64,000 nt of DNA from Candidatus Omnitrophota bacterium. Lineage in GTDB: Bacteria; Omnitrophota; Gorgyraeia; Zapsychrales; JAKLDJ01. The first letter of the stretch is position 1, and every line of letters begins with the position of its first letter. The position numbers and the translations under genes are program-made. Where the stretch lies: contig JAKLDJ010000001.1 in assembly GCA_022703585.1 (NCBI GenBank), positions 118,891-182,890 on the forward strand. The letters are read 5' to 3'. The notes beneath the pieces were generated by a model. That model had not been told where the DNA came from. It did not search any database and saw nothing but the letters and a program-made list of their open reading frames with translations. Below are positions 1 through 64,000 of the stretch, piece after piece.

Positions 1-1
1 C

Positions 2-514
2 TTATCCTGCTTTAGGATGTACCGTAATCTTATCCCCGGTAATCTTGGCATTAGGAACAATGACGCGCTTTTTATCCTTGGTGATGATAATGGTACTAAA
101 TATCTGTATTTCGTGGACAATCCCTTCGGCCCCGCCTGCTTCGATATAATCGTCGACGCGGAAAGGCTGAAAAAGAACCATCATAACCCCGGCGGCAAAA
201 TTCGATAACGAACCTTGTAATGCCAAACCAACGGCCAAGCCCGCGGCACCGATAATCGCCAGAAAAGAATTGGTCTCAACACCCAATTTATTAAGCGCGG
301 CAATCGCCACAAAGGCCAGGATGCCGAAGTAAATAATATTCTTGGCAAAAGTGGCGAGGGTTTTCTCGACTTTAGACTTAACCAAGGCCTTTTCGCATAA
401 CTGAGAAACAAGACGAGCTACCCATTTACCGATAATAAAGATAAATATAGCCGCAATAATATTCAACCCGTACTGGACTAAATAAACATACGCCTTATCA
501 ATTGCCTCCTGCAT
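2..514 (-). CDS. small-conductance mechanosensitive channel, MscS family
   Basis: 170-aa ORF with N-terminal TM helices followed by the conserved MscS pore/beta-domain (GAAGLAVGLALQGSLSNFAAGVMMVLFQPFRVDDYIE). The stop TAA lies at 2-4, so the gene is complete. Confidence 0.8.
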   Translation of the reverse strand: MQEAIDKAYVYLVQYGLNIIAAIFIFIIGKWVARLVSQLCEKALVKSKVEKTLATFAKNIIYFGILAFVAIAALNKLGVETNSFLAIIGAAGLAVGLALQGSLSNFAAGVMMVLFQPFRVDDYIEAGGAEGIVHEIQIFSTIIITKDKKRVIVPNAKITGDKITVHPKAG

Positions 515-547
515 TGCGCCCTCCCTTTTGGTTGATGTTGCTGCGTT

Positions 548-1531
548 TTATTTTATTCTCTCGGACACGCGATAAAGAATTCCGCCTGCCACCTCGGGCT
601 TAGGCAGCATAAACTGCCTGGCCGCGACCTTAACATTCGTCAAACCCCTATCGTCTTTCTTAAATGCAATTGTCAGGTCACAACCTTCGGCCTTGGCTTT
701 TATCTCCCCCTTGGCCTTATCTTCGCTTTTAACCTCGCCAATCTTTTTTACAACTTCCCCGACGGCCTTGAAAACCGCGTCAACACTTGCATGATAAGCG
801 ATTTCGGCAGAATCTTTACTCACCATGGCCCCCACCACTGCCGCAGGGAAAAATCCCACGCCTAAAATAGTCGCAGCGGCATAGGTTGCCGCACTTTTAA
901 TAGCTGCCGGTTTCATGCCTTCCAAGGTAATGACAGCCGCCAGCTGCTGGGCGCTTGTTAAATTTTCAAATGTCCTGTCTTTAAGACCCAGTTCATAGAC
1001 TAGGATGGAAGGGTTTTCCGGCTTCGTATAATCTTTTACGATAACGCGGCCTAAATTAAGCATAAATTTATCAATCTGCATCGGCATCTCTTGGGCCGAT
1101 TTCTTCTGATCTCCCTTTTTGGCTTCAGAGGCAGCGGCTTGTTCCTGGGCAAACTTGAGCTCATCGAAATTAAGTTTGCCGTCTTTGTTTTTGACGATCA
1201 TCATTTCCCTTAAATCAAAAACCAAAAGCGACAAATGAATCTTTCCCTTGAAAATCGAAAGGGGATTATAGTGAACGCTTATTCGGGGAATATTCACCAT
1301 CTCCCCGCCGGGGAAACCTTTGGGATTATACATCTTAAAATCTTTGATATGCACTGCCGGGCGGATAACGCCTAAGGAAAAACCTCCGATATGAATCGGG
1401 GCGCCGGTAATGCTGGAGGCAACCGTGGTCACGATGGATTTAACCGCCAAATCCTTGACTTGGCCCGCGGCAAATAAGACAACGGCAACAATAAGCGCGA
1501 TATTTAAGATTTTATTCTTTTTGACGTCCAT
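548..1531 (-). CDS. membrane-anchored protein of unknown function; paralog of 15096..15854
   Basis: 327 aa with an N-terminal TM helix. It has clear collinear similarity to the 252-aa ORF at 15096..15854 (IHIGGFSLGVIRP vs IEIGHFRLGVLSK; VIVKDYTKPENPSILVYEL vs IVFKDYSKTPTVIREYNL). No family recognised with confidence. Confidence 0.6.
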   Translation of the reverse strand: MDVKKNKILNIALIVAVVLFAAGQVKDLAVKSIVTTVASSITGAPIHIGGFSLGVIRPAVHIKDFKMYNPKGFPGGEMVNIPRISVHYNPLSIFKGKIHLSLLVFDLREMMIVKNKDGKLNFDELKFAQEQAAASEAKKGDQKKSAQEMPMQIDKFMLNLGRVIVKDYTKPENPSILVYELGLKDRTFENLTSAQQLAAVITLEGMKPAAIKSAATYAAATILGVGFFPAAVVGAMVSKDSAEIAYHASVDAVFKAVGEVVKKIGEVKSEDKAKGEIKAKAEGCDLTIAFKKDDRGLTNVKVAARQFMLPKPEVAGGILYRVSERIK

Positions 1532-1597
1532 ATTCCCTCCCTTCCTCGCCGACTCCCTTATTATTCAAACATTTGTTAAAACCGTCTTGCATCCTTT

Positions 1598-1625
1598 TAT
1601 ATAACGTTTTACCCGGCGATGTCAA
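1598..1625 (-). promoter_or_regulatory. sigma70-like promoter (TTGACA-16-TATATA) upstream of 548..1531
   Basis: The minus strand reads TTGACAtcgccgggtaaaacgtTATATA, about 70 nt upstream of the ATG at 1531. Confidence 0.4.
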
Positions 1626-1670
1626 TCCCTATTATCGCCCGCCAAGAAACGGCAGGCAGAAACAGCCGGG

Positions 1671-1868
1671 TTATCTTTTGGAAATTCTAATAAAGTGCCC
1701 GACCGACCGGTCATAGGTCCGCTCGGCGCTATCCGAGAAATAACATGCCGGAAGTTCTCCCTGAGAACGGTGATACTCCAGACATTCACAGCAGATACCT
1801 TTCCTGGAACAACCGGCGTAGCTACAATTGCAATTTTTGAGATTTCTGGCTTTATTGGTACACTCCAT
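1671..1868 (-). CDS. small cysteine-rich protein (DUF6485-like)
   Basis: 65 aa with the pattern C-x6-C-x-C...C-x6-CC-x-C typical of small Cys-rich proteins of anaerobes. It is preferred over the overlapping plus-strand ORF 1695..1925 because of this conserved Cys spacing. Confidence 0.45.
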
Positions 1869-1879
1869 ACGCCTCTCCT

Positions 1880-3508
1880 CTATTCCGACAATCTGACGAT
1901 AACGCCTTTCTGGCGCGCCTTGTAAAAAGCAAACTTTAGCATTCTAAGCCCAAGAAACAGGTACACGCCAATCAATCCAAAACCCTTAAGTAGGCTGTGG
2001 CTTAAAAGCGGCTCAAAACCAAAACTGGCCCGGAAATATTCAAGAAAATAGGTTATGGGAATAAATTGCGCGATGACAAACAAGAATTTCGGCAAGGTAT
2101 CGACCGGATAATAGATCCCGCAGATAAGCATAAACAGATAAGCAAACATCCAGGCGGTAATCTCTGCCTTCTGCCCGAAAATAAGAATTAAAAAACTCAC
2201 CAGAAGCCCGAGTAAAAGCGCGCAGCCAAAAATCCCCAGCAAAAATACGCTTACCACGAATATCGACGGGAATTTAAAACCGAAAAGGACAATCGCTGAA
2301 ACTCCCAAAATAAAGAAAATCGCTATCCCCCGGACAATACCGATAATCCATGAGCCGAATAAATGCTCCGACTCTCCCACCGGAGCCAGAAAGGTGTGTT
2401 TCATGCTTTTTGACCACACCTCGTAAAGGAGACTGTAGGCGACATCCAACTGGCTGACCTGTAAAATTCCCGAAGCAATAGCGCCGGTCATTACAAACGC
2501 CAGCGCTTTTTCCTGAAGCTCTAGATAACTTCCCAAAAGCCCGATAGAAATAAGCCCCACAATCGGCCAAAACACTAATTCCACAAACGCAAAGAAATTC
2601 CTGACGGCAAATTTGTAATTCCGGTAAGTAAAGGCTGCCGACCTTTGAAGCCACAGGGCTATCCTTTTAAGAAATCCTATCTTCGGAATTTGAAGCGGTG
2701 CCTGGGCAAGATCGACATTCGATACTTCGCTTTTAGACACCGGAATCGTGTCCGTCTTTATGTGCGCTAATTCAACAAAGACCCCTTCTAAATCCTTTTT
2801 GCCCTGTGCCTGTTTTAATTCCTGCGGACTGGCCAATCTTAAGACATGCCCGTGCCGGATAAACGCTATCCTCCGGCACATCGATTCGGCCTCGTGCATG
2901 TTGTGGGTGGTTAAAAGAATGGTGACTTTGGTTTTCTTAAAAATATCCAGGATGATTTCGCGGGTCTTGATAGCCACATCCGGGTCAAGCCCGACCGTAG
3001 GCTCGTCGAGAAAGATGATTTTAGGTTCATTTAAAAGGGCCTTGGCGAGGGATAATTTTTGTTTTGTGCCGCTGGAGAGCTCGTCAAATCTCTGACGGAA
3101 AACTTCTTCCAGGCTAAACATTTCGATCAGCCTATCGATACGATTTCTTAAAGTCTTTCTGTCCAGCCCATACAACATGCCATAAAATTTTAAGTTCTCT
3201 TCAACCGTCAGGCTCCAGGGAAAGTTAGGATGCCCGGAGGACATGTTTAAAATAGTGCGCAAATAATCAAAGTTCTTGGGGATGAGTTTTATTCCGAAAA
3301 TCTCAACCGTCCCTGTATCCGGCAAAAGGAGCGTAGAAAGAATATTAAGAAAAGTCGTCTTACCGGCGCCGTTAGGCCCTAAGATACCCAGAATCTCTCC
3401 GGAATATATTTCCAGGTTAATATCATCAAGCGCCCGGATCTTTTCAAGCCCTCGAGACTGAGAAACGAAACTTTTTCTTAGATGCTCAACTTTTATGGCA
3501 GTTTGCAT
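1880..3508 (-). CDS. fused ABC transporter: ATP-binding domain plus ABC-2 type permease
   Basis: The N-terminal 240 aa carry Walker A (GPNGAGKTT), the ABC signature ([15 protein letters not shown]), Walker B ([12 protein letters not shown]) and the H-loop. The C-terminal ~270 aa form a six-TM ABC-2 permease. Confidence 0.85.
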
Positions 3509-3545
3509 AGGTGTTTCAGTCTTTAGCCCGGATCCGGATTCGATA

Positions 3546-4028
3546 CTATCCTTTTATTGCTTTTCGTTTCAACAGAGTGACGACAACGAGATAGCCTACA
3601 AACGCAGCCGCAAGACCAACAATAACATAGCCGACAATCAGGGGCATGAGGATTTTTAATATTGAGACATCCCACAAATCTTTCCAGTGAAAATCTTTAA
3701 CGAGAAGCTCGCACTGGTCATAAACATTGCGCCAATCACAACCGGTTAAAAAAGATCCGGCTTTAACCGCGAGCAAAAACGTCACAAAACTAAGCCAGGT
3801 ATTGGTCAGGACACTGCCCAAAAGCGCTGCGGCCTTGTTAACCCTGAAAACGGCCGCCAAAACCAAAGACGCCACTGGCCCTGCCCCGGGAAATATCCCC
3901 AAGAACACGCCTAACCCAAACCCCAGGGCCGTCCTGTGCGGAGAATCGTTGATCTTGACGAGTTTTTCGTAGAGGACTTTTAAGAAATATTTCAGGCGGT
4001 CAATGATGTTTCTTTTTGAACTTTCCAT
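3546..4028 (-). CDS. DUF2062 family membrane protein
   Basis: 160 aa with the characteristic DUF2062 motif (HRTALGFGLGVFLGIFPGAG) and three TM segments. Confidence 0.7.
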   Translation of the reverse strand: MESSKRNIIDRLKYFLKVLYEKLVKINDSPHRTALGFGLGVFLGIFPGAGPVASLVLAAVFRVNKAAALLGSVLTNTWLSFVTFLLAVKAGSFLTGCDWRNVYDQCELLVKDFHWKDLWDVSILKILMPLIVGYVIVGLAAAFVGYLVVVTLLKRKAIKG

Positions 4029-4046
4029 GCACAGCTCCGCTTAATA

Positions 4047-5024
4047 TCATGATTTTACCCTGACCACATCCCCTGCGGTTTTTTTAACCACGACACCCGA
4101 ATCCTTACGGATTAAAAGCCCGCCGTCTTTGTCAATGTCAACGGCGACACCCTCGATCATTCCGCCGGGATCGGTAATCTTGATGCGTTTATTTAAAGTG
4201 ACCGAAAGCCCCTTCCAGCACTGGGCAATGGCCGCAAACCCGTGTTTGTTTAATTCGCCGTAACGCCTCTCGACCTGCCGCAAGATTTCCTTGGTTAATT
4301 CGACCCGGGAAACCGGCCCCTGCAAAATTCCGCGCAGGGACGTTGCCCCCTCGGGCAGAGCATCGGGCCTCGTATTGACATTGATTCCGATGCCGATAAC
4401 AACAAACTTAACACGGTCCACCTCGGCATTTAATTCCGTCAAAATACCGGCAATCTTCTTATCGTCAACCAATAAATCATTAGGCCATTTAATCAGGGCC
4501 GAAACACCCGTCACCTGCTTTATGGCTTCGCTGACGGCGACCGCCGTCAAAAGCGTAAGGCGGGATACTTCCGACGGGGAAGACAAAGGCCGCAGGATAA
4601 TCGACAGATAAATTCCCTTACCCTTAGGTGACGACCAGTTTCTCCCGAGCCTGCCGCGGCCCCTGGACTGCCCCTCAGCCAAAACAACCGTGCCTTCGGG
4701 AGCATTGTGCATCCCCAGATCAAAAGCAATGTCCATGGTAGAATCCAGCGAGTCATAGGCGACAATCTTCTTGCCAACAACCTTGGTAGAGAGGCCAAAT
4801 TGAATTTCATGGGGAAATAACTTGTCCGGGGACGATTCCAGCCGATAGCCTAGATGAGGAACAGCGACGATCTCGTAGCCTTCTTTTTTAAGCTCCTGGA
4901 TATATTTCCAGATAGCGGCACGGCTGATATTAAGCGCGCCGCTAATATCCTCCCCGGAAATAAATCCATCAGCTTTCTTTAGAAAATCGATAATTTTTTC
5001 TTGCATAGTCTGAGAATAGCTCAA
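4047..5024 (-). CDS. birA: bifunctional biotin--[acetyl-CoA-carboxylase] ligase and biotin operon repressor BirA
   Basis: N-terminal HTH (ISGEDISGALNISRAAIWKYIQELKKEG), the ligase core with the GRGRLGRNW biotin-binding loop, and the C-terminal SH3-like domain. The ORF-track start at 5024 is a TTG; an in-frame ATG at 5006 (MQEKII...) is the more likely start. Confidence 0.9.
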   Translation of the reverse strand: MSYSQTMQEKIIDFLKKADGFISGEDISGALNISRAAIWKYIQELKKEGYEIVAVPHLGYRLESSPDKLFPHEIQFGLSTKVVGKKIVAYDSLDSTMDIAFDLGMHNAPEGTVVLAEGQSRGRGRLGRNWSSPKGKGIYLSIILRPLSSPSEVSRLTLLTAVAVSEAIKQVTGVSALIKWPNDLLVDDKKIAGILTELNAEVDRVKFVVIGIGINVNTRPDALPEGATSLRGILQGPVSRVELTKEILRQVERRYGELNKHGFAAIAQCWKGLSVTLNKRIKITDPGGMIEGVAVDIDKDGGLLIRKDSGVVVKKTAGDVVRVKS

Positions 5025-5036
5025 AAAATATCATCT

Positions 5037-5066
5037 ATTATCGCATTTTAATTTTGGGATTGTCAA
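5037..5066 (-). promoter_or_regulatory. sigma70-like promoter (TTGACA-18-GATAAT) for birA
   Basis: The minus strand reads TTGACAatcccaaaattaaaatgcGATAAT, about 30 nt upstream of the birA ATG. It diverges from the promoter of the 5169 gene. Confidence 0.4.
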
Positions 5067-5094
5067 CTTCTATAGATTTTCTCGCCCAAGCTAA

Positions 5095-5123
5095 TTGACC
5101 TTTGAAAACAGGTATACTATAAT
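5095..5123 (+). promoter_or_regulatory. sigma70-like promoter (TTGACC-17-TATAAT) for the 5169..6935 gene
   Basis: The plus strand reads TTGACCtttgaaaacaggtatacTATAAT, about 45 nt upstream of the ATG at 5169. Confidence 0.5.
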
Positions 5124-5168
5124 TGAATATCAAACAACGCAATAAGCAGGCCAACAAAAACCTATCCC

Positions 5169-6935
5169 ATGCACCGAGAACAAAAACATAAAATCCCCGC
5201 CGCAAAAGACCGAATCGAATTTAAAGACGTCATCCCTCTGATCAAAGACGGGTTAGATAAAAAAGGGACTCTCGATTTTGAAGTTACCGGCCAAAGCATG
5301 ATGCCAGTGTTTATTCCCGGCGATAAAATTCACGGACAACGCGTCGCTTTTGAGCAACTACGCTGCGGCGATATTGTTATTTTTGAGACACAAAACCAGC
5401 TCACCGTCCACCGGATCATCTCCCTGGGAAACCCGTTTTGCGTTATCCTCAAAGGGGACAATGTCGAGAAACCCGATATCCCGATTGCCCGGGATAATAT
5501 AATCGCCAGAATTTCCCGCTTCGAGAGCGGTTCCTTATATATTGACCTGGAAATCCCCCGTTGGCAGAAAACGAACGGCCTGCTGGCTAAGGCCTCCTCC
5601 TGGGAACTTAAAAGGCCTCATTTTCTGACGCGGATAATCTCCGGCACCTTGCGGTTCTTTGCTGCCCTAACCAACCCTGACCTGGCCGATCTCGTTCGTC
5701 GGTGCAACAACAAAGAAACCCTGCAAAAGCTGGAAAAAGAAATAATCCTTAAGTTGTGCGACAAGGAAATAACCGAAACGGATAAGAAATATATCGGTCA
5801 AACCTTACGCCGATACTTAGACTGGGAAGAATTCTTTTCTTTGATTGTTTACAACAACGTCGGGCCGATCGTTTTTCGCAACCTCTCAAAAGTCAATACC
5901 GAAGATATCCCCGCTTGGGTGATTGAAAATCTTAAACAAAGCTACGTGCATAGCTTCTTAAAAACCGCCCCGCTTTTTTATGACCTTTCGCAATTTCTAA
6001 AAGAGATTAAGAAAAATAAAATTCCCGTTATTATCCTTAAAGGCGCTGCCATTTCCGAGAAGATTTACGGCGACACCTCCCTGCGGCCGATGGAGGATAT
6101 CGATATCCTGGTTAAAAAAGAGGATTGGCCGTCTATCCGGGAAACCTTAATCAAGCTCGGCTACATCAATAAGGAGAATCTCGACCTTCTGGATCTTGAA
6201 AATCTCTCTGCCGTTGCGATGGAACGGCACATCTCTTACGAAAACAAGAACGGGACAAAACTTGAGATTAAATTCTATTTATTCTCCCTGGATTTTCCCG
6301 ACTTTGCGCACCCGGAAGAATACTGGAAAGAAGCCGTCCCGCAGAAAATTGCCCAGGTAGAAGTTCTCACCCTTTGCCCCGAAGACCAGTTCCTGTATCT
6401 GGCCAGCCGCCTGATCAACGTCGGGTTCCGGCACCTTTTGTGGTTCTGCGACCTGAAGGAATTTCTGCTCTATTATCCAAAAATTGATTGGGACAGGATT
6501 GAAGAGAAAGCGATAAAACGAAAAGTAACAACCGCGCTGTATTACACGCTGGCCATATTAAAAGAAGAATTTCACGTCAATACCATCCCCGCGGGAACCC
6601 TGGAGAGAATCCGGCCTGCGTATCTTCGAAGGAAACTCTTTGAATGGTTTTTTAATTATAAAAACACCGGTTTTCGACAACCGGCCAAGACCCATCTTTA
6701 CCCCAACCCGCTGATCGCGAATTGTCTTCTTTTGGGGAAATTTTCGCTTAATATCAAAGACATCTTTAAGATGTTACGCTATACGTTAAGGGTGATTTTC
6801 CCGTCCCAAAAGTATATCGCCTACCGTTATAAAAACCGAATTCCAGTGCCTTTTCTGGGGGGATACGGGGCAAGAATTAGGCTGCTTTTTTTAAATCTTT
6901 GGAATATGTTGCGGGCACCCTTCACAAATCCTTAG
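5169..6935 (+). CDS. fusion of an S24/S26-family peptidase domain and an uncharacterised nucleotidyltransferase (NTP_transf_5-like); RiPP-cluster component
   Basis: The N-terminal ~120 aa carry the Ser/Lys dyad motifs of LexA/signal-peptidase-like proteases (TGQSMMPVFIPGDKI ... VILKGDNVEKPD). The C-terminal ~400 aa resemble the 'uncharacterised nucleotidyltransferase' family found in lasso-peptide/HprK-kinase clusters (ILKGAAISEKIYGDTSLRPMEDIDILV). The gene converges on the ABC permease, with a 4-nt end overlap. Confidence 0.75.
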   Translation: MHREQKHKIPAAKDRIEFKDVIPLIKDGLDKKGTLDFEVTGQSMMPVFIPGDKIHGQRVAFEQLRCGDIVIFETQNQLTVHRIISLGNPFCVILKGDNVEKPDIPIARDNIIARISRFESGSLYIDLEIPRWQKTNGLLAKASSWELKRPHFLTRIISGTLRFFAALTNPDLADLVRRCNNKETLQKLEKEIILKLCDKEITETDKKYIGQTLRRYLDWEEFFSLIVYNNVGPIVFRNLSKVNTEDIPAWVIENLKQSYVHSFLKTAPLFYDLSQFLKEIKKNKIPVIILKGAAISEKIYGDTSLRPMEDIDILVKKEDWPSIRETLIKLGYINKENLDLLDLENLSAVAMERHISYENKNGTKLEIKFYLFSLDFPDFAHPEEYWKEAVPQKIAQVEVLTLCPEDQFLYLASRLINVGFRHLLWFCDLKEFLLYYPKIDWDRIEEKAIKRKVTTALYYTLAILKEEFHVNTIPAGTLERIRPAYLRRKLFEWFFNYKNTGFRQPAKTHLYPNPLIANCLLLGKFSLNIKDIFKMLRYTLRVIFPSQKYIAYRYKNRIPVPFLGGYGARIRLLFLNLWNMLRAPFTNP

Positions 6936-7732
6936 GCAAAAACAATTGTCCCTCTTTTTTTAGTATACCGGATAGCCTTCTTTAGCACAAAGAGGCTCAA
7001 GGGAAATAATAAAACTGCGAATCCTGCCAGCACAACCAGAATATCCTGAAGCATCCCGATAGAATATCCCTTTAAGAATGCCAGCCTCAAACCCTCAAAG
7101 ACGTAGGTCGACGGAAGAAACATGGCTAGCTTTTGTAACGGCTGGGGAAAAACCGTTACGGGAAAATAGGCGCCGCCTAAAAGCCACATAAGATTAGTCA
7201 GCGTTCCGGCAAGGGGGTCACCTTTTTTCAGTATAATAATGCACGCGGCGGCACCGATACCCACCGATAAAAACGAGACCGTCGCTAGCAAACCGATCAC
7301 TAAAACCGACAATAAATTAGCCGAACTAAAATCGGCCCCGAAAATGGCCCCTAAGAACAGGAAGAATCCTGCCGCCAGAAAACCCATCATCAGATTATAG
7401 GCACCGAGAGAAAATATAATTCCCATAGTTTTCATCGGTACTGCCAAAAGCGGCTCGAGAGTTCCCGACCAGTGTTCGCGCGATACCGAATTAATCAGCC
7501 CGTTAACCGCAGAATCAAGATAGGATGCCGCTACCAATCCGATCAGGACAAAAGAGAAATAGTTTCCTCCGTATTTTAAAAGATATCCTTCCCCCTTGCC
7601 GCCGATAAGGCCGGAAAGATAATAGAACATGAAGACCGATATGGCGATGCCTACCCAACGGATACAAAAAGAAATTGTATAGCTGGTATCGATTAAGAAA
7701 TCGCGTTTAATGAAAGAAAATATCTTCCGCAT
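6932..7732 (-). CDS. ABC-2 type transporter permease (exporter of the RiPP-like cluster)
   Basis: 266 aa with six predicted TM helices and ABC-2 topology; directly downstream of the ATPase gene. Confidence 0.75.
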   Translation of the reverse strand: MRKIFSFIKRDFLIDTSYTISFCIRWVGIAISVFMFYYLSGLIGGKGEGYLLKYGGNYFSFVLIGLVAASYLDSAVNGLINSVSREHWSGTLEPLLAVPMKTMGIIFSLGAYNLMMGFLAAGFFLFLGAIFGADFSSANLLSVLVIGLLATVSFLSVGIGAAACIIILKKGDPLAGTLTNLMWLLGGAYFPVTVFPQPLQKLAMFLPSTYVFEGLRLAFLKGYSIGMLQDILVVLAGFAVLLFPLSLFVLKKAIRYTKKRGTIVFA

Positions 7733-7755
7733 TTAATAAAATCACTCCCTTTATT

Positions 7756-8583
7756 TCATGTTGCGATAAAAAAATCGTAAATTTCCTTTAAATCCGCGCT
7801 GGGGTCTCCCGCCTGCCTTCTTAACGACTCAAGGGTTCCCTGAGCCTTCAGACGGCCGCGGTCAAGAATCGCTATCTCGTCGGAGATATCAGAAACTTCC
7901 TCTAGAAAATGGCTGGCCATGAGAACTGTTTTATTTCTCTTTTTGACCAGTTCTTCTCTTATAAAGGTTCGCACGCGTTGCGCCATCTGGGGGTCCAAGT
8001 TTTTGGTAGGTTCATCCAAAAGCAAAACCGGGGCGTCATTTAATAAACCCCGCGCCAATGCAAACCTTTGCCTGACGCCTTGTGAATTCTCCTGGAACAT
8101 ATTGTCCAGATATTCCGAGAGTTCAAATACATTCGCCAGATATTTAATTTTCTCTTTCATCTGAGCCTTTGAAAGATTATATAGCGCGGCGTAAAATTCG
8201 AGATTTTGCCTTCCCGTCAGCCGAATATAGAAATTCTTATTTTCTCCCGTCACCAAGCCGATATGGCGCCTTGCCTCTAAACCCTTTTTAACCACATCGA
8301 ATCCATTGATGCTGGCGCTTCCACTATCAGGCAGAATAATCGTCGCCAGGATTCTGATAAGCGTTGTCTTTCCCGAACCGTTGGGGCCGACAAGCCCCAA
8401 GAGTTTTCCCTGCCTTATTGTTAGGTTGATACCATCACAAGCCGTAATGATCTTCTTAAGAGGAAGAGAAAAAATTGCGGACAAACACCAGGGTGGTTTT
8501 GAATAGAAATTCTTATTAAGATGAGAAATCTGAATCGGATATTCCATCAACTCTTTTCCAATAGGTCCCTGACCATTCCGCAT
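7756..8583 (-). CDS. ABC transporter ATP-binding protein
   Basis: Walker A (LVGPNGSGKTT), a Q-loop, the signature motif (NSQGVRQRFALARGL) and Walker B (LLLDEPTKNLD). Confidence 0.85.
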   Translation of the reverse strand: MRNGQGPIGKELMEYPIQISHLNKNFYSKPPWCLSAIFSLPLKKIITACDGINLTIRQGKLLGLVGPNGSGKTTLIRILATIILPDSGSASINGFDVVKKGLEARRHIGLVTGENKNFYIRLTGRQNLEFYAALYNLSKAQMKEKIKYLANVFELSEYLDNMFQENSQGVRQRFALARGLLNDAPVLLLDEPTKNLDPQMAQRVRTFIREELVKKRNKTVLMASHFLEEVSDISDEIAILDRGRLKAQGTLESLRRQAGDPSADLKEIYDFFIAT

Positions 8584-9551
8584 GCCTTATCCAGATTCTG
8601 GTCATTGTAATACAGGCGATAGGCCTTGACTTGATGAAGCAGGCCGCTTAAAACCTTAAAATATTCTCCCGAAACGTGACGGGAACCGGGTTTGATATAC
8701 AAAAATTCCTCCCGGATAAGGCGACTTAAAACAATGTGCTTATTAAGGGTTTGCATCCGAACCTTGGAAGATTTTGCATAGCGGGGAAAGATCAATAAAA
8801 GAGGTTTTGCCTTGCGCCTCATTGCTTTAGGAAAGGCACGGCCGGCATCGATGATGGCCTTGTCGTTTTTCCCTGAAGATTTTAAAATGGCCTTTTTGAA
8901 TTCAGGAAAAAGATAAAGCGAACTTTTCCTGATCTTTGGAAAAGAAGAAAAAGGGGCGCACTGGATACCCGATCCGGACTCACGCAGAATCACTTCGTCA
9001 TCGGCAAGATAATCAAAGCCCATTTTTGATAACGCCATCGCCAAAATACTCTTGCCGCTGCCTGATTTGCCGGTAAAGAGCACTCCCTTATCTCCCAGGG
9101 AAACAAATGAAGAATGAAAAAGGTAAAAGCCATGCAACTGCAACAAACATTTTAACGGTTGGAAGAAAATAAGGTCAAACAAGAGATCTTTTTCAATATC
9201 CGGTGGAGTCGCGACAAAGGAGGTGATGGTATCATGTTGCGGATCCACTGTCGTCCTGATGGTCCGCGGGCCGGCATCGAGATGAAGCTGCCGGTTTTCC
9301 CTAAACTGATTGTAAAATAACGTAAAACCGTGAAAACAGTCGCACCGGGAATGCGGGAGAAGCGAATATCTTGTCCGATGATACGCCCCATGAATAGTTA
9401 GTGCCGCCCTGCTTGCATTCGGGGCAACCGCCGAGGAAGGAAAATGGCGAATAATGAGATCGAATATACCCCGGTCGTTAGAGGTGATATTCAGTTTGAA
9501 ATCCGGAAAATAAAGGGAGGTTTTGAGTTTTGTGGCCATGAATGATATCAA
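8547..9551 (-). CDS. HPr kinase/phosphorylase-related kinase (HprK C-terminal-domain-like; 'HprK-related kinase A/B' type)
   Basis: 334 aa. The P-loop block (FTGKSGSGKSILAMALSKMGFDYLADDEVIL) matches the HprK catalytic-domain consensus GxSGxGKS...L..G..L.ADD. There is no HPr-binding N-terminal domain. The ORF-track start is a TTG; an in-frame ATG lies 4 codons downstream. Confidence 0.75.
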   Translation of the reverse strand: MISFMATKLKTSLYFPDFKLNITSNDRGIFDLIIRHFPSSAVAPNASRAALTIHGAYHRTRYSLLPHSRCDCFHGFTLFYNQFRENRQLHLDAGPRTIRTTVDPQHDTITSFVATPPDIEKDLLFDLIFFQPLKCLLQLHGFYLFHSSFVSLGDKGVLFTGKSGSGKSILAMALSKMGFDYLADDEVILRESGSGIQCAPFSSFPKIRKSSLYLFPEFKKAILKSSGKNDKAIIDAGRAFPKAMRRKAKPLLLIFPRYAKSSKVRMQTLNKHIVLSRLIREEFLYIKPGSRHVSGEYFKVLSGLLHQVKAYRLYYNDQNLDKACGMVRDLLEKS

Positions 9552-9645
9552 AAATCATTGCCCATCCTTGATCAAGAATCTGGCAATCAATCCTGTCAAT
9601 AACCTTTCGCGCGGCACCTGTTGATTTCCAACACAGCAAAACCGT

Positions 9646-9789
9646 CTACGTAAGCAAAGCAGAAGTAGTCGCTGCTGCCATCGCATTCTTTATTTTTAGA
9701 TATTTCACCAGGCACGGTTTTTCATACTCTTTGCTGCTGCGTTTTCGGGACTGCTTTTCGGTCTTTTTATCCTTGCCTTGCTCTTGCAT
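9646..9789 (-). CDS. unannotated 47-aa small ORF between the rSAM and kinase genes; candidate precursor peptide
   Basis: ATG at 9789, preceded by a strong AAGGAG Shine-Dalgarno at 7-nt spacing. The ORF overlaps the last 23 nt of the rSAM gene and encodes MQEQGKDKKTEKQSRKRSSKEYEKPCLVKYLKIKNAMAAATTSALLT (a Lys-rich N-terminus, one Cys, and an Ala/Thr/Ser-rich C-terminus). It is below the ORF-track size cutoff. Confidence 0.25.
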   Translation of the reverse strand: MQEQGKDKKTEKQSRKRSSKEYEKPCLVKYLKIKNAMAAATTSALLT

Positions 9790-10816
9790 AAGCCTGCTCC
9801 TTTTCTCGATGATAATCACTGTATATCTTGTTAATACGGCAGATCTCCAGGGGTTTTGCCTTCAAGTCGCCGTGTTCTAAGAATGCAAGGTCCGGCCTCC
9901 GGCATAGGCAGACGGTTTTATCCCTGCAATCATAGCAGCCGAAATCTTTCTCGGCAAGGCTGTGCAGCCAGTTTAATTTCGGAGAATTGCGCCAAATCTC
10001 GCGCAAATTCTGCTGCCGCAAATCCCCTACTTCTATACGTAATGTCACGGAAACATACACCTTGCCGTTCGAAGAAATATGGATAGAACTCCTGCCCCCG
10101 TCAAGGGTACGACCGCTGCGATACTTTTTATTTCGATTATTAAGGCCCCACGTCAGCAAACGCCGCTTAAAAGCTGATTTTAATTGTTCTTCCGTCGATC
10201 GTAAGCGAAGCGGGCCACGCTCTCCGGAAACCCCCGGCATAATAATAAAATCGGCAATAAAGTCGCATCCTTCTTCTTTTGCCATCTTCTTTATCGAGGT
10301 TAATTCGTGGAAATTATTATTAAACACTATGGTCGCAATAAGAACAGACATACCGTTGTCCCGGCAAAGCCGAATAGCCCTCATTGTCCTTTCAAAAGAA
10401 CCGGGAACCCGGGTAATCGACTCGTGGACTTGGGGACTTGCCCCATAAACACTAAAATGGACACTCAAGGGCTGAATCGCCTTTAACCGTTTGATGTTGT
10501 TTCTGCTAATCATCAGCCCGTTGGTTTTAATATCAAACCCAAACCCCATCTTTCTGGCAAACCTTAAGATATCCCATATGTCTTCACGCAAGAATACTTC
10601 CCCTCCGCTTAAAATGAGTCGTATGCACCCCTCCTCTTTTAGCTGGATAAGGATACCCTTGATTTCTTCAAGGGAGAGCTCATGAGCGCAATCGGTATTC
10701 CTAAGACAATGGATGCAATCTTCATTGCATCGGTTCGTCAGGTCTATCTGGGCATTCCAAAGAATACGCCTGTGCTGCATCCTTAGCCCCAGCTCCCGGA
10801 CATCTCGTAAACGCAT
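9767..10816 (-). CDS. radical SAM/SPASM domain peptide-modifying enzyme (PqqE-like maturase)
   Basis: CxxxCxxC radical-SAM cluster motif (CNEDCIHC) about 25 aa from the N-terminus. The C-terminal Cys-rich SPASM region reads GCYDCRDKTVCLCRRP. Confidence 0.85.
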   Translation of the reverse strand: MRLRDVRELGLRMQHRRILWNAQIDLTNRCNEDCIHCLRNTDCAHELSLEEIKGILIQLKEEGCIRLILSGGEVFLREDIWDILRFARKMGFGFDIKTNGLMISRNNIKRLKAIQPLSVHFSVYGASPQVHESITRVPGSFERTMRAIRLCRDNGMSVLIATIVFNNNFHELTSIKKMAKEEGCDFIADFIIMPGVSGERGPLRLRSTEEQLKSAFKRRLLTWGLNNRNKKYRSGRTLDGGRSSIHISSNGKVYVSVTLRIEVGDLRQQNLREIWRNSPKLNWLHSLAEKDFGCYDCRDKTVCLCRRPDLAFLEHGDLKAKPLEICRINKIYSDYHREKEQAYARARQG

Positions 10817-10818
10817 CT

Positions 10819-12078
10819 TTACGCCGACACCTTTCTTAAGATTCCTGCCCCCTCCAACATAAACATAAAATCATCAACATCTCTCGACACCGTATCGCTG
10901 GAGATATCATACAAGGAAGAAACCTCCGCCTTGGCCTTCTCTAAATCTTGCGTTTCAAGCAGGGCTTGCCAGATTCTTGTCCCTGTGCTGTTGAGGACAA
11001 CGGTGCGAAAATCCTCGCCGACAATCACCTTGATCCGATCTCTGTTTAGAAACCAGGTTACCGGAGAATTGGTAAGCCAATACGACCCGTTATGCCGGAT
11101 AGAGGCTTGTCTTCCGGCAAATTTATTTGACGGAACCCTGCAGGCTTTGTTATTTTTTGTGCCGTAAAAAAATCCTCTTAGCCTCGTCCATGCCCAGCCC
11201 GAAGAATACGCTACCGCTTTTAGAAAGTCTACCAAGGAGAAGATCGCCTCCGCTTTCCTCATCCCCCTTAATACACTGCGGACATTCCAGAGCACAATCG
11301 ATGAGATCTGTCCGACAATGACAGCAAAACTGTCCCTGGAGGTATTCCCTTTAAGGGCATCAAAAAATCCCCAATATTTCCGATAAAGCGTGCAATCCGC
11401 TTTTCCGAATTCAAAATGGTGTTTGATAAATTCAGCCAAGGTCCCGATGTGTTGATGATAGACAACGGCTTTCGGCACAAATCTGATTTCATACCCGGCT
11501 AAAGAAACGCGCCACCCCATTTCCGTATCTTCGCTGGTCACCAAGTCCTCGTCGAAATAACCGATTTCATCCAATATGCTTTTGCGGCAAATGGCATTGG
11601 CCGTAATCACGCGCGGCAAATCTTCCTCGCAGAGACCCTCAATGCTGATTTGCTGAGAAAGAAGCGCCTTGGTTTGCGCATACCGCTCAAAAATAGTCTC
11701 CGGCCTGTGGTCCAGAATGTTTCCTCCGCAAAAAGCGATGCCGTCATCCGATAGAATTTCTTCGTATAGAATCGTAAGCCAATCAGCGGTGACGATACAA
11801 TCGGAATCAGTAAAAGCAATAAAAACGGCTTTTGCGTTCTTTATCCCGCAATTTCTCGCCCAAGCCCTTCCTCGATTGGGCTCAAAAAGATAGGTGACCG
11901 GATATCTTAAGATGATTTCTTTAGTGCGGTCAGTGGAATGATTATCGACAACGATAATTTCCCTATCCTGCTCCGGAAAATCCAATCGCATCAAGGAATC
12001 CAGGCACGCCGGAAGCTTTTCCTCGCCGTTATAGACCACCACAACAATAGAAACTTTTGGCTTGCTATCTGATGCCAT
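10819..12078 (-). CDS. family-2 glycosyltransferase fused to a C-terminal PqqD-like (RRE) domain
   Basis: The N-terminus is a GT2 fold (VSIVVVVYNGEEKLPACLDSLMRLDF ... IIVVDNHSTDRT ... FTDSDC). The C-terminal ~90 aa (WFLNRDRIKVIVGEDFRTVVLNSTGTRIWQALLETQDLEKAKAEVSSLYDISSDTVSRDVDDFMFMLEGAGILRK) has the PqqD/RiPP-recognition-element signature. Confidence 0.8.
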   Translation of the reverse strand: MASDSKPKVSIVVVVYNGEEKLPACLDSLMRLDFPEQDREIIVVDNHSTDRTKEIILRYPVTYLFEPNRGRAWARNCGIKNAKAVFIAFTDSDCIVTADWLTILYEEILSDDGIAFCGGNILDHRPETIFERYAQTKALLSQQISIEGLCEEDLPRVITANAICRKSILDEIGYFDEDLVTSEDTEMGWRVSLAGYEIRFVPKAVVYHQHIGTLAEFIKHHFEFGKADCTLYRKYWGFFDALKGNTSRDSFAVIVGQISSIVLWNVRSVLRGMRKAEAIFSLVDFLKAVAYSSGWAWTRLRGFFYGTKNNKACRVPSNKFAGRQASIRHNGSYWLTNSPVTWFLNRDRIKVIVGEDFRTVVLNSTGTRIWQALLETQDLEKAKAEVSSLYDISSDTVSRDVDDFMFMLEGAGILRKVSA

Positions 12079-12139
12079 CTCTCGACCCTTGCTTTAAAAA
12101 TACCTTTAAAACCGGTATTGATTGCAATCAGTAGTTCTT

Positions 12140-12424
12140 TTAAGCCTTTGAAACAATAAGGCCTTCCGTTTCCAGGTCTTTTATAAGGCTACGAATATCC
12201 TGGCTGGCTTTTTTGTAGTCAAGGCCATACTCCTCGCGGATCTTCTCAATAATTTGCTCACCGGTCTTGTTTTCATTTAAAAGCGACCAAGCGAAGGACC
12301 CTGTTTTGTTAAGGCTATAATACCGTCCGGAATCGAGATCGAGTATCACGACCTCTCCGTCGATAGTACGCCAGACTATTTTTTCAGTGTCGATACGGTA
12401 ACGCTTTGATTGTTTTTTATTCAT
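12140..12424 (-). CDS. PqqD family peptide-modification chaperone (RiPP recognition element)
   Basis: 94 aa (WRTIDGEVVILDLDSGRYYSLNKTGSFAWSLLNENKTGEQIIEKIREEYGLDYKKASQDIRSLIKDLETEGLI) is a typical stand-alone PqqD. It has no Shine-Dalgarno of its own; its ATG overlaps the stop of a 25-aa upstream ORF. Confidence 0.75.
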   Translation of the reverse strand: MNKKQSKRYRIDTEKIVWRTIDGEVVILDLDSGRYYSLNKTGSFAWSLLNENKTGEQIIEKIREEYGLDYKKASQDIRSLIKDLETEGLIVSKA

Positions 12425-12494
12425 GGGATGGAAAACGATATACGGCCGGTATTTGGGATCGCACGATAATATAGCCTCCGCGAAACAAATTCAT
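12417..12494 (-). CDS. 25-aa upstream ORF translationally coupled to pqqD-like gene; possible leader/precursor peptide
   Basis: The ORF is ATG(12494)...TAA(12417) and encodes MNLFRGGYIIVRSQIPAVYRFPSHE. Its stop overlaps the PqqD start in a CATGAATAA arrangement, which is classic translational coupling. Its own SD is weak, and a TTGACA box lies 21 nt upstream. Confidence 0.15.
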   Translation of the reverse strand: MNLFRGGYIIVRSQIPAVYRFPSHE

Positions 12495-12639
12495 TTTATC
12501 ATACCCTACTTTCATGTCAACAGACTAAAGCGCCCAAGAATAGAAAAAACTCGCCTCACAGCAGCGCATTCCGCCCGCCCATAAAAAAAGGGATTATATT
12601 TTCATATAATCCCCTTCAAGCAGATTGAGACAACTGCAG

Positions 12640-13122
12640 TTACTTAAGAGCCAGTTCCGGTTCCTTTTTGGTAATCGTCACTTCCGGATGTTTGGCAAGA
12701 TTGGTCTTCTTGACCGTCACCGTATGATAGTTGGTGTCATTCTTGTAATAATCAAGCCCGCGCTCGATATACTGTTCATCAATTTTCTTGGGCGCAAAGA
12801 ATTTTCTGCACATATCTCTGGCTGTCTGCGGGTCAAACGCCTTACAGCAGTAGACATCGACCGAAATATAATCCTTAGGCGTCAGCGTATGAATAACAAT
12901 CGAGCTTTCGATCAACGGTGCCCAGCCCGAGAGACCGGCTTTGTCCGGAAAACGTTTCTCGTCGCTGCGAAATATATTCGGCGGTGCCTGCTTTTCCATC
13001 CCCAGCTTATCAACCATCTCATCTAAGAACTGGTAACATAAGGTCAAGTCATCGCATGCACCGGTTTTGCAGCCGTAGAGATCCAACAAAAGCTGATAAC
13101 CAAATACTTCATTCTTCATCAT
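12640..13122 (-). CDS. speH: S-adenosylmethionine decarboxylase proenzyme, small pyruvoyl-dependent type
   Basis: Conserved motifs LDLYGC and the processing/active-site block SGWAPLIESSIVIHTLTPKDY (Glu-Ser-Ser self-cleavage site). The protein is 160 aa, with a C-terminal extension of about 30 aa relative to typical 125-aa SpeH. It is preferred over the antisense ORF 12625..13026. Confidence 0.7.
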   Translation of the reverse strand: MMKNEVFGYQLLLDLYGCKTGACDDLTLCYQFLDEMVDKLGMEKQAPPNIFRSDEKRFPDKAGLSGWAPLIESSIVIHTLTPKDYISVDVYCCKAFDPQTARDMCRKFFAPKKIDEQYIERGLDYYKNDTNYHTVTVKKTNLAKHPEVTITKKEPELALK

Positions 13123-13296
13123 AGTCGCGCTAATCGGAGTCCTCCTTGTTAATGATTAACTTAATTATTTTTATACTATATCTACAGAAGAATGCAAGGA
13201 AAAAATATATTTTTTATAATATTTTTTTAATTTATTTCCGGAGATTTTGAGTACACCGATGCCTTACCGGAAGAAAATAGAGCATTTTTGATGGAA

Positions 13297-13494
13297 TTAG
13301 CGAATGGATACGAGCAAAAAAACTAAAACAACAATAAATACAATAAAAAACCATACCACTTTCCGGTTTGCGTACCGAATCCGGCTTAAAAATCCGTTCC
13401 CGGCCCTCTCCAAGCTCTCTCCGCAGAAATGGCAAAGCAGGGCATCGTCATCGCTGATATAATTTCCGCAGGCAGGGCACTTGTATTCAGCCAT
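13297..13494 (-). CDS. small zinc-ribbon membrane protein
   Basis: 65 aa with CPACG...CHFCG (C4 zinc ribbon) followed by a C-terminal TM helix. There is a strong SD (AAGGAG) 6 nt upstream of the ATG. Confidence 0.5.
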   Translation of the reverse strand: MAEYKCPACGNYISDDDALLCHFCGESLERAGNGFLSRIRYANRKVVWFFIVFIVVLVFLLVSIR

Positions 13495-13685
13495 AAAACT
13501 CCTTATGATTTAAAATAAATGGTTTTCTTGTCGTTATTATTACATCTGCCATCGTATCCGTCAAAAATATTATTATTTTTTCGCTCTCTCTTGTTCCATA
13601 TTTCTATTTGCATTTTAAAAGAGAGTGATTTAATATGACTAGGCATCGGTAATAATTTCCTGGCACAAAATCGGAGAATGCACTC

Positions 13686-14471
13686 ATGGATACATATTCT
13701 ATTTTAAAGAAAGTACGAGCTCAAAAACCCCTCATCCATCATTTAACCAACTGGGTGACGATTTATGACTGCGCCAACATCGTTAAGGTTTTCGGCGCTT
13801 CCCCGGTAATGGCCCATGCCCCCGAAGAAGCCGCCGAAATGACACAGATGGCATCGTCGCTGGTACTGAATATCGGCACCTTAACCGTTGATTTTGTCGA
13901 AGCGATGAAATTATCGGTCAAGGCGGCCAATAAAAAAGGAATTCCGGTTATCCTGGATGTCTGCGGCGCCGGGGCAACACAATTACGAGATAAAAAATGT
14001 TTTGAACTGGTTGACAATTTCCGCATCGACATTATCAAAGGCAACACCTCGGAAATCGCGCGTATCGCCGGAGAAAAGATTCAGACCAAAGGCGTTGATT
14101 CCGCTGATGTTAAAAATAACTTGGCCGATCTGGCAAGAGGCCTTTCCCTTAAATATAAAAATACAGTCGTTATCACCGGCGAGAAGGACATTATTGCGGA
14201 TGGCAAAGGGCATTGTACCGTTAAAAACGGCCACGCCATGATGGGCCAAATTGTCGGGACAGGATGCATGGCCGCATCGGTTATCGGCACCTTCGCGGCG
14301 GTTGAAGACAATTTAAAGAAGGCAGCAATGGCAGCCCTGTGTTGTTTCGGTATTGCCGGAGAATTGGCCGCGAGAGAGGCAACCGGGCCCGGATCATTTA
14401 AAGAGCGGCTATTTGACGAAGTTTACAATTTAAACAAAGAGAAGATCCAAAAAATGCAGAAGGTTAGATGA
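13686..14471 (+). CDS. thiM: hydroxyethylthiazole kinase
   Basis: 261 aa with ThiM family motifs (LIHHLTNWVTIYDCANIVKVFGASPVMAHAPEE; VDIIKGNTSEIARIAG). Confidence 0.9.
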   Translation: MDTYSILKKVRAQKPLIHHLTNWVTIYDCANIVKVFGASPVMAHAPEEAAEMTQMASSLVLNIGTLTVDFVEAMKLSVKAANKKGIPVILDVCGAGATQLRDKKCFELVDNFRIDIIKGNTSEIARIAGEKIQTKGVDSADVKNNLADLARGLSLKYKNTVVITGEKDIIADGKGHCTVKNGHAMMGQIVGTGCMAASVIGTFAAVEDNLKKAAMAALCCFGIAGELAAREATGPGSFKERLFDEVYNLNKEKIQKMQKVR

Positions 14472-15073
14472 TACGCGGTTACTACTTTATTACCGACGAA
14501 AGGCTGAGCAAAAACGGCGTTACCAACGATGTCCGTAGCGCCGTCGCTGCCGGTGTTAAAATAATTCAATACCGCAATAAAATCGCCGATACCGCTACGA
14601 TGCTCAAAGAAGCATTCCTGCTTAAGAAAATTTGCAGAAATTCCGCTTTTATCGTTAACGACAGAATCGATATTGCCCTTGCCGTTAATGCCGATGGTGT
14701 CCACATCGGCATGGAAGATATGCCCTATACGGCCGCGCGAAAACTTCTTGGCAAGAACAAAATAATCGGCGTTACCGTCCACACCCTTACGGAGGCGATT
14801 ACGGCAGCAAAAAAAGGCGCTGACTATTTGGGAGTCAGCCCAATCTTTGCCACTGCCACAAAGAAAAACGCGGGGCCCCCCAGCGGAACAGCACTGATCA
14901 AATCCATAAAAAAGAATTGCGATATTTCGATTGTGGCTATAGGCGGGATTAATTTACAGAATGCACCGCAGGTTGTTGAAGCCGGAGCAGATGCCTTGTG
15001 TGCAATTTCAGCGGTTGTCACCAAAGGCAACGTTAAAAAAGAAATCAGGAAATTCCAGGAACTTTTTCGCTAA
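14468..15073 (+). CDS. thiE: thiamine-phosphate synthase
   Basis: 201 aa, TMP-synthase TIM barrel (GYYFITDERL...; IIQYRNK; YLGVSPIFATATK). A 4-nt ATGA overlap with thiM indicates an operon. Confidence 0.9.
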   Translation: MIRGYYFITDERLSKNGVTNDVRSAVAAGVKIIQYRNKIADTATMLKEAFLLKKICRNSAFIVNDRIDIALAVNADGVHIGMEDMPYTAARKLLGKNKIIGVTVHTLTEAITAAKKGADYLGVSPIFATATKKNAGPPSGTALIKSIKKNCDISIVAIGGINLQNAPQVVEAGADALCAISAVVTKGNVKKEIRKFQELFR

Positions 15074-15095
15074 CACCTAAGTTTACCGCAAAAAT

Positions 15096-15854
15096 TTATT
15101 TGGGTTCAGCCGCCTTCCCTCTCCCAAAGATCGCATGAAACGTTTCTCTTAAGATACCTCCCGTGCCTTTAATGACAGCAGCCGTATTCTTGGTTGTCTC
15201 ATCGAAAATCTTTGTACCGCCGGACAAAGCCGACGCCACCGGCTTCTGGATCGAATCGAGGTTAAATTTTATAAGATTCTTGATCGCCGTACCGGTAACC
15301 GCCTTCACGATAACGATACGTACGACAGAATGAATTCCGTCGAGATTACGAAATTCCTCATTCAGGTTAAGGTTGTACTCACGAATCACCGTGGGGGTTT
15401 TCGAATAATCCTTAAAAACGATCTTTGAGATCTTCAGCCGCAGGCGAGCGATAGCAAAGTGACGGGATGATTTTGATTCCGAAATTTTAAAGGCCTTCAA
15501 ATTCAAAACACCCTGTTTATTTCTGGCAATTAAGAATTCTTTTAACTCCACGCGCATATCCCGAATCTGAATTCTATCGCTTAAGACTGAACTCAAATTA
15601 TAATCGGCATAAACCGCCGGCGCATCAGCCAAAACAGAATCCTCAAATTCATCGGGATTAAATATTCTTAACCCCTTGATATCGATAAACTGTTTTGATA
15701 AAACGCCCAGGCGAAAATGCCCTATCTCGATATCAAGGCCGGTCGCTGTCTTAACCGCTTTTTCGACAAGGAATTTATAGATAAGATCTTGCGCAAAATC
15801 AACGGCAAGGAAAATACCTGCGAGAAAAATAATAATGGTAATTTTCTTAATCAC
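15096..15854 (-). CDS. membrane-anchored protein of unknown function; paralog of 548..1531
   Basis: 252 aa with an N-terminal TM helix; collinear similarity to 548..1531 along the whole length. Confidence 0.6.
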   Translation of the reverse strand: MIKKITIIIFLAGIFLAVDFAQDLIYKFLVEKAVKTATGLDIEIGHFRLGVLSKQFIDIKGLRIFNPDEFEDSVLADAPAVYADYNLSSVLSDRIQIRDMRVELKEFLIARNKQGVLNLKAFKISESKSSRHFAIARLRLKISKIVFKDYSKTPTVIREYNLNLNEEFRNLDGIHSVVRIVIVKAVTGTAIKNLIKFNLDSIQKPVASALSGGTKIFDETTKNTAAVIKGTGGILRETFHAIFGRGKAAEPK

Positions 15855-15970
15855 AATCTCTGTCTTTCCTAAAACATTTTAGCCTTTGCCAAAACACGGC
15901 TTTAACATAAAACAAGGGCATCTCTTTAGATAATGCCCCTCCTGCTTCATCTTATAATCTTTAAAAAGGT

Positions 15971-16903
15971 CTATCCTCTGTACTCAGCGAACAAATCAGT
16001 GCTGAGATAGCGCTCGCCCGTACTGGCAAGAATAACAACAATCATCTTACCTTTATTTTCGGGCCTTTTGGCCACCTGCAATGCCGCACAAACAGCCGCC
16101 CCCGAGGAGATTCCGGCTAAAATACCCTCCTCACGCATCAGCCTTTTGGCAAAAGTAAAAGACTCTTCATTATCTACTTGGATAATCTCATCGATTATTT
16201 TCGTGTCAAGAATGCCGGGGATAAACCCCGCGCCGATTCCCTGAATTTTGTGAGGACCGGGTTTTCCCCCGGAGAGAACCGGCGAACCTTTGGGCTCAAC
16301 GGCTATTGCCTTAAACGAAGCCTTTCTTTTCTTGAGAACCTCCGCTATCCCTGTAATCGTCCCGCCCGTTCCCACGCCGGCAATCAGAATATCGACTTTG
16401 CCATCGGTATCTTTCCAGATTTCCTCGGCGGTCGTTTTGCGATGAATCTCGGGATTGGCAGGATTCTCAAATTGTTGCAAGATAAGATACCGCTCGTCCT
16501 CTTTCGCCATCTCCGTCGCCCTGTTGACCGCGCCCCGCATCCCTTCTACGCCGGGTGTTAAGATAATCTCCGCACCAAAAGCCCTCAAAAGAGCCCGTCT
16601 TTCTAAGCTCATCGTTTCCGGCATCGTTAAAACCAATTTATACCCTTTAACTGCGCAGACAAAAGCCAAGGCAATACCCGTGTTGCCGGAAGTCGGCTCA
16701 AGCAAAACGGTGCCCTTCTTGATCCTGCCGTCTTTCTCTGCCGCTTCAATCATGCTTAGGCCGATACGGTCCTTGACCGAACCCGCGGGATTAAAGAATT
16801 CCAGCTTTGCCGCGACATCGGCAACGCAACCCTCGGTAAGCTTATTCAATCTTACCAAAGGAGTTTTACCGATCAGTTCGGTAATATTATTCGCAATATT
16901 CAT
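15971..16903 (-). CDS. cysK: cysteine synthase A (O-acetylserine sulfhydrylase)
   Basis: 310 aa with the PLP lysine motif ([10 protein letters not shown]), [10 protein letters not shown], and a [18 protein letters not shown] substrate loop. Confidence 0.92.
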
Positions 16904-16995
16904 TTTTAAAAGGCCTCCATCCTATTAAAATCGTATACGATTAGAAATCTCAAATCGGCGTAATTTTACCCACAGAACATCTAATTAATAGATTG

Positions 16996-17024
16996 ATTAT
17001 AACACCCAGCCAAACTTTGTTCAA
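16996..17024 (-). promoter_or_regulatory. sigma70-like promoter (TTGAAC-17-TATAAT) for cysK
   Basis: The minus strand reads TTGAACaaagtttggctgggtgtTATAAT, about 90 nt upstream of the cysK ATG. A GGAGG Shine-Dalgarno lies 11 nt before the ATG. Confidence 0.5.
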
Positions 17025-17182
17025 CCCAGATTTTGCGCTACGTTTTTATTCTCGACGGGAATCGACAAATGGAAGAATACAACGCAAAATCTGCCTTCGG
17101 CCGCCTTTGGCGGGGCTGTGCAGAATCCGGGTTCAATCGGTAACGGGTGCACACCTTGGGTTTCTGAAGAATCGGATCACCC

Positions 17183-18496
17183 TTAGCTTTTCATTCTCTT
17201 GAATTCAACCATTGAATAAAAGTGCCCCCCGAGCATGATAGAGAAGATATCAAACGGCACCCGGTAACGGGGATCTCCGATAAATACCGCTGCGGTAATA
17301 ATGATAACCAGCAGGGCAAGGTAGGGAAGAACCTGGGGGCTGGTGACGATTCTTTTAAATTGAAAAAACAAAAGGGCAATTGCCGGCAAAATGACAAGGA
17401 CGACAAAAGCAATATTGAAATATTTAACCACCTTTGGCTGTATCCCCTCGAGCGCAGAGGTCGGCCAAATGACGGTGGAATAAAACAAATCGTAGATATT
17501 CTCAAGGGAATAGGCGATCGCCTTGGGGATATCTTTACGCACTTCTTTTAACCCCTCCTTAAAAAAGAATCCGGAGTCGTACGGCCCGGCATTGAAACGC
17601 TCGGTGCCGCTGTAGCCCTTTTGAGCAGCGACGGGGGATCCGTACCCGAAATAAGAATTCCGTTTAGCGTCACGAAATTCCACCATAGCCACGTGCGTTC
17701 TTCCGGTATAAAAGGTTGCGCCTCCGGTGGTGGCAATAATTCCAAATTTACCGGTTAAAGAAAATATTCGAAAGCATAAAAGAACAAACAGGGGAAGAAA
17801 ACCCAGCATACAGAAGAACGGGTTTGAGGCCAACTTATACTTTCTGAAGTTAAACAGCCACCAGATCCCGAATAGGGGAACAAAAAGAAGGATGCATTCT
17901 TTGAAAGAAGCGCTCAAGACAATAAAGAGGCCCGCAAGGAATGAATAAAGCCACTTTTGCTGCTGGCCTTTTGCAACAATACTTTTCAGGATAAAATAAA
18001 ACATGACGCTTAATCCTAAGATAAACGGTGTTTCGGACATCAGGTAGCCGCTGAAATCAATAAACAGGTAATTAGCACTCGAGATAATCAGGGCGATCCG
18101 GGCTGCTTTTTCGGTAAAGAGGATTTTGGTAGAAAGATAAATAAACAGGCAAGAGATAACCCCTGCCAGGATATTGAAGATTTTTATCCAAAAGAATGGT
18201 TGGGGCAGCCGGAAAAATGCCGAATAAAGGTAATGCGTCCCCGGAGGATGGAATGAATCAAAAATCCCTTCTTGAACACCTTTGGACAATTTAACCGCTT
18301 TATAGTGATAATCCCCCATATCACTATAAAGATACTTCTCGGGAGGGTGTATGAAAAAAACAAAAACGGTCCTTAAAATAAAGGCGCATAATAAAATTGC
18401 AAGAATCCCGGCAATCTTTGCCTTCCTATTATCCATTGTCATCAATGCATGTGCCTTCCCGCTGATTCGATATCCTTCTTGATATCTTACGGACAA
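17183..18496 (-). CDS. GT-C fold membrane glycosyltransferase-like protein (ArnT/PMT-like), putative
   Basis: 437 aa with about 11 predicted TM helices. It has an acidic DxxDY-like motif in the first external loop (YSDMGDYHYK) and an aromatic-rich periplasmic loop. The assignment is by topology and general resemblance only. Confidence 0.45.
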   Translation of the reverse strand: MSVRYQEGYRISGKAHALMTMDNRKAKIAGILAILLCAFILRTVFVFFIHPPEKYLYSDMGDYHYKAVKLSKGVQEGIFDSFHPPGTHYLYSAFFRLPQPFFWIKIFNILAGVISCLFIYLSTKILFTEKAARIALIISSANYLFIDFSGYLMSETPFILGLSVMFYFILKSIVAKGQQQKWLYSFLAGLFIVLSASFKECILLFVPLFGIWWLFNFRKYKLASNPFFCMLGFLPLFVLLCFRIFSLTGKFGIIATTGGATFYTGRTHVAMVEFRDAKRNSYFGYGSPVAAQKGYSGTERFNAGPYDSGFFFKEGLKEVRKDIPKAIAYSLENIYDLFYSTVIWPTSALEGIQPKVVKYFNIAFVVLVILPAIALLFFQFKRIVTSPQVLPYLALLVIIITAAVFIGDPRYRVPFDIFSIMLGGHFYSMVEFKRMKS

Positions 18497-18563
18497 AAAT
18501 TAAGATACGGTTATTTGGCGTTAGGGAGTGGCCAGCGGGCCCGCTAAAATCGTCGGATGATTC

Positions 18564-20444
18564 CTATCTTGCTTCTGCCGAAGGAACCTTTTTCCTTAGA
18601 TAAATCATCAGAATAGAAATGGCCGCGGGAGTAACGCCCGAAATCCGATTGGCCTGCCCTAAAGAGAGCGGTGAAAATTTCTTTAGCTTTTGCCGGATTT
18701 CCGTCGACAGCCCCGAAACACGGGAATAATCAAAGTCGGGCGGGATTTTAATATTCTCGATGCTTTTAAAACGTTGCACATCCTTTAATTGCCGCTGGAT
18801 AAACCCTTCGTACTTGATTTCATATTCGACTTGGTCGATAACGGTTGCGGGCAATTTCTTTAGCTTTCCGTCAAAAGGCGCGATCATATCATAGGTCACG
18901 CCGGGCCGTTTGAGAATATCGCTTAAAGTCATGGACCGTTTTAAAGGGCTGCTATTTATCTTTCCCAGCACCGCATCCAATGATTTGCTGGGAGAAACAT
19001 ATGTTTTCTTAAGATGCTCAATCTCTTTCTCGGCAGCGGCATATTTTCGGCATATCTTTGAATAATCACGTTTTTCGATAAGGCCAAATTCATATCCGTA
19101 CCCGGACAAACGTTTGTCGGCGTTGTCTTCCCGCACGATTAAGCGGTATTCAACCCGCGAAGTAAACATCCGGTACGGCTCATCCGTTCCCTTGGTCGTC
19201 AAATCATCGATTAAAACTCCGATATACGATTGATGGCGTTCTAAGATAAACGGGTCCTTGCCTTTGATTTTTAAAGCCGCGTTAATTCCGGCCATGATAC
19301 CTTGCGAGGCAGCCTCTTCATAGCCGGTCGTCCCGTTAATTTGGCCCGCCAAAAAGAGGTTCTGGATTTTCTTTGTCTCTAAGCTGTGGTAAAGTTCGGT
19401 AGGAACTACAACGCCGTGCTCAATAGCATAGCCGGGACGGATAATTCGCGCAGATTCCAGGCCCTTGATCGAGTGAACCAATTGTTCTTGCACATCAAAA
19501 GGGAGGCTCGTCGAGATACCGTTGGGATAGTATTCAAAAGTATCTATTCCTTCCGGCTCTAAGAAAACCTGGTGGCTTTTTTTATCGGAAAATCTAACGA
19601 TCTTATCTTCTATGGAAGGACAATAGCGCACGCCCGTTGACTTAATCACCCCCGAATACATGGCCGAGCGGTTTAAATTCGCCCGGATAATCTCATGTGT
19701 CTTTTCGTTGGTATGGGCAATATGGCAGGGAATCAATTTTTGATTGATTTTCTTTGTCGAGAAGGAAAATGGGACCGGATTTTTGTCCGGAAATTGTGAC
19801 TCGAGCTTCTTAAAATCAATCGTACGTCCGTCTAAGCGGGGCGGCGTTCCGGTCTTAAAACTTAAGGTCTCAAGCCCTAAGTCTTTTAAATTCTGCGCCA
19901 ATCGGTCGCTGGCCGGCTCGCCGATTCTGCCTCCGGCAAAAGTGGTCAGCCCGATATGAAGGCGGCCTTTAAGAAAAGTCCCCGGCGCTAAAATAACGGC
20001 CTGAGAATAAATCTCCGTACCGATTCCTGTCTTAATGCCACGCACCCGGCCATCTTTAACCAGCACCTCCGCTACCTTATCTTGGCGCACATCCAGATTC
20101 TTCTGGTGCTCAACCACACGGCGCATATACAGCTTGTAACCCATCCTGTCCGATTGGCAACGTGAGGAGCGTACCGCCTGGCCTCTGGAGGTATTCAGCT
20201 GCCGGAACTGGATAGCGGTTTTATCTGCGGCTCGGGCCATTTCTCCGCCCAAGGCATCGATTTCTTTGACCAACTGGCCCTTGCCGACTCCACCGATGGC
20301 AGGATTGCAACTCATCTGGCCGATGGTTTCGATATTAATAACCACCATGAGCGTCTTTAAACCCATGCGGCTAGAGGCCAACGCGGCCTCAACACCGGCA
20401 TGCCCACCGCCGACAACAATACAATCATAATGATGGATATTCAT
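18564..20444 (-). CDS. mnmG: tRNA uridine-5-carboxymethylaminomethyl(34) synthesis enzyme MnmG (GidA)
   Basis: 626 aa with an N-terminal FAD-binding GGGHAG motif and MnmG-specific blocks throughout (CNPAIGGVGKGQLVKEIDALGG; GQINGTTGYEEAASQG). Confidence 0.95.
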   Translation of the reverse strand: MNIHHYDCIVVGGGHAGVEAALASSRMGLKTLMVVINIETIGQMSCNPAIGGVGKGQLVKEIDALGGEMARAADKTAIQFRQLNTSRGQAVRSSRCQSDRMGYKLYMRRVVEHQKNLDVRQDKVAEVLVKDGRVRGIKTGIGTEIYSQAVILAPGTFLKGRLHIGLTTFAGGRIGEPASDRLAQNLKDLGLETLSFKTGTPPRLDGRTIDFKKLESQFPDKNPVPFSFSTKKINQKLIPCHIAHTNEKTHEIIRANLNRSAMYSGVIKSTGVRYCPSIEDKIVRFSDKKSHQVFLEPEGIDTFEYYPNGISTSLPFDVQEQLVHSIKGLESARIIRPGYAIEHGVVVPTELYHSLETKKIQNLFLAGQINGTTGYEEAASQGIMAGINAALKIKGKDPFILERHQSYIGVLIDDLTTKGTDEPYRMFTSRVEYRLIVREDNADKRLSGYGYEFGLIEKRDYSKICRKYAAAEKEIEHLKKTYVSPSKSLDAVLGKINSSPLKRSMTLSDILKRPGVTYDMIAPFDGKLKKLPATVIDQVEYEIKYEGFIQRQLKDVQRFKSIENIKIPPDFDYSRVSGLSTEIRQKLKKFSPLSLGQANRISGVTPAAISILMIYLRKKVPSAEAR

Positions 20445-20493
20445 ATCAACAAACCTTTATCCAGACATAAAAAAACGGTTAGAATAAAATCAC

Positions 20494-20664
20494 TTAAATT
20501 TTTTTTCCGATTCTAAAGAGGGTATTAACGAGGGTAAGGAGGAAAAAAACTCCTACGATAATATTCAGGTCAAGATATTGAAAATTGCTGAAAGTGATAA
20601 TAAGGATTCCGGCGAGAGAAACCGCCCACATGACATACATAACAACAGTAAAAAATATATCCAT
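20494..20664 (-). CDS. unannotated small membrane protein (56 aa, two TM helices)
   Basis: The ORF is ATG(20664)...TAA(20494) and encodes MDIFFTVVMYVMWAVSLAGILIITFSNFQYLDLNIIVGVFFLLTLVNTLFRIGKKI, with a GAAGGG SD-like sequence about 10 nt upstream. It lies in the mnmG-lacI intergenic region. Confidence 0.3.
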   Translation of the reverse strand: MDIFFTVVMYVMWAVSLAGILIITFSNFQYLDLNIIVGVFFLLTLVNTLFRIGKKI

Positions 20665-20797
20665 ATCTTTTTTCCCTTCAAGCCCAAACGGTAATTGTTT
20701 ATACCATACCGTTTTACGAAAGTTTTGTCAACATTTTCGTAAGAAAGAACGGTGATTTTTGAGTGATTGAGGGTAAAAACGGAAGTGCGTTTTAAAC

Positions 20798-21802
20798 TTA
20801 ATGTTTAGGGCCACTGCAGGATTCGCGCGTGACTAAGTCGGGAGACAAGATGATCTTTGCGGGCGTGGTCTTTTTACCGGCCACAATAGCATTAAGGTAC
20901 CTGACGGCTTCTTCGGCCATCTTAAAAAGAGGCTGACGGATTGTGGTTAAACCAATCGGCCCATACAAGGCAGAAGGATTATCGTCAAAACCGATAATCG
21001 AAATATCCTGTGGCACTTTAAGCCTTTTTTCCATAACCACTTCAATGGCCTCCAGCGCCATGTCATCGCTGGCGGCAAATATGGCCGTGGGAGGGTTTTT
21101 AAGCGACAGGAATTCTTCGACAGCGCTACGGGCACAGCGGCGGGAATAGTCCCCCTTATAAATATATTCGTCCCGCAGGGTGATTCCTTTCTTTTCAAGA
21201 GTTTCCTTAAATCCGTCCAGGCGGTGAGCCCCGGCCTGGGTGTTGACATTTCCGGTTATAGTGGCAATGCGTTTATGCCCAAGGCCGACTAAATATTCCG
21301 TCGCGATCTTAGCGCCCTTGATGTTATCAACGGCAATATAATTGACATCTAAATCCTCAACGATATTGTTGATAACAATGCAGGGGACACCTTCCTCAAG
21401 GACTTCCTGGACCTGTTTCTTATTCTCGATAATGTCGGCGAAAATAACCCCGCCCATGGCATTGGTATTAACCGGGCTATTGCCGTCGCTGATATGAAAA
21501 ACTAAATCCAGGTGCAGGGTCTCACAGGCATGGCCGACACCGCGGATAAGCTCGATGGCGTAAAAGGAATGGAACAAGCCCGGATAGCCGGGCATCACTA
21601 AGCCTACGGAATTGTTAAGGCCGCTGGCCAGCCGCTGGGCAGCAAGATTGGGTTTAAATTTTAGATGAGCAACAGCCTCTTCGACCTTAATGCGGTTTTG
21701 CTTGCTAACGGTAGGAACGTTATTGATAACGCGGGATACAGTGGTAATCGAAACCCCGGCTCGGCGGGCAACGTCTTCGATGCTGATTCTTTTTTTAACC
21801 AC
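20798..21802 (-). CDS. LacI-family transcriptional regulator
   Basis: N-terminal HTH (SIEDVARRAGVSITTVSRVINN) and a periplasmic-binding-protein-like sugar-binding core. Confidence 0.9.
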   Translation of the reverse strand: MVKKRISIEDVARRAGVSITTVSRVINNVPTVSKQNRIKVEEAVAHLKFKPNLAAQRLASGLNNSVGLVMPGYPGLFHSFYAIELIRGVGHACETLHLDLVFHISDGNSPVNTNAMGGVIFADIIENKKQVQEVLEEGVPCIVINNIVEDLDVNYIAVDNIKGAKIATEYLVGLGHKRIATITGNVNTQAGAHRLDGFKETLEKKGITLRDEYIYKGDYSRRCARSAVEEFLSLKNPPTAIFAASDDMALEAIEVVMEKRLKVPQDISIIGFDDNPSALYGPIGLTTIRQPLFKMAEEAVRYLNAIVAGKKTTPAKIILSPDLVTRESCSGPKH

Positions 21803-21814
21803 AGTCTTACAACC

Positions 21815-23077
21815 TTACTTTACGATATCACCGGCTTTAATCTTGGCGCCTTTTTGCTTGATATCGGCCGCGCAAATATCTTTTCTGACCTGGATGACTT
21901 CGACACTGGCAATAAATTTCGTTCCCCGATAAACACTCAGCTTATCGCCGATACGCACCCCGGCATTTTCTCCTCGGTCAATAACAATAAAATTATTTTC
22001 CGTATTTATACTCACGACACGCCCCTCAATACCAACGGCGCTGGCTGAGGGTTGAGAAACCGCGGCAGCAGGATTAGGCGCGCTAACGATAATGGGGGGA
22101 AGCTCGACCTCCTTGGAGGAGGAAGCCGATGTCTTTATCCGTTGGTCTAAGTTCTTTTTGATATCAAGGACTTCGTCGATTCTATTCTGGATAATGCTTT
22201 CGGTCTCGGAAAGTTTTCGCTCGACGGTATCCCGCTCTTCGCCCAGTTTCGTGATATTCTTCTCTAAGGCAATTTTAGCGGCCGATAATTCTTTGACCTG
22301 GGCGCGCAGATTTAAGTTTTCTTCCTTGAACTTATCCAAACGGTCCGCGATATAACGTTTGTCATTCTTCTCTTTGGCGAGTTCAATCGAGAGGCTGTTG
22401 GCTAAGTCCTCGCTATACTTGATCTTCCGCTCGATTTCTTCTTTGTCGTTCTTTAGCTGTCCCAACTCTAATTCCAAGTCGGAACTCTTTTTCTTAAGCT
22501 CCTCGACCTCGGTGGAGCCGCTCGACAGCTTGCCCTGCAGCTCTTCGATTTTTAATTCCAGCGAAGCTTTTTCCTTTAAGACATTCGCCCAGTATTTTTC
22601 ATTGCTTAAACTTTCCGGAAGCGCGATTGTCTCGGCCTGCTGTTCGCCAGCGGCTTGCTCCTTGGGCTGCTCCGGGACCTCCTTTGAAACCGCCGCTTGC
22701 TGCTGTAGCTGCGCCAACTCCTGGAGTTTCTCCTGGAGCTTGCTCATCAAATCATCGCGTTCTTTTCTAAGCTGATCAACCTGCCCCTTCCAGTCATCAC
22801 GTTCACCTGTTAACGTGACCACCTGGGTGTTGATATCGTCGAGTTGTTTTTTAATCTTGGCTTGGATGGATTGAGCTTCTTGGAGTTGCGTATCTAATTT
22901 TTTATTATCTTCGGTGAGCTTTTTTTCGCTTGCCTGGTAGGTTTCGATTGTTTTATTCTTATCGCTGACAGTCCGCTCGAGTTTTGTCTTATCATTAAGG
23001 AGGGAGACGCACAAAAATACGCTTGCAACAATAAGCACAAACAGTATGACGATAATCAGCTTGCCGGTTTTCGACAT
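21815..23077 (-). CDS. membrane-anchored coiled-coil protein with a C-terminal beta-rich domain
   Basis: 420 aa with an N-terminal TM helix, about 280 aa of heptad-rich coiled coil (K/E/L-rich), and a conserved-looking ~75-aa C-terminal domain (GRVVSINTENNFIVIDRGENAGVRIGDKLSVYRG...). It lies 12 nt upstream of lacI, so is probably co-transcribed. Confidence 0.6.
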   Translation of the reverse strand: MSKTGKLIIVILFVLIVASVFLCVSLLNDKTKLERTVSDKNKTIETYQASEKKLTEDNKKLDTQLQEAQSIQAKIKKQLDDINTQVVTLTGERDDWKGQVDQLRKERDDLMSKLQEKLQELAQLQQQAAVSKEVPEQPKEQAAGEQQAETIALPESLSNEKYWANVLKEKASLELKIEELQGKLSSGSTEVEELKKKSSDLELELGQLKNDKEEIERKIKYSEDLANSLSIELAKEKNDKRYIADRLDKFKEENLNLRAQVKELSAAKIALEKNITKLGEERDTVERKLSETESIIQNRIDEVLDIKKNLDQRIKTSASSSKEVELPPIIVSAPNPAAAVSQPSASAVGIEGRVVSINTENNFIVIDRGENAGVRIGDKLSVYRGTKFIASVEVIQVRKDICAADIKQKGAKIKAGDIVK

Positions 23078-23259
23078 CCCTTTTTCTCCTTTTGAGAATG
23101 ACGCAAAATAACTATATCAAACTATTTACGGCAAAACAAGAAAAATTAGATATTTTTTGACTCTTTTATTTAATATTACTATATTTTGGAAAAAATATAA
23201 GAGTTATTTATGATATTTGTAAATCCAACTGCGCAGGAGAATTGGGAGAGAATGGAACA

Positions 23260-23299
23260 GGGCAGCCCCGCACCCGGTTCACCGGGTGCGGGGCTGCCC
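23260..23299 (-). terminator. perfect 18-bp GC-rich inverted repeat (GGGCAGCCCCGCACCCGG ttca CCGGGTGCGGGGCTGCCC) downstream of the lipoprotein gene
   Basis: An exact palindrome 42 nt after the stop of 23342..24028. A U-rich tail is not obvious on the minus transcript; on the plus strand an A-tract follows. It is a likely transcription terminator or protein-binding palindrome. Confidence 0.45.
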
Positions 23300-23341
23300 T
23301 TAATCAAAAAAATCAATTACGGCAAATATTACGCCGCGTCT

Positions 23342-24028
23342 TTATTCGTACCTTAAATCATCAAGATAAAACGTACAACCCTCGGGATTGACATCCACGT
23401 TGGTCGACCAGGCAAAACCACCGCTGACATAAGAGAGGTCTTTGCCCCGCAGGTCGATTGAATACTCCCTCCACTGGGGCGTTAAAATAACCGGGCCCAC
23501 CATCGCGGAATCGGAGTCGGGATAGTCACCGCTGACTCCACCCATTTTAAACTCCTCGATACGTTCTCCGCCTTTCTCGCCCTTAGCCCAAAACGTAAGT
23601 TTCGTGGCTCCGGTTAAATCAAAACCGCCTTTACGGGATCCCCAATTATTCGCCGGATTCTGCCAATACATCCCCGCCCACTTTGCTCCCTGCTTGGAAC
23701 AAACAGTATCATAAACGATTTTGATACAGTTCTTTCCTGAATGGCAATTTTGCGACCAGATATCATCGATATTCAGGCATTTGCCGTCCGGCATAAAACC
23801 CGATGGAATAAAATGGTTATCGGGTGACCCCTTATCGGCAAAAATCGAGAACGGACGAAAGTCTCCCGTCCCCGCGTCTTTCTTTGTTGCCAACTTCTGC
23901 TCCTGAGCACCGGAGACAGACTGTTCCGCCGCCTTGGCAGAAACTGCCTGCTGTTGGCTTGATGCCTTACCGCATCCCACCGCAAAAATAAAGCATCCGG
24001 CCACCGCATAGAGAATTATACGTTTCAT
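23342..24028 (-). CDS. lipoprotein with a putative carbohydrate-binding beta-sandwich domain
   Basis: Signal peptide with a lipobox (FAVGC), followed by a Ser/Gln-rich linker and then a ~170-aa domain with aromatic-rich beta-strand character. Confidence 0.6.
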   Translation of the reverse strand: MKRIILYAVAGCFIFAVGCGKASSQQQAVSAKAAEQSVSGAQEQKLATKKDAGTGDFRPFSIFADKGSPDNHFIPSGFMPDGKCLNIDDIWSQNCHSGKNCIKIVYDTVCSKQGAKWAGMYWQNPANNWGSRKGGFDLTGATKLTFWAKGEKGGERIEEFKMGGVSGDYPDSDSAMVGPVILTPQWREYSIDLRGKDLSYVSGGFAWSTNVDVNPEGCTFYLDDLRYE

Positions 24029-24226
24029 TTTTTTAAAATCACCTTTCCTTGGGCCTTTACACCACTAAGAAAATAGTGCGGATTCTAAATCCGGAGAACA
24101 AAGGCCAATACCGCGCAACTTCAGTTGCGCAGTACTGGGCCACTACCCGGTATTAACCGCCTCTATTGCAATTCATTTTACAAAAGTCAATAAAATCGTA
24201 TTTACCTTGATGCCGTTAAGCTTATC

Positions 24227-25114
24227 TTACTCTGCTGTTTTTAATTCTGCTATTTGCCTTTGAGCAGCATCCACCGGTTTCCAGAACCAACCCTGAGGAT
24301 CCCAGCATTGGGCAAACGAAAAATCGTTAACCACTTTTTCATAAGCCTCTTTGGCCTCTGCGTTCTTGCCGGCCTTCTTTAATGCCTCGCCCTTGATGAA
24401 GAGGCATGTTCCCACGTCATTGAGGGCCCAGAACCCGAATACCTTGTCTTTCTCGACCGGATATTCATTGGCCGCTTTCAAAGTCGCCTGCATTTCTTTG
24501 GCCTTGGCTTCATAAAGCTCAAGACATTTGCCGGTATAGGCTAAGACAGCGTCGAGGTCATTGTTGGTTAAAGCAGCCCACGCCTTGGTGGCCAGCGTCG
24601 ATGAGGTATAATCACCGAAATCCAGCGTTGAGCCTGATGCGATCGCCGCCAGTTTTTCTTTTGCAGCCTCGGCAGGTTTCCAAAACCAGCCCTTAACGTC
24701 CCAGCATTGGCCGAAAGAATATTCGTTAATCAGTTTGTTGAAAACTTCCTTGGCCTCATCATTCATCTTGGCCTTGCGATAGGCCTCGCCCTGAATAAAA
24801 AGGCAGGTGGCCACATCGTTAAGAGCCCAGTAGCTGAAAATCTTATCGTTAGCACCCGAGGCATACTCGCTAAGGCCTGCCTGCATTTTCTTCGCCTGTT
24901 CACCGTAAAGATCCATACATTTGTTGGTGTAGGCTAAGACCGCCTCAATGTCCCCTTTTTCTAACGCCGCCCATGCCTTACCGGTCAAGGTCACGGAACG
25001 AAAATCCCCGAAATCATAAACCGCCGCAGAGGCCGGCTGCGCCAACGTGACTGCCGGACACAGACCAATGGTTACCGCCGCCAGCAAAACCATAAACATC
25101 GTCCTTCTCATCAC
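24227..25114 (-). CDS. secreted protein made of two tandem copies of a novel ~125-aa domain
   Basis: Signal peptide, then two collinear repeats (…KAWAALEKGDIEAVLAYTNKCMDLYGEQAKKMQ…WALNDVATCLFIQGEAYRK…QCWDVKGWFWKP and …KAWAALTNNDLDAVLAYTGKCLELYEAKAKEMQ…WALNDVGTCLFIKGEALKK…QCWDPQGWFWKP). Confidence 0.65.
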   Translation of the reverse strand: MMRRTMFMVLLAAVTIGLCPAVTLAQPASAAVYDFGDFRSVTLTGKAWAALEKGDIEAVLAYTNKCMDLYGEQAKKMQAGLSEYASGANDKIFSYWALNDVATCLFIQGEAYRKAKMNDEAKEVFNKLINEYSFGQCWDVKGWFWKPAEAAKEKLAAIASGSTLDFGDYTSSTLATKAWAALTNNDLDAVLAYTGKCLELYEAKAKEMQATLKAANEYPVEKDKVFGFWALNDVGTCLFIKGEALKKAGKNAEAKEAYEKVVNDFSFAQCWDPQGWFWKPVDAAQRQIAELKTAE

Positions 25115-25189
25115 TTCCTCCTTTTGATTGTTTTATTGCTGTGGTTTGCTTTTGTTTTTACCCGTTAACTTCGCCTAAACAATTTTCTC

Positions 25190-27553
25190 CTAAGACTGAT
25201 TCCAAAGCCTTTTATATAAATAATAGCTTTGCCTCAATTGCCTTAAGAAGGGACTGCTCTTGCCGTCTCCCTGGCCGCAGAGGCCAAACCATTCCTCATA
25301 CATATAGCCGTCGGGAAACGGGCCTATAGCGCCCGCAGTTCTATCGTGATTGGAGGGCTCGTAATTCTTCCACCACTCGTCAATCCATTCAAAAACAATG
25401 CCTCCGATGGCATTGCCCACGCCCTCCGCACTCTTAGCGGAATTGGACTCGATATCCAGCCAGTTGCCTAAATGATAATCAGCCTGGGCCTTCTCGGCCT
25501 CTTCACGCGTCAAGTTAGTCGCATACCCGGGACAACCGAATTCCGAAATAAAGGCGGGCTTTCCGGTGGCGTCAAACACCTGCTCCCAGAAAGAACCAAA
25601 TCCGTAATCACCCCGGTAGGCATTCGCCGCATAGACATCCACATCGGGACAATATTTGGCAAATATATCCAAGTATAGCATATCGCCGTTACACATGGCA
25701 ACAGGATGATTGGGGTCAATAGATTTGATCATCAAGGCCACTTCATTAACAAATTTATAATAGGCCTCGGGTTTTTTATCCGCGTTACAGGCAACACCGT
25801 AATTATTTTCATTGCCCAAAAGCCACATGAGAACATACGGCTCGTCCTTGTATTCCATAACCATCTTCCTGACCGATTCCATCATGGCAGAGCGATGTTG
25901 CGGATTTTCGTAATCGGTTCCTTCGTACCAGCTTGCGCCCGAACCCAAAGCATACTTTCCCAAGAAGTCCGCCAGGATAACACGGATACCGTATTCCTTA
26001 TACATAGCTCGCAAGAGATTCTTATCAGGTTCAAACGGCTGATGATAAAAACGGATGGTGTTGGCCCCCAATTCCTCGAGCAGCCTGAAGTCACCTACCA
26101 CCAATTCATTCACATCTTGGATGTTATTTAAGTTCCCGTCAACCCAAGAATCGTACGGCCCGTCAGCCTTGCCGTTATGATTGGTATCTTCCGTCATCCA
26201 ATTAACCAACGTTCCCTTGTCCGGGCTCTGCCCTACCTTGGTAGGGGCATAGGTAATACCTTTGATTATATACGGTTTCCCGCCGACAAGCATCTGCCAG
26301 TGGCCATTTTCATATTGAACCAGACGCACTTCGCCTTGCCCTAAGCTTCTTTTGATTTTCCCCAAGTTAACACGCTGCTTATTTAAATTCAATCGTTCCG
26401 CCACGTGATCCATAAAACTTTTCTTCTTGAGGATTCCCGGCGAAGTAATCACAATATCATTGGCGATATCGTTATCAAAACCTTTAATGACCTGGATCTT
26501 GGCTCCCTTAAATTGCAGATTCAACTCCGGATGCAAGCGAACCAGGTGCCGGATCTTGGCGACAGCAGCCTGACCAGGATACCAGGGCGTACGCCAGTAG
26601 GTCCGGCCGGTGGCATTGGGAAAATGCACGATAATTGCCCGATAAGCCTTTAAGGCCTCATAATACATCTTGGCTTTTTCAAAGATTAATCCGATATAAA
26701 AAAGCTTAACTCCCCAGGGTTCGGGAGCCGTCGCCCATTTATAAAAAGCCGCCTCCAAATCCGCGCTGTGCACAAAATCCCAGTGGCTGCCCTCCAGCCT
26801 TCCTTCTTTTCTGACCCGATTATAACCGGGGTCTTTTAAAACCGAACCCGTATTCGGATAAATCCCTTCGCCGATCGCCTCGGATAATCCTTTGGGATCA
26901 GTAGCCTCATAATGATACTCTTTAGTGCCCGCCCCGATAAATCTCCCGTACTTCGCGTAATCGACAACGTCTTCTTTTCCCTTAAAATGAAGCTGGGGCA
27001 AGGTCTTTTTTTCTTCCTTGGTAACGACAACAGGTTTTTCCTCCGCTTTCTTACCGTTCAGCATGTCAATACTCGCCTGGCTTTTCTCCGCCACCGACCA
27101 AAACCAGCCGCGCGGATCCCAAGCCTGCGACCATTTATATTCATCAATGATTTTTTGGAAAATCTGTTTGGCCTCTTCGCTGCGGCCGTTTTGCATCAGG
27201 GCTTCGGCTTTAATAAATAAGCACGTGGCCACATTGTTTAACGATTGATAATCGTCTTCCTGGCCGGGCATGGGAAAAGTCCCTAAGCTTGCCTGTTGGT
27301 TCTTGGCCTCATTGTCGTAGGTATCAACACATTTTTGGGTAATCGATAGAACCTTTTCCAAATCGTTTTTCCCTGAGGCTTCCCAGGCTTGACGGACGAA
27401 TTCTTTGGAAGGAATGTCGGAAGGAACATCTTGGGCAAGGGCATAGGAGTTGGGGTTTAGGGCATAGAAGAAAAAGGCCAGGGCCAACATTTTCATTGTT
27501 AAGCCCCAGCCCCTAGACCCTAATCCCTGAACCATAGACCCTAAACTTCTCAT
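25190..27553 (-). CDS. secreted glycoside hydrolase, clan GH-A TIM barrel (GH2/GH5-like), with an N-terminal copy of the novel domain found in 24227..25114
   Basis: 787 aa with a signal peptide. The N-terminal ~130 aa match the repeat of the upstream gene (CLFIKAEALMQNG…QAWDPRGWFWS). The catalytic core carries an NE acid/base motif (LLGNENNYG) and a nucleophile motif (FISEFGCPGY), as in GH2/GH5 families. Confidence 0.7.
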   Translation of the reverse strand: MRSLGSMVQGLGSRGWGLTMKMLALAFFFYALNPNSYALAQDVPSDIPSKEFVRQAWEASGKNDLEKVLSITQKCVDTYDNEAKNQQASLGTFPMPGQEDDYQSLNNVATCLFIKAEALMQNGRSEEAKQIFQKIIDEYKWSQAWDPRGWFWSVAEKSQASIDMLNGKKAEEKPVVVTKEEKKTLPQLHFKGKEDVVDYAKYGRFIGAGTKEYHYEATDPKGLSEAIGEGIYPNTGSVLKDPGYNRVRKEGRLEGSHWDFVHSADLEAAFYKWATAPEPWGVKLFYIGLIFEKAKMYYEALKAYRAIIVHFPNATGRTYWRTPWYPGQAAVAKIRHLVRLHPELNLQFKGAKIQVIKGFDNDIANDIVITSPGILKKKSFMDHVAERLNLNKQRVNLGKIKRSLGQGEVRLVQYENGHWQMLVGGKPYIIKGITYAPTKVGQSPDKGTLVNWMTEDTNHNGKADGPYDSWVDGNLNNIQDVNELVVGDFRLLEELGANTIRFYHQPFEPDKNLLRAMYKEYGIRVILADFLGKYALGSGASWYEGTDYENPQHRSAMMESVRKMVMEYKDEPYVLMWLLGNENNYGVACNADKKPEAYYKFVNEVALMIKSIDPNHPVAMCNGDMLYLDIFAKYCPDVDVYAANAYRGDYGFGSFWEQVFDATGKPAFISEFGCPGYATNLTREEAEKAQADYHLGNWLDIESNSAKSAEGVGNAIGGIVFEWIDEWWKNYEPSNHDRTAGAIGPFPDGYMYEEWFGLCGQGDGKSSPFLRQLRQSYYLYKRLWNQS

Positions 27554-27747
27554 CCCGCAAATCGCTCCTTAAGGAAAGACTTTTATGATGTATTTTCGAA
27601 TGCTCAAGTATACACCAATAATGGGGCAGAGGCAACATTTAGACTATCATTCATGCCGGGCGTTCAACCCGCCAAAATTCCCCGTCCGAAAGGACAGGAT
27701 TTGCTTAAAGTTGCTAAATTACCCCCATCTTCATTAGATAAATAATA

Positions 27748-27776
27748 TTGTACCCACCGGGTTTGTTTGTTATAAT
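27748..27776 (+). promoter_or_regulatory. sigma70-like promoter (TTGTAC-17-TATAAT) for the MFS transporter gene
   Basis: The plus strand reads TTGTACccaccgggtttgtttgtTATAAT, about 50 nt upstream of the ATG at 27828, which is preceded by a GGAGGG SD. Confidence 0.45.
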
Positions 27777-27827
27777 ACGAAACTCATAATCATTCAAGTA
27801 AAATATTATTTACCAGGGAGGGAATGA

Positions 27828-29408
27828 ATGGAACAAGCAGCGAATCAGCCAACCCACCATGTAACAGCCCGTGCCGATCGTATTTCTTTCTTTCAAAAAT
27901 TCGTCTACGGGATGGGGTCGTTCGTTAACCAATTTGCCGGCGCTGCGATGGGGAGCTTAATTCTTGTTTTAAACCTTGGGCTCGGTGTCAATCCCGCCTT
28001 AGTCGGAACGATAGGAGCTATCCCTCGTTTTCTCGATGCCTTTTCCGATCCCTTAATCGGCTACAGCTCGGACAATACCCGAACCCGCTGGGGCCGCCGT
28101 AAGCCCTGGATATTGTTTGGGGCCCTTTCTTCGGGAATTTTATTAGCCATGATGTTCCAGCTCCATCCGGGAAAAAGCGAAATGTTCTATTTCTGGTGGG
28201 TCTTGGGAATCCAATGCCTCTTTGTTATTGCCTTCGCCTGCTATTCAATCCCCTGGCTTGCTCTTGGATATGAAATGACGCCGGATTATCATGAACGGAC
28301 ACGGTTGCAGGCAGTCGCCAGTTTTTTTGGCCAACCCGTCTGGATTATTGCAGCCTGGATTCCGATGGTCATGACTTCAAAAGAAATTCCTATCAAAATA
28401 TGGAATTGGACTTTAACCGTTATCAATAGTCCGTTTAAAGATATCGTCGAAGCATCACGGGGCCTTGCGATCTTTGTCGGGATCTTTATTACCGTCTTCG
28501 GGGTCCTTCCGGCTCTTTTCAATAAAGAACTTTACGGGAATTTACCCCGGCCGGAAAAAGCAAAAGGTTATAAAAATGTTATTAAAGACATCTTGCACAA
28601 TTGTGCCACTTCTTTCAAATGCGGCCCGTTTGTCAAGCTGGTCACGGTAACATTCCTGATCTTCAACGGATTCATGCTGGCCTCCGCCTTCACCGCTTAT
28701 GTTGTTTTCTTCTATGTCTTTGGCAATCAACCCACCATGGACCTGATGTACCAAAACGGCGGGGCCTTGCTGGGTGTCTTTGGGTCACTCAGTGCCATTT
28801 GTACTGCCTTCGTCGCCATTCCCTTAACAACATGGATTTCGACAAAACTCGGCAAGCGCAAGACCTTTTTAATCACCATGTCGCTGGCAATCTTTGGTTA
28901 CGTCTTAAAATGGGTCGGATATAACCAGCAATATCCTTATTTACTGATCGTCGCGGCGCCATTCTTGGCGTTCCACCTGGGGTCGCTGTTTACAATCGTC
29001 TGCTCCATGGTCGCCGATGTATGTGATCTTGATGAGCTTCAGACCGGCACCCGCCGGGAGGGGATGTTCAGCGGTATTTTCTGGTGGGTCCAAAAGCTGG
29101 GCATGGCCGGGGCATCGCTCCTCGCCGGAATCCTCCTCAATGCAACCGGTTTCAAACAGGCGCTAGGCCTCAACCAGACAGCGGACGCTTTGTTTTACAT
29201 GAGAGTTTGCGACGTCGGAATTCCGATTGTGACCTCTTTGATCGCTATTTACATTATCATGACCTTTGATATCACAGAAGCTAAAGCCTACGATATCCGC
29301 CAGCAGGTCGAACGGCGAAGAGAAGACAGGCGAAAAGAAGAACGGCGTGCAGAAGAAAGACGCGCAGAAAAAAGACGGGAAGAAGAAAGACGAGGAAGGC
29401 AGTTATAG
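27828..29408 (+). CDS. MFS transporter, glycoside-pentoside-hexuronide (GPH):cation symporter family
   Basis: 12 TM helices and the GPH signature (DAFSDPLIGYSSDNTRTRWGRRKPW). It has an atypical 35-aa Arg/Glu-rich C-terminal tail (RREDRRKEERRAEERRAEKRREEERRGRQL). Confidence 0.85.
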   Translation: MEQAANQPTHHVTARADRISFFQKFVYGMGSFVNQFAGAAMGSLILVLNLGLGVNPALVGTIGAIPRFLDAFSDPLIGYSSDNTRTRWGRRKPWILFGALSSGILLAMMFQLHPGKSEMFYFWWVLGIQCLFVIAFACYSIPWLALGYEMTPDYHERTRLQAVASFFGQPVWIIAAWIPMVMTSKEIPIKIWNWTLTVINSPFKDIVEASRGLAIFVGIFITVFGVLPALFNKELYGNLPRPEKAKGYKNVIKDILHNCATSFKCGPFVKLVTVTFLIFNGFMLASAFTAYVVFFYVFGNQPTMDLMYQNGGALLGVFGSLSAICTAFVAIPLTTWISTKLGKRKTFLITMSLAIFGYVLKWVGYNQQYPYLLIVAAPFLAFHLGSLFTIVCSMVADVCDLDELQTGTRREGMFSGIFWWVQKLGMAGASLLAGILLNATGFKQALGLNQTADALFYMRVCDVGIPIVTSLIAIYIIMTFDITEAKAYDIRQQVERRREDRRKEERRAEERRAEKRREEERRGRQL

Positions 29409-29447
29409 AGGCTTTCGTTCTGTTTATCCCTGGAGCTTAAGGAAAAC

Positions 29448-30389
29448 GTGACAAAACAACCTGACAATAAAAGTATGAACTCAAAACCGGTTATTATTTT
29501 TCCATACCGAGGGTATGAGAATAACGAACAGTGTGAATGGTATTTTTGGTGGACCGTTGACCGATGCAAAGAAATCGATCCCAGGCCGATCGTTGTGTTG
29601 CCCCGGGATACAGTCATAAAGCAGAATGCCGTTTCTTTCATAAAAGATGAGCGATACAAGACCCTCGAGGTTGTGCAAACCTGGTCGGTCGACACATCCC
29701 AGACATGGCTTGCCGGCTGGGGCCATGTGCTTGATAATTATCCTAAAGTAGAAAGAATTGTGCAAATCCCGGGTGACCTGGATTATGTCAAAGAGGATGT
29801 CAAGTTCTATGAAAACTTGAGCAGCTTTATTAAAACAACAGGTTCGGATATTGCCATAGGAGATTTTGGGACCGGGGATAAGTTCAGCGCCAAAAGCTTA
29901 GTCGATACCTACGGCTCGTACCCACTTCTCGCGAACTGGTTTCCGGAGATCTCGCAAAGCATAAGGTCCCTGCCTCTTCACAGATCGAGGTCCGAGTTTC
30001 TTAATATCAAGACATCGGTTTTGCGCGAGCTTATCATAAATAACAGAAATTTTGCTTATGAACAAACCCTGAACTTCTTGATCAAATCCTGGAATTACGA
30101 TGAAGCAAAATGGAAATATAATATATCCGTATCTCCCCTAGGAAGCCTGTCGGACAATAAGTCTTTTAGGGATTACAGAGCCTCTGTTGACCAGATAGAG
30201 AGAATCGAACGGATGCTTTCTTTATTATGGCGGGAAATCAGGGAGCCAAAAAAGAAAGACAGCGTAGACGATAAAGAGTTCGAACAACAGTATACCGTGT
30301 TCAGCAACGAATACGACAAACTCTACACTAAATCAAAAGGCATTATGGAAACCGCCCGAACGACTCTAAGGGCCTTCTTGGGCGTATAG
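29448..30389 (+). CDS. hypothetical protein (no recognisable domain)
   Basis: 313-aa ORF 39 nt downstream of the MFS gene. It is soluble and no motif was recognised. It is followed by a bidirectional terminator hairpin. Confidence 0.5.
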   Translation: MTKQPDNKSMNSKPVIIFPYRGYENNEQCEWYFWWTVDRCKEIDPRPIVVLPRDTVIKQNAVSFIKDERYKTLEVVQTWSVDTSQTWLAGWGHVLDNYPKVERIVQIPGDLDYVKEDVKFYENLSSFIKTTGSDIAIGDFGTGDKFSAKSLVDTYGSYPLLANWFPEISQSIRSLPLHRSRSEFLNIKTSVLRELIINNRNFAYEQTLNFLIKSWNYDEAKWKYNISVSPLGSLSDNKSFRDYRASVDQIERIERMLSLLWREIREPKKKDSVDDKEFEQQYTVFSNEYDKLYTKSKGIMETARTTLRAFLGV

Positions 30390-30417
30390 ATTAAAACAAA
30401 ACGGTTCCTTTAAAAAG

Positions 30418-30450
30418 AAACCCTGTTTCTCGTCGAGAAACAGGGTTTTT
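30418..30450. terminator. bidirectional rho-independent terminator between convergent genes
   Basis: 14-bp perfect stem AAACCCTGTTTCTC/GAGAAACAGGGTTT with a 3-nt loop, flanked by A-run and T-run, so a U-tract follows the hairpin on both strands. Confidence 0.65.
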
Positions 30451-30468
30451 AACAAAGTGCCGTTTTCG

Positions 30469-31314
30469 CTATCCCCCCGTTGCCCCGTATGTAAAGCCCC
30501 GCATAATATGTTTTTGCATCAGTAAATATATAAAGATAATAGGAAGCGCGGCAATAGTCAGGCCCGCCATCAAGACCGGATAGTCCACGCTGTGAGCCCC
30601 CTGAAATTTCATAAGCCCTATCTGAAGCGGCATCAGGTCTTTATCGTTTAAAAGCAGTTGCGCTAAAATATACTCGTTCCACACAATTAAAGAATTAAAA
30701 ATAACAACGACCGCAATGGCAGGCCTGGCCCACGGCAAGGCAACATGCCACCAGATACCCAATTTATTGCATCCCTCGATGCGGGCCACATCTTCCAAGT
30801 CAGACGGCAATTTATCAAAGAATGTCTTGAGCAAAAAGATACTCATGGAAAGCCCGACATTGATCATGCAAAGAATATAGCCGATGCGCGTATCGGCCAA
30901 TCCCAATTTATTGACCAAAACAACCAGGGGAACAAAACTCCCCGGCAAGGGGATCATCATCGCGGCGATAAACATATAGAAAAAGAAATTCTTGCCCGGA
31001 AAACTCAAACGAGAAAATGCAAAAGCAGCCAGAGAAGCGACAACGACTATTCCCCCCACAACCGTACCCGTATAAAAGATGCTGTTGAGCAAATATATTC
31101 CAAAACCTCCGTCAACCCAGGCCTTGGCATAGTTTCCAAAATGAAGCGCAGACGGTATTAAAGACTTGTCCGTAAAAATAGTGTCCAGGCTCATCAAAGA
31201 CGATCGAAACATCCAAAAAAGCGGAAACAAGCACGTCACGGCGGTCGCAATTAAGAAAGCATGGGCACCGACACCGCCTAAAACTTTTAATGCCCTGTAA
31301 TACAATAAGTTCAT
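30469..31314 (-). CDS. carbohydrate ABC transporter permease (MalG-like)
   Basis: 281 aa with six TM helices and the binding-protein-dependent EAA motif (EDVARIEGCNKLGIWWHVALPWARP). Confidence 0.85.
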   Translation of the reverse strand: MNLLYYRALKVLGGVGAHAFLIATAVTCLFPLFWMFRSSLMSLDTIFTDKSLIPSALHFGNYAKAWVDGGFGIYLLNSIFYTGTVVGGIVVVASLAAFAFSRLSFPGKNFFFYMFIAAMMIPLPGSFVPLVVLVNKLGLADTRIGYILCMINVGLSMSIFLLKTFFDKLPSDLEDVARIEGCNKLGIWWHVALPWARPAIAVVVIFNSLIVWNEYILAQLLLNDKDLMPLQIGLMKFQGAHSVDYPVLMAGLTIAALPIIFIYLLMQKHIMRGFTYGATGG

Positions 31315-31396
31315 ATGTTTTTAATCCTATGCGATTGACTTTGAGAGTTCTTTGCGTTCGCTGGGTTCGTTGAGTTCGTTGTGTTTCTTACTCAGC

Positions 31397-31445
31397 CAAC
31401 TCTATAACTCTATAAACCCTATAAACCCAATAAACCCAACAAACT
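31397..31445. repeat. short tandem repeat array (~9-nt unit AACYCTATA / AAACCCAAY) in the spacer between the two ABC permease genes
   Basis: aactctat aactctat aaaccctat aaacccaat aaacccaac aaactcact, preceded by gggttcgttgagttcgttg. Confidence 0.5.
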
Positions 31446-31448
31446 CAC

Positions 31449-32456
31449 TCAGGCTTGCTTTAACCTGTCCGAAATAAACTTAAACCCTAAAGAAACAGCA
31501 ATTAAAATGATACCAAAAGCGACACCCTGCGCGCAGGCATAACCAAAATAGTGATCCAGCATCGAATCCAGGATCTCTGTTACCGGAACAGAAGTGTAGT
31601 CCACAAAACCGCTTCTGCCAGTCATCGAAATAATAAGGATAAACGACTGCATGGAACCTAAGATCGTCAGTATAACAACGACGAGGGTGACCGGTATCAT
31701 CGCGGGAAGAGTAACATTCTTTAGTATCTTCCAGCTCCCGGCCCCATCAACTTTCGCCGCTTCATAAAGCTGCCGATCGATTGTCTGCAGTCCGGCCAAG
31801 AACATCAAAAATCCCCATCCAAAACCTTTCCAGGAGTGCACGATGGATATGCACGGCAAGGCCGTCCGGGGGTCGGACAACCAGTTATTGACCAAATGGG
31901 GAAAACCTGTTTTTACCAGTACGTAATTTAAAAGCCCGATAGGTTCACCGCTTTGCATTCCGGCATTTAGAATCCACGTCCACACTAAACCAACCACCAC
32001 TTCCGATAAAACAGGCGGTATAAAAAAAACGACAATATAAAAATTCTTCATTCTTAGCTCGCGGTCACACAAAAGAGCGAGTGTAAAAGCCAGGGCATTC
32101 TGAAAGGTTAATGCCACGAGGGTAATAAATCCTGCGTTCATCAGAGAGCCCCACCATTGCCTATCCTGGAAAAGGTCGATAAAGTTCTGAAAACCTACAA
32201 AATCTTCCTTGAACTTAATAACATCAATCCCATTCCATTCAAGAACGGAAAGTCGAAATATATCGATAAAAGGATATACGTAGAAAGTGCAGAAGATAAC
32301 AACAGCGGGCAAAATAAACAAAAAGCTCGTGAGATGCGCCCCCATGAAGTCCTTCGACTTTGGCTCAGAATGGTGAGCGAAAGTCGAACCATTTTTCTTA
32401 CCCGGGTTCACCCGCCGCAATTCCGTGGGACGAGTCGAAGGGCCTGTCTCTACCAT
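31449..32456 (-). CDS. carbohydrate ABC transporter permease (MalF-like)
   Basis: EAA motif (YEAAKVDGAGSWKILKNVTLP) and six TM helices. The ORF-track start at 32522 overlaps the upstream binding-protein gene by 65 nt; the start was moved to the in-frame ATG at 32456 (MVETGP...) immediately after the SBP stop. A later ATG at 32345 is also possible. Confidence 0.8.
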   Translation of the reverse strand: MVETGPSTRPTELRRVNPGKKNGSTFAHHSEPKSKDFMGAHLTSFLFILPAVVIFCTFYVYPFIDIFRLSVLEWNGIDVIKFKEDFVGFQNFIDLFQDRQWWGSLMNAGFITLVALTFQNALAFTLALLCDRELRMKNFYIVVFFIPPVLSEVVVGLVWTWILNAGMQSGEPIGLLNYVLVKTGFPHLVNNWLSDPRTALPCISIVHSWKGFGWGFLMFLAGLQTIDRQLYEAAKVDGAGSWKILKNVTLPAMIPVTLVVVILTILGSMQSFILIISMTGRSGFVDYTSVPVTEILDSMLDHYFGYACAQGVAFGIILIAVSLGFKFISDRLKQA

Positions 32457-32457
32457 G

Positions 32458-33834
32458 TTAATTCTTTCGCCTGCTTTCTCTTTCCAAAACTTTTTCTTTC
32501 GCGGCTTGAACTTCTTGCGCAACTTCTTGGGGTGTTTTTTCTCCGATAATAATCGACTGAATTCCTTTAGTAAATCTTTCGCTCACCTTAGGATGCTCAT
32601 TGACTCGCCATGCCGTCGGATGAGTCCCGTAGTCTGCGCCTTTGGCAAAGCCTGACAAAATAGGATCAACGGCTGAAAGTGCCTTTTTATTGGCGGGGAG
32701 ATTTTTTGTTTCTGCCGCAAAGACAGCTTGTTGTTCTCGGGCTGTCAGCCATTTTAAAAAATCAATTGATTTTTGCTTATTCATAGATCCGCCATTAACC
32801 ACAAACGACGAACCCGTGTACCAGATGGCCATAGGAAAATTTTTGCTCACGGCCGGGGGCAGCATAACGCCGTATTCGAGATTCGGATTCATATCCTTAT
32901 AAACATTAACACACCAAGAACCGTTAAAGGCAAAGGCGGCGCGCTCTAAGGCAAAATCCTGCTCGGCATATTTGTTGCCTTTGATAACGATGCCCTTAAC
33001 AAACGCGTCGTGATCGGCCAATATTTTAAAAAGATTAAACACTGTTATCCAGTCAGCATCGGTATACTTTACCTTGCCGCGGTAGGTCGCCATGACCTTT
33101 TCTTCGCCCATTACATTAAACGCATAATTCGAGGCAAAGCAATCGATCAGCCATGCCTCGCCCCAGCCGGACACAAAGCCGGCAAGGCCGACGCGCTTTA
33201 AGGCTTCGATGTCTTCGATAAGTTCCTGGAATGTCTCCGGGGGATTGGTAATGCCGGCCTGTTTGAGGAGTTTTTTGTTATAAAGCATCTGGATGGTGGT
33301 CACATCGATAGGGACCCCGTAAATACCGGGCCTGATCTTATAGATGTTGCTTTCTTCAAATTGATTAACCGCCAGGGCCTTGGGGAAAAAGCTCGATTCC
33401 CACTCGGAATTATTAAGCCGAAAATCATTTGTCAGATCCGCGACAAAACCGTTTTCGATAAACGAGGCAAAGACTTTCTTTTCGCCCAATACGCCGAAAA
33501 TATCCGGCAGGACCTTGGCCTGGGCAGCGGCAATAACCTTCTGCGAGTAGGCGTCCGACGGAGCATAGAGTTCAAAATTGACTTTGATGCCCGTTTCCCG
33601 CTCGTATTTTTGGGCGAGCTCAACCAGCGCGTCGTGCCGGTCAGTCATCCAGTGCCAGACGGTAATCGTATCGGTATTTTTGTTTTTTCCGAATGTGCAG
33701 CCCGTAATATTTAAAGCAGAAATAACGGCAAGAATGGATAGAACAAAAACGCAGGAGAAAGGTTTTCTCATCCGCCCTTTTCCTTTGTGCGGTGGGTTTC
33801 CCTTAGAGATTTTGCCCCGCCTCCGGCGGGGCAA
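32458..33834 (-). CDS. extracellular solute-binding protein of a sugar ABC transporter
   Basis: 458 aa with a lipoprotein-type signal (ALNITGCTFG), then a family-1 SBP fold. Confidence 0.8.
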   Translation of the reverse strand: MPRRRRGKISKGNPPHKGKGRMRKPFSCVFVLSILAVISALNITGCTFGKNKNTDTITVWHWMTDRHDALVELAQKYERETGIKVNFELYAPSDAYSQKVIAAAQAKVLPDIFGVLGEKKVFASFIENGFVADLTNDFRLNNSEWESSFFPKALAVNQFEESNIYKIRPGIYGVPIDVTTIQMLYNKKLLKQAGITNPPETFQELIEDIEALKRVGLAGFVSGWGEAWLIDCFASNYAFNVMGEEKVMATYRGKVKYTDADWITVFNLFKILADHDAFVKGIVIKGNKYAEQDFALERAAFAFNGSWCVNVYKDMNPNLEYGVMLPPAVSKNFPMAIWYTGSSFVVNGGSMNKQKSIDFLKWLTAREQQAVFAAETKNLPANKKALSAVDPILSGFAKGADYGTHPTAWRVNEHPKVSERFTKGIQSIIIGEKTPQEVAQEVQAAKEKVLERESRRKN

Positions 33835-33881
33835 AATCTCTAAGGTTCATAGACAAAATATTTGTATCGAATGCTCCTTAC

Positions 33882-36800
33882 TTACCGCTGGCCTCCATCC
33901 GGAACCATCATGATATTGATATTCGGTTTCCGGTTGTGCACAATAACGCCATCGGCTACATAAGTATGATAAGGATTAACCTCGAAATTGTAAATATTAA
34001 CTTTATTATTTACAACTTCGATAGTTTGGATGGCAACGTCTTCGCCTTGAGTGTTCGTCAGGGTATCACCGACTTTTAATTTCCCTATCTCTGTCCAGGC
34101 TCCTTTGCTTAAAACCCGGTGGATAGGTGTCACCTTCATATGACCGTTCACGATCAAGAAAGTGTCCTCTTGGTCATGCTTAAAGACCTCCGTGACCTTG
34201 TCCGGCTTCATCTGCTTTGTCTCTTCGTCGAAGGCCAAGACCACATCACCGACGCTGATATTCTCAATCGGCTTTTGCGTCCCGTCTGCCATCGTGATCG
34301 GCGTCCCGGCCAAGAAACAGCCAGGCGCGCTGGTAATGGTCAGGGTGGCGTCGTCGAAGTAGGCCTGCGCAGGAAGCGGGTAACTTACCGCGTCATAAAA
34401 GAGATTGGCTCTAATTGTCGCAGTGGCAGCTGTACTAGGAATTGTTATATTGCTAACCGATAACAGCGTCCAAGGAGTATTTCCTCCTATCGTGTTAGAA
34501 GAATGGGTGCCGATTTCAGCGCCACTGGAATTCTTAAATATGACCAAAAGCTGGGCGCTGGCTGTTGCCAGCGGGTCAATAATCGTTCTACCGTAAATTG
34601 TAGCGGTTAACTTCCTTCCCGGCGTAACGTTAACCGTTTGTTCGACTGCTCCGTTATGATCCTGAAGAGATACCGGGAATTCAAAGAGCGCGGCATAACT
34701 CCCGCTATGAGAAAGCGTCGTGACTTCAGCCGGTTGAAAAGGCATGTCCCAATCGCTTAACCCATTTTCAAAACCGGAATTAAGCAAAGTTGTTTGCGCC
34801 GGAGGAGAAATATAGTCATAGGAATAAACGAAATTATCGAAGTTGCCTATCCCTCCTACTGCTTGGCTATCTCCCTGAGAAGCGAAAACAAACCCGCTGA
34901 CTCTCACCTTGGTTGCGCCGGCAGGAATAGTCCCGGAAACATAAAGTTGCCGCCAACCATTATCCGCGGTTATTTGATCCGCATCAATGACATACGCGTC
35001 CCCTTGATTATCAATATACTCAAGCTGTATTCCAGCCGCCGCACTTGAAAAAACGCTTATGTCCGATTTAAGATAAGCGGTTAGATAAACATTTTGTGCC
35101 GCAGGAAATGGGCTTCCTTGCGCATTGTAATAGATATCCTGATAAATCGTGCTGTAATAATTTTGGGTAGTAGTTGAACCGATAGTCTTCTTAGCAGAAT
35201 AAGGAGAACTGTGCGGATTAACAGAATCTAATTCGCTGGGCGCTCCGTAAAGGTCAGTCCAACCACCAAGACCGCTACCGTCGTCAAAATTAGGGTTAAC
35301 GAGGCTTGTCCTAAAATTAGGTGGCGGTAATTGATCAAAAGAAGCAAAAACATCGTCGAAATATATATTCCCGCCATAAAGCGATGCGGCATGCGGGCAG
35401 GAAACAAAAGGACTCACCCTGGCCTTAGCCGATGAAGACGGGGCAACTGCCGTTACAAAAAGATACGTCCAGCCTGTTATCCCGCCGATTGTATTTGATT
35501 GCACCGGGCTACCGATAGGCGTACCATCTGCCTCAAAAAATTCCAGCTGCAAGCCAGCCGTTGCGCTGGATCGTGGATCTATAACAGTTTTGGCCCATTC
35601 AGTTGCCCACAATTGCTGTCCGGGAGTCACGGTAAATTCCTGGTAAATCCTCGACCAAAAATCCGCAGATCCGCCTGGAACTTGAATAATTGATTTGGCG
35701 GATTTGGTCCCAGTCCGATGCTCTTCAGTAACTGCCGCCATCGGATACCCGGTTGCATCTTGCGTCCATCCAGCCATGTCACTTTCAAAACTAGGATTGA
35801 GGATTAAATCGCTGGGCGGAGTGTTTGAAAAAGCCATGTCATCAACAAAAACATTGCCATTGATTGTCCCTTGATTCCTTTGCGCCCAAGCATAAGCACT
35901 TATTCTAACCGTGGCTGTGCCCGTTGGTGCTATGTTGTAAACATAAAGTAAAGACCAGTCGGTTTGACCTCCTATATCTGCTTGCTGAGCTGAACCAATC
36001 GGCTGCCCGGAACCATCTAAGAACTGAATCTTCACTCCGCCCCTAGCAATTTTCGAAGGATCAATATTTGTTTTTACCCATCCGGTAACATAAGCAGTAT
36101 TTCCTACGGTAAAGGGGATATCTTGCTGGTAAAGCTCAGTATAATAGTCGTTACTACCAGCCGTATCTCCTATTGTATGGTTTGCAGAATAAATTCCGGA
36201 ATGATGAGTCGTACTGGCTATCCACGGCCGGTAGAGAAAAGTCCAATCATTAACACCATTTTCAAAATCGGCATTAATCAAATCCGACGGAGGAAGTAAC
36301 GGTGGAATAGCCGTGTATGAAACTGCAAAATCATCAATATAGAAGTTACCACCTACTGCTGCCGTATCATTTTGCCCAGCCCAAAGAAATCCGCCAACTC
36401 TTATTTTTGTTGTAGTTGCCGGGGCAATCCCTGAAACATACAGCTGACGCCAATCCGTCATTCCTCCGATCTCCGACTTGATATCATACTGGCTGCCTAA
36501 ATAAGTGTTTCCGTTGTAAAACTGAATAAGCAATCCACCCTTCGCGCTTGCTAATGGATTTATGGCTGTCTTACCCCAAGCTGTGGCATAAATTGCCTGA
36601 CCTGCGCTTAAGGGCACTTCTTGATAAACTTGACCCCAATAATCCGAAGTAACACCATTGACATTATCCCGGGCACTATAAACTCCGGTATGAGCATAAG
36701 TAGTCGAAGCGCTGAATTGAGAATTACCGGCCCAACCGCTTAACTGTGATTCAAAACCAGGATTCGTTATTAAGCCGCCACCGGGGGCTTGAATTCTATC

Positions 36801-37340
36801 AATAAACATATTGTCAACGGCTACTTTGCCTCCAATAGCAGATGAATCGTCTTTGGCGGCATAAGCAAACGCACCTGCTCTCACTTTTGCTGTTCCGGTC
36901 GGAGCAGTGCCGGTTACATAAATTTCAGTCCAATCATTAACCCCGCCGACGGGCGTAGTTATCGTCCCAACGACAACATCTGAAGAATTGAGAAATTCTA
37001 CCATGATACCACCGCGAGCGGATGAACCCTCAGCCATTTGGGTTTTAATCTGCGCGGTCATGTAAATCGGATCGCCGGCCGCGACAGGAGTAATTACTTG
37101 ATAAATCTCGGCAAAATAATCCCTGTCAGCTACGGTGGTTATCGTATTTTCCGCGGCATAATTCGGGCTATGCACTATGGCATAGAAAGGATAGCCGACC
37201 GTTGACCAATTATTCACCCCGTTCTCAAAGCCCGGATCCGTAAAAAGATTCGTCGCCCAAGCTTGTGTGCCTACAGACAAAAACAGCCCTACAATTAGGG
37301 CTCCGATGGTTAATGCTCGTTTCATAACTCTGCCTCCCAT
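33882..37340 (-). CDS. secreted protein with six CBM4/9-like carbohydrate-binding repeats and a C-terminal bacterial intein-like (Hint/BIL) domain
   Basis: 1152 aa with a signal peptide. Six ~150-aa repeats each start with a NPGFE/DFENG...W motif. The C-terminal ~140 aa carry Hint blocks: CFLAGTPITMADG (N-terminal nucleophile Cys) ... VGDVVLAFDEE ... NIYNFEVNPYHTYVADGVIVHN (terminal His-Asn), followed by only 16 residues. Confidence 0.8.
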   Translation of the reverse strand: MGGRVMKRALTIGALIVGLFLSVGTQAWATNLFTDPGFENGVNNWSTVGYPFYAIVHSPNYAAENTITTVADRDYFAEIYQVITPVAAGDPIYMTAQIKTQMAEGSSARGGIMVEFLNSSDVVVGTITTPVGGVNDWTEIYVTGTAPTGTAKVRAGAFAYAAKDDSSAIGGKVAVDNMFIDRIQAPGGGLITNPGFESQLSGWAGNSQFSASTTYAHTGVYSARDNVNGVTSDYWGQVYQEVPLSAGQAIYATAWGKTAINPLASAKGGLLIQFYNGNTYLGSQYDIKSEIGGMTDWRQLYVSGIAPATTTKIRVGGFLWAGQNDTAAVGGNFYIDDFAVSYTAIPPLLPPSDLINADFENGVNDWTFLYRPWIASTTHHSGIYSANHTIGDTAGSNDYYTELYQQDIPFTVGNTAYVTGWVKTNIDPSKIARGGVKIQFLDGSGQPIGSAQQADIGGQTDWSLLYVYNIAPTGTATVRISAYAWAQRNQGTINGNVFVDDMAFSNTPPSDLILNPSFESDMAGWTQDATGYPMAAVTEEHRTGTKSAKSIIQVPGGSADFWSRIYQEFTVTPGQQLWATEWAKTVIDPRSSATAGLQLEFFEADGTPIGSPVQSNTIGGITGWTYLFVTAVAPSSSAKARVSPFVSCPHAASLYGGNIYFDDVFASFDQLPPPNFRTSLVNPNFDDGSGLGGWTDLYGAPSELDSVNPHSSPYSAKKTIGSTTTQNYYSTIYQDIYYNAQGSPFPAAQNVYLTAYLKSDISVFSSAAAGIQLEYIDNQGDAYVIDADQITADNGWRQLYVSGTIPAGATKVRVSGFVFASQGDSQAVGGIGNFDNFVYSYDYISPPAQTTLLNSGFENGLSDWDMPFQPAEVTTLSHSGSYAALFEFPVSLQDHNGAVEQTVNVTPGRKLTATIYGRTIIDPLATASAQLLVIFKNSSGAEIGTHSSNTIGGNTPWTLLSVSNITIPSTAATATIRANLFYDAVSYPLPAQAYFDDATLTITSAPGCFLAGTPITMADGTQKPIENISVGDVVLAFDEETKQMKPDKVTEVFKHDQEDTFLIVNGHMKVTPIHRVLSKGAWTEIGKLKVGDTLTNTQGEDVAIQTIEVVNNKVNIYNFEVNPYHTYVADGVIVHNRKPNINIMMVPDGGQR

Positions 37341-37470
37341 GGCTTTCGTTCCTGCGCCACGACGGTACGTCGGGGCGCGGAAACGCTTTCTTGTTAAATT
37401 TTAAAAAATGGCGTACATTCCAAGCGAAACTCCGGCGTGTACACCATCTTCGCTTCTCTTCTGCGACTAA

Positions 37471-37499
37471 AATATAACATATACTTATAGCATTGTCAA
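37471..37499 (-). promoter_or_regulatory. sigma70-like promoter (TTGACA-17-TATATT) for the CBM/BIL protein gene
   Basis: The minus strand reads TTGACAatgctataagtatatgtTATATT. It gives a ~125-nt leader ending in a GGGAGG SD 8 nt before the ATG at 37340. Confidence 0.5.
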
Positions 37500-37531
37500 A
37501 ATTATTAGCGACGGGTGGCAGGGGTGGTATT

Positions 37532-37563
37532 GCCCGGCGTCCCGCGAAAGCGGGACGCCGGGC
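37532..37563 (-). terminator. perfect 14-bp GC-rich hairpin with GAAA tetraloop immediately downstream of the GH94 gene
   Basis: GCCCGGCGTCCCGC gaaa GCGGGACGCCGGGC, located 11 nt after the GH94 stop. There is no clean U-tract, so it may be a terminator or an RNA-stability element. Confidence 0.5.
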
Positions 37564-37573
37564 AAAGGGGTAT

Positions 37574-40000
37574 TTAGCCCAAAACGGCTTTAATTTTATG
37601 AGTTTTTCCGTCCGCGAAAGGAGTAACGAGGTTGCCTTCTATTTTTTGACCATCAACAAAAAGTTCCTTAACCCCGCGCTCAACACCCTTGGGATTAAGA
37701 ATCTCGATTTCGTAAATATCGTTTCTAAACGGCCTTTTGATAAAACATTTTTTCCACTTTTTAGGGATACACGGATCAATCCGCAAGCCTTCAAAATCGC
37801 GCCGGGCACCCAGGACCCATTCGGTCGCGGCCATAAAGGTCCAACCGGCGGTTCCGGTAATCCAGGTAAAGGCCCCTTCGCCGTAACGGTAAGGATTTTC
37901 GGGCCCGACTAAATATTCGGCATAAACATAAGGCTCGGTCTTGTAAAGGTCCATATCCTTTTGCGCGTTGGGCATGATTTTTCGCATGGCCTCATAGGCC
38001 TTGTCCCCGCGGCCGGCCAGGCAGTAGGCCACCGCCATGAATGTCGCCGCGTGGCAAAAGGCGGCGGCGTTCTCCTTCGTGCCTTCAGAGAACATGCTGA
38101 TACGCCCCAAACGTTTGACCCAGGAAGAATAGGCAGGGTAAAACAAGGTAATGCCGTGCGGGCCGTTTAGATATTTGTCAACGGAATCAAGGACATGGTT
38201 GAGTCTCTCGTCTCGTGCCACTCCTCCTAAAACCGCCCAAGCCTGGGAATTGATATAAATCCGGCGCCCTTCTTTGTCGTTCTTGCTTCCGTAAACCACG
38301 TCGTCATCGTCAAAGCCGCGGACATACCATGACCCGTCCCAGCAAAGCGAATTAACCCGCTCGTCCATGGTCTTGGCCATTTGCAGGTAATTGTTTTTCT
38401 TGTTTTCATCGCCGGTTAAAGCGCACAAGTCCGCCAGCATCTTTAAAGACCGCACCAAAGCCTGCGCCAGCCAGACGCTCTGGCCTTTATGTTTTATCCC
38501 GGCTGAATCAATGGCATCGTTCCAGTCGGCATGGCCGATTTTTGGCAGCCCTTTGTCGCCGACATCATTAAAACAAAAGTTTAAATTTTTCTCCAGGTGT
38601 TCTAACAGCGTCCCTTCGCCATCCACTTGAGCGCTATTTTTCCAGTTAGGATCAATTTCCCAGCCACCCAGCCATTGGTCCTTGAGGTAGGGCACGTATT
38701 CCGAAAGAATGCTTTTATCACCGGTTTCCTTTATATAGGCGCTAACGGTTGAAGTCAGCCAGATCTGGTGGTCTTTGTTGGGCCGGTGCTTGTTGGGCCC
38801 GACTGTGTCCGACCAACCCGGGGCCGAGGTGCCGTCCCTGCGGATGAGCGAAGCAAGCTTTAAAATCTTTTTGCGGGTCAGCTGCGGATTAATCGAAACT
38901 ACCCCTTCCGAGTCCTGACAGGAATCGCGGTAACCGCGCCCGCCCGAGCCCTCATGATAAAAACTTGGGGATCGTGACCAGAAATTACAAATGTACATCT
39001 GGTATTTGACCCAGACATTCATCATGGTGTTAAAATCCTTGTCCGGGGTTTCGACAACAATGTTTTTAACAATGCGTTCCCGCCAGATTTTCTTGGTATT
39101 TTCGAGTTCCTTCTTGGCCGCGGCGACCTTTCGGTACTTGGCAAGAATTTTAGTGATGGCCGGGATGCCGGTGGTTTGGCCCAAGATAACGGTAAATTCT
39201 TTTGTCTGGTGAGGCGCAAGAGTTATATTATTCTTAAAAGCACCGATGGCATCTTCGCCGGAGCAAAGCGGAAAGTTTTTGAATTTCCCTTCAAGGACAG
39301 CCTCGGGATTTTCTTCAGTGTTATAACGGCCTAAGAATGCGTCTTTTTGAGTGCAGCAGCCCGACACAGATAACGATGTCGCAAAGAATCCTAAGGTGTC
39401 AAAGGGCTGAATATTCATCCCCTGCCACTGGGCGGTCTTTTTGGCAAACACAGCCTTGTGGGATTTATCGAACCAGATGCGATTATAAAGATTCATGATG
39501 TTGCGGTAGCGCAACTCCTCATGATAATCGCCCATTAAAAATTCTACATAAGGATAAATTTCAAGCTTGCGGGTTTTGGTCGTTTTATTGGTGAGCTTGA
39601 CCAGCCAGACTTCGCAATCATCGTGCTCGGGGACAAAATAGGTAATTTCGGATTGGATTCCGCTATTAACCGACTCAATAACCGTGTAGCCAAGCCCGTG
39701 GCGGCACGCATAGGATTGCGGTTTCACACGCAAAGGCTGAAAGGTTGCCGACCAAGCTTTATTGGTTTTTGCGTCGCGGATAAGAATGTATTTGCCCGGG
39801 CGGTCAAAATGCCAATTCTCCGGCGACCAGCGGGTAATACGGTTGGTGCGGCAGTCTTTGTAAAAACTGTATCCCCCCGCGGTCTGAGAAACAATCGAGC
39901 AATAGGTTTCGTTGGTTAGATAATTAATCCAAGGGCGAGGAGTCACGGGATTGGTAATGACGTATTCCAATCCGTCGGGAGAAAAGTGGCCGTAATTCAT
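37574..40000 (-). CDS. glycoside hydrolase family 94-like glycan phosphorylase (cellobiose/cellodextrin/chitobiose phosphorylase family)
   Basis: 808 aa. The N-terminus (MNYGHFSPDGLEYVITNPVTPRPWINYLTNE) and the central (alpha/alpha)6 barrel are collinear with GH94 phosphorylases. Confidence 0.8.
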   Translation of the reverse strand: MNYGHFSPDGLEYVITNPVTPRPWINYLTNETYCSIVSQTAGGYSFYKDCRTNRITRWSPENWHFDRPGKYILIRDAKTNKAWSATFQPLRVKPQSYACRHGLGYTVIESVNSGIQSEITYFVPEHDDCEVWLVKLTNKTTKTRKLEIYPYVEFLMGDYHEELRYRNIMNLYNRIWFDKSHKAVFAKKTAQWQGMNIQPFDTLGFFATSLSVSGCCTQKDAFLGRYNTEENPEAVLEGKFKNFPLCSGEDAIGAFKNNITLAPHQTKEFTVILGQTTGIPAITKILAKYRKVAAAKKELENTKKIWRERIVKNIVVETPDKDFNTMMNVWVKYQMYICNFWSRSPSFYHEGSGGRGYRDSCQDSEGVVSINPQLTRKKILKLASLIRRDGTSAPGWSDTVGPNKHRPNKDHQIWLTSTVSAYIKETGDKSILSEYVPYLKDQWLGGWEIDPNWKNSAQVDGEGTLLEHLEKNLNFCFNDVGDKGLPKIGHADWNDAIDSAGIKHKGQSVWLAQALVRSLKMLADLCALTGDENKKNNYLQMAKTMDERVNSLCWDGSWYVRGFDDDDVVYGSKNDKEGRRIYINSQAWAVLGGVARDERLNHVLDSVDKYLNGPHGITLFYPAYSSWVKRLGRISMFSEGTKENAAAFCHAATFMAVAYCLAGRGDKAYEAMRKIMPNAQKDMDLYKTEPYVYAEYLVGPENPYRYGEGAFTWITGTAGWTFMAATEWVLGARRDFEGLRIDPCIPKKWKKCFIKRPFRNDIYEIEILNPKGVERGVKELFVDGQKIEGNLVTPFADGKTHKIKAVLG

Positions 40001-40152
40001 TGAAGGACCTCAAAATTGATCGGGCTGTTATTGTTGAGTTGGTAATTTTTAGAGGCGCGGCAAAACGCGGCTAAAAAATTATAGAAAACTCTACCATGGG
40101 GCAAATTTGCGGTCAAGGAAAAATTACGGGAAATTATAAAGGATAAACGGTT

Positions 40153-40186
40153 GGGGGCTTGGCGGCCATCCGGCCGCCAAGCCCCC
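40153..40186 (-). terminator. perfect 15-bp hairpin (GGGGGCTTGGCGGCC atcc GGCCGCCAAGCCCCC), likely the terminator of the giant-gene/PilZ transcription unit
   Basis: An exact inverted repeat 36 nt after the stop of the second PilZ gene, with A/T-rich flanks on both sides. Translating it is also what creates the two mirror-image 'MGAWRP' ORFs in the track. Confidence 0.6.
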
Positions 40187-40221
40187 ATGAAATTTTCCCA
40201 ACAAAAACAGTTTAACCTAAC

Positions 40222-40551
40222 CTACTGGCAAAACTTAAAAATCCTCTGGGTGTCCATAAAATCAACTTTGTCAAACTTCATGCCCACATCCCATGTTTGC
40301 GGGTTGGCGGGCCGGCTCCAAGCCACACGTCCGCTTAAATTCAGCGGTTCATGACCGTCGGGAAGCTCCACCAGCAAATCAATCTTGTCGTTTAAGAGAA
40401 ATCTCTCCTTAGTGGAGACTTTCGCGCCTGTCGCGGAGACATCTCTTAAGAAAACATTGGTACCGAAATCTGCCCGTTCGTCTTTAAACTTGACCGGGAA
40501 CCTAGCCATGAAACGATCGAAGACACGGCGATCATCAATGCCGATAACCAT
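40222..40551 (-). CDS. PilZ domain protein (c-di-GMP receptor)
   Basis: 109 aa with the RxxxR motif (RRVFDRF) and DxSxxG motif (DVSATGAKV). Confidence 0.75.
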   Translation of the reverse strand: MVIGIDDRRVFDRFMARFPVKFKDERADFGTNVFLRDVSATGAKVSTKERFLLNDKIDLLVELPDGHEPLNLSGRVAWSRPANPQTWDVGMKFDKVDFMDTQRIFKFCQ

Positions 40552-40661
40552 AGGGTTACCCTTTTCTCCGTGGCTGTTCTACTGCCCTTGGGGCAGGTAT
40601 GGCTTTCTCCCGTGGCTTGCTGTCTTCTCTTTACCCTGATAAAAATAAGGGGTAATATTCC

Positions 40662-41036
40662 TTAAAAGGCTTTTTCAATTGCGGAGCACGAACCGCTGGC
40701 GACATCGGCAAACGTCATCCCCACCCGGTAAAAATCCGAACTGGGCAGCTGGCGGACCCATCGCACTTTTCCGACGGCTAAGATCGGCTCGCTGTCGGGT
40801 GTTAACGCCAATTCTATCGGCATCTTGGTATTGACCGGAATAAATTTGGTCGATAAAAATCCCACCCCGCCGCGACTGATGTCTAAAGTCAGACTGCTAT
40901 CGAAAGCGTTACCTTTCTTGCACACAACCGGGACCCGGCAGTCGAACCGGGTCGATTTTCTTTTGTCAGAATCTTGCACTTTGTTCCTCCAATTGAAGTA
41001 TAGCACCATTTTTTCCGAAGAAAGCGTTTTTTTCAA
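40662..41036 (-). CDS. PilZ domain protein (c-di-GMP receptor)
   Basis: 124 aa with RxxxR (KRKSTRF) and DxSxxG (DISRGGVGF). Confidence 0.75.
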   Translation of the reverse strand: MKKTLSSEKMVLYFNWRNKVQDSDKRKSTRFDCRVPVVCKKGNAFDSSLTLDISRGGVGFLSTKFIPVNTKMPIELALTPDSEPILAVGKVRWVRQLPSSDFYRVGMTFADVASGSCSAIEKAF

Positions 41037-41146
41037 CTTTTTTTACAAGGCCTTCTGAAATACGTTCTGAAAACACTTTCTTTTACCCCTTAAACGAGCC
41101 AATTCTGCCAAGAAATAAGTTTCTCTCCGGTATCCGCGGACTCATG

Positions 41147-44100
41147 TTACCCGCATTCCGCCTCTTGCGGAGAAAGTTCCGAATCCGGATTTTCCTTATC
41201 CGGTAATCCCTCCTCTTGAAACAAAACCCCGGCCTTGACCAACGCCCGGCGAAGAGGCTTAAACTTCTCGGTTGAAATAACTTCCTCAAAACGCGCGTTC
41301 AAAACTTGGTCACCCCTGATCATATCCATAACAACCCGCGCTCCGTCGGGAACGATCAAAACACAATCCAATACCACTTTAAGCGCGTCTTCTTGCCGGC
41401 TGCCCTGGCCGCATAACATCGCTCTGGCATGCCGCGGTAAAGCATTCCATTGGCGAATCAATTGATTCAATAGCTGCGACCCTGCGTCAGTATCGCGGAA
41501 ATTGTCGATGGCCTCACCCAGCAAAAGATGATTAAGAAATACCCTCGCGATTGATAAAGTTTTCTCAATAGGCATAAAGGAAATTAATATGACAAGCTCC
41601 TTTAATGCCCTGGGCTTATTGTGCGCAGGCTCTCCTTTTGAATAATAAATCCATAAGTATTGCGCAAATAATATCTGGTATTCGCGGGTCGCCGGCGAAG
41701 AGCTCCTGGCATCAAGAAGCAATGCTTTTCCGGTCCGCTGCTCGATGGCCGTAATTCGTTCCTGCGAATCGGTATGATGGCCAAAACTGCGCCGGGATAT
41801 AGACCTTCCTTCACGCAAACGTTCTTTCAGCCGCTCGACAATAGAATCTTCATCGCTGGATTCATCCTGGCGGGGAAGCAACCGGATTTTTTCTTTTCTT
41901 TCGATATCCATAGCGTGCTTATACAGGGCGTCGTCGGGAAATGGCCCGTTTTGAAGGCCCTGCGGATAATTCGCTTCTCGCCCCAGGGCTTCTTTTCTCA
42001 CGGCCAGCTGATAAATAACCGAATCCCTGTCGGGATAAAGATCAAGGCGGCCGGCCAGAAGCGTAAACCTAAGCTGGCGCCCAAGCGTGTAAATTCTCGC
42101 CGCTAAATTCACTCCCGCCGAACCTTCGTTTTTCATGGCGGCGTTGGTATTGCGCAATCCTTTTTCAAGGCGTTGACGGAGTTCTTCTTTGGTGCGGACT
42201 AACGAACGGCGGCGGCAACCGGGGACAACAAAATCCGACAATCGCTCGATATCCCGCCGCACGTTGTAGAGCCTGCCGTAACCGTCCAGTAATTTGCTTA
42301 AGATAATCCATTCTAAGGGGCCGAGCTTATAGTATTCAACGATTTCATCCAAACAGCATAGCTTCTGACCCACCGGTAAATTCCACCATTCCTTGGTCCT
42401 TAAACGGCAATCCAATCGCGCCAAGGCCTTTTGAATCGGCGCCCGCAGGGCCGTGCCTTCATCCAGCGCTTCATCTATATCGCCGGCGTCTCTTATTCTA
42501 AAGAATGCCATCCTTCGGGAAAATTGCAGGCGCAAGAGTTCGTCTTTGGGATTCTCCTCTACCATTTCGGCCAAGGCGACATCACTGTCGTCAAAGGGAT
42601 CTGCATATAATTTTGTTTCGGGGCCAAATGCCTGGTCCATACCATTCAGGGTTGCCTTGATGGCTACCTCAGTGATGGATATGGCCTGCTTACTGATACC
42701 CCAGAGATTACCGACACGTTCCTGACTCCAGGGTTGCCCGTCTTTTGTGCCTATGCCATGGCGCAGACCAACGATCAATCTCCTCCGAGGATCTTCTAAA
42801 GAGGCGATATGCCGGCGGGCAAGTTTGATTTTTCCGTTGACCTCTTGTTCCCTGTCCAATCTTTCTTCCGCATCCTCAAAGGTACGCTGAGGGATACATT
42901 CTCCTTCTTCCCGGTCATCATTCGAACCGCGCTTAGCGTCTAAAGAAACGACGGCTGTTTCCTTTTCCGCCTTACTTTTTCCGTTGTAATGTATTTTATT
43001 TCGATATTGAGAGATCTCACCTTTCATCCACCATTCCCAATAAGTCAAAAGTCCGTTTTCGAAACTTAAGTCAAATTTGCCTAATGCCCCGAGAAGGGCC
43101 AGGCGCCCGATAGCCTTCATCTCAACCCTGGAGATGCCTGCCCGCAGCAAGTCGGACCCATGCCGATTAAACATCTCCCCCACAAATCCTATATTATTTT
43201 TAACAATATAATCGCATATACGCCCCCGAAGGTTATTGTCTCCCAGCTGAAAAGCCCAAATGAGAATCCGCTCCTCGCTGCGGGAAAGATAGCAGCCCGG
43301 CTTAACCGGCCGGGCCATGATGCGCCTGGCCCTGGCGATGGCCTCGTCTTTGGGGCTTCCCTTGACCATCCCCACCATCACAATCGGCAAAAACATCAGC
43401 GGCCCGGCCTCGACGAAGGCCATGAAAATGGCCGAGGCGGGCCCGAGGGCAGAGGGAACAAAACATCCTAAATTCTGATCCTTCAGCTGGGCTTCCTGAT
43501 CTTTAGGCCGCTGCACCATCATGAAGGAGTACTCTCTCGAAATAAATATTCCCGGCCAGGTGGCGGCTTTTTTCATCTCCCCAAGCTCAAAACCGTTCAT
43601 TGCCAAAACGTTCAATGGAAAATCAATTTCGTCCCCTAAGAGAAAACCTTGCTTCCCAAATGATTGAGCAATCTTATTAGCCATCTTTCCAAAAACGCAA
43701 TCAGGCGCGATAGCAGAAAAAAAGTTCACAGAGTAACCCATGGAAATAATAAATCCTCTAACAATATTTTCGGGTATTTGCGAATCTTCGAACCCGAAGG
43801 GAATTAGTTGAAGATTATCTTTATTTCCGGGGCTCTTGGCTTCAAGGGTCGAAAACGCGGCGTCCATAATTTCTTTGCAGTAATACGACAAGGCTTGGGG
43901 TGAAAAAACCGGGTCAAAGGCGATCACACGCACCCCACGGCTGGCCAGTTCTATCTCGACAAAAAGATTGTCACCAGAACCGATTGACATGACCATATCG
44001 CCCTCCCTGATGGGAAGCTGGTCAACGATAGCCTTCGCGGTCGCAAAAAACGGTCCGTTGAGATCTTTGAGCGCCGCTAAAACCTCTCTCTTTCTTTCCG

Positions 44101-47100
44101 CAATACCTCGCTGCTGGGGCGAATAGGAAAAAATGTCACCTTCGAAGAAAGACCCCCGTCCCCGCATCATCCCCGCCACCGGCAACAACATCAGCGGCCC
44201 GAGGGCGAAGGGCAGCAGGAAGCCGTAGAGATCGTCTTCATCATCGTCATTCGATGAGGCCTCGGAATCAGTTGCCTCTGCCTCTTGCACATCTTCTCCG
44301 TGTTTTTTAACATCATCCCAATAAATTCTCTGCTCCATATTTCCCTTGCGTAACTTAAAATTATGAAACGTCTGCGCATTAATCAATCGGGCCTCTTGGT
44401 AACTGACAGCAATCGCCGAATCAGAACCCTTTTCTTGGATAACCGCGCTGGGGAAAAGCGCGCGCACATAAGAAATAAAATCTTGGTTATCCTGATCCTT
44501 ATTGACGAATACGGCTATTCTTGCCTTCTCAATCTTAAAATCTTTTAATTTCTCAACAACGCCGTCAAAATCCTGCCTTTCCTGGCCCGCCCTGATCCTT
44601 TGGATAACCAGATCTTGCGCATAATCTTCTTCCTCCCACTCGCCGCGCACGGCAACGACGATATCGCTTCCTAAATTCTCCGAAAGGATAATACTGTTAT
44701 CGCGAAAACTTGTACCGATTCTTAATAGAATATTGCTTCCTACATAATAAAGAGTTTTGCCCTTCCATTCTGACGTCCAGCCATCATCGATAGAATACCC
44801 GGCACCTGGAGCGACCACATTAACTCGGGAATATCTTCCTTTCTTCTCCTCAATTTTATGTTTTTTAACCGACTTTGAGCCGCCTTGATTCACAGCCCCA
44901 AAGAAAGCAACAACAAAATCAAGAAAATCTGCCAATCGTAAGGCCCGTATGGCATCGGATTTTCTTTTCTTTAATCCTGACCGTTCTGAAGAATATATCT
45001 GAACGAGTCTTTCTGTTTCTTCAACTGCATGTTTTTGAAACTCCAAGGCACGTACTTCTTCGCGAAGCCTTTCCCTTGTTGATCCGAGCTCTTCCTTTCT
45101 TCTCTCGCGTTCTTCATCGTCGGGATCATTACTGTTTACCCCGTTCCGTAAGCGACGAAACTCCTCATCCGCTTCTTCTATCTGTTGCATTTTTATCGCG
45201 ATCTTTCTTTCATATTCTTTTAATTGCTTTCTAAGAAAAGAGGGGCTGGAAGCAATCCTCAATCTATGCCTGATCGTTTCCATGCGTTTTGCGGTCGCTT
45301 CATGCTCCTTTTCTTTTCCCTTGGGAACATTGTAGCGGTACTTTTCATATTGCTTATCTAATGCAGTATAAAGGTCGCTTAATCTCTTAAGAAGGGTAAC
45401 ATTTCTCGAATCATATTCATCCGCCCACCGGATAACATCTTCGCTCTCAAAATCGGCGATGATACAGAAGTCCGGATCGCCCACGAAACCACTCATTCTC
45501 GTAATCCGCGCATGCATTTTCTTAAAGATGACCGGGATCGCGATCGTAACCGCCCGCTGGAGTTGCGCGCGAGTGAGCCGTCTAAATTCTTTGCGTACCT
45601 CCTGAACTTTTTCCGCGAAACCGTCTCGATCTTCATCACCCCTTAAATGCTGTTCATCCGTTAATAGAACAATGGCCTTCAGCATGTCAGTTTCTTGCTC
45701 AGAAAATTTCATGTTAGGCAATATTTTATTCCCAGAACGCCATCTTATCTGGCCGGAAAGACTGGGGATTATCGAGCAGATCGAAGCGAAGAAAAGCAGA
45801 TACCCGTCTTCTTCCTTAACCCGCCCATGTTTAATATCTTCCGTGAATCTAAAGACCGTTGTCATGGCTAAATCCAACTTTGAGAAAACATTAACGCGCC
45901 GATGAAAAAATGAATCAGACTCTTCTCTGTGCAGGGGGCTGAGTTCGTGAATCACAAAAGACAATAAACCACACCCTTTAAGGATATCGACCGCTTCCAC
46001 CAACCGTATCTTTGAATCCTTTTTCGTCCCACCCTTAACAAGCCGCTTAAAGAATTTGAGAAATTCATCGCTTCGGGCCACCCGGGCTTTTGTTCTGGTG
46101 GATAGACGATGGACGTAGGTCATGGCCTCGATATAATCCTCATCTTCCCTGAATCTTCTTTCAAGCATATTCACCACTTCCGAGGCTTCGCAATCCATGA
46201 CCCTGGCGTGTCTATCGCAGGGAAAATTGAACCGGTAACTGTATTCATTTCTCAATATCTGTAGCGTCCGATTTTCTCTTAATCTTTTTTTGATCTCTTC
46301 TAAACCAAGACTATTGCGCTCATTCACAAAGTCAATAAGCGGGGTATAAACATAATTGTAATAGCCCTCTAATAACCCGGCCGCGCCGGTTTGATAATGC
46401 AAGGTTTGCAGGGCCACTTCGATTTCCAAAATTAACCGGATCATTTCCGGCGTGCCGGCGCTATCCAATGATTCAATCTCGTCCGCAGCCGCCAGAATAG
46501 CACGTTTGGCCTCGTACTCGATTCTTTGAACATACATTAATTCTTTAACGATGGCAGTCACCGTCTTGGTATTTAAGAAAACGCGTCTTTTATAGGCATA
46601 GGAAGGAATCGGCTCTTCAAAGGCAAGCGCAAGAGAAACATGGATATCTTTTTTTGTTGCCGTCGGGGATAATTGATAATCAATCTCTTGAATAACGGTC
46701 CGTCCTTGAGCAACCTGGTTGACACCATTACGGTCCCGGTCAGCCGCTTCGCCGCCCCGCCAGCCATAATGCATAATGGCGGTCGTCACCGCGCGTGTCG
46801 TATAGCGGGCATCGGAATGGTCGTTTTCACGAGTCCCGCGGTATCCGGTATCAAGAACGGAAAAGCGCGGGACAATAAACCCGTTAGAAAGAATGGATAA
46901 ATGGGGGGCGATTATTTCATCCTCGCCGTGAAGGGCTAAATTCATGTCATCCAGTATCGCTTCTAGTTTTTCCTGCGATATTTCCAGATCAAATTCTTCG
47001 AGGTATTCTTTTAATTCACCAACCAAAAGAGGCTCCGTCAATTCTTCCATGTGCAGCCCCTCAAGCTTCTCCGACAAAGGAACAAGCCGGTGCCCGGTGA

Positions 47101-50100
47101 CCCTTTTTTCAAAAAGCTTTACCATATCCGAATAACTGCTTAAGATACGGTTAAAGTGATGGTCGAGAAATGCCCTCGCCAGCGCCTCGGCATTAAGGAT
47201 TAATCTTCCTTCCCCGACCAATTCTTTCATGAACGACCGATCAGTCAACAATACCCTGATAGCCCGCATATCCCCCTGATTGGCTTTACGTATTACAAAA
47301 CCCCTGTATTGCCTTAAATCTTTTATCGCATCGCTAACCTGAGAAGGAATTCTGTAATAGAAATTATCCAGTGCCTTGGAATGCATCTTGAGGGCAACAA
47401 CAAATAATTCTTCCCGCTCTTTTCTGTCCCGCGACTCTTCGGCCAATTCTGCCATCAAATCGCCCAAGACCCGTAACGTTTTCCCGTAACTTTCGTAATC
47501 GATCCAGTCGTCATTGGTCTTAAACCATAACCCCTGCTCATCCGACTCAGGGCTTTCTCCGTGCAAAGAACAAAAAGCAAATAATACATTCTTTAATGCC
47601 TTATCCGTCGTAGCCACTTCTATCATCTTGGCCAGGCGCAGCGCATAGAATCTTCTCACTTCTTTATTTTGGATCCCCGCGAATCTTTCTTTATCGTGTC
47701 CGTTATCCAAACATCCTTCTTCATCCAGGGAAGAAAGCTTCTTGTATAAATCCACATCCACTGTTAGCCATAGATAGGTCGCCATATGCGCCATAGCGGC
47801 TTTTATCAGGTCGTCATCGCGGCCCGGTCTTTCCCCTTCCTTACAATCACCTGCCTCTTTCTTTGCGGCTAAACGCTCAATGTGTGCCGTAAGGGGTGTC
47901 GTAATTCTCCGGCGGATAAATTCGATCAATTCCAGATTGCCCTGCATAATTTCGCGCTTTAAAAGAGCTTCTAAATCATGCTCATATTCTGTCCGAAATA
48001 CGCCGTATTCGGTAATGGGATTGTCCAGTCCCTGGCTTAAAAATGCCAGCGCCTTCTTGCCTCCGATTAAAACCATGATTCCCCTTAAGCCACTTTTATA
48101 ACCATAAACCCCCTCGCCCTCGCCTGGCTTTTCGTCCAGATCTTCGTCTCTATTCTCGTCCAGTTTTTCGTCCAGATCTTCATCCTGCCCTTCGTTTTCT
48201 TCTCCGATTTCGCCTTTCTGCTTTGAAGGATCTGACTTTTTATTTTTTGCTTCTGCCTTTGCGGCCATGCGACGCTGTTTCAAAATTTCTTCGGCATTTT
48301 CATGCAACTCAACCAATCGCTCAAAATCATCTTCTGTTAATAAATGACCCAGCGCGGCTTCTATGTTCTTCGTACTATCCCCGCGATTTATCCAGTTTCT
48401 GGTCAGCTGTTTTGAAAGAAGCATGGAAAAAAGAATATCAATCAATTGCCCCCTGTTTTGCCTGGCCAATACGTCCAGAAGAGTAAAATGCGCTTCTTCA
48501 ATATGATAGAATTTATTCGAATCCAGCATATACTCAAGTACCGTCAAAAGCTCTTCATCAGTCATCGATTGCCCGATTTTAAGGGAGAACTGAAGTAATT
48601 TGTAATTCCATTCTTTCTTTAAATGGCCTGCTTTTTCTTCCGGGTACATACAAGAATGATGCCAATCAAGCCATCTTGAGAAATGATTTAGCACCGCCCG
48701 TTCCGGGAATTCTTTTGCGTAGGCAAAAAGGACGTACATTGCCGGTCGGCTCCAGTAATCCAGCCACAGACTCCGGCTCCATGTTTCGCGCGCGTCAATA
48801 AATTCATTTAAAACTTCAATCAAAATACCGTACGCCTGTTCAATATCGCTCTTTGTCCCCGAGGCCAGGACATAGGCCTTGCGTAATTTCGCCACCCTTT
48901 CCGGGAATTCTTCTTTTACCCTGCTCGAACCGGTTCTGTCCTTGCCGGGATAAAAACCCTTATTAATTCTTTCATCCATCTTGACGGTTATGGGATGCCG
49001 CGCGCCTAAAATTCTTTTTAAGGTAAAATATTTAGGCAAAATGCTTCCGGCGCTATCGCTATCATGAAATGGTATAATCAGATCTTCTACGCTTTCTAAC
49101 TCAAAGGTCCGGCCGTCTTCTTCATAATAACGCCCCGCCATATCAAACAGCTGGTTGGCGATCAATTTGCTCATCAGGCGCAGGGCATCTTTGGGATCAA
49201 ATTCTTTTATCTGAGGCGGGACAATCACCAACCCGTCGCTGCCCCCGGGCATAATGAATAAACCGCTTTCATCCGCCAGGGCAATGACAATACTGCCGCA
49301 TTTCTTTTCTCTTTCCCTAAGCCCCCGGTAAAATACCCCTTGATGATCAATATTCAAACAGTCATTACTTCCGCCTTGAATCGCATACTCGATATCGCTT
49401 TGTTTCATTTTAAAAAATTCAAAAATCCTCTCGTCGACATACACGTATATATTTCCCAGCTCCTTGATAACCTCATGATCATCATCTTTTTTATTGAGCT
49501 TTATTTTCCTCGCCCTTTTTAATGCCTCTTCTTTAATCTTTCTTCTATCCATAATACCGTCGCGCATGACATAGCCGGAGGTTGATTCAATAAGCGGAAC
49601 CGGTTTCTCGCGGTCATCGTCTGAAAGCACCGCGGTAATAAATTGAAGCAGGCCGCTTTGCTCAAACCGTGAAAACGATTCTTCAGTATAAAAATACACA
49701 TAATATCCGTCCCGGCCGATACGCTCAAAGTCATAACCCTGCCCTTGCGCCAAAATCTGATGAATATCCCTCGGCCCCCTTAATTCACAGACCCTGACAG
49801 CTTTCTGGTTATAGTCAAAGGCATCTTTCAACGCATAGGCGAGCTCGTCGGGGTGAGCAAATGATTGATTAAACCGTTTACCTTCCACGTAGATCTTGGC
49901 AGCATGAACAAGCCTGCGCCAACTCCATTCGTTTAAGGTGTCTAAACAGTTGGAACCTTCCAGGTCGCAAATCTTAAATTTTTCTCTCACTTCGCTTAAC
50001 GGCCTGATGCGCCTGCCTGTAGTGTTGTACCCGTAGAAATAAATAAGCGCCATCGCCTTATACAAGCTTCCGGGTGTTTTCACCTGCCAGCCCGATTCGT

Positions 50101-53100
50101 CGAACCCGCCCGATTGAATAATGAGCTGTTCGGCACCAATTCCCCGAAGCCCGCCGTGGACCTTTTTGTAAGAATTCACTATCTTTTGCAGGATATATTT
50201 CATAACGAGAATATCGGATAAAACCTCCTGCAACCCTTTCTCCCCGAAATTTTCCCTTATCTGTGCGATTTGAGCGTTAAACATCTCCGGATAAGTCTTC
50301 ATACTCTCGGACATCGATATTTCAACTCTTGTTACCGGAATTCCTTGACGGTCTTTTAAAAGAAAAGTGAACATTTGCTTTCCGTGGGCGGGAAGATAAC
50401 CTTTGACATGATCGATGAAATAACCCTGCCGGGCTAAGGCTGTATCCAAATAAATCTTTAGCCGGGCGTTTTCTTCGTCCCGGTCAAAATCATCGGCAAA
50501 CTGTACGGTCATATCGATATCAAACCGGCCGGCCATATCCGTTTCCCGCCCGACCGAACCATGATTAATAACCACGGCCCTTTCTTTGAAATAACCGCTT
50601 AGGATACTCATGATCATTTCTACCAGCGCCTCGCGCTGCTGCCGCTCATCCCTCGACGGAATTAACTCAATGCGCGTATCGATAAAATCATCCTGCGATT
50701 GGATTTGGTCAAACAATTCTTCCAAGGCAAGCGCCATAGAAAGATTCTCCTTCAGCGTCAACACCCAGGCTTGCATGTGGGAACCGAGTTTCTTTTCTTT
50801 TCGTTCATGAAATACGATAAGCTCGAGGGCTTCTTTGGCATGGTTCCGGAAAGTTTTAATAAGCCGATCAACAAGCTCTTGGGAGGAAAGATAAATCTTG
50901 ACGGAAGAATAATCATCGCCGGCCCAGATAAAATGTAACGGACCTGCCGTGGGAGATTCTTTTCGTTGATAAAATTGCACACGGGTTTTCTTAGGTGCTC
51001 CAAAAATACTTTGCAATTCAGGGCACGGTTCATAGCCGCTATGAAATTCCTCGTTAACCTCACGCTGAAAATCTTCTTGTGTCATATTGCCCCACAAACC
51101 CCAGCCCCCGGCAAGCAAGCGGTTCAATACTAAATCCATTCGCACACCCCTATTGCCTGGCGGACGGATTGCGTCTCCCTCTTTCACCATCCCCGCCATC
51201 GGAACAGAAGCGAGTAGAAGCCCCAACAGGCTGCTTAAAAACAGGGCTGTTTCAAAAAATCCCGGCAAGGCAAAGGCCCTGAGCCCTTCTTCCAACTGAG
51301 CGCGGCGCTCAAGCAACTGCGCCTGGGCAACAGGGTCATCTCGAAGTGCGCGAATTTTTCCCTGAAATTCAGGGGTTAAAACATCAAAAACCTGATTATT
51401 CTTCTGATAGGCAATGTAAAAATATACAAACGCCTCCTCTTTCTTATCCTGGCTAAAATAGGCCCTGCCGATATCAAAATAAGCCTCCCAAGGCTCAGGG
51501 AGCAGACGAATCGCCTCAAGATAATTCTCTATAGCGCGGTCATATTCTCCTCTTTCCAGATAGAAAAGTCCGAGTTCAAAAAACGCCCCTGCGTTTTCGG
51601 GGTCAACCTCTATCGACGCTGCAAAATACCCGAGCGCCAATTCATCATTCTTAGCAAAGCCATATTCCCGCCCCAAAATGCCATACGCCATTGATTCGAT
51701 TTGTTTTTGCAATGTATTGACACCGGTCGTATCCATAGCGGCGCTCAACGGCCCCTGCAGTTCTAACGGCAATTCATCAATAACCCCGGCATCCCTCTCC
51801 TGCGCCAGGTAAAAATACGCCAGCGCCTCCTCCGGTTTATCCTGGGCAAAAGATATCCTGCCTAAGTGAAAATAGGGATACATCGGATCAGGGTCGATAG
51901 CAATCGCATTCAGAAGATACGGCCGCGCCTCATCATACATCCCTCGCTCAAGATAACAGACACCGGCCCAATTCATCGCCGCCGTATCATCCGGGCGCAA
52001 CTCAAGGACTTTAAGAAAATGGGCACACGCGCCCTCATAGTCGCCGGCGTTCTCGAGCATCAGGCCGAGGTCGTAATGCGGCCTGGCGTATTCGGGATTC
52101 TTGGCTAACGCCGTGCGGAAACATTCTTCTGCTGCCTCAAGCTCGCCCATTCTCAGATACACAATGCCGAGGCCGCTCCAGGCAATTTCATAGTAGGGAT
52201 TGATTTCAAGCGCCCTCGTAAATGTGAGCAGTGCCTGCTCAAGATCCCCGTTTCTAAAATAAGTATCTCCGCGATTGGTATAAATCCAGGAGACAATGCT
52301 TTCGGCATTTCCCTGCCGAATAGTCGTGTAAAAAGAAGGCAACTCATCGGACTGCAATTTAAATATCAGCCCGCCGTCTTTTCCGCCGGGAAAAAGCATC
52401 TCAAGGGAGCCAAGATACCCTTGAGGATTGCGGTACACAGAATGAAAATTAAATCCCGGGCTGATATAAGCGCTCTCCGTAACGCTTAAGTCGACAATAT
52501 ACGATAATAGGCCGATATCCGCCATCGTCGCTGCGTGCTCCATATTGAATTCATTCGATGTAAAAACATAGATAGGATTGATGTGCAACCCGACGGCACG
52601 GCCATAGATATAAAACAACTGGACATACCCCAGACAATTGGACTTTCGCAGCCGAAGTACCTCGCTAAGGTCCCAACCGAGCGAAGAATCTTCGTGCGGG
52701 CTGAAAGAATTCCTGATAGCTGCGACAAGAAGCTCAAGTCTTTCCATTTCATCTTGAGTCTCAAGCAGCCGCGGAATATCCAATGCCGGCGCGAGCGCGA
52801 CAAGTTCATTTGCAATCTGCGGCGAGTATTCAAACGCTTGAGCCAATTCTCTGATTTTCGCATAGGCTGCTTGCTTGGTAGGAATGGAGCGCTGCGTTTG
52901 CTGGCTGGCAGTTTCCTGCGGGGCTGACCATGCGGGGACAACAGAAATAACCGATGACATAAGGACAATAAATATGCCCGCTATAACCCTTCTAAGGAGC
53001 GTCGATACAGTTCCTGGCTTTCTAGAATTGTTTAAAACAGAAGCCGCTGCGGCATGTATCCATACCACCAGTCCGTCCCGTCGAAGACGGGACGAGATCT

Positions 53101-56100
53101 CGTCGGAAGGCGCGAAACGTTTCCCACCAGCCACGGCGAGGTTAAACGTTTCGTCTTGAAAACGCCTTCCGACGGACCCCGTTGAGATACGCGGTACTCG
53201 AGATTGAACTCTGTACCGCAGTAGTTTAAAGGTAGCCAGGGGCGGCGCCCGGCTTACGATAAAATTACGAATTGGGGGCAATACCTTTTTATGCTGACGT
53301 TGCAAGAAAAGATATGCAAGCGCACCCGCGCCGAGAATCGCCAGGGCCCATACCAGAGGCACCACGCTCAAAAGCCTGCCATCCGGCTGGTCATTCTTCG
53401 GGCAGGGATATCGTTTGCCGCTCCTGCGCGACTCTTTATTCTTCCTTTCATCTAAAATTGTCTTTATCGCCGGGCCGTCCGATCTTAAAAGGCAATATGA
53501 CAAGGCGATAAAATGGAATGCAAAGAAGGCAAAGCCGGCGGTAAAAACAACATCGTTCTCTCGATTCTTCGAAGCTATTACCCATCCCGGCACAGCCACC
53601 ATCGCATGAATAAAGGCCGGCACTAAAAGGATAATAATCCGCTGGATGTCCGTTGCGTACTTGATTTTCTTTAGCTTATTCCATCCATTGAAGATAATGG
53701 CCGGAACAATATGTCCGATAAAATGCAACCCGGTAAGGCTCAAAGGAGCGGCTACGGAAATTGTTATCATAAAAACAAGCGGATTGGAAATACACGATTT
53801 CGCATCCGGCAATTCAGTTAAAAAGACTCCAAGGATTATGCCGGCCATAATAAACAAAAGACGCATTTCCTCCTTCATTGCCTTACGGCTTTTCCAATAA
53901 TAATCACTAATGAATCCGTTCTTATGCAATTCTTCTCCGTGCTTATAAATTAAAGGCAGTATTTCTTTGTACCGCCGGGATAAGAAAAGATATACACTCG
54001 CGCCCGCGCCGAGAATCGCCAGGGCCCATACCAGAGGCACCACACTCAAAAGCCCGCCGCCCGGCTGGTCATTCTCCTGGTAAGAGTTCGCGGGGTTGGT
54101 GCCCCCGGAATACATATCCTGCTGCGAAACTCTTTGCCGCAAGAGCGCGAACATTTTAAGCCATAAAGAGGTAACCTGCGATTCGCTGATGGCCTCCTGC
54201 TCCGGCGTGTTGCGTAAATTAAGCAGCGTGCGGCTATACCCGCGTGCCCGGCCGTCAACCATTTCCAGCAGCACGGATGCAGAATGAAGACGCGCGATAA
54301 CTTTACGCATACGTTTCCCGTCGGATTCTTCATTCTTAAGATCGATTTTCTTGATCCGTTGCAAGGCTGCTTTCAGAAAATCGGCCGCAATAGCATTCAA
54401 GTGCTGCCGGTAATTTTCCAGCGGGATAAAATCTCTGCCAAAAGCCGGGATATTACGAACATAGAGAAGAGCCGTAGTTGTTTCCAGGACGTTGGTGTGC
54501 ACCCGTCCCCCTTCTATTTCGGTGCCCTGCCCCTTGCCCTGTTCTATATTTTCAAGCCCAAAGACAACAAAACTGATATCTTTAACCGGAATGTCCAGGC
54601 TGCTAAAATGTTTTTCCAAATATTCCCTGTCGATTGAACGTAACGCATAGGCATCGCCTTCGACGATGATATCGATATCAAGGTCGGAAGGATTATCGTT
54701 ATACGGCCAGCTGCCGTAAACCGAGACGGAAACAATATTCTCGCCGGGATACCGCTGTTGCCAATAACGGACAATGAGCGGCGCAATATGGGTTTGCAAA
54801 TAAACGATTCTTGCGACAACACCTTGAAGTTTCTCCTCATCCATCGATCGGCAATACATATTGCGTTCCCGCAGTATCCCCATGATCTCACCCGGTGTCA
54901 TGTGTTCGCTGACTTGTGTATCCGCCAGCACCTGAATAGGAAACCGGATATCGATTTTTGAGGCCTGCCCAAGCCAGGCAAGATATCGCCTGGCAGCATC
55001 CATGCTTATCTCGTTGGGGACAGACCCCGCCCCATCTTGGGTATGTCCCCCCTTTACACTTTGGTCTGTCCCTGATAATAGAGGGACATGTCTAGGTACA
55101 GCTGGGGGACATACCGGGGTTACAGCGGGGTCTGTCCCCTTACCCCGCTTGTTAAATAGGGGCTTAAAGGAAAGATATTTCATGCCCCAGAAAGCAATAA
55201 TACCGCTGGCCAGCAACACAATAATATTAACGGCCTGGCTTTCCGTGGGCCCTAAAGGAATGGTTGTTTCTATGCGGAGAACACTGGAGAGATATTTCTT
55301 TATTTCAGTAAGACACCAGACGCTGGAGATAAACACAACCAGCCGTTTTCTATCCTGAAACAGTTCCAGGATAAGGTTGTTCATCTTTTTACCGCCCATT
55401 TTATTAAACACATTCCTGGAAGCCATATGAAAAAGATACAGGGCGCTTACAACCGACGGTGTCGCCAGTATTTTAAAATATTGAACGTTGTCGTGATTAA
55501 GCGGTTGGCGCAATAAACACTTTAAGGCCGTATCCTCAAACAGGCATTTCAGGGAGCCATAGGAAGAATGCCGCACAAAACCGACAAATGTCAGGATTCC
55601 GGCTATCAACAGAGACGTAAGCGTGCGACCGCTGATAGGGCGATACCTAAGAAAAGAGAAACGCGAACTGCTTTTCTCGTCATCCTTTTGTGATACGGCG
55701 GAGCTGCCATGATTTACCCCGTTCTTTTTATTCCACCGGAAGATAATCGCGAGCGCAACAGATAAAATCATCGCCGCCACTATTATTTCCAGAAGAATTC
55801 TTACCATTTCCGACGGCTTACAGATTGAGGGCAATGTCTCTTTGTGCCGGCTGCACAAGAAAAGATATACAAGCGCACCCGCGCCGAGAATGGCCCAAAC
55901 CCATGCCGCCGGCGCCACGCTCAAAAGCCTGCCATCCGGTTCGTTACTCTCCGGACGAGGATTCGAAGAGTTCGTGTCTTGGGAATGCCTAAAAACTCTC
56001 TTAACCAATCTAAACACCCTTTTAATCTTTCCCTCCGGCCTTAAAATTGCGCACAAGGCTTTTGAATAGCCGAGCAATGCGGGCGAAGGCAACCAATCCA

Positions 56101-59100
56101 TTTTTTTGCCCCGGTAGGACCCTAAAATATTTTCGATAAGAATCACAGTGCCGTGTTCAACAACCGGTTCGCCGGCTACAGACCCCTCACTCTCAATATC
56201 ATCGATCTTTCTCGCATACGAACCTGCGGTCGTGCCGTCCGGTCCGCGATGAAATTCCGCGATCACACACCGATACGATTCGCGATAAGTCTCCCCTAAA
56301 GCCGCGCCGTTTAATCCTTTTACCCTGTTGGTATGCAATCCCGCGACAGCCTGTCGAATGGCAATCGGATTTCCATACTCATCCCTAAAACCCGTCCCGG
56401 CATCGAAAAGCAAAAACTGAAAGGCATACTTTTCTCCAAAATCTCCAAACCTCTTAACCCGGCGAACTAACAGGGCTCCCCGGCCGCCCCCGTGCTGTTG
56501 AAGATTCTCTAGAGAAGCGCTCATGGCCCGTTTACTTGAGGACATCGCAAAATAATTCGCCTCAGGAAAGACGCTCCGAGAAAACGCCACATTGACAATC
56601 GTCCAGAAGAAGTCTGATAACTCGTGCGCATTACCGGTTTTTCCGGCAAAACCCAGCTCCCAAAGCTGCTGCTGTATGCCAAAAGAAAAATCTTCGCCGG
56701 CTTCTTTTCCCAAAACTTCCTGCCAAACCATTGGCAGAATTTTCTGAACGTCCGGATCTCCGTCAAAAACTGCCCCCATTGATAGGTCTTCCGTTATCAC
56801 CTCCCCGCTTCTGGCCTGGCTTCGCCCAAGGGCTTCGCCGAGGCGAGTGGGCCGAGGCTCGCCCGCCTCGGCTTTTGCCTTCGTCGAGGCCGGGTCTTTC
56901 CGACTATCGCCGGAAAGACGGCCCAGCATAAACAAGACAGGCAGGATAAAAACCGATAAACCGGGAATCAAGGCCCACAACTCCAGCTGTTCCGGCTGAG
57001 CGCCCCGGCCTGGCTCCGGTTGAACGCCCCGGCTTTGTTCCTGCCAATGGCTATTGTCAATCACCATATCAAAGACGGGATAATCGCGCAGCATGCTGCC
57101 GATGGACGGCATCGACAGCTCATCGACAACCTCCGTTATTCTTACACCAGGATTATCGAGGCGGATATTCTCCTGGCGTGTTTTTGGGTCAGCGTACACG
57201 AGCACTTTGACGTCAAAGACAAGCGGAGTATATTCTTCCAAAAACAGCGCGCTCCACCCCTCGACAACAATCATGCGTACGGTGCTGTTTCTTTGCAATT
57301 GCTCAATCTGCCCGGTGATCCTTAACATCGGCTCTTCGAGAGTAACGCTCCGGGAATCGGCATGGAGAACAACAACCCCATCCAACTGCTGCTCCAGAAG
57401 TCCGGCTATGTGCGTCTTACCCGTCGCCGTCTTTCCTGTCAACGCCACATACAGAGGCCGGTTAGCCCGAGACCTTTTGGAAAGATTTTTCATGTGTCTG
57501 AGAGCCACTTCCACTGAAATAGGTTTCCGGGAAAACTTCCGCCACATCGCCATAAGGCCCGCGCGGAATGCCGCAAAATCATCGCCTTTCGTTATCTCCA
57601 AAATCCTGTCAAGTTTAGAGGTCAACAAATACCGTTCATTCACCGGGGTGGCATCGATAAGCTTTCCGATGAGATTCTGCGCAAATCCCGGTTCCTGCTG
57701 GCGCAGGCGGATCAATTCGCGGACAAGAAACCTGACATTAAGCGTTCCTAAATCTTTGTCAAAAGGCGTTAAAGTATTCAGCGCGCAGATAATCACTTTA
57801 TACAAGTAAGGCCCGTACTCCCGGGGCAGCGCGTTAACCGATTCCGCGATAGCGGGAATATCTTTAGGATCCTGGGCATAATAGACACGCTCATAAACTA
57901 ATTCACTGATCGGCAATACCCGATTTCCGGATGTATTGATCATTCCCGACAGCGGCAGAAAGATAAGCCCGGGCAGGAAACAACCGAGCCTTTCTGCGCC
58001 GGGATCTTTGACAATACTCTGGCTATCGCGCCTCATGATGGCGACGGGGACACTGATTGAATCCGACGCCGCATGGATGTAGCGCGAGCCGCTTCGAGTT
58101 GTCGCCTTGACGGCAAATAACCCTCCGTTATCCAAATAATAATAAGGTGTCAGCCGGGCCGGGCCTTCCATGGTACGGTAGGCGCATGATGCCGCGTCAT
58201 AATAAGTCCACGGCATCTTCCGCGGCTTGAGGGCTTCCTGGATAACATATGTTTCCTTATCTCCCAGGGCCTGGCGGATCAACCGCCCTACTTTGTCATG
58301 AGATTCTCCATCCAAAAACCACAAGTTCATGCCCCACGATTGGTTGGTGGGCTTAAGCACAAACTGCCGTTGTCTTCTTTTAAGATTCTTTATCTCTTCC
58401 CACTGCCGAACACCCAGCTCTTTTAATTCCTCGGGTATGTACGCGTTATCCACCACCCACGTTTTGGGTATAAGCCCCATCAAGATCCGGTAATGTTCCC
58501 TACCCAATTTTTGTTCAAACCAGGGATTGTATTCCGGAGAGTGAAACAGCGCCAAGGGGATCTTGCCTTCGCAAAAAGCGCTTAAGCCGGGCACTAAGGT
58601 GATACGCCCTTCCTTCGCGAGGCGGATTATTTCTTCGACAGAGGAATTACTGTGGCGGTCTTTCACATAAAAACAGCGGTAAACGGTTAATCCGGATTCC
58701 TGCCGGAGCAACCGGATGAATCCGTCATCCGTCTGCGGCGGAGCCCTGGTATCGTCGAGTAAAAAGGCTGTCGCGTTAATGCCGACGGACTGCAGCTCTT
58801 GGGTAAAATATTGAATCTGCCCGAGGAATTTTCTTGTCCGTTCATTGGCGGCAAAAATAATCTTTTTATCTTGAAGTGAGCCGCTGTCTCCCGCACTCAA
58901 GACTCTTTGGGCAAAACTCTTAAGAAAATCCTCTCCGGTGAGGCCCAAAACCTCAAAGCCGCTTTCCTGATAGATCTTCTGGAGCAGATACACCAGGCCC
59001 AGGCCGTAAAAAGAAGTTTCAAGCTCAACCATCCCCATGCCGTTTTCGGTCATAACCAAATCCGGCCGGATAAAGATATTCCCCGCCCTATTGGCATCAT

Positions 59101-62100
59101 CCAGCAGGCCCTTGTGATCAAGCCGAACATGGCACTCCGACGACCAAATGTAACGATACCACCGTGAATCAACCGGCAAAAGAGTCCGGTCGTGAACAAG
59201 GTCCAGGCATGCCGCAAAAAATTCCCTCAATGCCTGGCAGGCATGCTCCAGGAGAGCAGCCTCTTGTTGGCTGATATATAACGGCTCCGGACTGACACGA
59301 AACGGCACGTTTTCGACAGAAATAATTTCGCCGCTTCTGGAAGGATAAATCCATCCCTCCGGCCGGTGAGAGGCCTCTTGATCCATCGCGGCCAAAACCG
59401 GATCGTTTTCTTTGATCCCCGCAAGCGAGAATGGAACCGAAAACAGAAACATTAACGACCCGGGCAGAATAAAACAACCCACCGAATGGTCAGTTGACAC
59501 TTCATCCCCGTCGTCTTTCCTGCCGGAATGCCGGCGGCTTAAAACATAATAATCAAATTGACGATACCCGGGCATCACATCTAAAACGCCCATTATGGTC
59601 GCGCGCAATTTCATCATAATCAATTTTAGCGCGGCGCCGTTAGAGAACATTTCTGACATGGCCTGCAGCGGCATCGCCGCGTATCCGACAATCGGCAAGC
59701 CGGACACCACAACCCAATACCAGCGAAAGACCACATCGCGATTGCGCGCCGCTGACAGCAGGGTAACGACAAACCTGAAGATACCGGGAATAAAGCATCC
59801 AAAGATTGCCAGCCTGACCGGCGCGGACCAGTGAAAGCTATGCTCGATAAAAATCATCCGGTACAGGTCACCCGTCGCGTATGCGCTCAACGCCCCCGCG
59901 ATCACATCGCCGGGGAATTTAAAAACGGTGTGCCAGAAAAATACCAGCGAATAGGTCAGCCATTCTTTGGTTTTTGTGGCGGCGTGAAAACGTTCGTATT
60001 CCGCGCGCGGCATCTTGCCGGCATCGTGCATTTTCTCAACGTCTTCCAAAAGCCAGGTATTGATTTTAAGAATTGTTCCCGCTTTAAAATCTCCCCACGA
60101 GCGCGAACGATAGCTGTTTTTAATCAGCGGCCAAAGCAGGCGGCCGACATGCCGCCATGTTTGCGTGTTAAAAATAAGCGCGCGGCTTATCTTGTCGACA
60201 AGCGGAATTCCGTCGAGAGTGGCAAGCAGGACATACAACGGCGTATGCCGTTTCAGACGCTGTGCCGTCGCGGGTGAAATATCTTCACTCGCCAACCAAT
60301 AGCGAATCATCGTATCTTTAATATAAAAGTTTTTAGAGACACGGCCGGTTATCCGCCCCCAGAAATCAAGCCGGCTGGCATCGTAGATGCCGCACAGTTC
60401 TTCATAGAAAGCAAGGCGGGCACCCATCCGTTCTGCCTCTTCGCCGCGCATGTGGTCGCCGATATAGTCCGACAGCGCTGCGGGGTCAAGCCGGTCAAAC
60501 ATCACCCGGTAGTTTCCGGCTCGAAACGCCCTTAAAATCGCCGCCGCGTGATAGGGATAGAAAAAGACCATAATCGGAATTGCCGGCGTGCGGTCGACCC
60601 AGACAAATTCCCCCGAATGCCGCCGCATAATATTCTTATAGGTCTGCGCCGGGCCGTCGAAGCGGTCATCAATCTGATAGAGATGCTCGTTAAACCCGGC
60701 CTTTTCCGCCAGCAGGCGAAAACGCCGAAGGTTTTCTTCGTACATCTTGCGGTTTGCCTGGCCGCTAAAACCATTGCCGCCGTCAATCCATTCCACCACT
60801 TCACCGTAGGCGCGATGGCTGACGCTAAAGAATATCGCCCGCGAACGCGCCACCACCGGCGCGCCGACCTCATGCTCGGCAACATCGGCGAGCATGTCGC
60901 CCACGACCATATTGAGCAGCACCGCTTCCTTAATATAGCGATAGGGAAAACGCGATTGATAGGCTACGGCGTGGGAAAGATTTCTTAAAAATTCTTTGAT
61001 GGCGCCGCTTAGGCCCGACAAGGCATACACCCGTAGCGCCACCGGAGTACCGGTTTTAAGGTCAACCGCCCTGTAGACGCTGGCGCCAAGGCCGCTACCC
61101 GCGAAACTTTCAATCCGGTATCGCCGTTTTTCTTTTCTTAAAATATCGCGAAGGTTAAAGCCTGAGGCATGATGAAACGCGTAAGAAAGCCGCTCCTCAT
61201 CAATGACTTCGGTATCCAGTGCGACGGTTTCCCCGCGGACAAATAAACGCTCATCCGTATCTTGCATGCTGACTTCCGCGTCCACAGACTCTTTGATTGC
61301 TTGACTTCGCCGGCGTTCGGCTAAACCCGCGATTAAACCTTGCAACTCTTTTACGTCAGACGTTACCCCCAGCACCGATTCGTCATTAACCCAATATTCC
61401 ACATCTTCCTGGTGGGTTGTGTAGAATACGACCGGGATATTTATTTTTGCCTTCATCATCTCCTGAAGTAAACAGACACCACAACCATCAGGCATATCAA
61501 AATCAAGAACGACCAGGCCAATTCGCTGTATGCCTTTTTCAATCTTCTGCCATGCCTCTTGACAGCCATTGGCATGAACCACTGTATAGCCTTGGGCCGT
61601 CAATATCCTATCCAAATGTCTGTGCACATCCTCGGAATCATCGACAACCAATATCTGTAAATGATCTTCAAAAGACGCCGTCATCCCCGTCCGGCAAAGC
61701 CTTCTTGAGGCTTTGCCGAGATCTCGGCGTTCCGACCCCTCGTCGGAACGCCGGACCATCCCCACAACAGGTAAGCCCACTAGCGGCAGGAAGATAAGCC
61801 CGGGCAGGAAACAGCCCAACGATTCAGGTTCACATCCAAAGGCACGGTAGTAGTGCTCCATCTCTTTGTCGGACACCTTGGTATCAAGCTTGTAATCGGC
61901 GCGCGCGGCAGCCAAAAGCTCCGCCAGGAATTGTCGTCGTTCTGCTTTGGGAATTTTGGTCACGCGGCTGATGTCACGGTTAGACAGCGCGTAAATCATC
62001 GCAAGCATTCTTTCCCGTTTGTGTTTGGTGAGGGTGCGGATCATGGTGCGCAGGTCTTTAACTTTGATCATCAGAAGAACAGTATCGCAGGCGATAAATG

Positions 62101-64000
62101 CGAGGGAACGTTCGGAGAGAAAAACGGTTTTATAGCAACGGCCATGCCAATAGGTCGGCGCGCCTCTGACAAAATTATTGCGCGCTGCCCAGTCACGGTA
62201 AACCTTATTAAATACCGCCTCATCATTGGCAAAACCTTTTACATTCCCCATATGCGCCTGGTGCGCAAGCCGTGTATAACCAACCATAAAACGGCTTACC
62301 TGCAATGAATCATTAATAATGGCGATGGCGATATCCAGGCTATCCAGGGCTTCCTGCCGTGCCTTCTCATCGCTTTTGGATAACGGGGCGATTCCTAATA
62401 ATAATCCTTTTTTAAGATGCCGGTCCACGATGCGCTGCACCATATCCTGGGCGTTTAAGATGCGGTTTCTGATGCCCATAAAATCCGGCTCGTTTAAAAA
62501 CGGCCAGGTAAATACATGGCGTAATCCCGCCCTGGCTTCGCCGGGACGAGGCTCGCCGTTTTCCCGGCGGCCCGCGCGATTTTCTGTGCCGATGGCCTCC
62601 GTGAACCGGTTCTCAGAAATATCCTTTCGAATCTTTGTCATTCTTGTCAACACCCTCCGGAACCGGGTCTGGGAAATTTCGCGCAGTTGAAAACGCAGAT
62701 GTTCCAAATAGGCAATCTCGCCGGCGATCTGTCCTAAGCGCACCTCGATTGACGGTATGCCCGCCGAGATACAGGCTAAGGCCGGCTTGGCTCTTTGCAC
62801 CCTAATAAAGTTGAGAGCCATTTCAAGTTCTCTGCGGCAATCCTGCTTTTCCTCCACGCGCACCCCTTCTAAGGAAATGAGCAGGGCTGCGATATCGCGC
62901 TCGATACTGCCGGTATCAAGCGGCGCGGCCGCAGCCGCCCGGGCGTGGAATCGTAAATGATTTTCAATATGCCGCAGCGTTACTAAGAATTCCTTCATCG
63001 CCTTGTGGTCGGCGGCCAGAGAGGCAAAAATCTTATCCAGAATTCTGAACCAGCGGTACAGCGTCTGGGTCTGGGGCCGCTGCTCGAGCACGGTTGCACC
63101 GGCCTTCCTGACGTAGCGGCCCATCAATACGGTGATTTTTCCGTCCGGCTCTTGGTTAATTTTTGTTTTTGATTTTCTGCGTTGTAAGCGTTCCTGCAGC
63201 GCTTGCTTTCGCTGGTGTGCCAGTTTTCGGGAAATGCCGTCTAAGATCCAGACCGCGGCCATTTCGTTGCCGGCATCAATAAAGGCAATAATCTCCTCTG
63301 CGCGGGCAATGGCGCTGCTACGAATATTTCTTTTAAGCGCGCCGATTTGCCGCCGGTCCGGCAATGCGCCGGTGTAGCGCTGGTAGGCCAAGCTCAAAAG
63401 GCGGCTGTGCATATCCCGTACCTTGGTGTGCTTTCGCTTAAGGATGGCCTCTTGCGGCAAAATCGTTTGCCGGTACGCCGAGCGGTCCGTGCGCCGCGGT
63501 TTCTTTCCGTCTTCGTCTAACGCTCCCAAAAGCGGCAGAAACATTAAAAACGGCCCGGTCCCGACGAGGCCTAAAAGATTAAAGAGGGCCGAGGCGGACA
63601 GGAACGCGAGCGGCGATAGGAACATAAGGGCCCGAAGCGTTTCAACTTCTTTCCAGTCATCGTCCTCCTTCGCCTCATCCCTCGCCTCATCCCAAGCCTC
63701 CTCCCGGCCCGGAAGAATGCTGCCTCTATAGTCAACATCTTTTTCCGTCGGAAAGATTTTTTCAGGTTGGACAGCGCCTGACCAGCAAGGATCAAAAGGG
63801 TTGGAAAGCGGCCACCATGCTATAGGTAGCTCTTGGCCTTTACTGAAACGCTTCCAGTCATCTGCCACAACAATAAAGATTAAAGGAGTTTTATCGGATT
63901 GCACTGAATCCGGTTGAAAGCCTATCCAGTCGCCTATCATCATGTCAAACCAAGGCTCCCACCAAAGGTGTTTGACGCTGTTTCGCCGCTTGAGAACCTC
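41147..64000 (-). CDS. giant multidomain membrane protein (at least 7,617 aa; N-terminus lies beyond the window)
   Basis: A single stop-free minus-strand frame from 64000 down to the TGA at 41147. The first ATG is at 63943, but the same frame stays open upstream to the window edge (…EVLKRRNSVKHLWWEPWFD MMIGD…). Several catalytic and signalling domains are recognisable and are listed as separate features. Confidence 0.85.
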   Translation of the reverse strand, partial: EVLKRRNSVKHLWWEPWFDMMIGDWIGFQPDSVQSDKTPLIFIVVADDWKRFSKGQELPIAWWPLSNPFDPCWSGAVQPEKIFPTEKDVDYRGSILPGREEAWDEARDEAKEDDDWKEVETLRALMFLSPLAFLSASALFNLLGLVGTGPFLMFLPLLGALDEDGKKPRRTDRSAYRQTILPQEAILKRKHTKVRDMHSRLLSLAYQRYTGALPDRRQIGALKRNIRSSAIARAEEIIAFIDAGNEMAAVWILDGISRKLAHQRKQALQERLQRRKSKTKINQEPDGKITVLMGRYVRKAGATVLEQRPQTQTLYRWFRILDKIFASLAADHKAMKEFLVTLRHIENHLRFHARAAAAAPLDTGSIERDIAALLISLEGVRVEEKQDCRRELEMALNFIRVQRAKPALACISAGIPSIEVRLGQIAGEIAYLEHLRFQLREISQTRFRRVLTRMTKIRKDISENRFTEAIGTENRAGRRENGEPRPGEARAGLRHVFTWPFLNEPDFMGIRNRILNAQDMVQRIVDRHLKKGLLLGIAPLSKSDEKARQEALDSLDIAIAIINDSLQVSRFMVGYTRLAHQAHMGNVKGFANDEAVFNKVYRDWAARNNFVRGAPTYWHGRCYKTVFLSERSLAFIACDTVLLMIKVKDLRTMIRTLTKHKRERMLAMIYALSNRDISRVTKIPKAERRQFLAELLAAARADYKLDTKVSDKEMEHYYRAFGCEPESLGCFLPGLIFLPLVGLPVVGMVRRSDEGSERRDLGKASRRLCRTGMTASFEDHLQILVVDDSEDVHRHLDRILTAQGYTVVHANGCQEAWQKIEKGIQRIGLVVLDFDMPDGCGVCLLQEMMKAKINIPVVFYTTHQEDVEYWVNDESVLGVTSDVKELQGLIAGLAERRRSQAIKESVDAEVSMQDTDERLFVRGETVALDTEVIDEERLSYAFHHASGFNLRDILRKEKRRYRIESFAGSGLGASVYRAVDLKTGTPVALRVYALSGLSGAIKEFLRNLSHAVAYQSRFPYRYIKEAVLLNMVVGDMLADVAEHEVGAPVVARSRAIFFSVSHRAYGEVVEWIDGGNGFSGQANRKMYEENLRRFRLLAEKAGFNEHLYQIDDRFDGPAQTYKNIMRRHSGEFVWVDRTPAIPIMVFFYPYHAAAILRAFRAGNYRVMFDRLDPAALSDYIGDHMRGEEAERMGARLAFYEELCGIYDASRLDFWGRITGRVSKNFYIKDTMIRYWLASEDISPATAQRLKRHTPLYVLLATLDGIPLVDKISRALIFNTQTWRHVGRLLWPLIKNSYRSRSWGDFKAGTILKINTWLLEDVEKMHDAGKMPRAEYERFHAATKTKEWLTYSLVFFWHTVFKFPGDVIAGALSAYATGDLYRMIFIEHSFHWSAPVRLAIFGCFIPGIFRFVVTLLSAARNRDVVFRWYWVVVSGLPIVGYAAMPLQAMSEMFSNGAALKLIMMKLRATIMGVLDVMPGYRQFDYYVLSRRHSGRKDDGDEVSTDHSVGCFILPGSLMFLFSVPFSLAGIKENDPVLAAMDQEASHRPEGWIYPSRSGEIISVENVPFRVSPEPLYISQQEAALLEHACQALREFFAACLDLVHDRTLLPVDSRWYRYIWSSECHVRLDHKGLLDDANRAGNIFIRPDLVMTENGMGMVELETSFYGLGLVYLLQKIYQESGFEVLGLTGEDFLKSFAQRVLSAGDSGSLQDKKIIFAANERTRKFLGQIQYFTQELQSVGINATAFLLDDTRAPPQTDDGFIRLLRQESGLTVYRCFYVKDRHSNSSVEEIIRLAKEGRITLVPGLSAFCEGKIPLALFHSPEYNPWFEQKLGREHYRILMGLIPKTWVVDNAYIPEELKELGVRQWEEIKNLKRRQRQFVLKPTNQSWGMNLWFLDGESHDKVGRLIRQALGDKETYVIQEALKPRKMPWTYYDAASCAYRTMEGPARLTPYYYLDNGGLFAVKATTRSGSRYIHAASDSISVPVAIMRRDSQSIVKDPGAERLGCFLPGLIFLPLSGMINTSGNRVLPISELVYERVYYAQDPKDIPAIAESVNALPREYGPYLYKVIICALNTLTPFDKDLGTLNVRFLVRELIRLRQQEPGFAQNLIGKLIDATPVNERYLLTSKLDRILEITKGDDFAAFRAGLMAMWRKFSRKPISVEVALRHMKNLSKRSRANRPLYVALTGKTATGKTHIAGLLEQQLDGVVVLHADSRSVTLEEPMLRITGQIEQLQRNSTVRMIVVEGWSALFLEEYTPLVFDVKVLVYADPKTRQENIRLDNPGVRITEVVDELSMPSIGSMLRDYPVFDMVIDNSHWQEQSRGVQPEPGRGAQPEQLELWALIPGLSVFILPVLFMLGRLSGDSRKDPASTKAKAEAGEPRPTRLGEALGRSQARSGEVITEDLSMGAVFDGDPDVQKILPMVWQEVLGKEAGEDFSFGIQQQLWELGFAGKTGNAHELSDFFWTIVNVAFSRSVFPEANYFAMSSSKRAMSASLENLQQHGGGRGALLVRRVKRFGDFGEKYAFQFLLFDAGTGFRDEYGNPIAIRQAVAGLHTNRVKGLNGAALGETYRESYRCVIAEFHRGPDGTTAGSYARKIDDIESEGSVAGEPVVEHGTVILIENILGSYRGKKMDWLPSPALLGYSKALCAILRPEGKIKRVFRLVKRVFRHSQDTNSSNPRPESNEPDGRLLSVAPAAWVWAILGAGALVYLFLCSRHKETLPSICKPSEMVRILLEIIVAAMILSVALAIIFRWNKKNGVNHGSSAVSQKDDEKSSSRFSFLRYRPISGRTLTSLLIAGILTFVGFVRHSSYGSLKCLFEDTALKCLLRQPLNHDNVQYFKILATPSVVSALYLFHMASRNVFNKMGGKKMNNLILELFQDRKRLVVFISSVWCLTEIKKYLSSVLRIETTIPLGPTESQAVNIIVLLASGIIAFWGMKYLSFKPLFNKRGKGTDPAVTPVCPPAVPRHVPLLSGTDQSVKGGHTQDGAGSVPNEISMDAARRYLAWLGQASKIDIRFPIQVLADTQVSEHMTPGEIMGILRERNMYCRSMDEEKLQGVVARIVYLQTHIAPLIVRYWQQRYPGENIVSVSVYGSWPYNDNPSDLDIDIIVEGDAYALRSIDREYLEKHFSSLDIPVKDISFVVFGLENIEQGKGQGTEIEGGRVHTNVLETTTALLYVRNIPAFGRDFIPLENYRQHLNAIAADFLKAALQRIKKIDLKNEESDGKRMRKVIARLHSASVLLEMVDGRARGYSRTLLNLRNTPEQEAISESQVTSLWLKMFALLRQRVSQQDMYSGGTNPANSYQENDQPGGGLLSVVPLVWALAILGAGASVYLFLSRRYKEILPLIYKHGEELHKNGFISDYYWKSRKAMKEEMRLLFIMAGIILGVFLTELPDAKSCISNPLVFMITISVAAPLSLTGLHFIGHIVPAIIFNGWNKLKKIKYATDIQRIIILLVPAFIHAMVAVPGWVIASKNRENDVVFTAGFAFFAFHFIALSYCLLRSDGPAIKTILDERKNKESRRSGKRYPCPKNDQPDGRLLSVVPLVWALAILGAGALAYLFLQRQHKKVLPPIRNFIVSRAPPLATFKLLRYRVQSRVPRISTGSVGRRFQDETFNLAVAGGKRFAPSDEISSRLRRDGLVVWIHAAAASVLNNSRKPGTVSTLLRRVIAGIFIVLMSSVISVVPAWSAPQETASQQTQRSIPTKQAAYAKIRELAQAFEYSPQIANELVALAPALDIPRLLETQDEMERLELLVAAIRNSFSPHEDSSLGWDLSEVLRLRKSNCLGYVQLFYIYGRAVGLHINPIYVFTSNEFNMEHAATMADIGLLSYIVDLSVTESAYISPGFNFHSVYRNPQGYLGSLEMLFPGGKDGGLIFKLQSDELPSFYTTIRQGNAESIVSWIYTNRGDTYFRNGDLEQALLTFTRALEINPYYEIAWSGLGIVYLRMGELEAAEECFRTALAKNPEYARPHYDLGLMLENAGDYEGACAHFLKVLELRPDDTAAMNWAGVCYLERGMYDEARPYLLNAIAIDPDPMYPYFHLGRISFAQDKPEEALAYFYLAQERDAGVIDELPLELQGPLSAAMDTTGVNTLQKQIESMAYGILGREYGFAKNDELALGYFAASIEVDPENAGAFFELGLFYLERGEYDRAIENYLEAIRLLPEPWEAYFDIGRAYFSQDKKEEAFVYFYIAYQKNNQVFDVLTPEFQGKIRALRDDPVAQAQLLERRAQLEEGLRAFALPGFFETALFLSSLLGLLLASVPMAGMVKEGDAIRPPGNRGVRMDLVLNRLLAGGWGLWGNMTQEDFQREVNEEFHSGYEPCPELQSIFGAPKKTRVQFYQRKESPTAGPLHFIWAGDDYSSVKIYLSSQELVDRLIKTFRNHAKEALELIVFHERKEKKLGSHMQAWVLTLKENLSMALALEELFDQIQSQDDFIDTRIELIPSRDERQQREALVEMIMSILSGYFKERAVVINHGSVGRETDMAGRFDIDMTVQFADDFDRDEENARLKIYLDTALARQGYFIDHVKGYLPAHGKQMFTFLLKDRQGIPVTRVEISMSESMKTYPEMFNAQIAQIRENFGEKGLQEVLSDILVMKYILQKIVNSYKKVHGGLRGIGAEQLIIQSGGFDESGWQVKTPGSLYKAMALIYFYGYNTTGRRIRPLSEVREKFKICDLEGSNCLDTLNEWSWRRLVHAAKIYVEGKRFNQSFAHPDELAYALKDAFDYNQKAVRVCELRGPRDIHQILAQGQGYDFERIGRDGYYVYFYTEESFSRFEQSGLLQFITAVLSDDDREKPVPLIESTSGYVMRDGIMDRRKIKEEALKRARKIKLNKKDDDHEVIKELGNIYVYVDERIFEFFKMKQSDIEYAIQGGSNDCLNIDHQGVFYRGLREREKKCGSIVIALADESGLFIMPGGSDGLVIVPPQIKEFDPKDALRLMSKLIANQLFDMAGRYYEEDGRTFELESVEDLIIPFHDSDSAGSILPKYFTLKRILGARHPITVKMDERINKGFYPGKDRTGSSRVKEEFPERVAKLRKAYVLASGTKSDIEQAYGILIEVLNEFIDARETWSRSLWLDYWSRPAMYVLFAYAKEFPERAVLNHFSRWLDWHHSCMYPEEKAGHLKKEWNYKLLQFSLKIGQSMTDEELLTVLEYMLDSNKFYHIEEAHFTLLDVLARQNRGQLIDILFSMLLSKQLTRNWINRGDSTKNIEAALGHLLTEDDFERLVELHENAEEILKQRRMAAKAEAKNKKSDPSKQKGEIGEENEGQDEDLDEKLDENRDEDLDEKPGEGEGVYGYKSGLRGIMVLIGGKKALAFLSQGLDNPITEYGVFRTEYEHDLEALLKREIMQGNLELIEFIRRRITTPLTAHIERLAAKKEAGDCKEGERPGRDDDLIKAAMAHMATYLWLTVDVDLYKKLSSLDEEGCLDNGHDKERFAGIQNKEVRRFYALRLAKMIEVATTDKALKNVLFAFCSLHGESPESDEQGLWFKTNDDWIDYESYGKTLRVLGDLMAELAEESRDRKEREELFVVALKMHSKALDNFYYRIPSQVSDAIKDLRQYRGFVIRKANQGDMRAIRVLLTDRSFMKELVGEGRLILNAEALARAFLDHHFNRILSSYSDMVKLFEKRVTGHRLVPLSEKLEGLHMEELTEPLLVGELKEYLEEFDLEISQEKLEAILDDMNLALHGEDEIIAPHLSILSNGFIVPRFSVLDTGYRGTRENDHSDARYTTRAVTTAIMHYGWRGGEAADRDRNGVNQVAQGRTVIQEIDYQLSPTATKKDIHVSLALAFEEPIPSYAYKRRVFLNTKTVTAIVKELMYVQRIEYEAKRAILAAADEIESLDSAGTPEMIRLILEIEVALQTLHYQTGAAGLLEGYYNYVYTPLIDFVNERNSLGLEEIKKRLRENRTLQILRNEYSYRFNFPCDRHARVMDCEASEVVNMLERRFREDEDYIEAMTYVHRLSTRTKARVARSDEFLKFFKRLVKGGTKKDSKIRLVEAVDILKGCGLLSFVIHELSPLHREESDSFFHRRVNVFSKLDLAMTTVFRFTEDIKHGRVKEEDGYLLFFASICSIIPSLSGQIRWRSGNKILPNMKFSEQETDMLKAIVLLTDEQHLRGDEDRDGFAEKVQEVRKEFRRLTRAQLQRAVTIAIPVIFKKMHARITRMSGFVGDPDFCIIADFESEDVIRWADEYDSRNVTLLKRLSDLYTALDKQYEKYRYNVPKGKEKEHEATAKRMETIRHRLRIASSPSFLRKQLKEYERKIAIKMQQIEEADEEFRRLRNGVNSNDPDDEERERRKEELGSTRERLREEVRALEFQKHAVEETERLVQIYSSERSGLKKRKSDAIRALRLADFLDFVVAFFGAVNQGGSKSVKKHKIEEKKGRYSRVNVVAPGAGYSIDDGWTSEWKGKTLYYVGSNILLRIGTSFRDNSIILSENLGSDIVVAVRGEWEEEDYAQDLVIQRIRAGQERQDFDGVVEKLKDFKIEKARIAVFVNKDQDNQDFISYVRALFPSAVIQEKGSDSAIAVSYQEARLINAQTFHNFKLRKGNMEQRIYWDDVKKHGEDVQEAEATDSEASSNDDDEDDLYGFLLPFALGPLMLLPVAGMMRGRGSFFEGDIFSYSPQQRGIAERKREVLAALKDLNGPFFATAKAIVDQLPIREGDMVMSIGSGDNLFVEIELASRGVRVIAFDPVFSPQALSYYCKEIMDAAFSTLEAKSPGNKDNLQLIPFGFEDSQIPENIVRGFIISMGYSVNFFSAIAPDCVFGKMANKIAQSFGKQGFLLGDEIDFPLNVLAMNGFELGEMKKAATWPGIFISREYSFMMVQRPKDQEAQLKDQNLGCFVPSALGPASAIFMAFVEAGPLMFLPIVMVGMVKGSPKDEAIARARRIMARPVKPGCYLSRSEERILIWAFQLGDNNLRGRICDYIVKNNIGFVGEMFNRHGSDLLRAGISRVEMKAIGRLALLGALGKFDLSFENGLLTYWEWWMKGEISQYRNKIHYNGKSKAEKETAVVSLDAKRGSNDDREEGECIPQRTFEDAEERLDREQEVNGKIKLARRHIASLEDPRRRLIVGLRHGIGTKDGQPWSQERVGNLWGISKQAISITEVAIKATLNGMDQAFGPETKLYADPFDDSDVALAEMVEENPKDELLRLQFSRRMAFFRIRDAGDIDEALDEGTALRAPIQKALARLDCRLRTKEWWNLPVGQKLCCLDEIVEYYKLGPLEWIILSKLLDGYGRLYNVRRDIERLSDFVVPGCRRRSLVRTKEELRQRLEKGLRNTNAAMKNEGSAGVNLAARIYTLGRQLRFTLLAGRLDLYPDRDSVIYQLAVRKEALGREANYPQGLQNGPFPDDALYKHAMDIERKEKIRLLPRQDESSDEDSIVERLKERLREGRSISRRSFGHHTDSQERITAIEQRTGKALLLDARSSSPATREYQILFAQYLWIYYSKGEPAHNKPRALKELVILISFMPIEKTLSIARVFLNHLLLGEAIDNFRDTDAGSQLLNQLIRQWNALPRHARAMLCGQGSRQEDALKVVLDCVLIVPDGARVVMDMIRGDQVLNARFEEVISTEKFKPLRRALVKAGVLFQEEGLPDKENPDSELSPQEAECG
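42650..42760 (-). other. sigma70-region-4/LuxR-like helix-turn-helix near the C-terminus of the giant protein
   Basis: PWSQERVGNLWGISKQAISITEVAIKATL resembles the r4 HTH (ER.V..L..G.S...I....I...RV.QI...AL). Confidence 0.3.
50200..50620 (-). other. minimal Pol-beta-superfamily nucleotidyltransferase module 2 in the giant protein
   Basis: VVINHGSVGRETDMAGRFDIDMTVQFADD. Confidence 0.5.
51400..52330 (-). other. tetratricopeptide (TPR) repeat array in the giant protein
   Basis: About 8 consecutive 34-aa repeats with the W-LG-Y…A…F…AL…P consensus (e.g. AWSGLGIVYLRMGELEAAEECFRTALAKNPEYA). Confidence 0.7.
52380..52800 (-). other. transglutaminase-like cysteine-protease core in the giant protein
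   Basis: KSNCLGYVQLFYIYGRAVGLHINPIYV … EHAATMA matches the C-x-G-[FY]-x-x-L-F-x-x-x-x-R-A-x-G-[IL] Cys block followed by the His block of transglutaminase-like peptidases. Confidence 0.5.
53301..53399 (-). repeat. intragenic ~100-bp repeat, copy 3
   Basis: Encodes NDQPDGRLLSVVPLVWALAILGAGALAYLFL. Confidence 0.7.
53981..54077 (-). repeat. intragenic ~100-bp repeat, copy 2
   Basis: About 90% identical to copy 3; encodes NDQPGGGLLSVVPLVWALAILGAGASVYLFL. Confidence 0.7.
54350..54800 (-). other. minimal Pol-beta-superfamily nucleotidyltransferase module 1 in the giant protein
   Basis: hG[GS]...D.D motif: VSVYGSWPYNDNPSDLDIDIIVEGD. Confidence 0.5.
55853..55950 (-). repeat. intragenic ~100-bp repeat, copy 1 (encodes PDGRLLSVAPAAWVWAILGAGALVYLFL TM module)
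   Basis: DNA-level similarity to copies at 53981-54077 and 53301-53399 (shared kaagaaaagatatrcaagcgcacccgcgccgagaat…ctcaaaagcctgcc). Each copy encodes the same hydrophobic module. Confidence 0.7.
57040..57520 (-). other. P-loop nucleoside/nucleotide-kinase-like module in the giant protein
   Basis: Walker A LYVALTGKTATGKTHIAGLL, followed by a Walker-B-like hhhhD (VVVLHAD) and a lid region. Confidence 0.5.
58000..59360 (-). other. circularly permuted ATP-grasp / glutathionylspermidine-synthase-like amidoligase module in the giant protein
   Basis: Blocks PLYISQQEAALLEHACQALREFF … RPDLVMTENGMGMVELETSFYGLGLVYLL … FVLKPTNQSWGMNLWFLDG … YVIQEAL follow the order of the CP-ATP-grasp family. Confidence 0.5.
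61290..61660 (-). other. CheY-like response-regulator receiver domain embedded in the giant protein
   Basis: LQILVVDDSEDVHRHLDRILTAQGYTVVHANGCQEAWQKI…GLVVLDFDMPDGCGVCLL…IPVVFYTTH carries the phospho-acceptor Asp in the conserved position. Confidence 0.7.

Follow-up and report, generated by a model that had tools for sequence, protein, structure and literature searches.

A probable self-removing A-type bacterial intein-like Hint domain at the C-terminus of a secreted CBM-repeat protein from Candidatus Omnitrophota

Described Hint systems and the protein at this locus

The A-type bacterial intein-like (BIL) domains are reportedly the subject of work by Amitai et al. in 2003 and Dassa et al. in 2004, and BIL domains as such are said to have been described in 2003. 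Chemically, type A BILs form an N-terminal thioester, are cleaved by Asn cyclisation and can ligate via a freed amine (PMC4031507), and BIL assays yield mainly cleavage products (PMC7664689). No established role other than toxin release is assigned to BIL domains in the literature that we examined. In polymorphic toxins the HINT domain is described as always sandwiched, with pre-toxin domains before it and a released C-terminal toxin after it (Zhang, Iyer, Aravind 2011; PMC3113570). In the Tetrahymena BUBL protein, the thioester of BIL2 is resolved by a Lys epsilon-amine to give an isopeptide, and the N-extein is thereby conjugated to other proteins (PMC8616854).

The protein considered here is encoded at 33882..37340 of the window, i.e. 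the whole 64,000-nucleotide stretch of contig JAKLDJ010000001.1 that was analysed; this gene and all other features given with coordinates below lie on the minus strand. The precursor consists of a signal peptide, six CBM-like repeats, a 129-aa Hint domain and a 16-aa tail, and is named 'polymorphic toxin-type HINT domain-containing' by NCBI. Counted from the first ATG it has 1152 aa, while the NCBI annotation begins at the second ATG (37325) and has 1147 aa; the shorter product is more likely because a GGAGG Shine-Dalgarno sequence lies 7 nt upstream of the ATG at 37325. The Sec-type signal peptide, MGGRVMKRALTIGALIVGLFLSVGTQAWA (37254..37340), was read by eye, with predicted cleavage after AWA, and equivalent hydrophobic N-termini are found in all members of the CBM-repeat family. 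The cargo (34341..37247, aa ~32-1000) is built of six tandem beta-jelly-roll repeats of ~160 aa, which start near aa 32, 190, 352, 512, 672 and 852 and are 21-38% identical to each other. It matches NCBIfam NTTRR-F1 in six stretches (76.7 bits) and Pfam CBM_4_9 (PF02018) in three (49 bits; cut-off 25.9). A predicted model of the last repeat plus the Hint, made from a 10-sequence alignment, has a pLDDT of 59 overall and of 67-91 in the repeat region; it is poor in the C-terminal half of the Hint (pLDDT <35) and was used for the repeat fold only, whose matches include CBM4-2, CBM16, CBM61 and CBM70 (TMt 0.42-0.60). By predicted fold and PF02018 score the cargo is thus CBM4/9-like, and sugar binding is putative. 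The six repeats on a secreted 1152-aa frame, which the preliminary description had counted, are hereby confirmed.

The Hint domain and its two junctions

The Hint domain (129 aa, 33933..34319) spans C1008 (CFLAGTPITMADG...) to ...VADGVIVHN1136. It matches Pfam PT-HINT (PF07591) with an E value of 1.7e-16 and 61.1 bits, above the cut-off of 27.7, and its best PDB sequence match, the Clostridium thermocellum BIL 2LWY, is aligned from end to end (E 1e-14). These scores are far beyond chance. A complete bacterial intein-like Hint domain at the C-terminus, as claimed in the preliminary description, is therefore found by the very Hint/BIL HMM alignment that had been proposed there as a check. Only the label has to be corrected, since PF07591 is PT-HINT and Hint_2 is PF13403, which scores 18.9-24.8 here, under its cut-off of 28.4.

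The codon of the catalytic Cys1 (C1008, 34317..34319) is preceded by a Gly codon, so that the N-terminal scissile bond is G1007|C1008 and the junction reads G|CF. C1008 is invariant in our alignments A1 and A4 and aligns with residue 1 of 2LWY, and Cys stands at 280 of 285 aligned Hint starts. Block B is represented by T1071-P-I-H1074 (TxxH motif, 34119..34130), in which T and H are invariant in A1 and which aligns with TFDH of 2LWY. Block G is His1135-Asn1136 (33933..33938), invariant in A1, aligned with the terminal VHN of 2LWY and followed by the C-terminal scissile bond N1136|R1137. In the alignments to 2LWY and to the relatives, Cys1 and the terminal His-Asn, for which a catalytic role had been supposed earlier, fall in the catalytic columns, as does the His of block B. 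Moreover, none of C1008, T1071, H1074, the block-F H1125, H1135 and N1136 varies among 11 relatives, whose overall identity falls to 40%, or between two Hint subtypes with only 31-45% identity to one another. The AlphaFold model of the Hint alone (27-sequence alignment) has a pLDDT of 88, and its closest structures are two solved BILs, 6Y75 (TM 0.80, rmsd 2.0) and 2LWY (TM 0.77/0.85, rmsd 1.9), which outrank inteins (TM 0.65-0.74) and Hedgehog (TM 0.64-0.66).

The 16-aa tail, RKPNINIMMVPDGGQR (33885..33932), is directly followed by the stop codon; it begins with Arg at +1 and Lys at +2 and is predicted to be disordered (model pLDDT ~44). The non-nucleophilic +1 residue had been noticed correctly, but the tail had been given as Arg plus 16 more residues, whereas the 16 residues include the Arg. 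The tail of a close relative, RKIIPPYTQWDGNGHGN, has only RK in common with it, though the two Hints are 91% identical; in view of this and of the predicted disorder, a conserved sorting signal was rejected. An Arg at the C-terminus of the protein was also considered as a part of the Hint module and rejected, as it occurs in only 2 of 63 terminal-Hint proteins generally; it is in the CBM-repeat family that this Arg is enriched (8/22), whether or not a Hint is present. All 11 family members have R or K at +1. Among 274 junctions of the clade, C, S or T occupies +1 in 13, while Lys, with a background of 4.7%, occupies +1 in 61% and one of the two positions +1 and +2 in 79%, a hallmark of which no mention was found in the BIL literature examined. 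The junction lies in a variable Gly/Pro-rich linker, behind unrelated cargoes. That His-Asn and Lys are kept in front of a disordered stub hints that the C-junction may have a role beyond disposal.

Compared with the described systems, the domain resembles 2LWY in fold and length (129 vs ~135 aa); it has the Cys1, block-B TxxH, block-F His and closing His-Asn of the A-type BILs, lacks a +1 nucleophile and an endonuclease as they do, and sits in the same type of host, a secreted fast-evolving bacterial protein. By its predicted fold and blocks, these residues, the lack of C/S/T at +1 and the variable secreted host, it would be assigned to the A-type BILs. It differs from them in its place at the extreme C-terminus, where only a 16-aa disordered stub follows and therefore no real C-extein is present to be released or ligated, in its high conservation (dN/dS 0.07) within a conserved metabolic operon, and in the clade-wide Lys at +1 or +2. 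The best structural neighbour, BUBL BIL2 (6Y75/6TMM; 29% identity), likewise lacks a +1 nucleophile, and its resolution by a lysine amine matches the conserved Lys of the Hints here; however, BIL2 is eukaryotic, has ubiquitin-like flanks and conjugates a ubiquitin-like N-extein, while the present cargo is a bacterial lectin. With Hedgehog and Hog proteins the precursor shares the order of signal peptide, secreted N-terminal cargo and C-terminal Hint, the G|CF site, and a cargo that would be freed by the N-terminal reaction alone. In contrast to Hedgehog, there is no sterol- or adduct-recognition region behind the Hint but only the disordered tail. Hog domains do not use His-Asn, which is kept here, and the structural match to them is weaker.

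Operon, selection and distribution of terminal Hints

The gene lies in an operon with the order giant gene, two PilZ genes, GH94, CBM-Hint, ABC solute-binding protein (SBP) and two permeases. The PilZ-domain genes (40662..41036 and 40222..40551) stand between the giant gene and the GH94 glycoside phosphorylase, the upstream partner of the Hint gene (37574..40000; PF17167 E 1.9e-109, PF06165 E 1.7e-73), and the SBP (32458..33834) is followed by the permease genes (31449..32522 and 30469..31314). Only 47 bp lie between the end of the Hint gene and the start of the SBP gene, so there is no space for a toxin or immunity gene, and none follows the Hint gene; the toxin/immunity check that the preliminary description had proposed is thus answered. 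Neither other Hint copies nor tRNA genes were found in the window, no orphan toxin cassettes were found downstream of the Hint gene, and a PADLOC scan for defence and toxin families gave 0 matches. The locus type has been described by West-Roberts et al. (bioRxiv 10.1101/2023.11.21.568195), and four other contigs (L001/L002, L003, L005 and L006) carry this operon, the CBM-Hint gene included. The glycan-utilisation locus supposed earlier is thus upheld as a glycan-uptake operon, but its context is not unusual, considering these contigs and the dominance of stub-tailed Hints among the closest relatives.

Against the close relative on L005, the Hint has a dN/dS of 0.070 at a dS of 0.77 (91% identity), and the adjoining GH94 gene one of 0.043 at a dS of 0.79; judging by these ratios, the Hint is under strong purifying selection. 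The repeat scaffold is only about 35-36% identical to that of the close relative, while neighbouring genes are 75-96% identical. Hint-swapping was considered for this contrast with P0012 and rejected, since Hint and GH94 have the same dS; in this pair the scaffold rather than the Hint has therefore been replaced or has diverged. Elsewhere in the family, subtypes 1 and 2 of the Hint have nevertheless been exchanged. Furthermore, the relatives P0010, P0015 and P0016 end soon after the last repeat and have no Hint, thus a Hint-free product is viable; since P0015 occupies the same operon slot, the module is dispensable there.

Among the best 148 relatives, His-Asn is kept in 134, and in 63 of the 75 single-Hint representatives the tail after HN has no more than 30 aa (median 12). 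Such proteins are found in Omnitrophota and Patescibacteria. Proteases, Ig-like adhesins and pilin-like proteins are among the cargoes, with domains such as He_PIG, Big_9, S8 and C25 peptidases, FG-GAP, beta-helix and the pilin-like N_methyl. In a subfamily of small terminal-Hint proteins both the block-B His and the Asn are lost (VHRK, TPxQ) and Cys1 is kept, therefore the members of the wider group cannot all work alike. A single-sequence Hint scan of the species genomes gave only distant Hints from assorted phyla and missed the Omnitrophota relatives, so it is uninformative on distribution. A literature search with 'Omnitrophota' and 'Hint domain' found no paper, and Hint is not mentioned in two preprints on Omnitrophota giant genes. 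The recurrence of cargo, Hint and stub in ultra-small bacteria, as far as sequences tell, points to a module for maturation or attachment and not for toxin release.

Fate of the Hint domain and its meaning

We assume, with a probability of about 0.65, that the last 145 residues form a catalytically intact A-type BIL followed by a disordered stub, a portable module that would remove itself from the exported lectin. The precursor would be exported by Sec and the Hint would fold afterwards; Cys1008 would then attack the Gly1007-Cys1008 bond in an N-S acyl shift to form a thioester, cyclisation of Asn1136 would cut off the tail, and resolution of the thioester, either by water or by an amine freed or offered beside the C-junction, would separate the Hint from the mature lectin with its six CBMs (about aa 30-1007). 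The lectin may then serve, alongside the phosphorylase (GH94) and ABC importer of the operon, in the capture of beta-linked glycans, of which prey cell walls are a possible source. From the conservation of its residues we infer that the domain is active, and the cleavage, the order of its steps and the fate of the thioester are proposed on the same footing.

The NCBI name and the best Pfam model, PT-HINT, could also lead one to regard the protein as a decayed polymorphic toxin which has lost its RHS repeats and/or its toxin, so that the Hint and stub would be a functionless relic; the preliminary description had likewise thought of a truncated or missing downstream toxin. As in the pre-toxin HINT systems, the hosts are secreted or surface multidomain proteins, and module exchange and a displaced partial Hint are evident: P0004 has a second, partial Hint behind its first one, a scar as from cassette replacement. 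On another Omnitrophota contig, P0203/L004 has the same Hint type followed by an RKQN... linker and YD/RHS repeats, with a piece of a YD-shell gene before it, and some tails (…WDGNGHGN, …GDGNGTR) look like the start of a YD repeat. However, a relic would hardly show a constraint equal to that of the adjoining enzyme, catalytic residues invariant in 11 relatives and short tails in most single-Hint representatives, and unlike the toxin systems the locus contains no toxin, immunity gene or orphan cassette. We therefore consider decay extremely improbable; origin from toxin modules is possible, while the present state is maintained by selection, as the substitution pattern indicates. It is also very unlikely that the domain is a genuine (mini-)intein, a selfish element near the C-terminus that would rejoin the 16-aa tail to the lectin by splicing. 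All of blocks A, B, F and G can be recognised, the NCBIfam models for intein N- and C-termini give weak matches, mini-inteins are good structural matches, and the incongruent histories of Hint and scaffold suggest module mobility. On the other side, no endonuclease, homing or otherwise, is inserted in the 129-aa domain, Arg stands at +1 in place of C, S or T, and the insertion point is the Gly-rich linker behind variable cargo and not a conserved host site; the unconserved tail moves with the Hint, therefore there is no host extein to restore.

The self-removing A-type BIL leaves one puzzle, for the cost of a 129-aa domain is hard to account for if discarding the Hint were its sole purpose. 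A different fate of the thioester, which we regard as rather unlikely, is its transfer: like Hedgehog or BUBL BIL2, the Hint would be a ligase that works for a single turnover, and the lectin would be joined through its C-terminus to an amine and so be covalently anchored. The acceptor could be the Lys beside His-Asn, which would give an isopeptide-linked tail, or a Lys or another amine on the envelope, a pilus, the giant protein or the prey surface. This would fit the excess of Lys behind the junction, the His-Asn retained despite stub tails, the Hedgehog-like G|CF site, the Lys isopeptide chemistry of the nearest structure (PMC8616854) and the freed-amine ligation open to type A BILs (PMC4031507). 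In addition, the cargoes are of kinds that usually bear C-terminal anchoring modules; dockerin-like repeats stand where the Hint would be in the paralogue P0011, and in P0205 a T9SS sorting domain follows the Hint. But no partner gene turned up that is conserved in, and peculiar to, the operons with a Hint, nothing like a sterol-recognition region follows the Hint, published BIL assays gave mostly cleavage products (PMC7664689), and the conserved Lys could just reflect a structural preference or help the Asn to cyclise. We hold it to be improbable that the terminal Hints of the clade in general, with Cys1...His-Asn-Lys and a stub, are single-turnover ligases which anchor secreted cargo, be it this lectin or the proteases, adhesins and pilin-like proteins found elsewhere, to amine acceptors of the kinds just named.

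With an intact and selected Hint, essentially no C-extein, a defined cargo and a conserved operon, the locus is a clean test case. If the thioester of the A-type BIL is only hydrolysed, the domain would be a well-supported but ordinary self-removing pro-domain, whereas if it is transferred, there would be a new way to display proteins covalently on the surface, along with a small natural tool for ligating proteins at their C-termini. If transfer held for the clade as a whole, Omnitrophota and Patescibacteria would have a sortase- and ATP-free covalent surface anchoring, analogous in mechanism to the cholesteroylation of Hedgehog and the dispensing of ubiquitin by BUBL. The operon adjoins the giant genes of Omnitrophota, which are proposed to act in the attack on prey cell walls. 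Considering that dozens of unrelated secreted cargoes bear the same end module with a conserved Lys after His-Asn, the pattern suggests that many secreted proteins of these host-dependent ultra-small bacteria mature or get anchored via Hint chemistry.

The Hint domain and its carrier protein

The CBM-Hint gene is a minus-strand ORF of 1152 aa (33882..37340), whose real product is likely the 1147-aa form, because a GGAGG Shine-Dalgarno sequence sits 7 nt upstream of the second ATG (37325); this form has an exact match at NCBI among Candidatus Omnitrophota proteins. Read by eye, the N-terminus is a Sec-type signal peptide, after which come six repeats of ~160 aa (starts near aa 32, 190, 352, 512, 672 and 852; pairwise identity 21–38%). 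Both Pfam CBM_4_9 (49 bits) and NCBIfam NTTRR-F1 (six stretches) recognise the repeats, whose fold in a structure model (repeat-region pLDDT 67–91) resembles that of beta-jelly-roll CBMs (CBM4-2, CBM16, CBM61, CBM70) and of tailspike lectin domains from phages. A short linker, TSAPG, joins the last repeat to a Hint of 129 aa (C1008 to N1136; 33933..34319, minus strand), and a 16-aa tail, RKPNINIMMVPDGGQR, follows N1136. Whether a Hint is present or absent, the last residue is Arg in 8 of 22 CBM-repeat family members (GGQR, NGTR, SGPR, IGDR, PRGR, SQGR, PSTR and EGDR; window codon 33885..33887) and Lys in 5 of 22. With relatedness ignored, the terminal Arg gives a binomial p of 7e-6 against a 5% expectation, and the enrichment is absent among terminal-Hint proteins in general (2/63). 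Moreover, every CBM repeat is deleted in the relative P0170 (185 aa), where the Hint comes straight after the signal peptide and the opening ~15 residues of repeat 1 (DNLFSNADFSNGVNG).

The Hint, already flagged by automated annotation, is real and intact. PT-HINT (PF07591, misnamed Hint_2 in the preliminary description) scores 61 bits with the whole protein and 65 bits with its C-terminal 172 aa (cut-off 27.7), the remaining Hint-clan models matching more weakly. The top PDB sequence match is 2LWY, a bacterial intein-like (BIL) domain of Clostridium thermocellum (E 1e-14), in an alignment that spans residue 1 through the terminal Asn and pairs Cys1 with residue 1 (Ala in the deposited mutant), TPIH with TFDH, and VIVHN with VLVHN. 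The AlphaFold model of the Hint alone, built on a 27-sequence alignment, has a mean pLDDT of 88 (core ~97), a pTM of 0.81 and a disordered tail. Among solved structures the model lies closest to the two BIL domains, Tetrahymena BUBL BIL2 (6Y75; TM 0.80, rmsd 2.0 Å) and 2LWY (TM 0.77/0.85, rmsd 1.9 Å), and mini-inteins (TM 0.65–0.74) and Hedgehog domains (0.64–0.66) rank lower. The family comprises two Hint subtypes with a mutual identity of only 31–45%; C1008, T1071, H1074, H1125, H1135 and N1136 are unchanged in all 11 aligned members, and the +1 residue, the first after the terminal His-Asn, is Arg or Lys in every one. The Hint fold proposed in the preliminary description is thus confirmed, with the catalytic Cys and His-Asn in the active-site columns, and since neither a different fold nor displaced catalytic residues were found, that observation stands. 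Judged by sequence, the domain appears to be an A-type BIL, with all the sequence-testable defining features: end-to-end alignment to 2LWY, Cys1, a TxxH-type block, a terminal His-Asn and a non-nucleophile at +1. Tested for membership, it belongs neither with canonical inteins nor with Hedgehog/Hog domains, nor with the pre-toxin HINT class, with which it shares its best Pfam model, the toxin behind and the immunity gene beside being missing at this locus.

Operon context and exchange of modules

The gene lies in a co-directional run of a complete 7598-aa giant ORF (41147..63943, minus strand, directly upstream in the operon), two PilZ genes, a GH94 glycoside phosphorylase, the CBM-Hint gene, an ABC solute-binding protein (SBP) gene that begins 47 bp beyond the CBM-Hint stop codon, and two permeases. 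Further on, a plus-strand pair interrupts the minus-strand operon, namely an MFS_2 sugar transporter (27828..29408) and a 313-aa protein of unknown function (29448..30389) with neither Pfam nor PADLOC match; beyond it lie the genes of a GH2_C/TPR protein and of a TPR protein. The plus-strand pair is also found in L005, the locus of the relative P0012, and part of it in the locus L009. The C-terminal tail of the transporter is unusual and highly charged (...RRREDRRKEERRAEERRAEKRREEERRGRQL). The gene order is shared by four relatives spanning both Hint subtypes, P0002 (L001/L002), P0008 (L003), P0012 (L005) and P0013 (L006), and P0008 adjoins a 13,491-aa gene, the counterpart of the giant ORF. 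In the giant ORF itself Pfam recognises only a TPR region within the C-terminal 5000 aa, and recurrent hydrophobic segments seem, by eye, to punctuate it, for example ...LGCFLPGLIFLPL...GMVRR and, close to 43361..43462, ...PLMFLPIVMVGMVKG. It fits the class of Omnitrophota giant genes that West-Roberts et al. described (bioRxiv 10.1101/2023.11.21.568195), in which giant genes are followed by genes for pilZ, solute-binding proteins, transporters and glycosyl hydrolases, and for which they proposed a part in the binding and breakdown of prey cell walls; the Hint is not mentioned there. Since the same order surrounds four relatives and the locus type is published, the glycan-locus context is real and conserved in the lineage, not peculiar to this gene; the preliminary description was right about the glycan locus, and not about its oddity. 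In addition, the GH94 of the P0002 and P0013 operons is different and longer (902–904 aa vs 808 aa), with only 24–28% identity to that of the window vs 58–71% for the transporter genes; the phosphorylase was thus exchanged inside a conserved operon frame.

By sequence identity, L005 is from a close relative (GH94 94%, PilZ 92–96%, the 313-aa gene 87%, permeases 77–85%, SBP 75%). The Hint is 91% identical between the two loci and the repeat scaffold only 36%, identity rising from ~30% to 80–97% precisely at the scaffold/Hint junction, and the tails have only RK in common. The dN/dS (Nei-Gojobori) is 0.070 for the Hint at dS 0.77 and 0.043 for GH94 at dS 0.79, so the Hint was co-inherited with its neighbours under strong purifying selection. 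It is the lectin scaffold that diverged or was replaced, in line with the residence of BILs in hypervariable secreted proteins (PMC7765530). Furthermore, identity between the relatives P0003 and P0006 is 62% in the scaffold and 39% in the Hint, and P0004 carries a complete subtype-1 Hint, then the C-terminal ~45 aa of a subtype-2 Hint, nearly identical to the matching part of P0007, then a 46-aa tail; this double Hint looks like a recombination scar of cassette replacement. Exchange of Hint and scaffold modules has occurred within the family. The homologue P0015 fills the same operon slot and has no Hint, so at least one lineage can do without the module.

Terminal Hints as a widespread module

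Searched exhaustively with the Hint, a set of 1.84 billion representative proteins gave 19,510 matches at E <= 1e-3. The best 148 of these include 75 proteins whose only Hint closes with His-Asn, and in 63 of the 75 (84%) the tail past His-Asn is of <=30 residues (median 12). The N-terminal parts are unrelated extracellular modules, including He_PIG and Big_9 Ig-like domains, S8 and C25 peptidases, FG-GAP, beta-helix, cadherin-like, PKD and BNR domains, and pilin-type N_methyl leaders. The proteins carrying taxon names are from Omnitrophota and Patescibacteria, and for small Cys-rich proteins of ~220 aa also from Acidobacteriota. In 274 distinct C-junctions, Lys occupies +1 in 61% and +1 or +2 in 79% (background 4.7%), C/S/T is at +1 in only 13, and the -1 residue is chiefly Gly, Ser or Thr. 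Many other relatives (within P0022–P0169, e.g. P0031, P0049, P0088 and P0110) have arrays of two to eight or more Hints in tandem, linked head to tail in the pattern ...VHN-K-G(1-4)-C..., each Cys1 lying 2–5 residues past the preceding Hint's Asn. In the small secreted Cys-rich subfamily of P0189, P0200 and similar proteins, Cys1 is kept and the terminal Asn (VHRK vs VHNRK) and block-B His (TPxQ vs TxxH) are lost; these Hints are possibly inactive, or act at the N-junction only. In the literature searched, we found no description of the extreme-terminal cargo-Hint-stub layout as a widespread, selected module, of its His-Asn-Lys hallmark, or of the Hint's place in the conserved giant-gene operon.

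Proposed fate of the precursor

Nothing toxin-like follows the Hint, as the preliminary description had seen, and neither PADLOC matches nor further Hint copies were found in the window; the truncated or missing toxin that it had also raised is not borne out, the Hint being under strong purifying selection (dN/dS 0.070 vs L005). A functionless relic of a polymorphic toxin is therefore very improbable, and this reading and that of a true intein, itself improbable, are poorly supported. Evolutionarily, a link to RHS toxins is plausible from another Omnitrophota contig, L004, in which the same Hint and an RKQN linker run into YD repeats, and would bear on origin and not on present function. On this contig (1469..3390), the Hint of the same type lies between YD-shell/RHS pieces that are split across two overlapping gene calls; this is either an RHS protein with a frameshift or a Hint lodged within an RHS repeat region.

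Type A BILs form an N-terminal thioester and cut the C-terminus by Asn cyclisation; cleavage products predominate, and ligation of the flanks is possible through attack of the freed alpha-amine on the thioester (PMC4031507; PMC7664689; PMC7765530). The Hint could instead be a transfer or anchoring device that passes the thioester to an acceptor, itself putative. In this broad form the idea is rather unlikely and still a live alternative, because plain disposal leaves unaccounted for the strong retention of His-Asn and the adjacent Lys despite a disordered-stub C-extein, and because BIL2, the nearest structural neighbour, uses a lysine epsilon-amine to resolve its thioester and couples the N-extein to other proteins (PMC8616854), which may parallel the Lys at +1/+2 of terminal Hints. 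By analogy with type A BILs, we favour shedding, with a probability of about 0.65: the precursor would be exported and then lose the Hint and tail, and the mature product would be a six-CBM lectin with the end ...TITSAPG, which resembles the natural C-termini of Hint-less relatives.

Follow-up and report, generated by a model that had tools for sequence, protein, structure and literature searches.

A tandem PilZ gene pair beside the giant gene of an Omnitrophota bacterium as the probable head of a LacI-controlled glycan-uptake cluster

The two tandem PilZ genes that follow the giant gene of this Omnitrophota bacterium probably head a LacI-controlled glycan-uptake cluster with a promoter of their own, and their link to the giant gene appears to be secondary. 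The stretch of DNA analysed, 64,000 nucleotides in length and referred to here as the window, contains the 3' end of the giant gene, the PilZ pair and the downstream genes listed in Table 1. A sequence-only reading of this DNA had proposed instead that the pair is co-transcribed with the giant gene and that the giant protein is regulated by, or signals through, c-di-GMP via the PilZ proteins. For comparison, 52 non-redundant related loci were assembled, 45 of which had enough sequence upstream of the pair.

Table 1. Features of the window discussed in the text, in order of position.
Feature	Position	Strand	Details
LacI-family regulator, far end of the conserved cluster	20798–21802	−	Pfam LacI and Peripla_BP_3; NCBIfam LacI-family
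TPR and GH2_C-like TIM-barrel glycosidase, conserved cluster member	25190–27553	−	
ABC sugar importer, solute-binding protein and two permeases	30469–33771	−	SBP_bac_1/8, two BPD_transp_1, gene calls
CBM/HINT gene, 1,152-aa protein with CBM_4_9 and C-terminal PT-HINT	33882–37340	−	
LacI-type operator-like site	37379–37390		GGAAACGCTTTC; 39–50 nt upstream of CBM/HINT gene
GH94 glycoside phosphorylase (cellobiose/chitobiose-phosphorylase family)	37574–40000	−	Glyco_hydro_94 E 1.9e-109; GH94 supersandwich E 1.7e-73
Promoter-like site upstream of GH94	40088–40116	−	TTGACC-17-(TG)TAGAGT; promoter scan
Perfect 16-bp GC-rich hairpin 3' of PilZ-B	40152–40187		Arms 40152–40167 and 40172–40187
PilZ-B	40222–40551	−	109 aa; R-RVFDR and DVSATG; Pfam PilZ E 7.7e-14, 52.3 bits
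PilZ-A/PilZ-B spacer, 110 nt	40552–40661	−	Weak 6-bp hairpin without U-run
PilZ-A	40662–40979	−	105 aa from GTG 40979 (124 aa from TTG 41036); RKSTR and DISRGG; Pfam PilZ
Spacer from giant-gene stop to probable PilZ-A start, 167 nt	40980–41146	−	No significant secondary structure
Sigma-70-like promoter match (predicted)	41008–41036	−	TTGAAA-17-AAAAAT; promoter scan 9 of 12
LacI-type operator-like palindrome	41020–41031		AAAAACGCTTTC, 1 mismatch; −52 from PilZ-A start, between −35 and −10
LacI-type operator-like palindrome	41069–41080		GAAAGTGTTTTC, 1 mismatch; −101 from PilZ-A start
Giant ORF, 3' end	41147–64000	−	Last 7,617 codons and stop; frame open to window edge, continues beyond
Response_reg receiver domain inside giant ORF	61403–61654	−	Pfam E 7.6e-13; aa 764–847 of the ORF as listed in the window

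Both genes of the pair encode PilZ domains. The Pfam model PilZ (PF07238) matched PilZ-A with an E value of 1.1e-10 and 42.1 bits (scored as the ORF 40662–41036), and both proteins exceeded the gathering score of 22.5 bits. Both translations contained RxxxR and DxSxxG, as had been read before, and the RVFDR of PilZ-B is preceded directly by a further R. In the two orthologue sets, each of about 50 sequences, both motifs were kept at 90% or more, and those of PilZ-B were invariant or nearly so. The AF2 model of PilZ-B (pLDDT 80.8) comprised six strands and one terminal helix, and Foldseek matched it to the c-di-GMP-bound PilZ structures of VCA0042, BcsA, MotI and Alg44 at a probability of 1.00 and a TM score of about 0.6. 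When the sequences were compared with those of solved structures, PilZ-B matched only the Xanthomonas PilZ (3dsg, 4f48, 7lkq and 3cnr) with E values of 2e-7 to 7e-7 over residues 23–86, and PilZ-A had no match at E up to 1. PilZ-A and PilZ-B were 30% identical to each other; because of this low identity and the phylum-wide conservation of both orthologue sets, a recent tandem duplication was ruled out. Judged by their sequences, PilZ-A and PilZ-B are old paralogues, both of them stand-alone candidates for c-di-GMP receptors with a single domain, and the pair is conserved across the phylum Omnitrophota.

The comparison of related loci showed with which genes the pair is kept. Both PilZ genes were present in tandem in 50 of the 52 loci. 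No giant gene was found in 38 of the 45 informative loci. Upstream of the pair these had cvpA on the opposite strand, at a distance of up to 1 kb in 34 loci and of 2–5.5 kb in four more. Seen from the side of the pair, the proposed linkage to the giant gene was therefore not conserved in related genomes. On the downstream side, the next gene encoded GH94 or a solute-binding protein in 39 of 44 loci (34 and 5, respectively), and the solute-binding protein together with both permease genes was present in 19 of the 24 loci with at least 8 kb of downstream sequence. In 12 species, at most 32 nt separated PilZ-B from the next gene, and the two genes overlapped by 4 nt in locus L058. Locus L065, which is collinear with the window, contained the whole block: mnmE and cvpA (reverse strand), then pilZA, pilZB and GH94, and further on LacI and mnmG. 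A PilZ-B-like gene was paired with the same ABC importer in L057, a locus from Margulisiibacteriota. The conserved order of phosphorylase/hydrolase, ABC importer and LacI regulator is that of a carbohydrate-utilisation cluster.

The region upstream of PilZ-A held further signs of sugar regulation. A palindromic LacI-type operator, GAAANCGNTTTC, was found with at most one mismatch within 200 nt upstream of PilZ-A, the first gene of the cluster, in 24 of 48 loci, as expected of a LacI-regulated cluster; the background at this stringency was 0.017 sites per 200 nt. Among the perfect sites in 730 kb of loci, 13 of 16 were located upstream of PilZ-A. The motif was mostly positioned at −43 to −68 from PilZ-A, or about 50 nt upstream, in about 20 other species, and alignment of the loci showed an architecture of −35, −10, operator, Shine-Dalgarno sequence and ATG. 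Loci L004, L006, L009, L011 and L030 had no good operator upstream of PilZ-A; L004 and L011 carried perfect sites upstream of the CBM-like gene or the solute-binding protein gene instead, and the perfect site of L004 is at the position equivalent to that upstream of the CBM/HINT gene in the window. In the window, a promoter-like site is located about 22 nt upstream of a GGAGGA Shine-Dalgarno sequence and a GTG start, and two operator-like palindromes were found in the same spacer (Table 1). The explanation favoured here is weakened by the one mismatch in every operator-like site of the window and by a promoter match of no more than 9 of 12, as well as by the five loci that lack a good operator. 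Promoter activity and LacI control of the pair are predictions from these sites. Genes for LacI-family regulators were conserved within the cluster, orthologues of the regulator in the window held the same cluster position in L009, L030 and L065, and the LacI-family protein encoded in the window is a candidate binder of the operator sites.

The promoter-like site also bears on where PilZ-A begins. The start codon of PilZ-A had been placed at TTG 41036, which is part of the −35 hexamer of the promoter-like site. The better start was GTG 40979, which has the GGAGGA sequence 5 nt upstream and agrees with the N-termini of the orthologues; gene callers also picked the GTG on two public copies of the locus (L001 and L003), giving 105 aa. 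PilZ-A thus most likely starts at GTG 40979, and the spacer between the giant gene and PilZ-A would consequently measure 167 nt. Of the two 110-nt spacers reported previously, that between the PilZ genes was confirmed, but the first has this length only with the TTG start. Neither spacer folded better than shuffled sequence, with z scores of +0.34 and +0.26 and best local hairpins of −10.6 and −12.9 kcal/mol for the giant gene/PilZ-A and PilZ-A/PilZ-B spacers, respectively, and the earlier observation that no hairpin intervenes between the giant gene, PilZ-A and PilZ-B held. No convincing intrinsic terminator was found in either spacer by terminator scan, fold z score or local hairpins; the scan gave two hits, both inside coding sequence, and their number was not above chance. 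A c-di-GMP riboswitch or leader RNA near the pair was ruled out by a search of Rfam over 37000–41600, which returned nothing at E up to 1.

A strong hairpin follows PilZ-B. It had been described as a 15-bp terminator at 40153–40186; the hairpin is real and perfect and comprises 16 bp, but no U-run is adjacent to it and the terminator scan therefore does not call it. We regard it as a terminator-like element or a stabiliser of 3' ends. The spacer between PilZ-B and GH94 that contains it had a fold z score of −4.7. In the window and its closest relatives, L004 and L006, this spacer was 195–225 nt long and contained a hairpin. At about −40 kcal/mol the hairpin is strong in both the window and L004, whereas that of L006 is weaker at −20.6 kcal/mol. 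Comparable perfect hairpins were found 3' of GH94, of the CBM/HINT gene and of the second permease gene. GH94, the conserved downstream neighbour of the pair, has a promoter-like site of its own in the window. No ATPase of the ABC importer was encoded in the cluster, pilB and gspE were absent from both the window and the block of conserved synteny, and fimX was absent from that block.

The giant ORF upstream was called at 85,803 aa on the public contigs ERZ761563, JGI 3300010429 and GCA_035453785.1, and it matched the 257,412-bp ORF of West-Roberts et al. (2023; bioRxiv 10.1101/2023.11.21.568195). The genome is almost certainly that of West-Roberts et al. (2023), recovered from wastewater and containing an ORF of 257,412 bp and about 85,804 aa. 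A receiver domain and an HTH had been attributed to the giant protein. The receiver domain was confirmed, but the HTH was represented just by a sub-threshold match to Sigma70_r4 (E 0.015; 15.3 bits against a cut-off of 24.1). A sigma-like segment of the giant ORF is located at 42503–43387. The stretch of the giant ORF that the window covers gave no GGDEF, EAL or HD-GYP hit. Large genes upstream of the pair also occur in a few relatives: L006 encodes a giant protein of 18,870 aa, L004, where the giant gene is at one remove, has one of 44,129 aa and two S8 peptidases, and L011 and L063 have long upstream ORFs that are cut by the contig end. In L006 and L011, canonical terminators consisting of a hairpin and a T-run separate PilZ-A from the giant or long ORF before it. 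When the C-terminal 7,617 aa from the window were compared by tblastn with L004, L006 and L011, no hits to their large upstream ORFs were obtained, and giant-gene homologues are therefore not usable as a unit of comparison. In this genome the giant gene would presumably sit between cvpA and pilZA.

West-Roberts et al. (2023) reported that most Omnitrophota giant genes have pilZ genes after them, which suggests that the adjacency is not random; they also located a type II secretion-like system on the upstream side of giant genes and already proposed c-di-GMP cross-talk. Both the pilZ-after-giant-gene association and the c-di-GMP idea are thus known, and the association, which had been called unusual, is not unusual in the sense of new, because it has been published. 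Their view was from the side of the giant gene, whereas here the pair and the sugar cluster were found to be kept without a giant gene in about 40 species. The divergent upstream neighbour, the pair's own predicted promoter and the LacI-type operator at giant-free loci are absent from their report. Neither giant-free conservation of the pair nor the operator was reported in the Omnitrophota giant-gene papers examined, which were West-Roberts et al. (2023) and one paper without mention of PilZ, and a full-text search for Omnitrophota and PilZ gave no other evidently relevant paper.

The pair could still be a functional accessory of the giant gene that is co-transcribed by read-through. It would then make the activity, processing or export of the giant protein dependent on c-di-GMP, which might come, for instance, from GGDEF modules in giant proteins or be sensed via the receiver domain. 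The shared strand, the 167-nt spacer without terminator-like structure, a first strong hairpin only after PilZ-B and the receiver domain are consistent with this, as are the giant genes of L006 and, at one remove, L004, the long cut ORFs of L011 and L063, and the published recurrence of pilZ after most giant genes. However, this explanation is unlikely in view of the 38 of 45 orthologous loci with an opposite-strand cvpA and no giant gene, the canonical terminators before PilZ-A in L006 and L011, the promoter-like and operator-like sites in the spacer, the C-terminal 7.6k aa unlike the ends of the other large upstream ORFs, and the window part of the giant ORF free of GGDEF, EAL and HD-GYP. 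Of the proposal that the giant protein acts via PilZ adaptors, the receptor candidates, the shared strand and the recurrence of giants stand, but the unconserved linkage, the terminators in relatives and the promoter-like and operator-like sites weigh against it.

Two explanations that place the pair outside sugar uptake were considered still less probable. PilZ-B might be an adaptor on a PilB/GspE-type ATPase like the Xanthomonas PilZ XAC1133, so that the pair controls secretion or a pilus. Its sequence matches only Xanthomonas PilZ among solved structures, JGI labels some orthologues 'Tfp pilus assembly protein PilZ', and a type II secretion-like locus lies near giant genes (West-Roberts et al. 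2023). However, Xanthomonas-type PilZ proteins lack the c-di-GMP motifs that PilZ-A and PilZ-B retain, the fold comparison ranked canonical c-di-GMP-binding PilZ (TM about 0.6) above XAC1133 (about 0.4), and no pilB or gspE is present in the window or the conserved block. Assignment of PilZ-B to the type IV pilus class (XAC1133/PA2960 type) was rejected, with motifs intact, similarity confined to residues 23–86 and no pilB or fimX in the conserved block. It is equally improbable that the pair serves as a general c-di-GMP effector module, functionally unconnected with the genes on either side and kept in place by inherited gene order alone. Stand-alone PilZ proteins such as DgrA and MapZ often act on distant targets, and a promoter-like site and a hairpin bound the pair in this genome, but in 12 species PilZ-B overlaps GH94 or lies 5–32 nt from it, which implies that they are transcribed together. 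Expression of PilZ-A is tied to a sugar regulon by the LacI-type operator in front of it in 24 of 48 loci, and the same importer link recurs in a different phylum (L057).

Stand-alone PilZ receptors are known as c-di-GMP-dependent adaptors that bind a partner protein, and the pair would be expected to act likewise. DgrA and DgrB of Caulobacter and MapZ/PA4608 and PA0012 of Pseudomonas resemble the pair in size (about 100–110 aa), in the PilZ beta-barrel with a C-terminal helix and in their intact motifs. The fold of PilZ-B matched both stand-alone PilZ proteins and the PilZ domains of larger proteins. The targets of DgrA/DgrB, MapZ and PA0012 are flagellar or chemotactic, whereas the context here is a glycan phosphorylase and an ABC importer under a LacI-type operator, with a diverged A/B pair. 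The pilus PilZ proteins of Xanthomonas and Pseudomonas (XAC1133, XC1028 and PA2960) are small and single-domain like PilZ-B, and the sequence match covers the central barrel including LPD...G.V.W. Unlike PilZ-A and PilZ-B, which keep both motifs, they have no c-di-GMP motifs and no appreciable c-di-GMP binding (title of PDB 3dsg), and the conserved block of the pair has no pilus or ATPase genes. The PilZ modules of BcsA and Alg44 (4hg6, 4p00 and 4rt0) match in fold and, like the pair, are genetically tied to beta-glycan-handling proteins; they are fused to a synthase or co-polymerase and control export, whereas the pair is free-standing and linked to catabolic and uptake genes (GH94, ABC importer). 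The operator sites share with LacI/GalR operators (e.g., cre-like TGAAAGCGCTTTCA) a 12–14-bp palindrome with a central CG and a AANCGNTT core, positioned over or just after the −10, and a LacI-family gene is present in the same cluster. The window sites differ from them in having one mismatch each and in that one lies between −35 and −10, and the pairing with the regulator is putative.

In the explanation that we favour, the pair leads the conserved cluster pilZA–pilZB–GH94 phosphorylase–ABC sugar importer–GH2-like glycosidase–...–LacI regulator, whose ancestral neighbours would be mnmE/cvpA at one end and mnmG at the other. With a promoter of its own and a LacI-type operator that overlaps or follows this promoter, the pair would probably be switched on together with glycan uptake when a cognate oligosaccharide relieves the repressor. 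PilZ-A and PilZ-B are predicted to bind c-di-GMP via RxxxR and DxSxxG and may act as adaptors that relay its level to a partner protein, most plausibly a component of the co-regulated glycan uptake and phosphorolysis system. The slot upstream of the pair is variable, and in this genome, as in a few relatives, it would be taken up by a giant gene. Strong hairpins now divide the genes of the sugar cluster in this genome, and the pair is therefore probably bicistronic (promoter/operator, pilZA, pilZB, hairpin). With the same strand and no terminator-like hairpin before PilZ-A, this unit may also receive read-through from the giant gene. Against the favoured explanation, a hairpin before GH94 and none before PilZ-A means that the pair could have been captured by the giant-gene transcript in this lineage.

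Stand-alone PilZ receptors in a published neighbourhood are in themselves an ordinary kind of feature. The pair is, however, a neighbour of the longest bacterial gene predicted, and anything that might regulate such a gene draws attention. The c-di-GMP handle suggested by the earlier reading and by West-Roberts et al. (2023) is weaker than it appears, and the PilZ pair is an older and far more widespread module beside which giants occur just in some lineages. Work is thereby redirected to how c-di-GMP may control the acquisition of sugars by these ultra-small bacteria, which are probably predators or parasites, and concrete operator and promoter sequences are now supplied for testing. A bolder, speculative and rather doubtful extension is that the Omnitrophota pair is a sugar-induced, phylum-wide c-di-GMP feeding checkpoint, in which a prey oligosaccharide lifts LacI repression, the receptors tune the importer and phosphorylase or the secretion machinery, and giant genes have repeatedly settled or expanded between cvpA and pilZA and hence are expressed and regulated within the feeding locus. 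If this were true, the pair would give tractable access to how the function of giant proteins is controlled.

Two small PilZ genes, PilZ-A and PilZ-B, were identified in tandem on the minus strand, just after the end of a giant ORF. As the sequence-only reading had claimed, both are single-domain PilZ ORFs with canonical RxxxR and DxSxxG motifs. The Pfam matches of both were well over threshold, and the c-di-GMP-binding motifs were RKSTR and DISRGG in PilZ-A and RVFDR and DVSATG in PilZ-B. Among the orthologues of each protein, conservation of both motifs was 90% or higher, and the products are predicted to bind c-di-GMP. PilZ-A directly preceded PilZ-B in 50 of 52 non-redundant loci, and the pair is a real, well conserved feature. 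The two proteins were only 30% identical and are therefore old paralogues; a recent duplication as the origin of the pair was ruled out on the same ground.

The giant ORF extends past the window edge, and the ORF list of the window begins it artificially at the internal ATG 63943. On three public contigs with an identical PilZ-B the gene was called as 85,803 aa. It is the reported longest known ORF (257,412 bp, from a wastewater Omnitrophota genome, published in 2023). The receiver domain ascribed to the giant protein was confirmed, while the HTH came down to a sub-threshold Sigma70_r4 match (E 0.015), which at most hints at a sigma-70-like module in that segment. The ORF is also punctuated by two families of repeated transmembrane-like segments, (L/V)GCF(L/I)PG..FLPL.G...GMV(R/K) and DGRLLSV(A/V)P..WA.ILGAGA..YLFL, each with an acidic or Gly/Pro-rich linker before it and basic residues after it, as if marking module boundaries.

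According to West-Roberts et al. 2023 (bioRxiv 10.1101/2023.11.21.568195), most Omnitrophota giant genes are followed by pilZ genes, whose products "could interact with the GGDEF ... domains", and SBPs, transporters and glycosyl hydrolases come next (their Fig. 7C). Therefore, both the observation of the pair after the giant gene and the idea that it serves the giant protein through c-di-GMP had been published before on this same set of genes, and neither the type of feature nor its neighbourhood is new. PilZ is not mentioned in a 2026 preprint on complete Omnitrophota genomes, and a full-text literature search for Omnitrophota and PilZ returned no further paper bearing on the neighbourhood by title or abstract.

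PilZ-B had 45 close homologues, named from Omnitrophota only. A scan by sequence pattern, with one genome for each GTDB species, gave 49 loci, and more were added by look-ups of individual homologues; the window proteins, with cvpA and mnmE of locus L008, were mapped onto all loci by tblastn and the neighbours were tabulated. The linkage to the giant gene was not conserved. Upstream sequence of at least 1.5 kb was available for 45 loci; in 34 of them cvpA, on the opposite strand, was no more than 1 kb away, and in 4 more it lay at 2.2-5.5 kb, with other genes between. Only in four of the 45 was that position, or its vicinity, taken up by a giant or long ORF on the same strand: the window genome (85,803 aa), L006 (18,870 aa), L004 (a 44,129-aa gene followed by two S8 peptidases) and L011 (at least 725 aa, truncated by the contig end). 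Outside these 45, the same-strand ORF on the short contig L063 was likewise truncated by the contig end, leaving at least 335 aa. The interval between cvpA and PilZ-A is a variable slot, holding different large genes in different species.

The downstream side was far more constant. Where downstream sequence reached at least 1.5 kb (44 loci), the next gene encoded a GH94 protein in 34 cases and a solute-binding protein (SBP) in 5; where it reached at least 8 kb (24 loci), the SBP gene and both permease genes were present in 19. PilZ-B was separated from the next gene by 32 nt or less in 12 species, with a 4-nt overlap in L058. The block of L065 (mnmE, cvpA on the minus strand, pilZA, pilZB, GH94, GH2-like, TPR, a 224-aa gene, a 420-aa gene, LacI and mnmG) was collinear with the window from 41036 down to 18564. 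These counts and this synteny make the carbohydrate cluster the conserved partner of the pair. A Margulisiibacteriota locus (L057, 1372-4861) contained a single PilZ-B-like gene (37% identity) directly before the same SBP and two-permease importer, a hint that the association of PilZ with this sugar importer is older, or was transferred.

In the window, the genes beyond the hairpin that follows PilZ-B encode, in this order, a GH94 glycoside phosphorylase, a 1,152-aa protein with CBM_4_9 and PT-HINT, the ABC sugar importer (SBP and two permeases), the products of two plus-strand genes, a TPR and GH2_C-like glycosidase, a TPR protein, two proteins without Pfam match, a LacI-family regulator and mnmG. 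The 1,152-aa gene is an insertion between the GH94 and SBP genes relative to L006 and L065, and its C-terminal PT-HINT (pretoxin Hint) has no toxin module behind it. Apart from the two plus-strand genes, which lie between those for the permeases and the GH2-like protein, the cluster is on the minus strand. Elsewhere in the window, a possible peptide-modification (RiPP-like) cluster was noticed.

Since the upstream neighbour is divergent in most species, the pair would need a promoter of its own. The likeliest start of PilZ-A is GTG 40979, which has GGAGGA 5 nt ahead, was picked by gene callers on two of the public contigs and is where the orthologues begin too. TTG 41036, taken earlier as the start, is the first triplet of a sigma-70-like -35 hexamer. 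Of the two 110-nt spacers described, the one between PilZ-A and PilZ-B stands, while the first becomes 167 nt. In 19 aligned upstream regions, the order was TTTGCT, 17-18 nt, TAAACT, about 8 nt, GAAAGCGnTTTCA, AAGG and ATG, which reads as a putative promoter followed by a putative operator. The common palindrome, GAAAGCG(C/T)TTTC(A), is built like a classic operator of the LacI/GalR family, around a central CG and an AANCGNTT core. With the two N positions free and at most one mismatch, it occurred within 200 nt upstream of PilZ-A in 24 of 48 loci, mostly at -43 to -68, against a background of 0.017 sites per 200 nt in the same loci; 13 of the 16 perfect sites in 730 kb were at this position. 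Across Omnitrophota, the palindrome GAAANCGNTTTC showed strong enrichment some 50 nt ahead of PilZ-A, among others in L008, L019, L020, L021, L029, L032, L033, L038, L039, L048, L051 and L053. It is a candidate regulon motif for the LacI-family regulator of the cluster, and LacI-type regulation is probable. Only 9 sites with at most one mismatch were found in the whole 64-kb window, so about 0.02 would be expected in 167 nt. The window sites are imperfect, and the closest relatives have no good site before PilZ-A. L004 carried a perfect site at the place equivalent to the third window site, and in L011 one preceded the SBP gene. In L009 and L030 the cluster ends with an orthologue of the LacI-family regulator (62-67% identity), and L065 has a LacI-family gene at that place.

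Features of the window and of the variable upstream slot in related loci
Feature	Position	Strand	Remark
Giant ORF, 3' part	41147-64000	-	ends at 41147; last 7,617 codons
Sigma-70-like module (weak)	42503-43387	-	within giant ORF
Transmembrane-like family 1	61754-61822, 59414-59485, 56921-56980, 51185-51250, 44165-44224, 43412-43471	-	(L/V)GCF type
Transmembrane-like family 2	55868-55927, 53993-54064, 53315-53374	-	DGRLLSV type
Operator-like site GAAAGTGTTTTC	41069-41080		-101 from PilZ-A start
Promoter-like site	41036-41008		TTGAAA-17-AAAAAT
Operator-like site AAAAACGCTTTC	41020-41031		-52 from PilZ-A start; between -35 and -10
PilZ-A	40662-41036	-	as small ORF; probable start 40979; Pfam PilZ E 1.1e-10
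PilZ-B	40222-40551	-	Pfam PilZ E 7.7e-14
Hairpin after PilZ-B	40152-40187		perfect stem
Hairpin after GH94	37530-37565		perfect stem
Third operator-like site	37379-37390		39-50 nt upstream of CBM/HINT gene
CBM_4_9 + PT-HINT gene	33882-37340	-	1,152 aa
Hairpin after CBM/HINT gene	33801-33845		perfect stem
Hairpin after second permease gene	30418-30448		perfect stem
Two plus-strand genes	27828-30389	+	MFS_2 sugar transporter; 313-aa protein without Pfam match
Further hairpin	23259-23300		perfect stem
RiPP-like cluster (possible)	5169-12078		NTP_transf_5 protein; ABC-2 permease and ATPase; HPr_kinase_C-like protein; radical SAM/SPASM enzyme; glycosyltransferase-2 fused to PqqD
Slot insertion, L020	4436-9151
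Slot insertion, L035	~4600-9650
Slot insertion, L047	3339-6215
Slot insertion, L024	7469-9142

Both spacers were no more structured than shuffled sequence (z +0.34 and +0.26), in agreement with the claim that no hairpin intervenes. A perfect 15-bp hairpin had been placed at 40153-40186 as a terminator; a perfect hairpin is there, its stem is 16 bp, it lacks an adjacent U-run, and its host spacer had a z of -4.7. Perfect, GC-rich hairpins of 15-21 bp, with differing sequences and no clear U-runs, also follow genes of the sugar cluster. In this genome they mark gene ends in general, with termination or RNA stabilisation as candidate roles, and therefore do not prove an operon boundary. No known RNA family matched the PilZ region. 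Strong hairpins were found behind both PilZ genes in L004, those after PilZ-B reaching about -40 kcal/mol in L001 (a public copy of the window locus) and L004; most other species had none after PilZ-B.

The tie of the pair to the giant gene, as first proposed, is weaker than its tie to the sugar cluster. In the window genome and in L006 a giant gene does precede pilZA at the position corresponding to the variable slot, though cvpA was not seen in those two loci. In L006 and L011 a canonical terminator of hairpin and T-run stands ahead of PilZ-A, after the giant or long ORF, no GGDEF or EAL domain was found in the part of the giant ORF within the window, and its C-terminal 7,617 aa had no BLAST similarity to the ends of other large ORFs preceding the pair. 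We consider it unlikely that the pair is a true accessory of the giant gene. Among solved structures, the PilZ-B sequence matched solely Xanthomonas pilus PilZ proteins (E ~2e-7) and the PilZ-A sequence had no match, and PilZ-B could accordingly be imagined as a PilB/GspE-ATPase adaptor like Xanthomonas PilZ. Its AlphaFold2 model (from 23 orthologues; pLDDT 80.8), a six-stranded barrel with a C-terminal helix, was grouped by Foldseek with the c-di-GMP-bound PilZ domains of VCA0042, BcsA, MotI, Alg44 and PA0012 (TM ~0.6), and such an ATPase-adaptor role is very improbable. The pair might also be an unlinked general effector, a reading to which we give very little credence.

We conclude with moderate confidence that the PilZ pair heads a cluster for glycan uptake and phosphorolysis, and that this head is conserved, carries a promoter and is probably under LacI control. 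The giant gene would sit in a variable upstream slot, where other insertions are found in L020, L024, L035 and L047, and may add read-through transcription in this genome. The PilZ products would act as c-di-GMP-dependent adaptors, whose partner would most plausibly be part of the sugar-acquisition system.

Follow-up and report, generated by a model that had tools for sequence, protein, structure and literature searches.

Stereotyped hydrophobic linkers and a rare helical module at the 3' end of a giant Omnitrophota gene

The minus strand of the window (the whole 64,000-nucleotide stretch of DNA analyzed here) carries the last 7,617 codons of a giant gene, and we conclude that this frame is almost certainly the 3' end of the 85,804-aa record ORF of West-Roberts et al. 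(bioRxiv 10.1101/2023.11.21.568195). The gene is already known, and what we report is a rediscovery. What is new is the distribution of one helical module, M1, together with lineage-specific, stereotyped linkers at protein-sized spacing. On balance, this C-terminal segment, about 9% of the gene, is probably one chain of enzyme and regulatory modules that its linkers tether to the membrane.

The giant frame and the published gene

A six-frame scan reveals a single stop-free stretch of 7,617 codons at 41150-64000 on the minus strand; the runner-up anywhere in the window has 1,172 codons. Given the base composition of the window, a run of this length would be expected by chance with a probability of about 1e-184. 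The window edge is reached with the frame still open, and the earliest in-frame ATG lies at 63943. When scored by the codon usage of neighboring genes, the annotated frame ranks top of three in 151/151 sliding 300-nt windows, and its mean scores are similar to those of the neighbors. Because of this gene-like signal, we conclude that the frame is native and coding along its whole read length. The frame and its immediate surroundings comprise the following features:

41147..64000, minus strand: giant gene, 3'-terminal 7,617 codons and stop (41147-41149)
40662..40979, minus strand: PilZ gene 1, directly downstream of the giant gene (PF07238, E 6.6e-11; called in public assemblies)
40222..40551, minus strand: PilZ gene 2 (PF07238, E 7.7e-14; called in public assemblies)
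30469..40000, minus strand: downstream carbohydrate genes, namely GH94, a CBM+HINT protein, a solute-binding protein and two ABC permeases

Three public assemblies that contain the exact GH94 neighbor call the gene as one 85,803-residue product, which corresponds to (85,803+1)x3 = 257,412 bp; the window segment alone was read directly. One contig, NODE_2 of ENA ERZ761563 (1.17 Mb), equals the window at all 22,427 bases compared; the full 85,803-aa product also stands in NCBI GCA_035453785.1, contig DAOTDT010000001.1. The exact GH94 and MnmG neighbor proteins both occur on contigs that reach 1.61 Mb; NCBI nr names the source of the GH94 protein 'Candidatus Omnitrophota bacterium' and gives the MnmG name as far as 'Candidatus'. 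It is highly improbable that the frame is an artifact, whether a chimera, a pseudogene or separate genes whose stops were lost through sequencing error: annotation does differ by source, and one gene caller begins a 7,465-aa product (P0001) at internal Met153 of the window protein, but the same sequence and 85,803-residue call recur on contigs of 0.8-1.6 Mb from assemblies that ENA, JGI and NCBI provide independently, the codon signal keeps the frame throughout, a chance origin of the stop-free run is negligible, and the frames of relatives from other samples are likewise open over 12-16 kb.

West-Roberts et al. described in 2023 an 85,804-aa, 257,412-bp ORF in an Omnitrophota genome from wastewater, the longest bacterial or prokaryotic reading frame reported in that year (bioRxiv 10.1101/2023.11.21.568195). 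Our match to this ORF is by exact length, phylum and context, as the text of the paper gives no accession. Those authors count as giant an ORF of at least 30,000 codons, and they report that in Omnitrophota such genes are followed by pilZ, then by genes for solute-binding proteins, ABC transporters and glycoside hydrolases; the giants also have a divergent SecA-DEAD domain, an N-terminal C39/S8 peptidase and a type II secretion-like locus upstream (bioRxiv 10.1101/2023.11.21.568195). In our gene, these last three features would fall in or before the 78,000 codons beyond the window. The published downstream context is found at our locus, where the order is two PilZ genes, GH94, a solute-binding protein, two permeases, an MFS transporter and GH2. 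ORF length and the Omnitrophota genome likewise agree, as do the TM-like segments: hydropathy alone marks about 24 hydrophobic segments within the 7,617 residues. The segment belongs to the published class of giant 'multi-enzyme', membrane-associated Omnitrophota ORFs.

A preliminary description of this DNA had drawn several of these points from the letters alone. Its account of one uninterrupted minus-strand frame, too long to be random, with a first ATG at 63943 and a protein that extends beyond the window, is reproduced by our scans and by the 85,803-residue calls; the assembly continuity that it asked to have checked is borne out by the three assemblies. It was also right to suspect an Omnitrophota source and to see hydrophobic segments and soluble modules combined as a mosaic. 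The terms 'unprecedented' and 'type not described before' have to be withdrawn, given the published 85,804-aa ORF and the described Omnitrophota class of multi-enzyme, membrane-associated giants.

Linkers and modules of the C-terminal segment

Eleven stereotyped hydrophobic linkers punctuate the segment and fall into two sequence types, with eight of type A and three of type B. These are rich in Pro and Gly, and the modules between them are protein-sized. Linkers and modules are listed here from N to C terminus:

63524..63631, minus strand: type-A linker 1, aa 124-159
61826..63490, minus strand: M1, helical module of about 550 aa, aa 171-725, the sole block common to all relatives
61751..61819, minus strand: type-A linker 2, aa 728-750, LGCFLPGLIFLPLVGLPVVGM
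61403..61654, minus strand: CheY-type receiver, aa 783-866 (PF00072, E 1.9e-13, 51 bits vs a 30.2 cut-off)
60401..61198, minus strand: Gly-rich-loop region, aa 935-1200; kinase-like reading unsupported
59621..59983, minus strand: hydrophobic multi-helix block 1, aa ~1340-1460 (hydropathy)
59414..59485, minus strand: type-A linker 3, aa 1506-1529
57989..59410, minus strand: orphan module, aa 1531-2004; ATP-grasp reading unsupported
57938..57988, minus strand: type-A linker 4, aa 2005-2021, LGCFLPGLIFLPLSGM, repeat D3
56987..57928, minus strand: P-loop module, aa 2025-2338 (Walker A GKTATGKT at 57413-57436)
56909..56986, minus strand: type-A linker 5, aa 2339-2364
55946..56908, minus strand: orphan module, aa 2365-2685 (no homologue or Pfam match at E<=10)
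55826..55945, minus strand: type-B linker 1, aa 2686-2725, EPDGRLLSV..AILGAGA..YLFL followed by basic residues, repeat D1
55181..55798, minus strand: hydrophobic block 2, aa 2735-2940 (hydropathy)
54101..54865, minus strand: nucleotidyltransferase-like module 1, aa 3046-3300 (GS..DLDID core at 54665-54718)
53951..54070, minus strand: type-B linker 2, aa 3311-3350
53486..53878, minus strand: hydrophobic multi-helix block 3, aa 3375-3505 (hydropathy)
53276..53392, minus strand: type-B linker 3, aa 3537-3575
52544..52747, minus strand: transglutaminase-like core, aa 3752-3819 (PF01841, E 6e-4, 20.3 bits vs a 23-bit cut-off; weak)
51356..52318, minus strand: TPR array, aa ~3895-4215 (TPR_1, E 1.4e-41; many TPR families)
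51185..51274, minus strand: type-A linker 6, aa 4243-4272
50462..50668, minus strand: nucleotidyltransferase-like core 2, aa 4445-4513 (HGSVGR..DIDM; TIGR03671, E 3.9e-5)
44231..49903, minus strand: unannotated stretch of about 1,900 aa, free of linkers and mostly helical by eye
44165..44230, minus strand: type-A linker 7, aa 6591-6612
43475..44158, minus strand: orphan module, aa 6615-6842, with a Rossmann-like GSG motif (methyltransferase reading by eye only)
43355..43474, minus strand: type-A linker 8, aa 6843-6882
42647..43111, minus strand: sigma-70-like module, aa 6964-7118; a 500-aa tail runs from it to the stop

The linkers recur well beyond chance. The motif GCF.LPG occurs four times in the window protein where 0.002 occurrences are expected, and recurrent 10-mers are almost all linker-to-linker (17 pairs vs 1 in a shuffled sequence). 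The type-B linkers coincide with a family of 176-nt direct repeats, D1, in three copies. Codon choice within linkers is position-specific, with the first Pro encoded by CCC in 4/4 cases and the second by CCG in 5/5. A single stretch of 2,300 aa lacks any linker. Compared by eye, P0002, the closest relative, seems to keep two of these motifs.

Relatives have linkers of their own, ASSP, SSSPAE or DNGG, and most of the segments between them span about 170-890 aa. Thus [ASGT]SSP occurs 23 times in P0008 (0.35 expected), [ASG]SSP 15 times in L003 (0.24 expected) and DNGG 6 times in P0005 (0.01 expected). Complete domains lie inside inter-linker segments of relatives, for example a B12-binding domain with a radical SAM domain, and SucD with SucC. 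We found no mention of the linker peptides in West-Roberts et al. 2023 or in the 2026 Omnitrophota giant-protein preprint, and none of the terms linker, motif, cleavage and polyprotein appears in the text of the latter (bioRxiv 10.64898/2026.06.07.730766).

Among 1.84 billion proteins, M1 matches 17 representatives, 14 of them at E<1e-30, and its carriers are mostly giant ORFs or fragments of them. A 12-sequence alignment shows the invariant columns LYRW.R and F.S..S..F and the consensus WPFL.EPDF, PRYWRARLYK..FISERS. The AlphaFold model of M1 has a pLDDT of 85, and no structural relative of it was found. The modules that surround M1 are wholly different in its relatives, and the linker type that flanks it differs from lineage to lineage. 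M1 is a sequence handle on one rare sub-family of giant genes.

We then compared the module assignments of the preliminary description with profile and structure searches. Its CheY-type receiver holds, being above the Pfam cut-off, matched by PDB receivers down to E 1e-6 and by an NCBIfam profile; the TPR array is equally secure. Others survive in part. The two nucleotidyltransferases have matching cores, but the matches are weak: the first, which is common to relatives P0010 and P0013 and is 28-35% identical to its counterpart in P0010, reaches E 0.045 with NTP_transf_2 and 0.057 with Polbeta, and the second matches TIGR03671, an archaeal CCA nucleotidyltransferase, far under the cut-off. The 'P-loop kinase' does have a Walker A motif, but its matches are weak (AAA_16, AAA_18 and Zeta_toxin at E 0.01-0.04; dephospho-CoA kinase at E 0.02). 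Likewise, the core of the 'transglutaminase-like Cys protease' is matched by PF01841 below its cut-off, and the window has no confident protease domain. The C-terminal HTH is better termed a sigma-70-like module, as it matches TIGR02937 over model positions 34-161 of 165 (E 5.8e-8), although at 32.5 bits against a cut-off of 42.9; a SigB chain (E 0.035) and Sigma70_r4 (E 0.049) match as well.

Three assignments are not supported. The 'TM anchor' is one of the eight repeated type-A linkers and not an N-terminal anchor. The kinase-like or pseudokinase loop at aa 935-1200 has no Pfam match at E<=10 and no PDB sequence match. The circularly permuted ATP-grasp assigned to aa 1531-2004 has no CP_ATPgrasp, GSP_synth or Alpha-E profile match at E<=10 in Pfam; sequence searches return no homologues of this module, and its AlphaFold model (pLDDT 35.6) is unusable. 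An RPD..E.ET-like motif can be seen there by eye. Further along, aa 6615-6842 has no Pfam match at E<=10, and the stretch of about 1,900 aa has no family match in Pfam and NCBIfam profile searches; an acidic repeat at 48128-48202 is its sole recurring motif. Pfam and NCBIfam searches of the 7,617 residues returned neither a carbohydrate-active domain nor an adhesin domain.

Readings of function

In the reading that we favor, the giant gene would be translated into one chain, and its short Pro/Gly-rich hydrophobic linkers would enter the cytoplasmic membrane without crossing it, either as kinked hairpins or as anchors at the interface. A series of ATP-dependent and regulatory modules would thereby be kept at the cytoplasmic face: M1, the receiver, the P-loop module, the two nucleotidyltransferase-like modules, the transglutaminase-like core with its TPR array, the sigma-70-like module and several orphans. 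Linker 4, with 17 hydrophobic residues that include two Pro and two or three Gly, parts aa 1531-2004 from the P-loop module and appears both shorter and more kinked than a membrane-spanning helix would allow. Because two putatively ATP-using modules are parted by this one short linker, it would more readily form a hairpin than a crossing. The linkers may be copies of one ancestral unit that mark the seams of module addition as the gene grew, and the PilZ pair and the genes for sugar uptake that lie downstream would belong to the same conserved neighborhood. The 2026 preprint likewise reads 'TM-only' giants as inner-membrane-anchored with their bulk in the cytoplasm (bioRxiv 10.64898/2026.06.07.730766). 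Against a tethered chain, the topology comes from hydropathy only and the flank-charge polarity (19 vs 9, p = 0.09) is not significant; in addition, most modules are orphans, and the label 'cytoplasmic-type' draws on few, weak domain calls.

A tentative alternative is that the giant chain is a polyprotein, an operon in one frame, that is cut at or next to the linkers by a protease co-evolved with them in each lineage. Some fifteen or more separate proteins would then come from the window segment, the sigma-70-like module among those released. The lineage-specific motifs (GCF.LPG...FLP..GM and PDGRLLSV... here; ASSP, SSSPAE or DNGG in relatives) could conceivably be the processing sites of Omnitrophota giants as bacterial polyproteins, and also recombination seams for the gain and shuffling of modules. 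A recurrent short motif between protein-sized units, as expected of a processed polyprotein, is what we observe, and such punctuation appears in every relative examined. The homologous M1 is bordered by another linker type in each lineage, and whole domains such as the B12-binding and radical SAM pair fall within inter-linker segments. DNGG resembles the double-glycine sites that C39 peptidases cut. The position of the sigma-like module behind a hydrophobic segment would recall transcription factors that stay at the membrane until regulated intramembrane proteolysis frees them. For the giants, West-Roberts et al. suggest that C39/S8 peptidase domains carry out autoproteolysis, with the cleavage points unknown (bioRxiv 10.1101/2023.11.21.568195). 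However, cleavage at the linkers is a prediction in a window that lacks a confident protease domain, short Ser/Pro or hydrophobic linkers could be plain hinges or anchors, and the shared linker codons are equally explained by copy-and-paste assembly with no role in processing. The 2,300-aa stretch that carries no linker also speaks against it.

The published hypothesis, that such proteins are extracellular effectors of predation, would have the segment displayed outside the cell to bind and digest prey cell walls, which we consider unlikely here. Glycoside hydrolases and sugar importers do lie in the neighborhood, and giant-ORF peptides are up 3-fold in attached cells of V. archaeovorus (PMC10066038). 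West-Roberts et al. predict a mostly extracellular localization for the domains of giants, note TPR domains and favor a role against prey cell walls, but they call some predicted localizations 'highly unlikely' (bioRxiv 10.1101/2023.11.21.568195). In our segment we recognize a phospho-receiver, a P-loop NTPase, nucleotidyltransferase-like cores and a sigma-like module, and the Pfam and NCBIfam searches did not find carbohydrate-active or adhesin domains in it. Receiver, P-loop NTPase, nucleotidyltransferase and sigma modules need cytoplasmic partners or nucleotides.

More doubtful still is the proposal of the preliminary description, a self-contained machine for modifying peptides or proteins, with a circularly permuted ATP-grasp, a transglutaminase-like peptidase and nucleotidyltransferases that work together on a substrate. 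The weak transglutaminase core, the two nucleotidyltransferase-like cores and the motif seen by eye in aa 1531-2004 would fit it. It is weak because it rests mainly on the ATP-grasp assignment, for which we found neither profile match, usable fold nor homologues. Moreover, the modules concerned are parted by linkers and unrelated modules in a segment that is a small part of a gene with dozens of others, and relatives bear entirely other module sets around M1.

As for the tethered chain and its linkers, the authors who described the giant genes could not split the proteins into units, since the cleavage points were unknown (bioRxiv 10.1101/2023.11.21.568195). Stereotyped, lineage-specific linkers are concrete candidate boundaries for such splitting. 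They make it testable by proteomics whether such a gene yields a single huge protein or many products, and they offer a practical rule for cutting giant ORFs for structure prediction. If the polyprotein reading is true, cleavage of the giants yields dozens of enzymes and regulators of ordinary size, a membrane-held sigma-like factor among them.

Comparison with known systems

The peptide-modification operons reportedly described by Iyer et al. in 2009 combine circularly permuted ATP-grasp, transglutaminase-like and Alpha-E proteins. Our segment shares with them only the weak transglutaminase-like core: ATP-grasp and Alpha-E were not detected, the components are not adjacent, and a single ORF takes the place of an operon. 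Viral polyproteins, such as those of picornaviruses and flaviviruses, consist of protein-sized units in one frame whose cleavage has been demonstrated. Short stereotyped motifs that lie between units and differ by lineage are common to both, but the giant gene is about 30-fold larger, its linker copies share codons, its segment has no confident protease, and cleavage is only predicted.

Another giant Omnitrophota ORF is that of Velamenicoccus archaeovorus LiM, with 39,678 aa and 42 predicted TM helices (Seymour et al. 2023, PMC10066038). It likewise has many hydrophobic segments and few annotated domains, although it is another gene from another organism; peptides of the V. archaeovorus giant protein have been detected, so such genes are expressed (PMC10066038). 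In Class 1 'multi-enzyme metabolic cluster' giants, many domains tile one polypeptide with none dominating, as here, and their content includes receiver, methyltransferase, histidine-kinase and radical-SAM domains; the catalogue is Pfam-based, whereas our segment is mostly invisible to Pfam (bioRxiv 10.64898/2026.06.07.730766). In the window protein, the receiver, the TPR and the sigma-, nucleotidyltransferase-, P-loop- and transglutaminase-like cores each occur once or twice. About 5,700 Omnitrophota proteins with 10,000 aa or more have been published. The paper on the record ORF does not describe the C-terminal segment, M1 or a linker motif (bioRxiv 10.1101/2023.11.21.568195). With that ORF and the 'Archaeovorin-type' giants of West-Roberts et al., our gene shares its exact length, phylum, hydrophobic segments, TPR, enzyme-like modules and PilZ/ABC/GH context.

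Coding status of the giant frame

A six-frame scan reveals a run of 7,617 codons without a stop on the minus strand, extending from the window edge at 64000 to position 41150 and closed by a stop codon at 41147-41149 (-), and the second-longest open run within the 64-kb window is 1,172 codons. Given the base composition of the window, a run this long would arise by chance with a probability of approximately 1e-184. We then scored codon usage in sliding 300-nt windows, comparing the three frames using a table trained on 14 neighbouring genes. The annotated frame outscores the other two in 151 of 151 windows and averages 0.155, near the 0.185 of the training genes, so the giant frame is native and coding along its whole length. 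These results confirm the single uninterrupted minus-strand frame of the preliminary description, with a first in-frame ATG at 63943 and a frame open to the window edge; an artefact as its origin is exceedingly improbable. The frame also continues beyond the window, as had been proposed: neighbour-matched public assemblies call one 85,803-residue product. Annotation of the gene varies by source, and one public call for the same gene (P0001; 7,465 aa) begins at internal Met153 (window 63544), within hydrophobic linker A1, and is not joined to the 85,803-aa gene.

Domain content of the tail

We searched overlapping 1,150-aa tiles of the translation against Pfam and NCBIfam and its two halves against PDB sequences, and single modules were searched again at E<=10. 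The predicted receiver (aa 783-866; 51 bits, cut-off 30.2) and TPR array (aa ~3895-4215; E 1e-41) are solid. Three further predictions stand as suggestive cores that fall below their curated cut-offs, namely the second nucleotidyltransferase (aa 4445-4513; E 4e-5), the transglutaminase-like module (aa 3752-3819; E 6e-4) and the P-loop (aa ~2177-2220; E 0.01-0.04). A C-terminal module is present where an HTH had been placed, although it reads as sigma-70-like (aa 6964-7118) and its match to TIGR02937 (E 6e-8, 32.5 bits) is suggestive, below the curated cut-off of 42.9. The first nucleotidyltransferase yields a marginal profile match (E 0.05), but has homologous counterparts in two relatives.

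Neither the circularly permuted ATP-grasp assigned to aa 1531-2004 nor the kinase-like region has a profile match at E<=10. A sequence search found no homologues of the aa 1531-2004 block, and its single-sequence structure model is unusable (pLDDT 36). Little support is left for the peptide-modification reading, since it leans on this ATP-grasp call, and the proposed modification machine is very unlikely. The long unannotated stretch contains an acidic short tandem repeat, EENEGQDEDLDEKLDENRDEDLDEK (window 48128-48202, -), which corresponds to DNA repeat family D2.

Linkers between modules

Reading of the translation revealed a recurrent hydrophobic Pro/Gly-rich peptide between modules. Type A linkers (eight copies) start with (L/V)GCF.LPG and end with (P)LMFLP..GM followed by charged residues, while type B linkers (three copies) read (E/Q)PDGRLLSV..W..AILGAGA..YLFL plus basic residues and form a 176-nt direct repeat family at the DNA level. 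GCF.LPG occurs 4 times versus 0.002 expected from shuffles, and a search for all 10-mer pairs with at least 7 identities returned 17 versus 1 in one shuffle, mostly linker-to-linker or TPR.

Relatives share M1, a conserved ~550-aa helical module (aa 171-725). Each examined relative has its own punctuation motif, mostly spaced 170-890 aa apart, and the homologous M1 block is flanked by whichever linker type its host uses.

Punctuation motifs in M1-bearing proteins and loci
P0008: [ASGT]SSP, 23 versus 0.35 expected
L003: [ASG]SSP, 15 versus 0.24 expected
P0005: DNGG, 6 versus 0.01 expected

Because the L003 inter-linker segments hold whole domains (complete B12-binding and radical SAM domains; complete SucD and SucC domains), the motifs, judged from sequence, lie between domain-complete units and not within them. 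The L003 linkers have the codons TCC-AGC-TCG-CCG-GCG-GAA in common; the third Ser is TCG in 9/12 copies versus 7% of Ser codons, and the Pro is CCG in 11/12 versus 45%, both relative to a 2.7-kb sample of the ORF. The window linkers use CCC for the first Pro in 4/4 copies and CCG for the second in 5/5. Such shared codons suggest that linker copies derive from one unit through copying.

What the sequence shows is a single frame in which stereotyped linkers separate protein-sized modules, set in a conserved neighbourhood. The linkers are short (17-36 residues) with several Pro and Gly each, nothing but one 17-residue linker lies between the aa 1531-2004 block and the P-loop module, and the receiver, P-loop, nucleotidyltransferase-like and sigma-like modules require cytoplasmic partners. 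For these reasons we favour, with modest confidence, a model in which the linkers would act as kinked hairpins or interfacial anchors, keeping the modules lined up at the cytoplasmic face, and would also mark seams of module accretion. Topology was probed through the polarity of flanking charges; that test fell short of significance (p = 0.09) and was given no weight. The main alternative, a genuine polyprotein with cleavage at the linkers, is less probable: the motifs are lineage-specific with protein-sized spacing, and West-Roberts et al. (10.1101/2023.11.21.568195) suspected autoproteolysis and stated that cleavage points of giant proteins are unknown, but direct support is absent and copy-and-paste assembly accounts equally well for the shared linker codons. 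An extracellular role for this segment is improbable and, like the modification machine and an artefact, less likely than either the hairpin-anchor model or the polyprotein. The punctuation grammar makes processing of Omnitrophota giants a testable question.

Several observations on relatives accompany these results. Putative M50/site-2-protease-like modules (HExxH ... LDG-type motifs) were seen by eye in P0006 (aa ~300-440) and P0008 (aa 456-627), as were sigma-factor-like modules in P0008, P0004 and P0002; both kinds bear on the processing hypothesis. In L003 (8978-11632), a complete SucD-like unit (alpha) is followed directly by a complete SucC-like unit (beta) in one fusion, without an 'SSSP' linker between them; here a central-metabolism enzyme sits inside a giant gene. 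Locus L001 (CAYNSZ010000007.1) is labelled 'uncultured Planctomycetia bacterium', whereas the genome of the window is Omnitrophota; the M1 family may extend across PVC phyla, or else this MAG label is imprecise.

Genomic neighbourhood and the published gene

Other features of the window
548-1531, -: short protein, DUF748/AsmA-like N-terminal region
5169-6935, +: NTP_transf_5 + peptidase S24 protein
within 5169-12078: ABC-2 permease and ATPase
8547-9551: HPr-kinase-C-like protein
9767-10816: radical SAM + SPASM enzyme
10819-12078: GT2 fused to PqqD-like domain
15096-15854, -: short protein, DUF748/AsmA-like N-terminal region
18564-20444: MnmG/GidA
24227-27553, -: TPR-only protein adjoining TPR + GH2-like protein, downstream of sugar-transport genes
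33882-37340, -: CBM+HINT protein
37574-40000, -: GH94
40222-40551, -: PilZ gene 2, downstream of the giant gene
40662-40979, -: PilZ gene 1, downstream of the giant gene

The small RiPP-like cluster at 5169-12078 resembles a system for peptide maturation. A HINT end is a usual feature of polymorphic toxins or of proteins that process themselves, AsmA-like proteins are associated with inter-membrane lipid transport, and MnmG/GidA is frequently origin-proximal. The tail of the giant gene has no repeat array other than TPR, and TPR recurs in the genes at 24227-27553. The minus strand carries 27/33 ORFs of at least 150 aa, and GC skew is below zero in nearly all 2-kb bins; both fit a layout with one strand per replichore, as reported for complete genomes of Omnitrophota.

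Seventeen public contigs encode an exact match to the adjoining GH94 product, and in the three loci shown an 85,803-residue single product is called just upstream of it.

Loci with the 85,803-residue call
ENA ERZ761563 NODE_2, 1.17 Mb
JGI 3300010429 Ga0116241_10000010, 0.82 Mb
NCBI GCA_035453785.1 DAOTDT010000001.1, 1.61 Mb

ERZ761563 NODE_2 is identical to the window at 22,427/22,427 compared bases. In NCBI nr the exact GH94 protein carries the name 'Candidatus Omnitrophota bacterium', so the phylum had been guessed correctly; the MnmG label ends after 'Candidatus'. The length (85,803+1)x3 = 257,412 agrees with that in West-Roberts et al., and the downstream gene order (the PilZ pair, then GH94, the CBM+HINT protein, a solute-binding protein and two permeases) is exactly the context they published. 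Since the text of that paper gives no accession number for the 85,804-aa ORF, the identification depends on exact length together with phylum and context; on this basis the giant gene is very probably that ORF, of which the window carries just the final 8.9%.

A preprint from 2026 (10.64898/2026.06.07.730766) lists 916 Omnitrophota proteins of at least 10,000 aa, interprets 'TM-only' members as inner-membrane-anchored with their bulk in the cytoplasm, and groups some giants as 'multi-enzyme metabolic clusters', a class of their own; therefore the kind of gene, and not the gene alone, has already been described. The architecture, which had been called unprecedented, thus belongs to the tail of a gene that is in print and whose kind has been catalogued. 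Neither paper mentions the linkers or motifs. The gene and its kind are already known, and what is added here is the M1 sub-family and the linker punctuation grammar.
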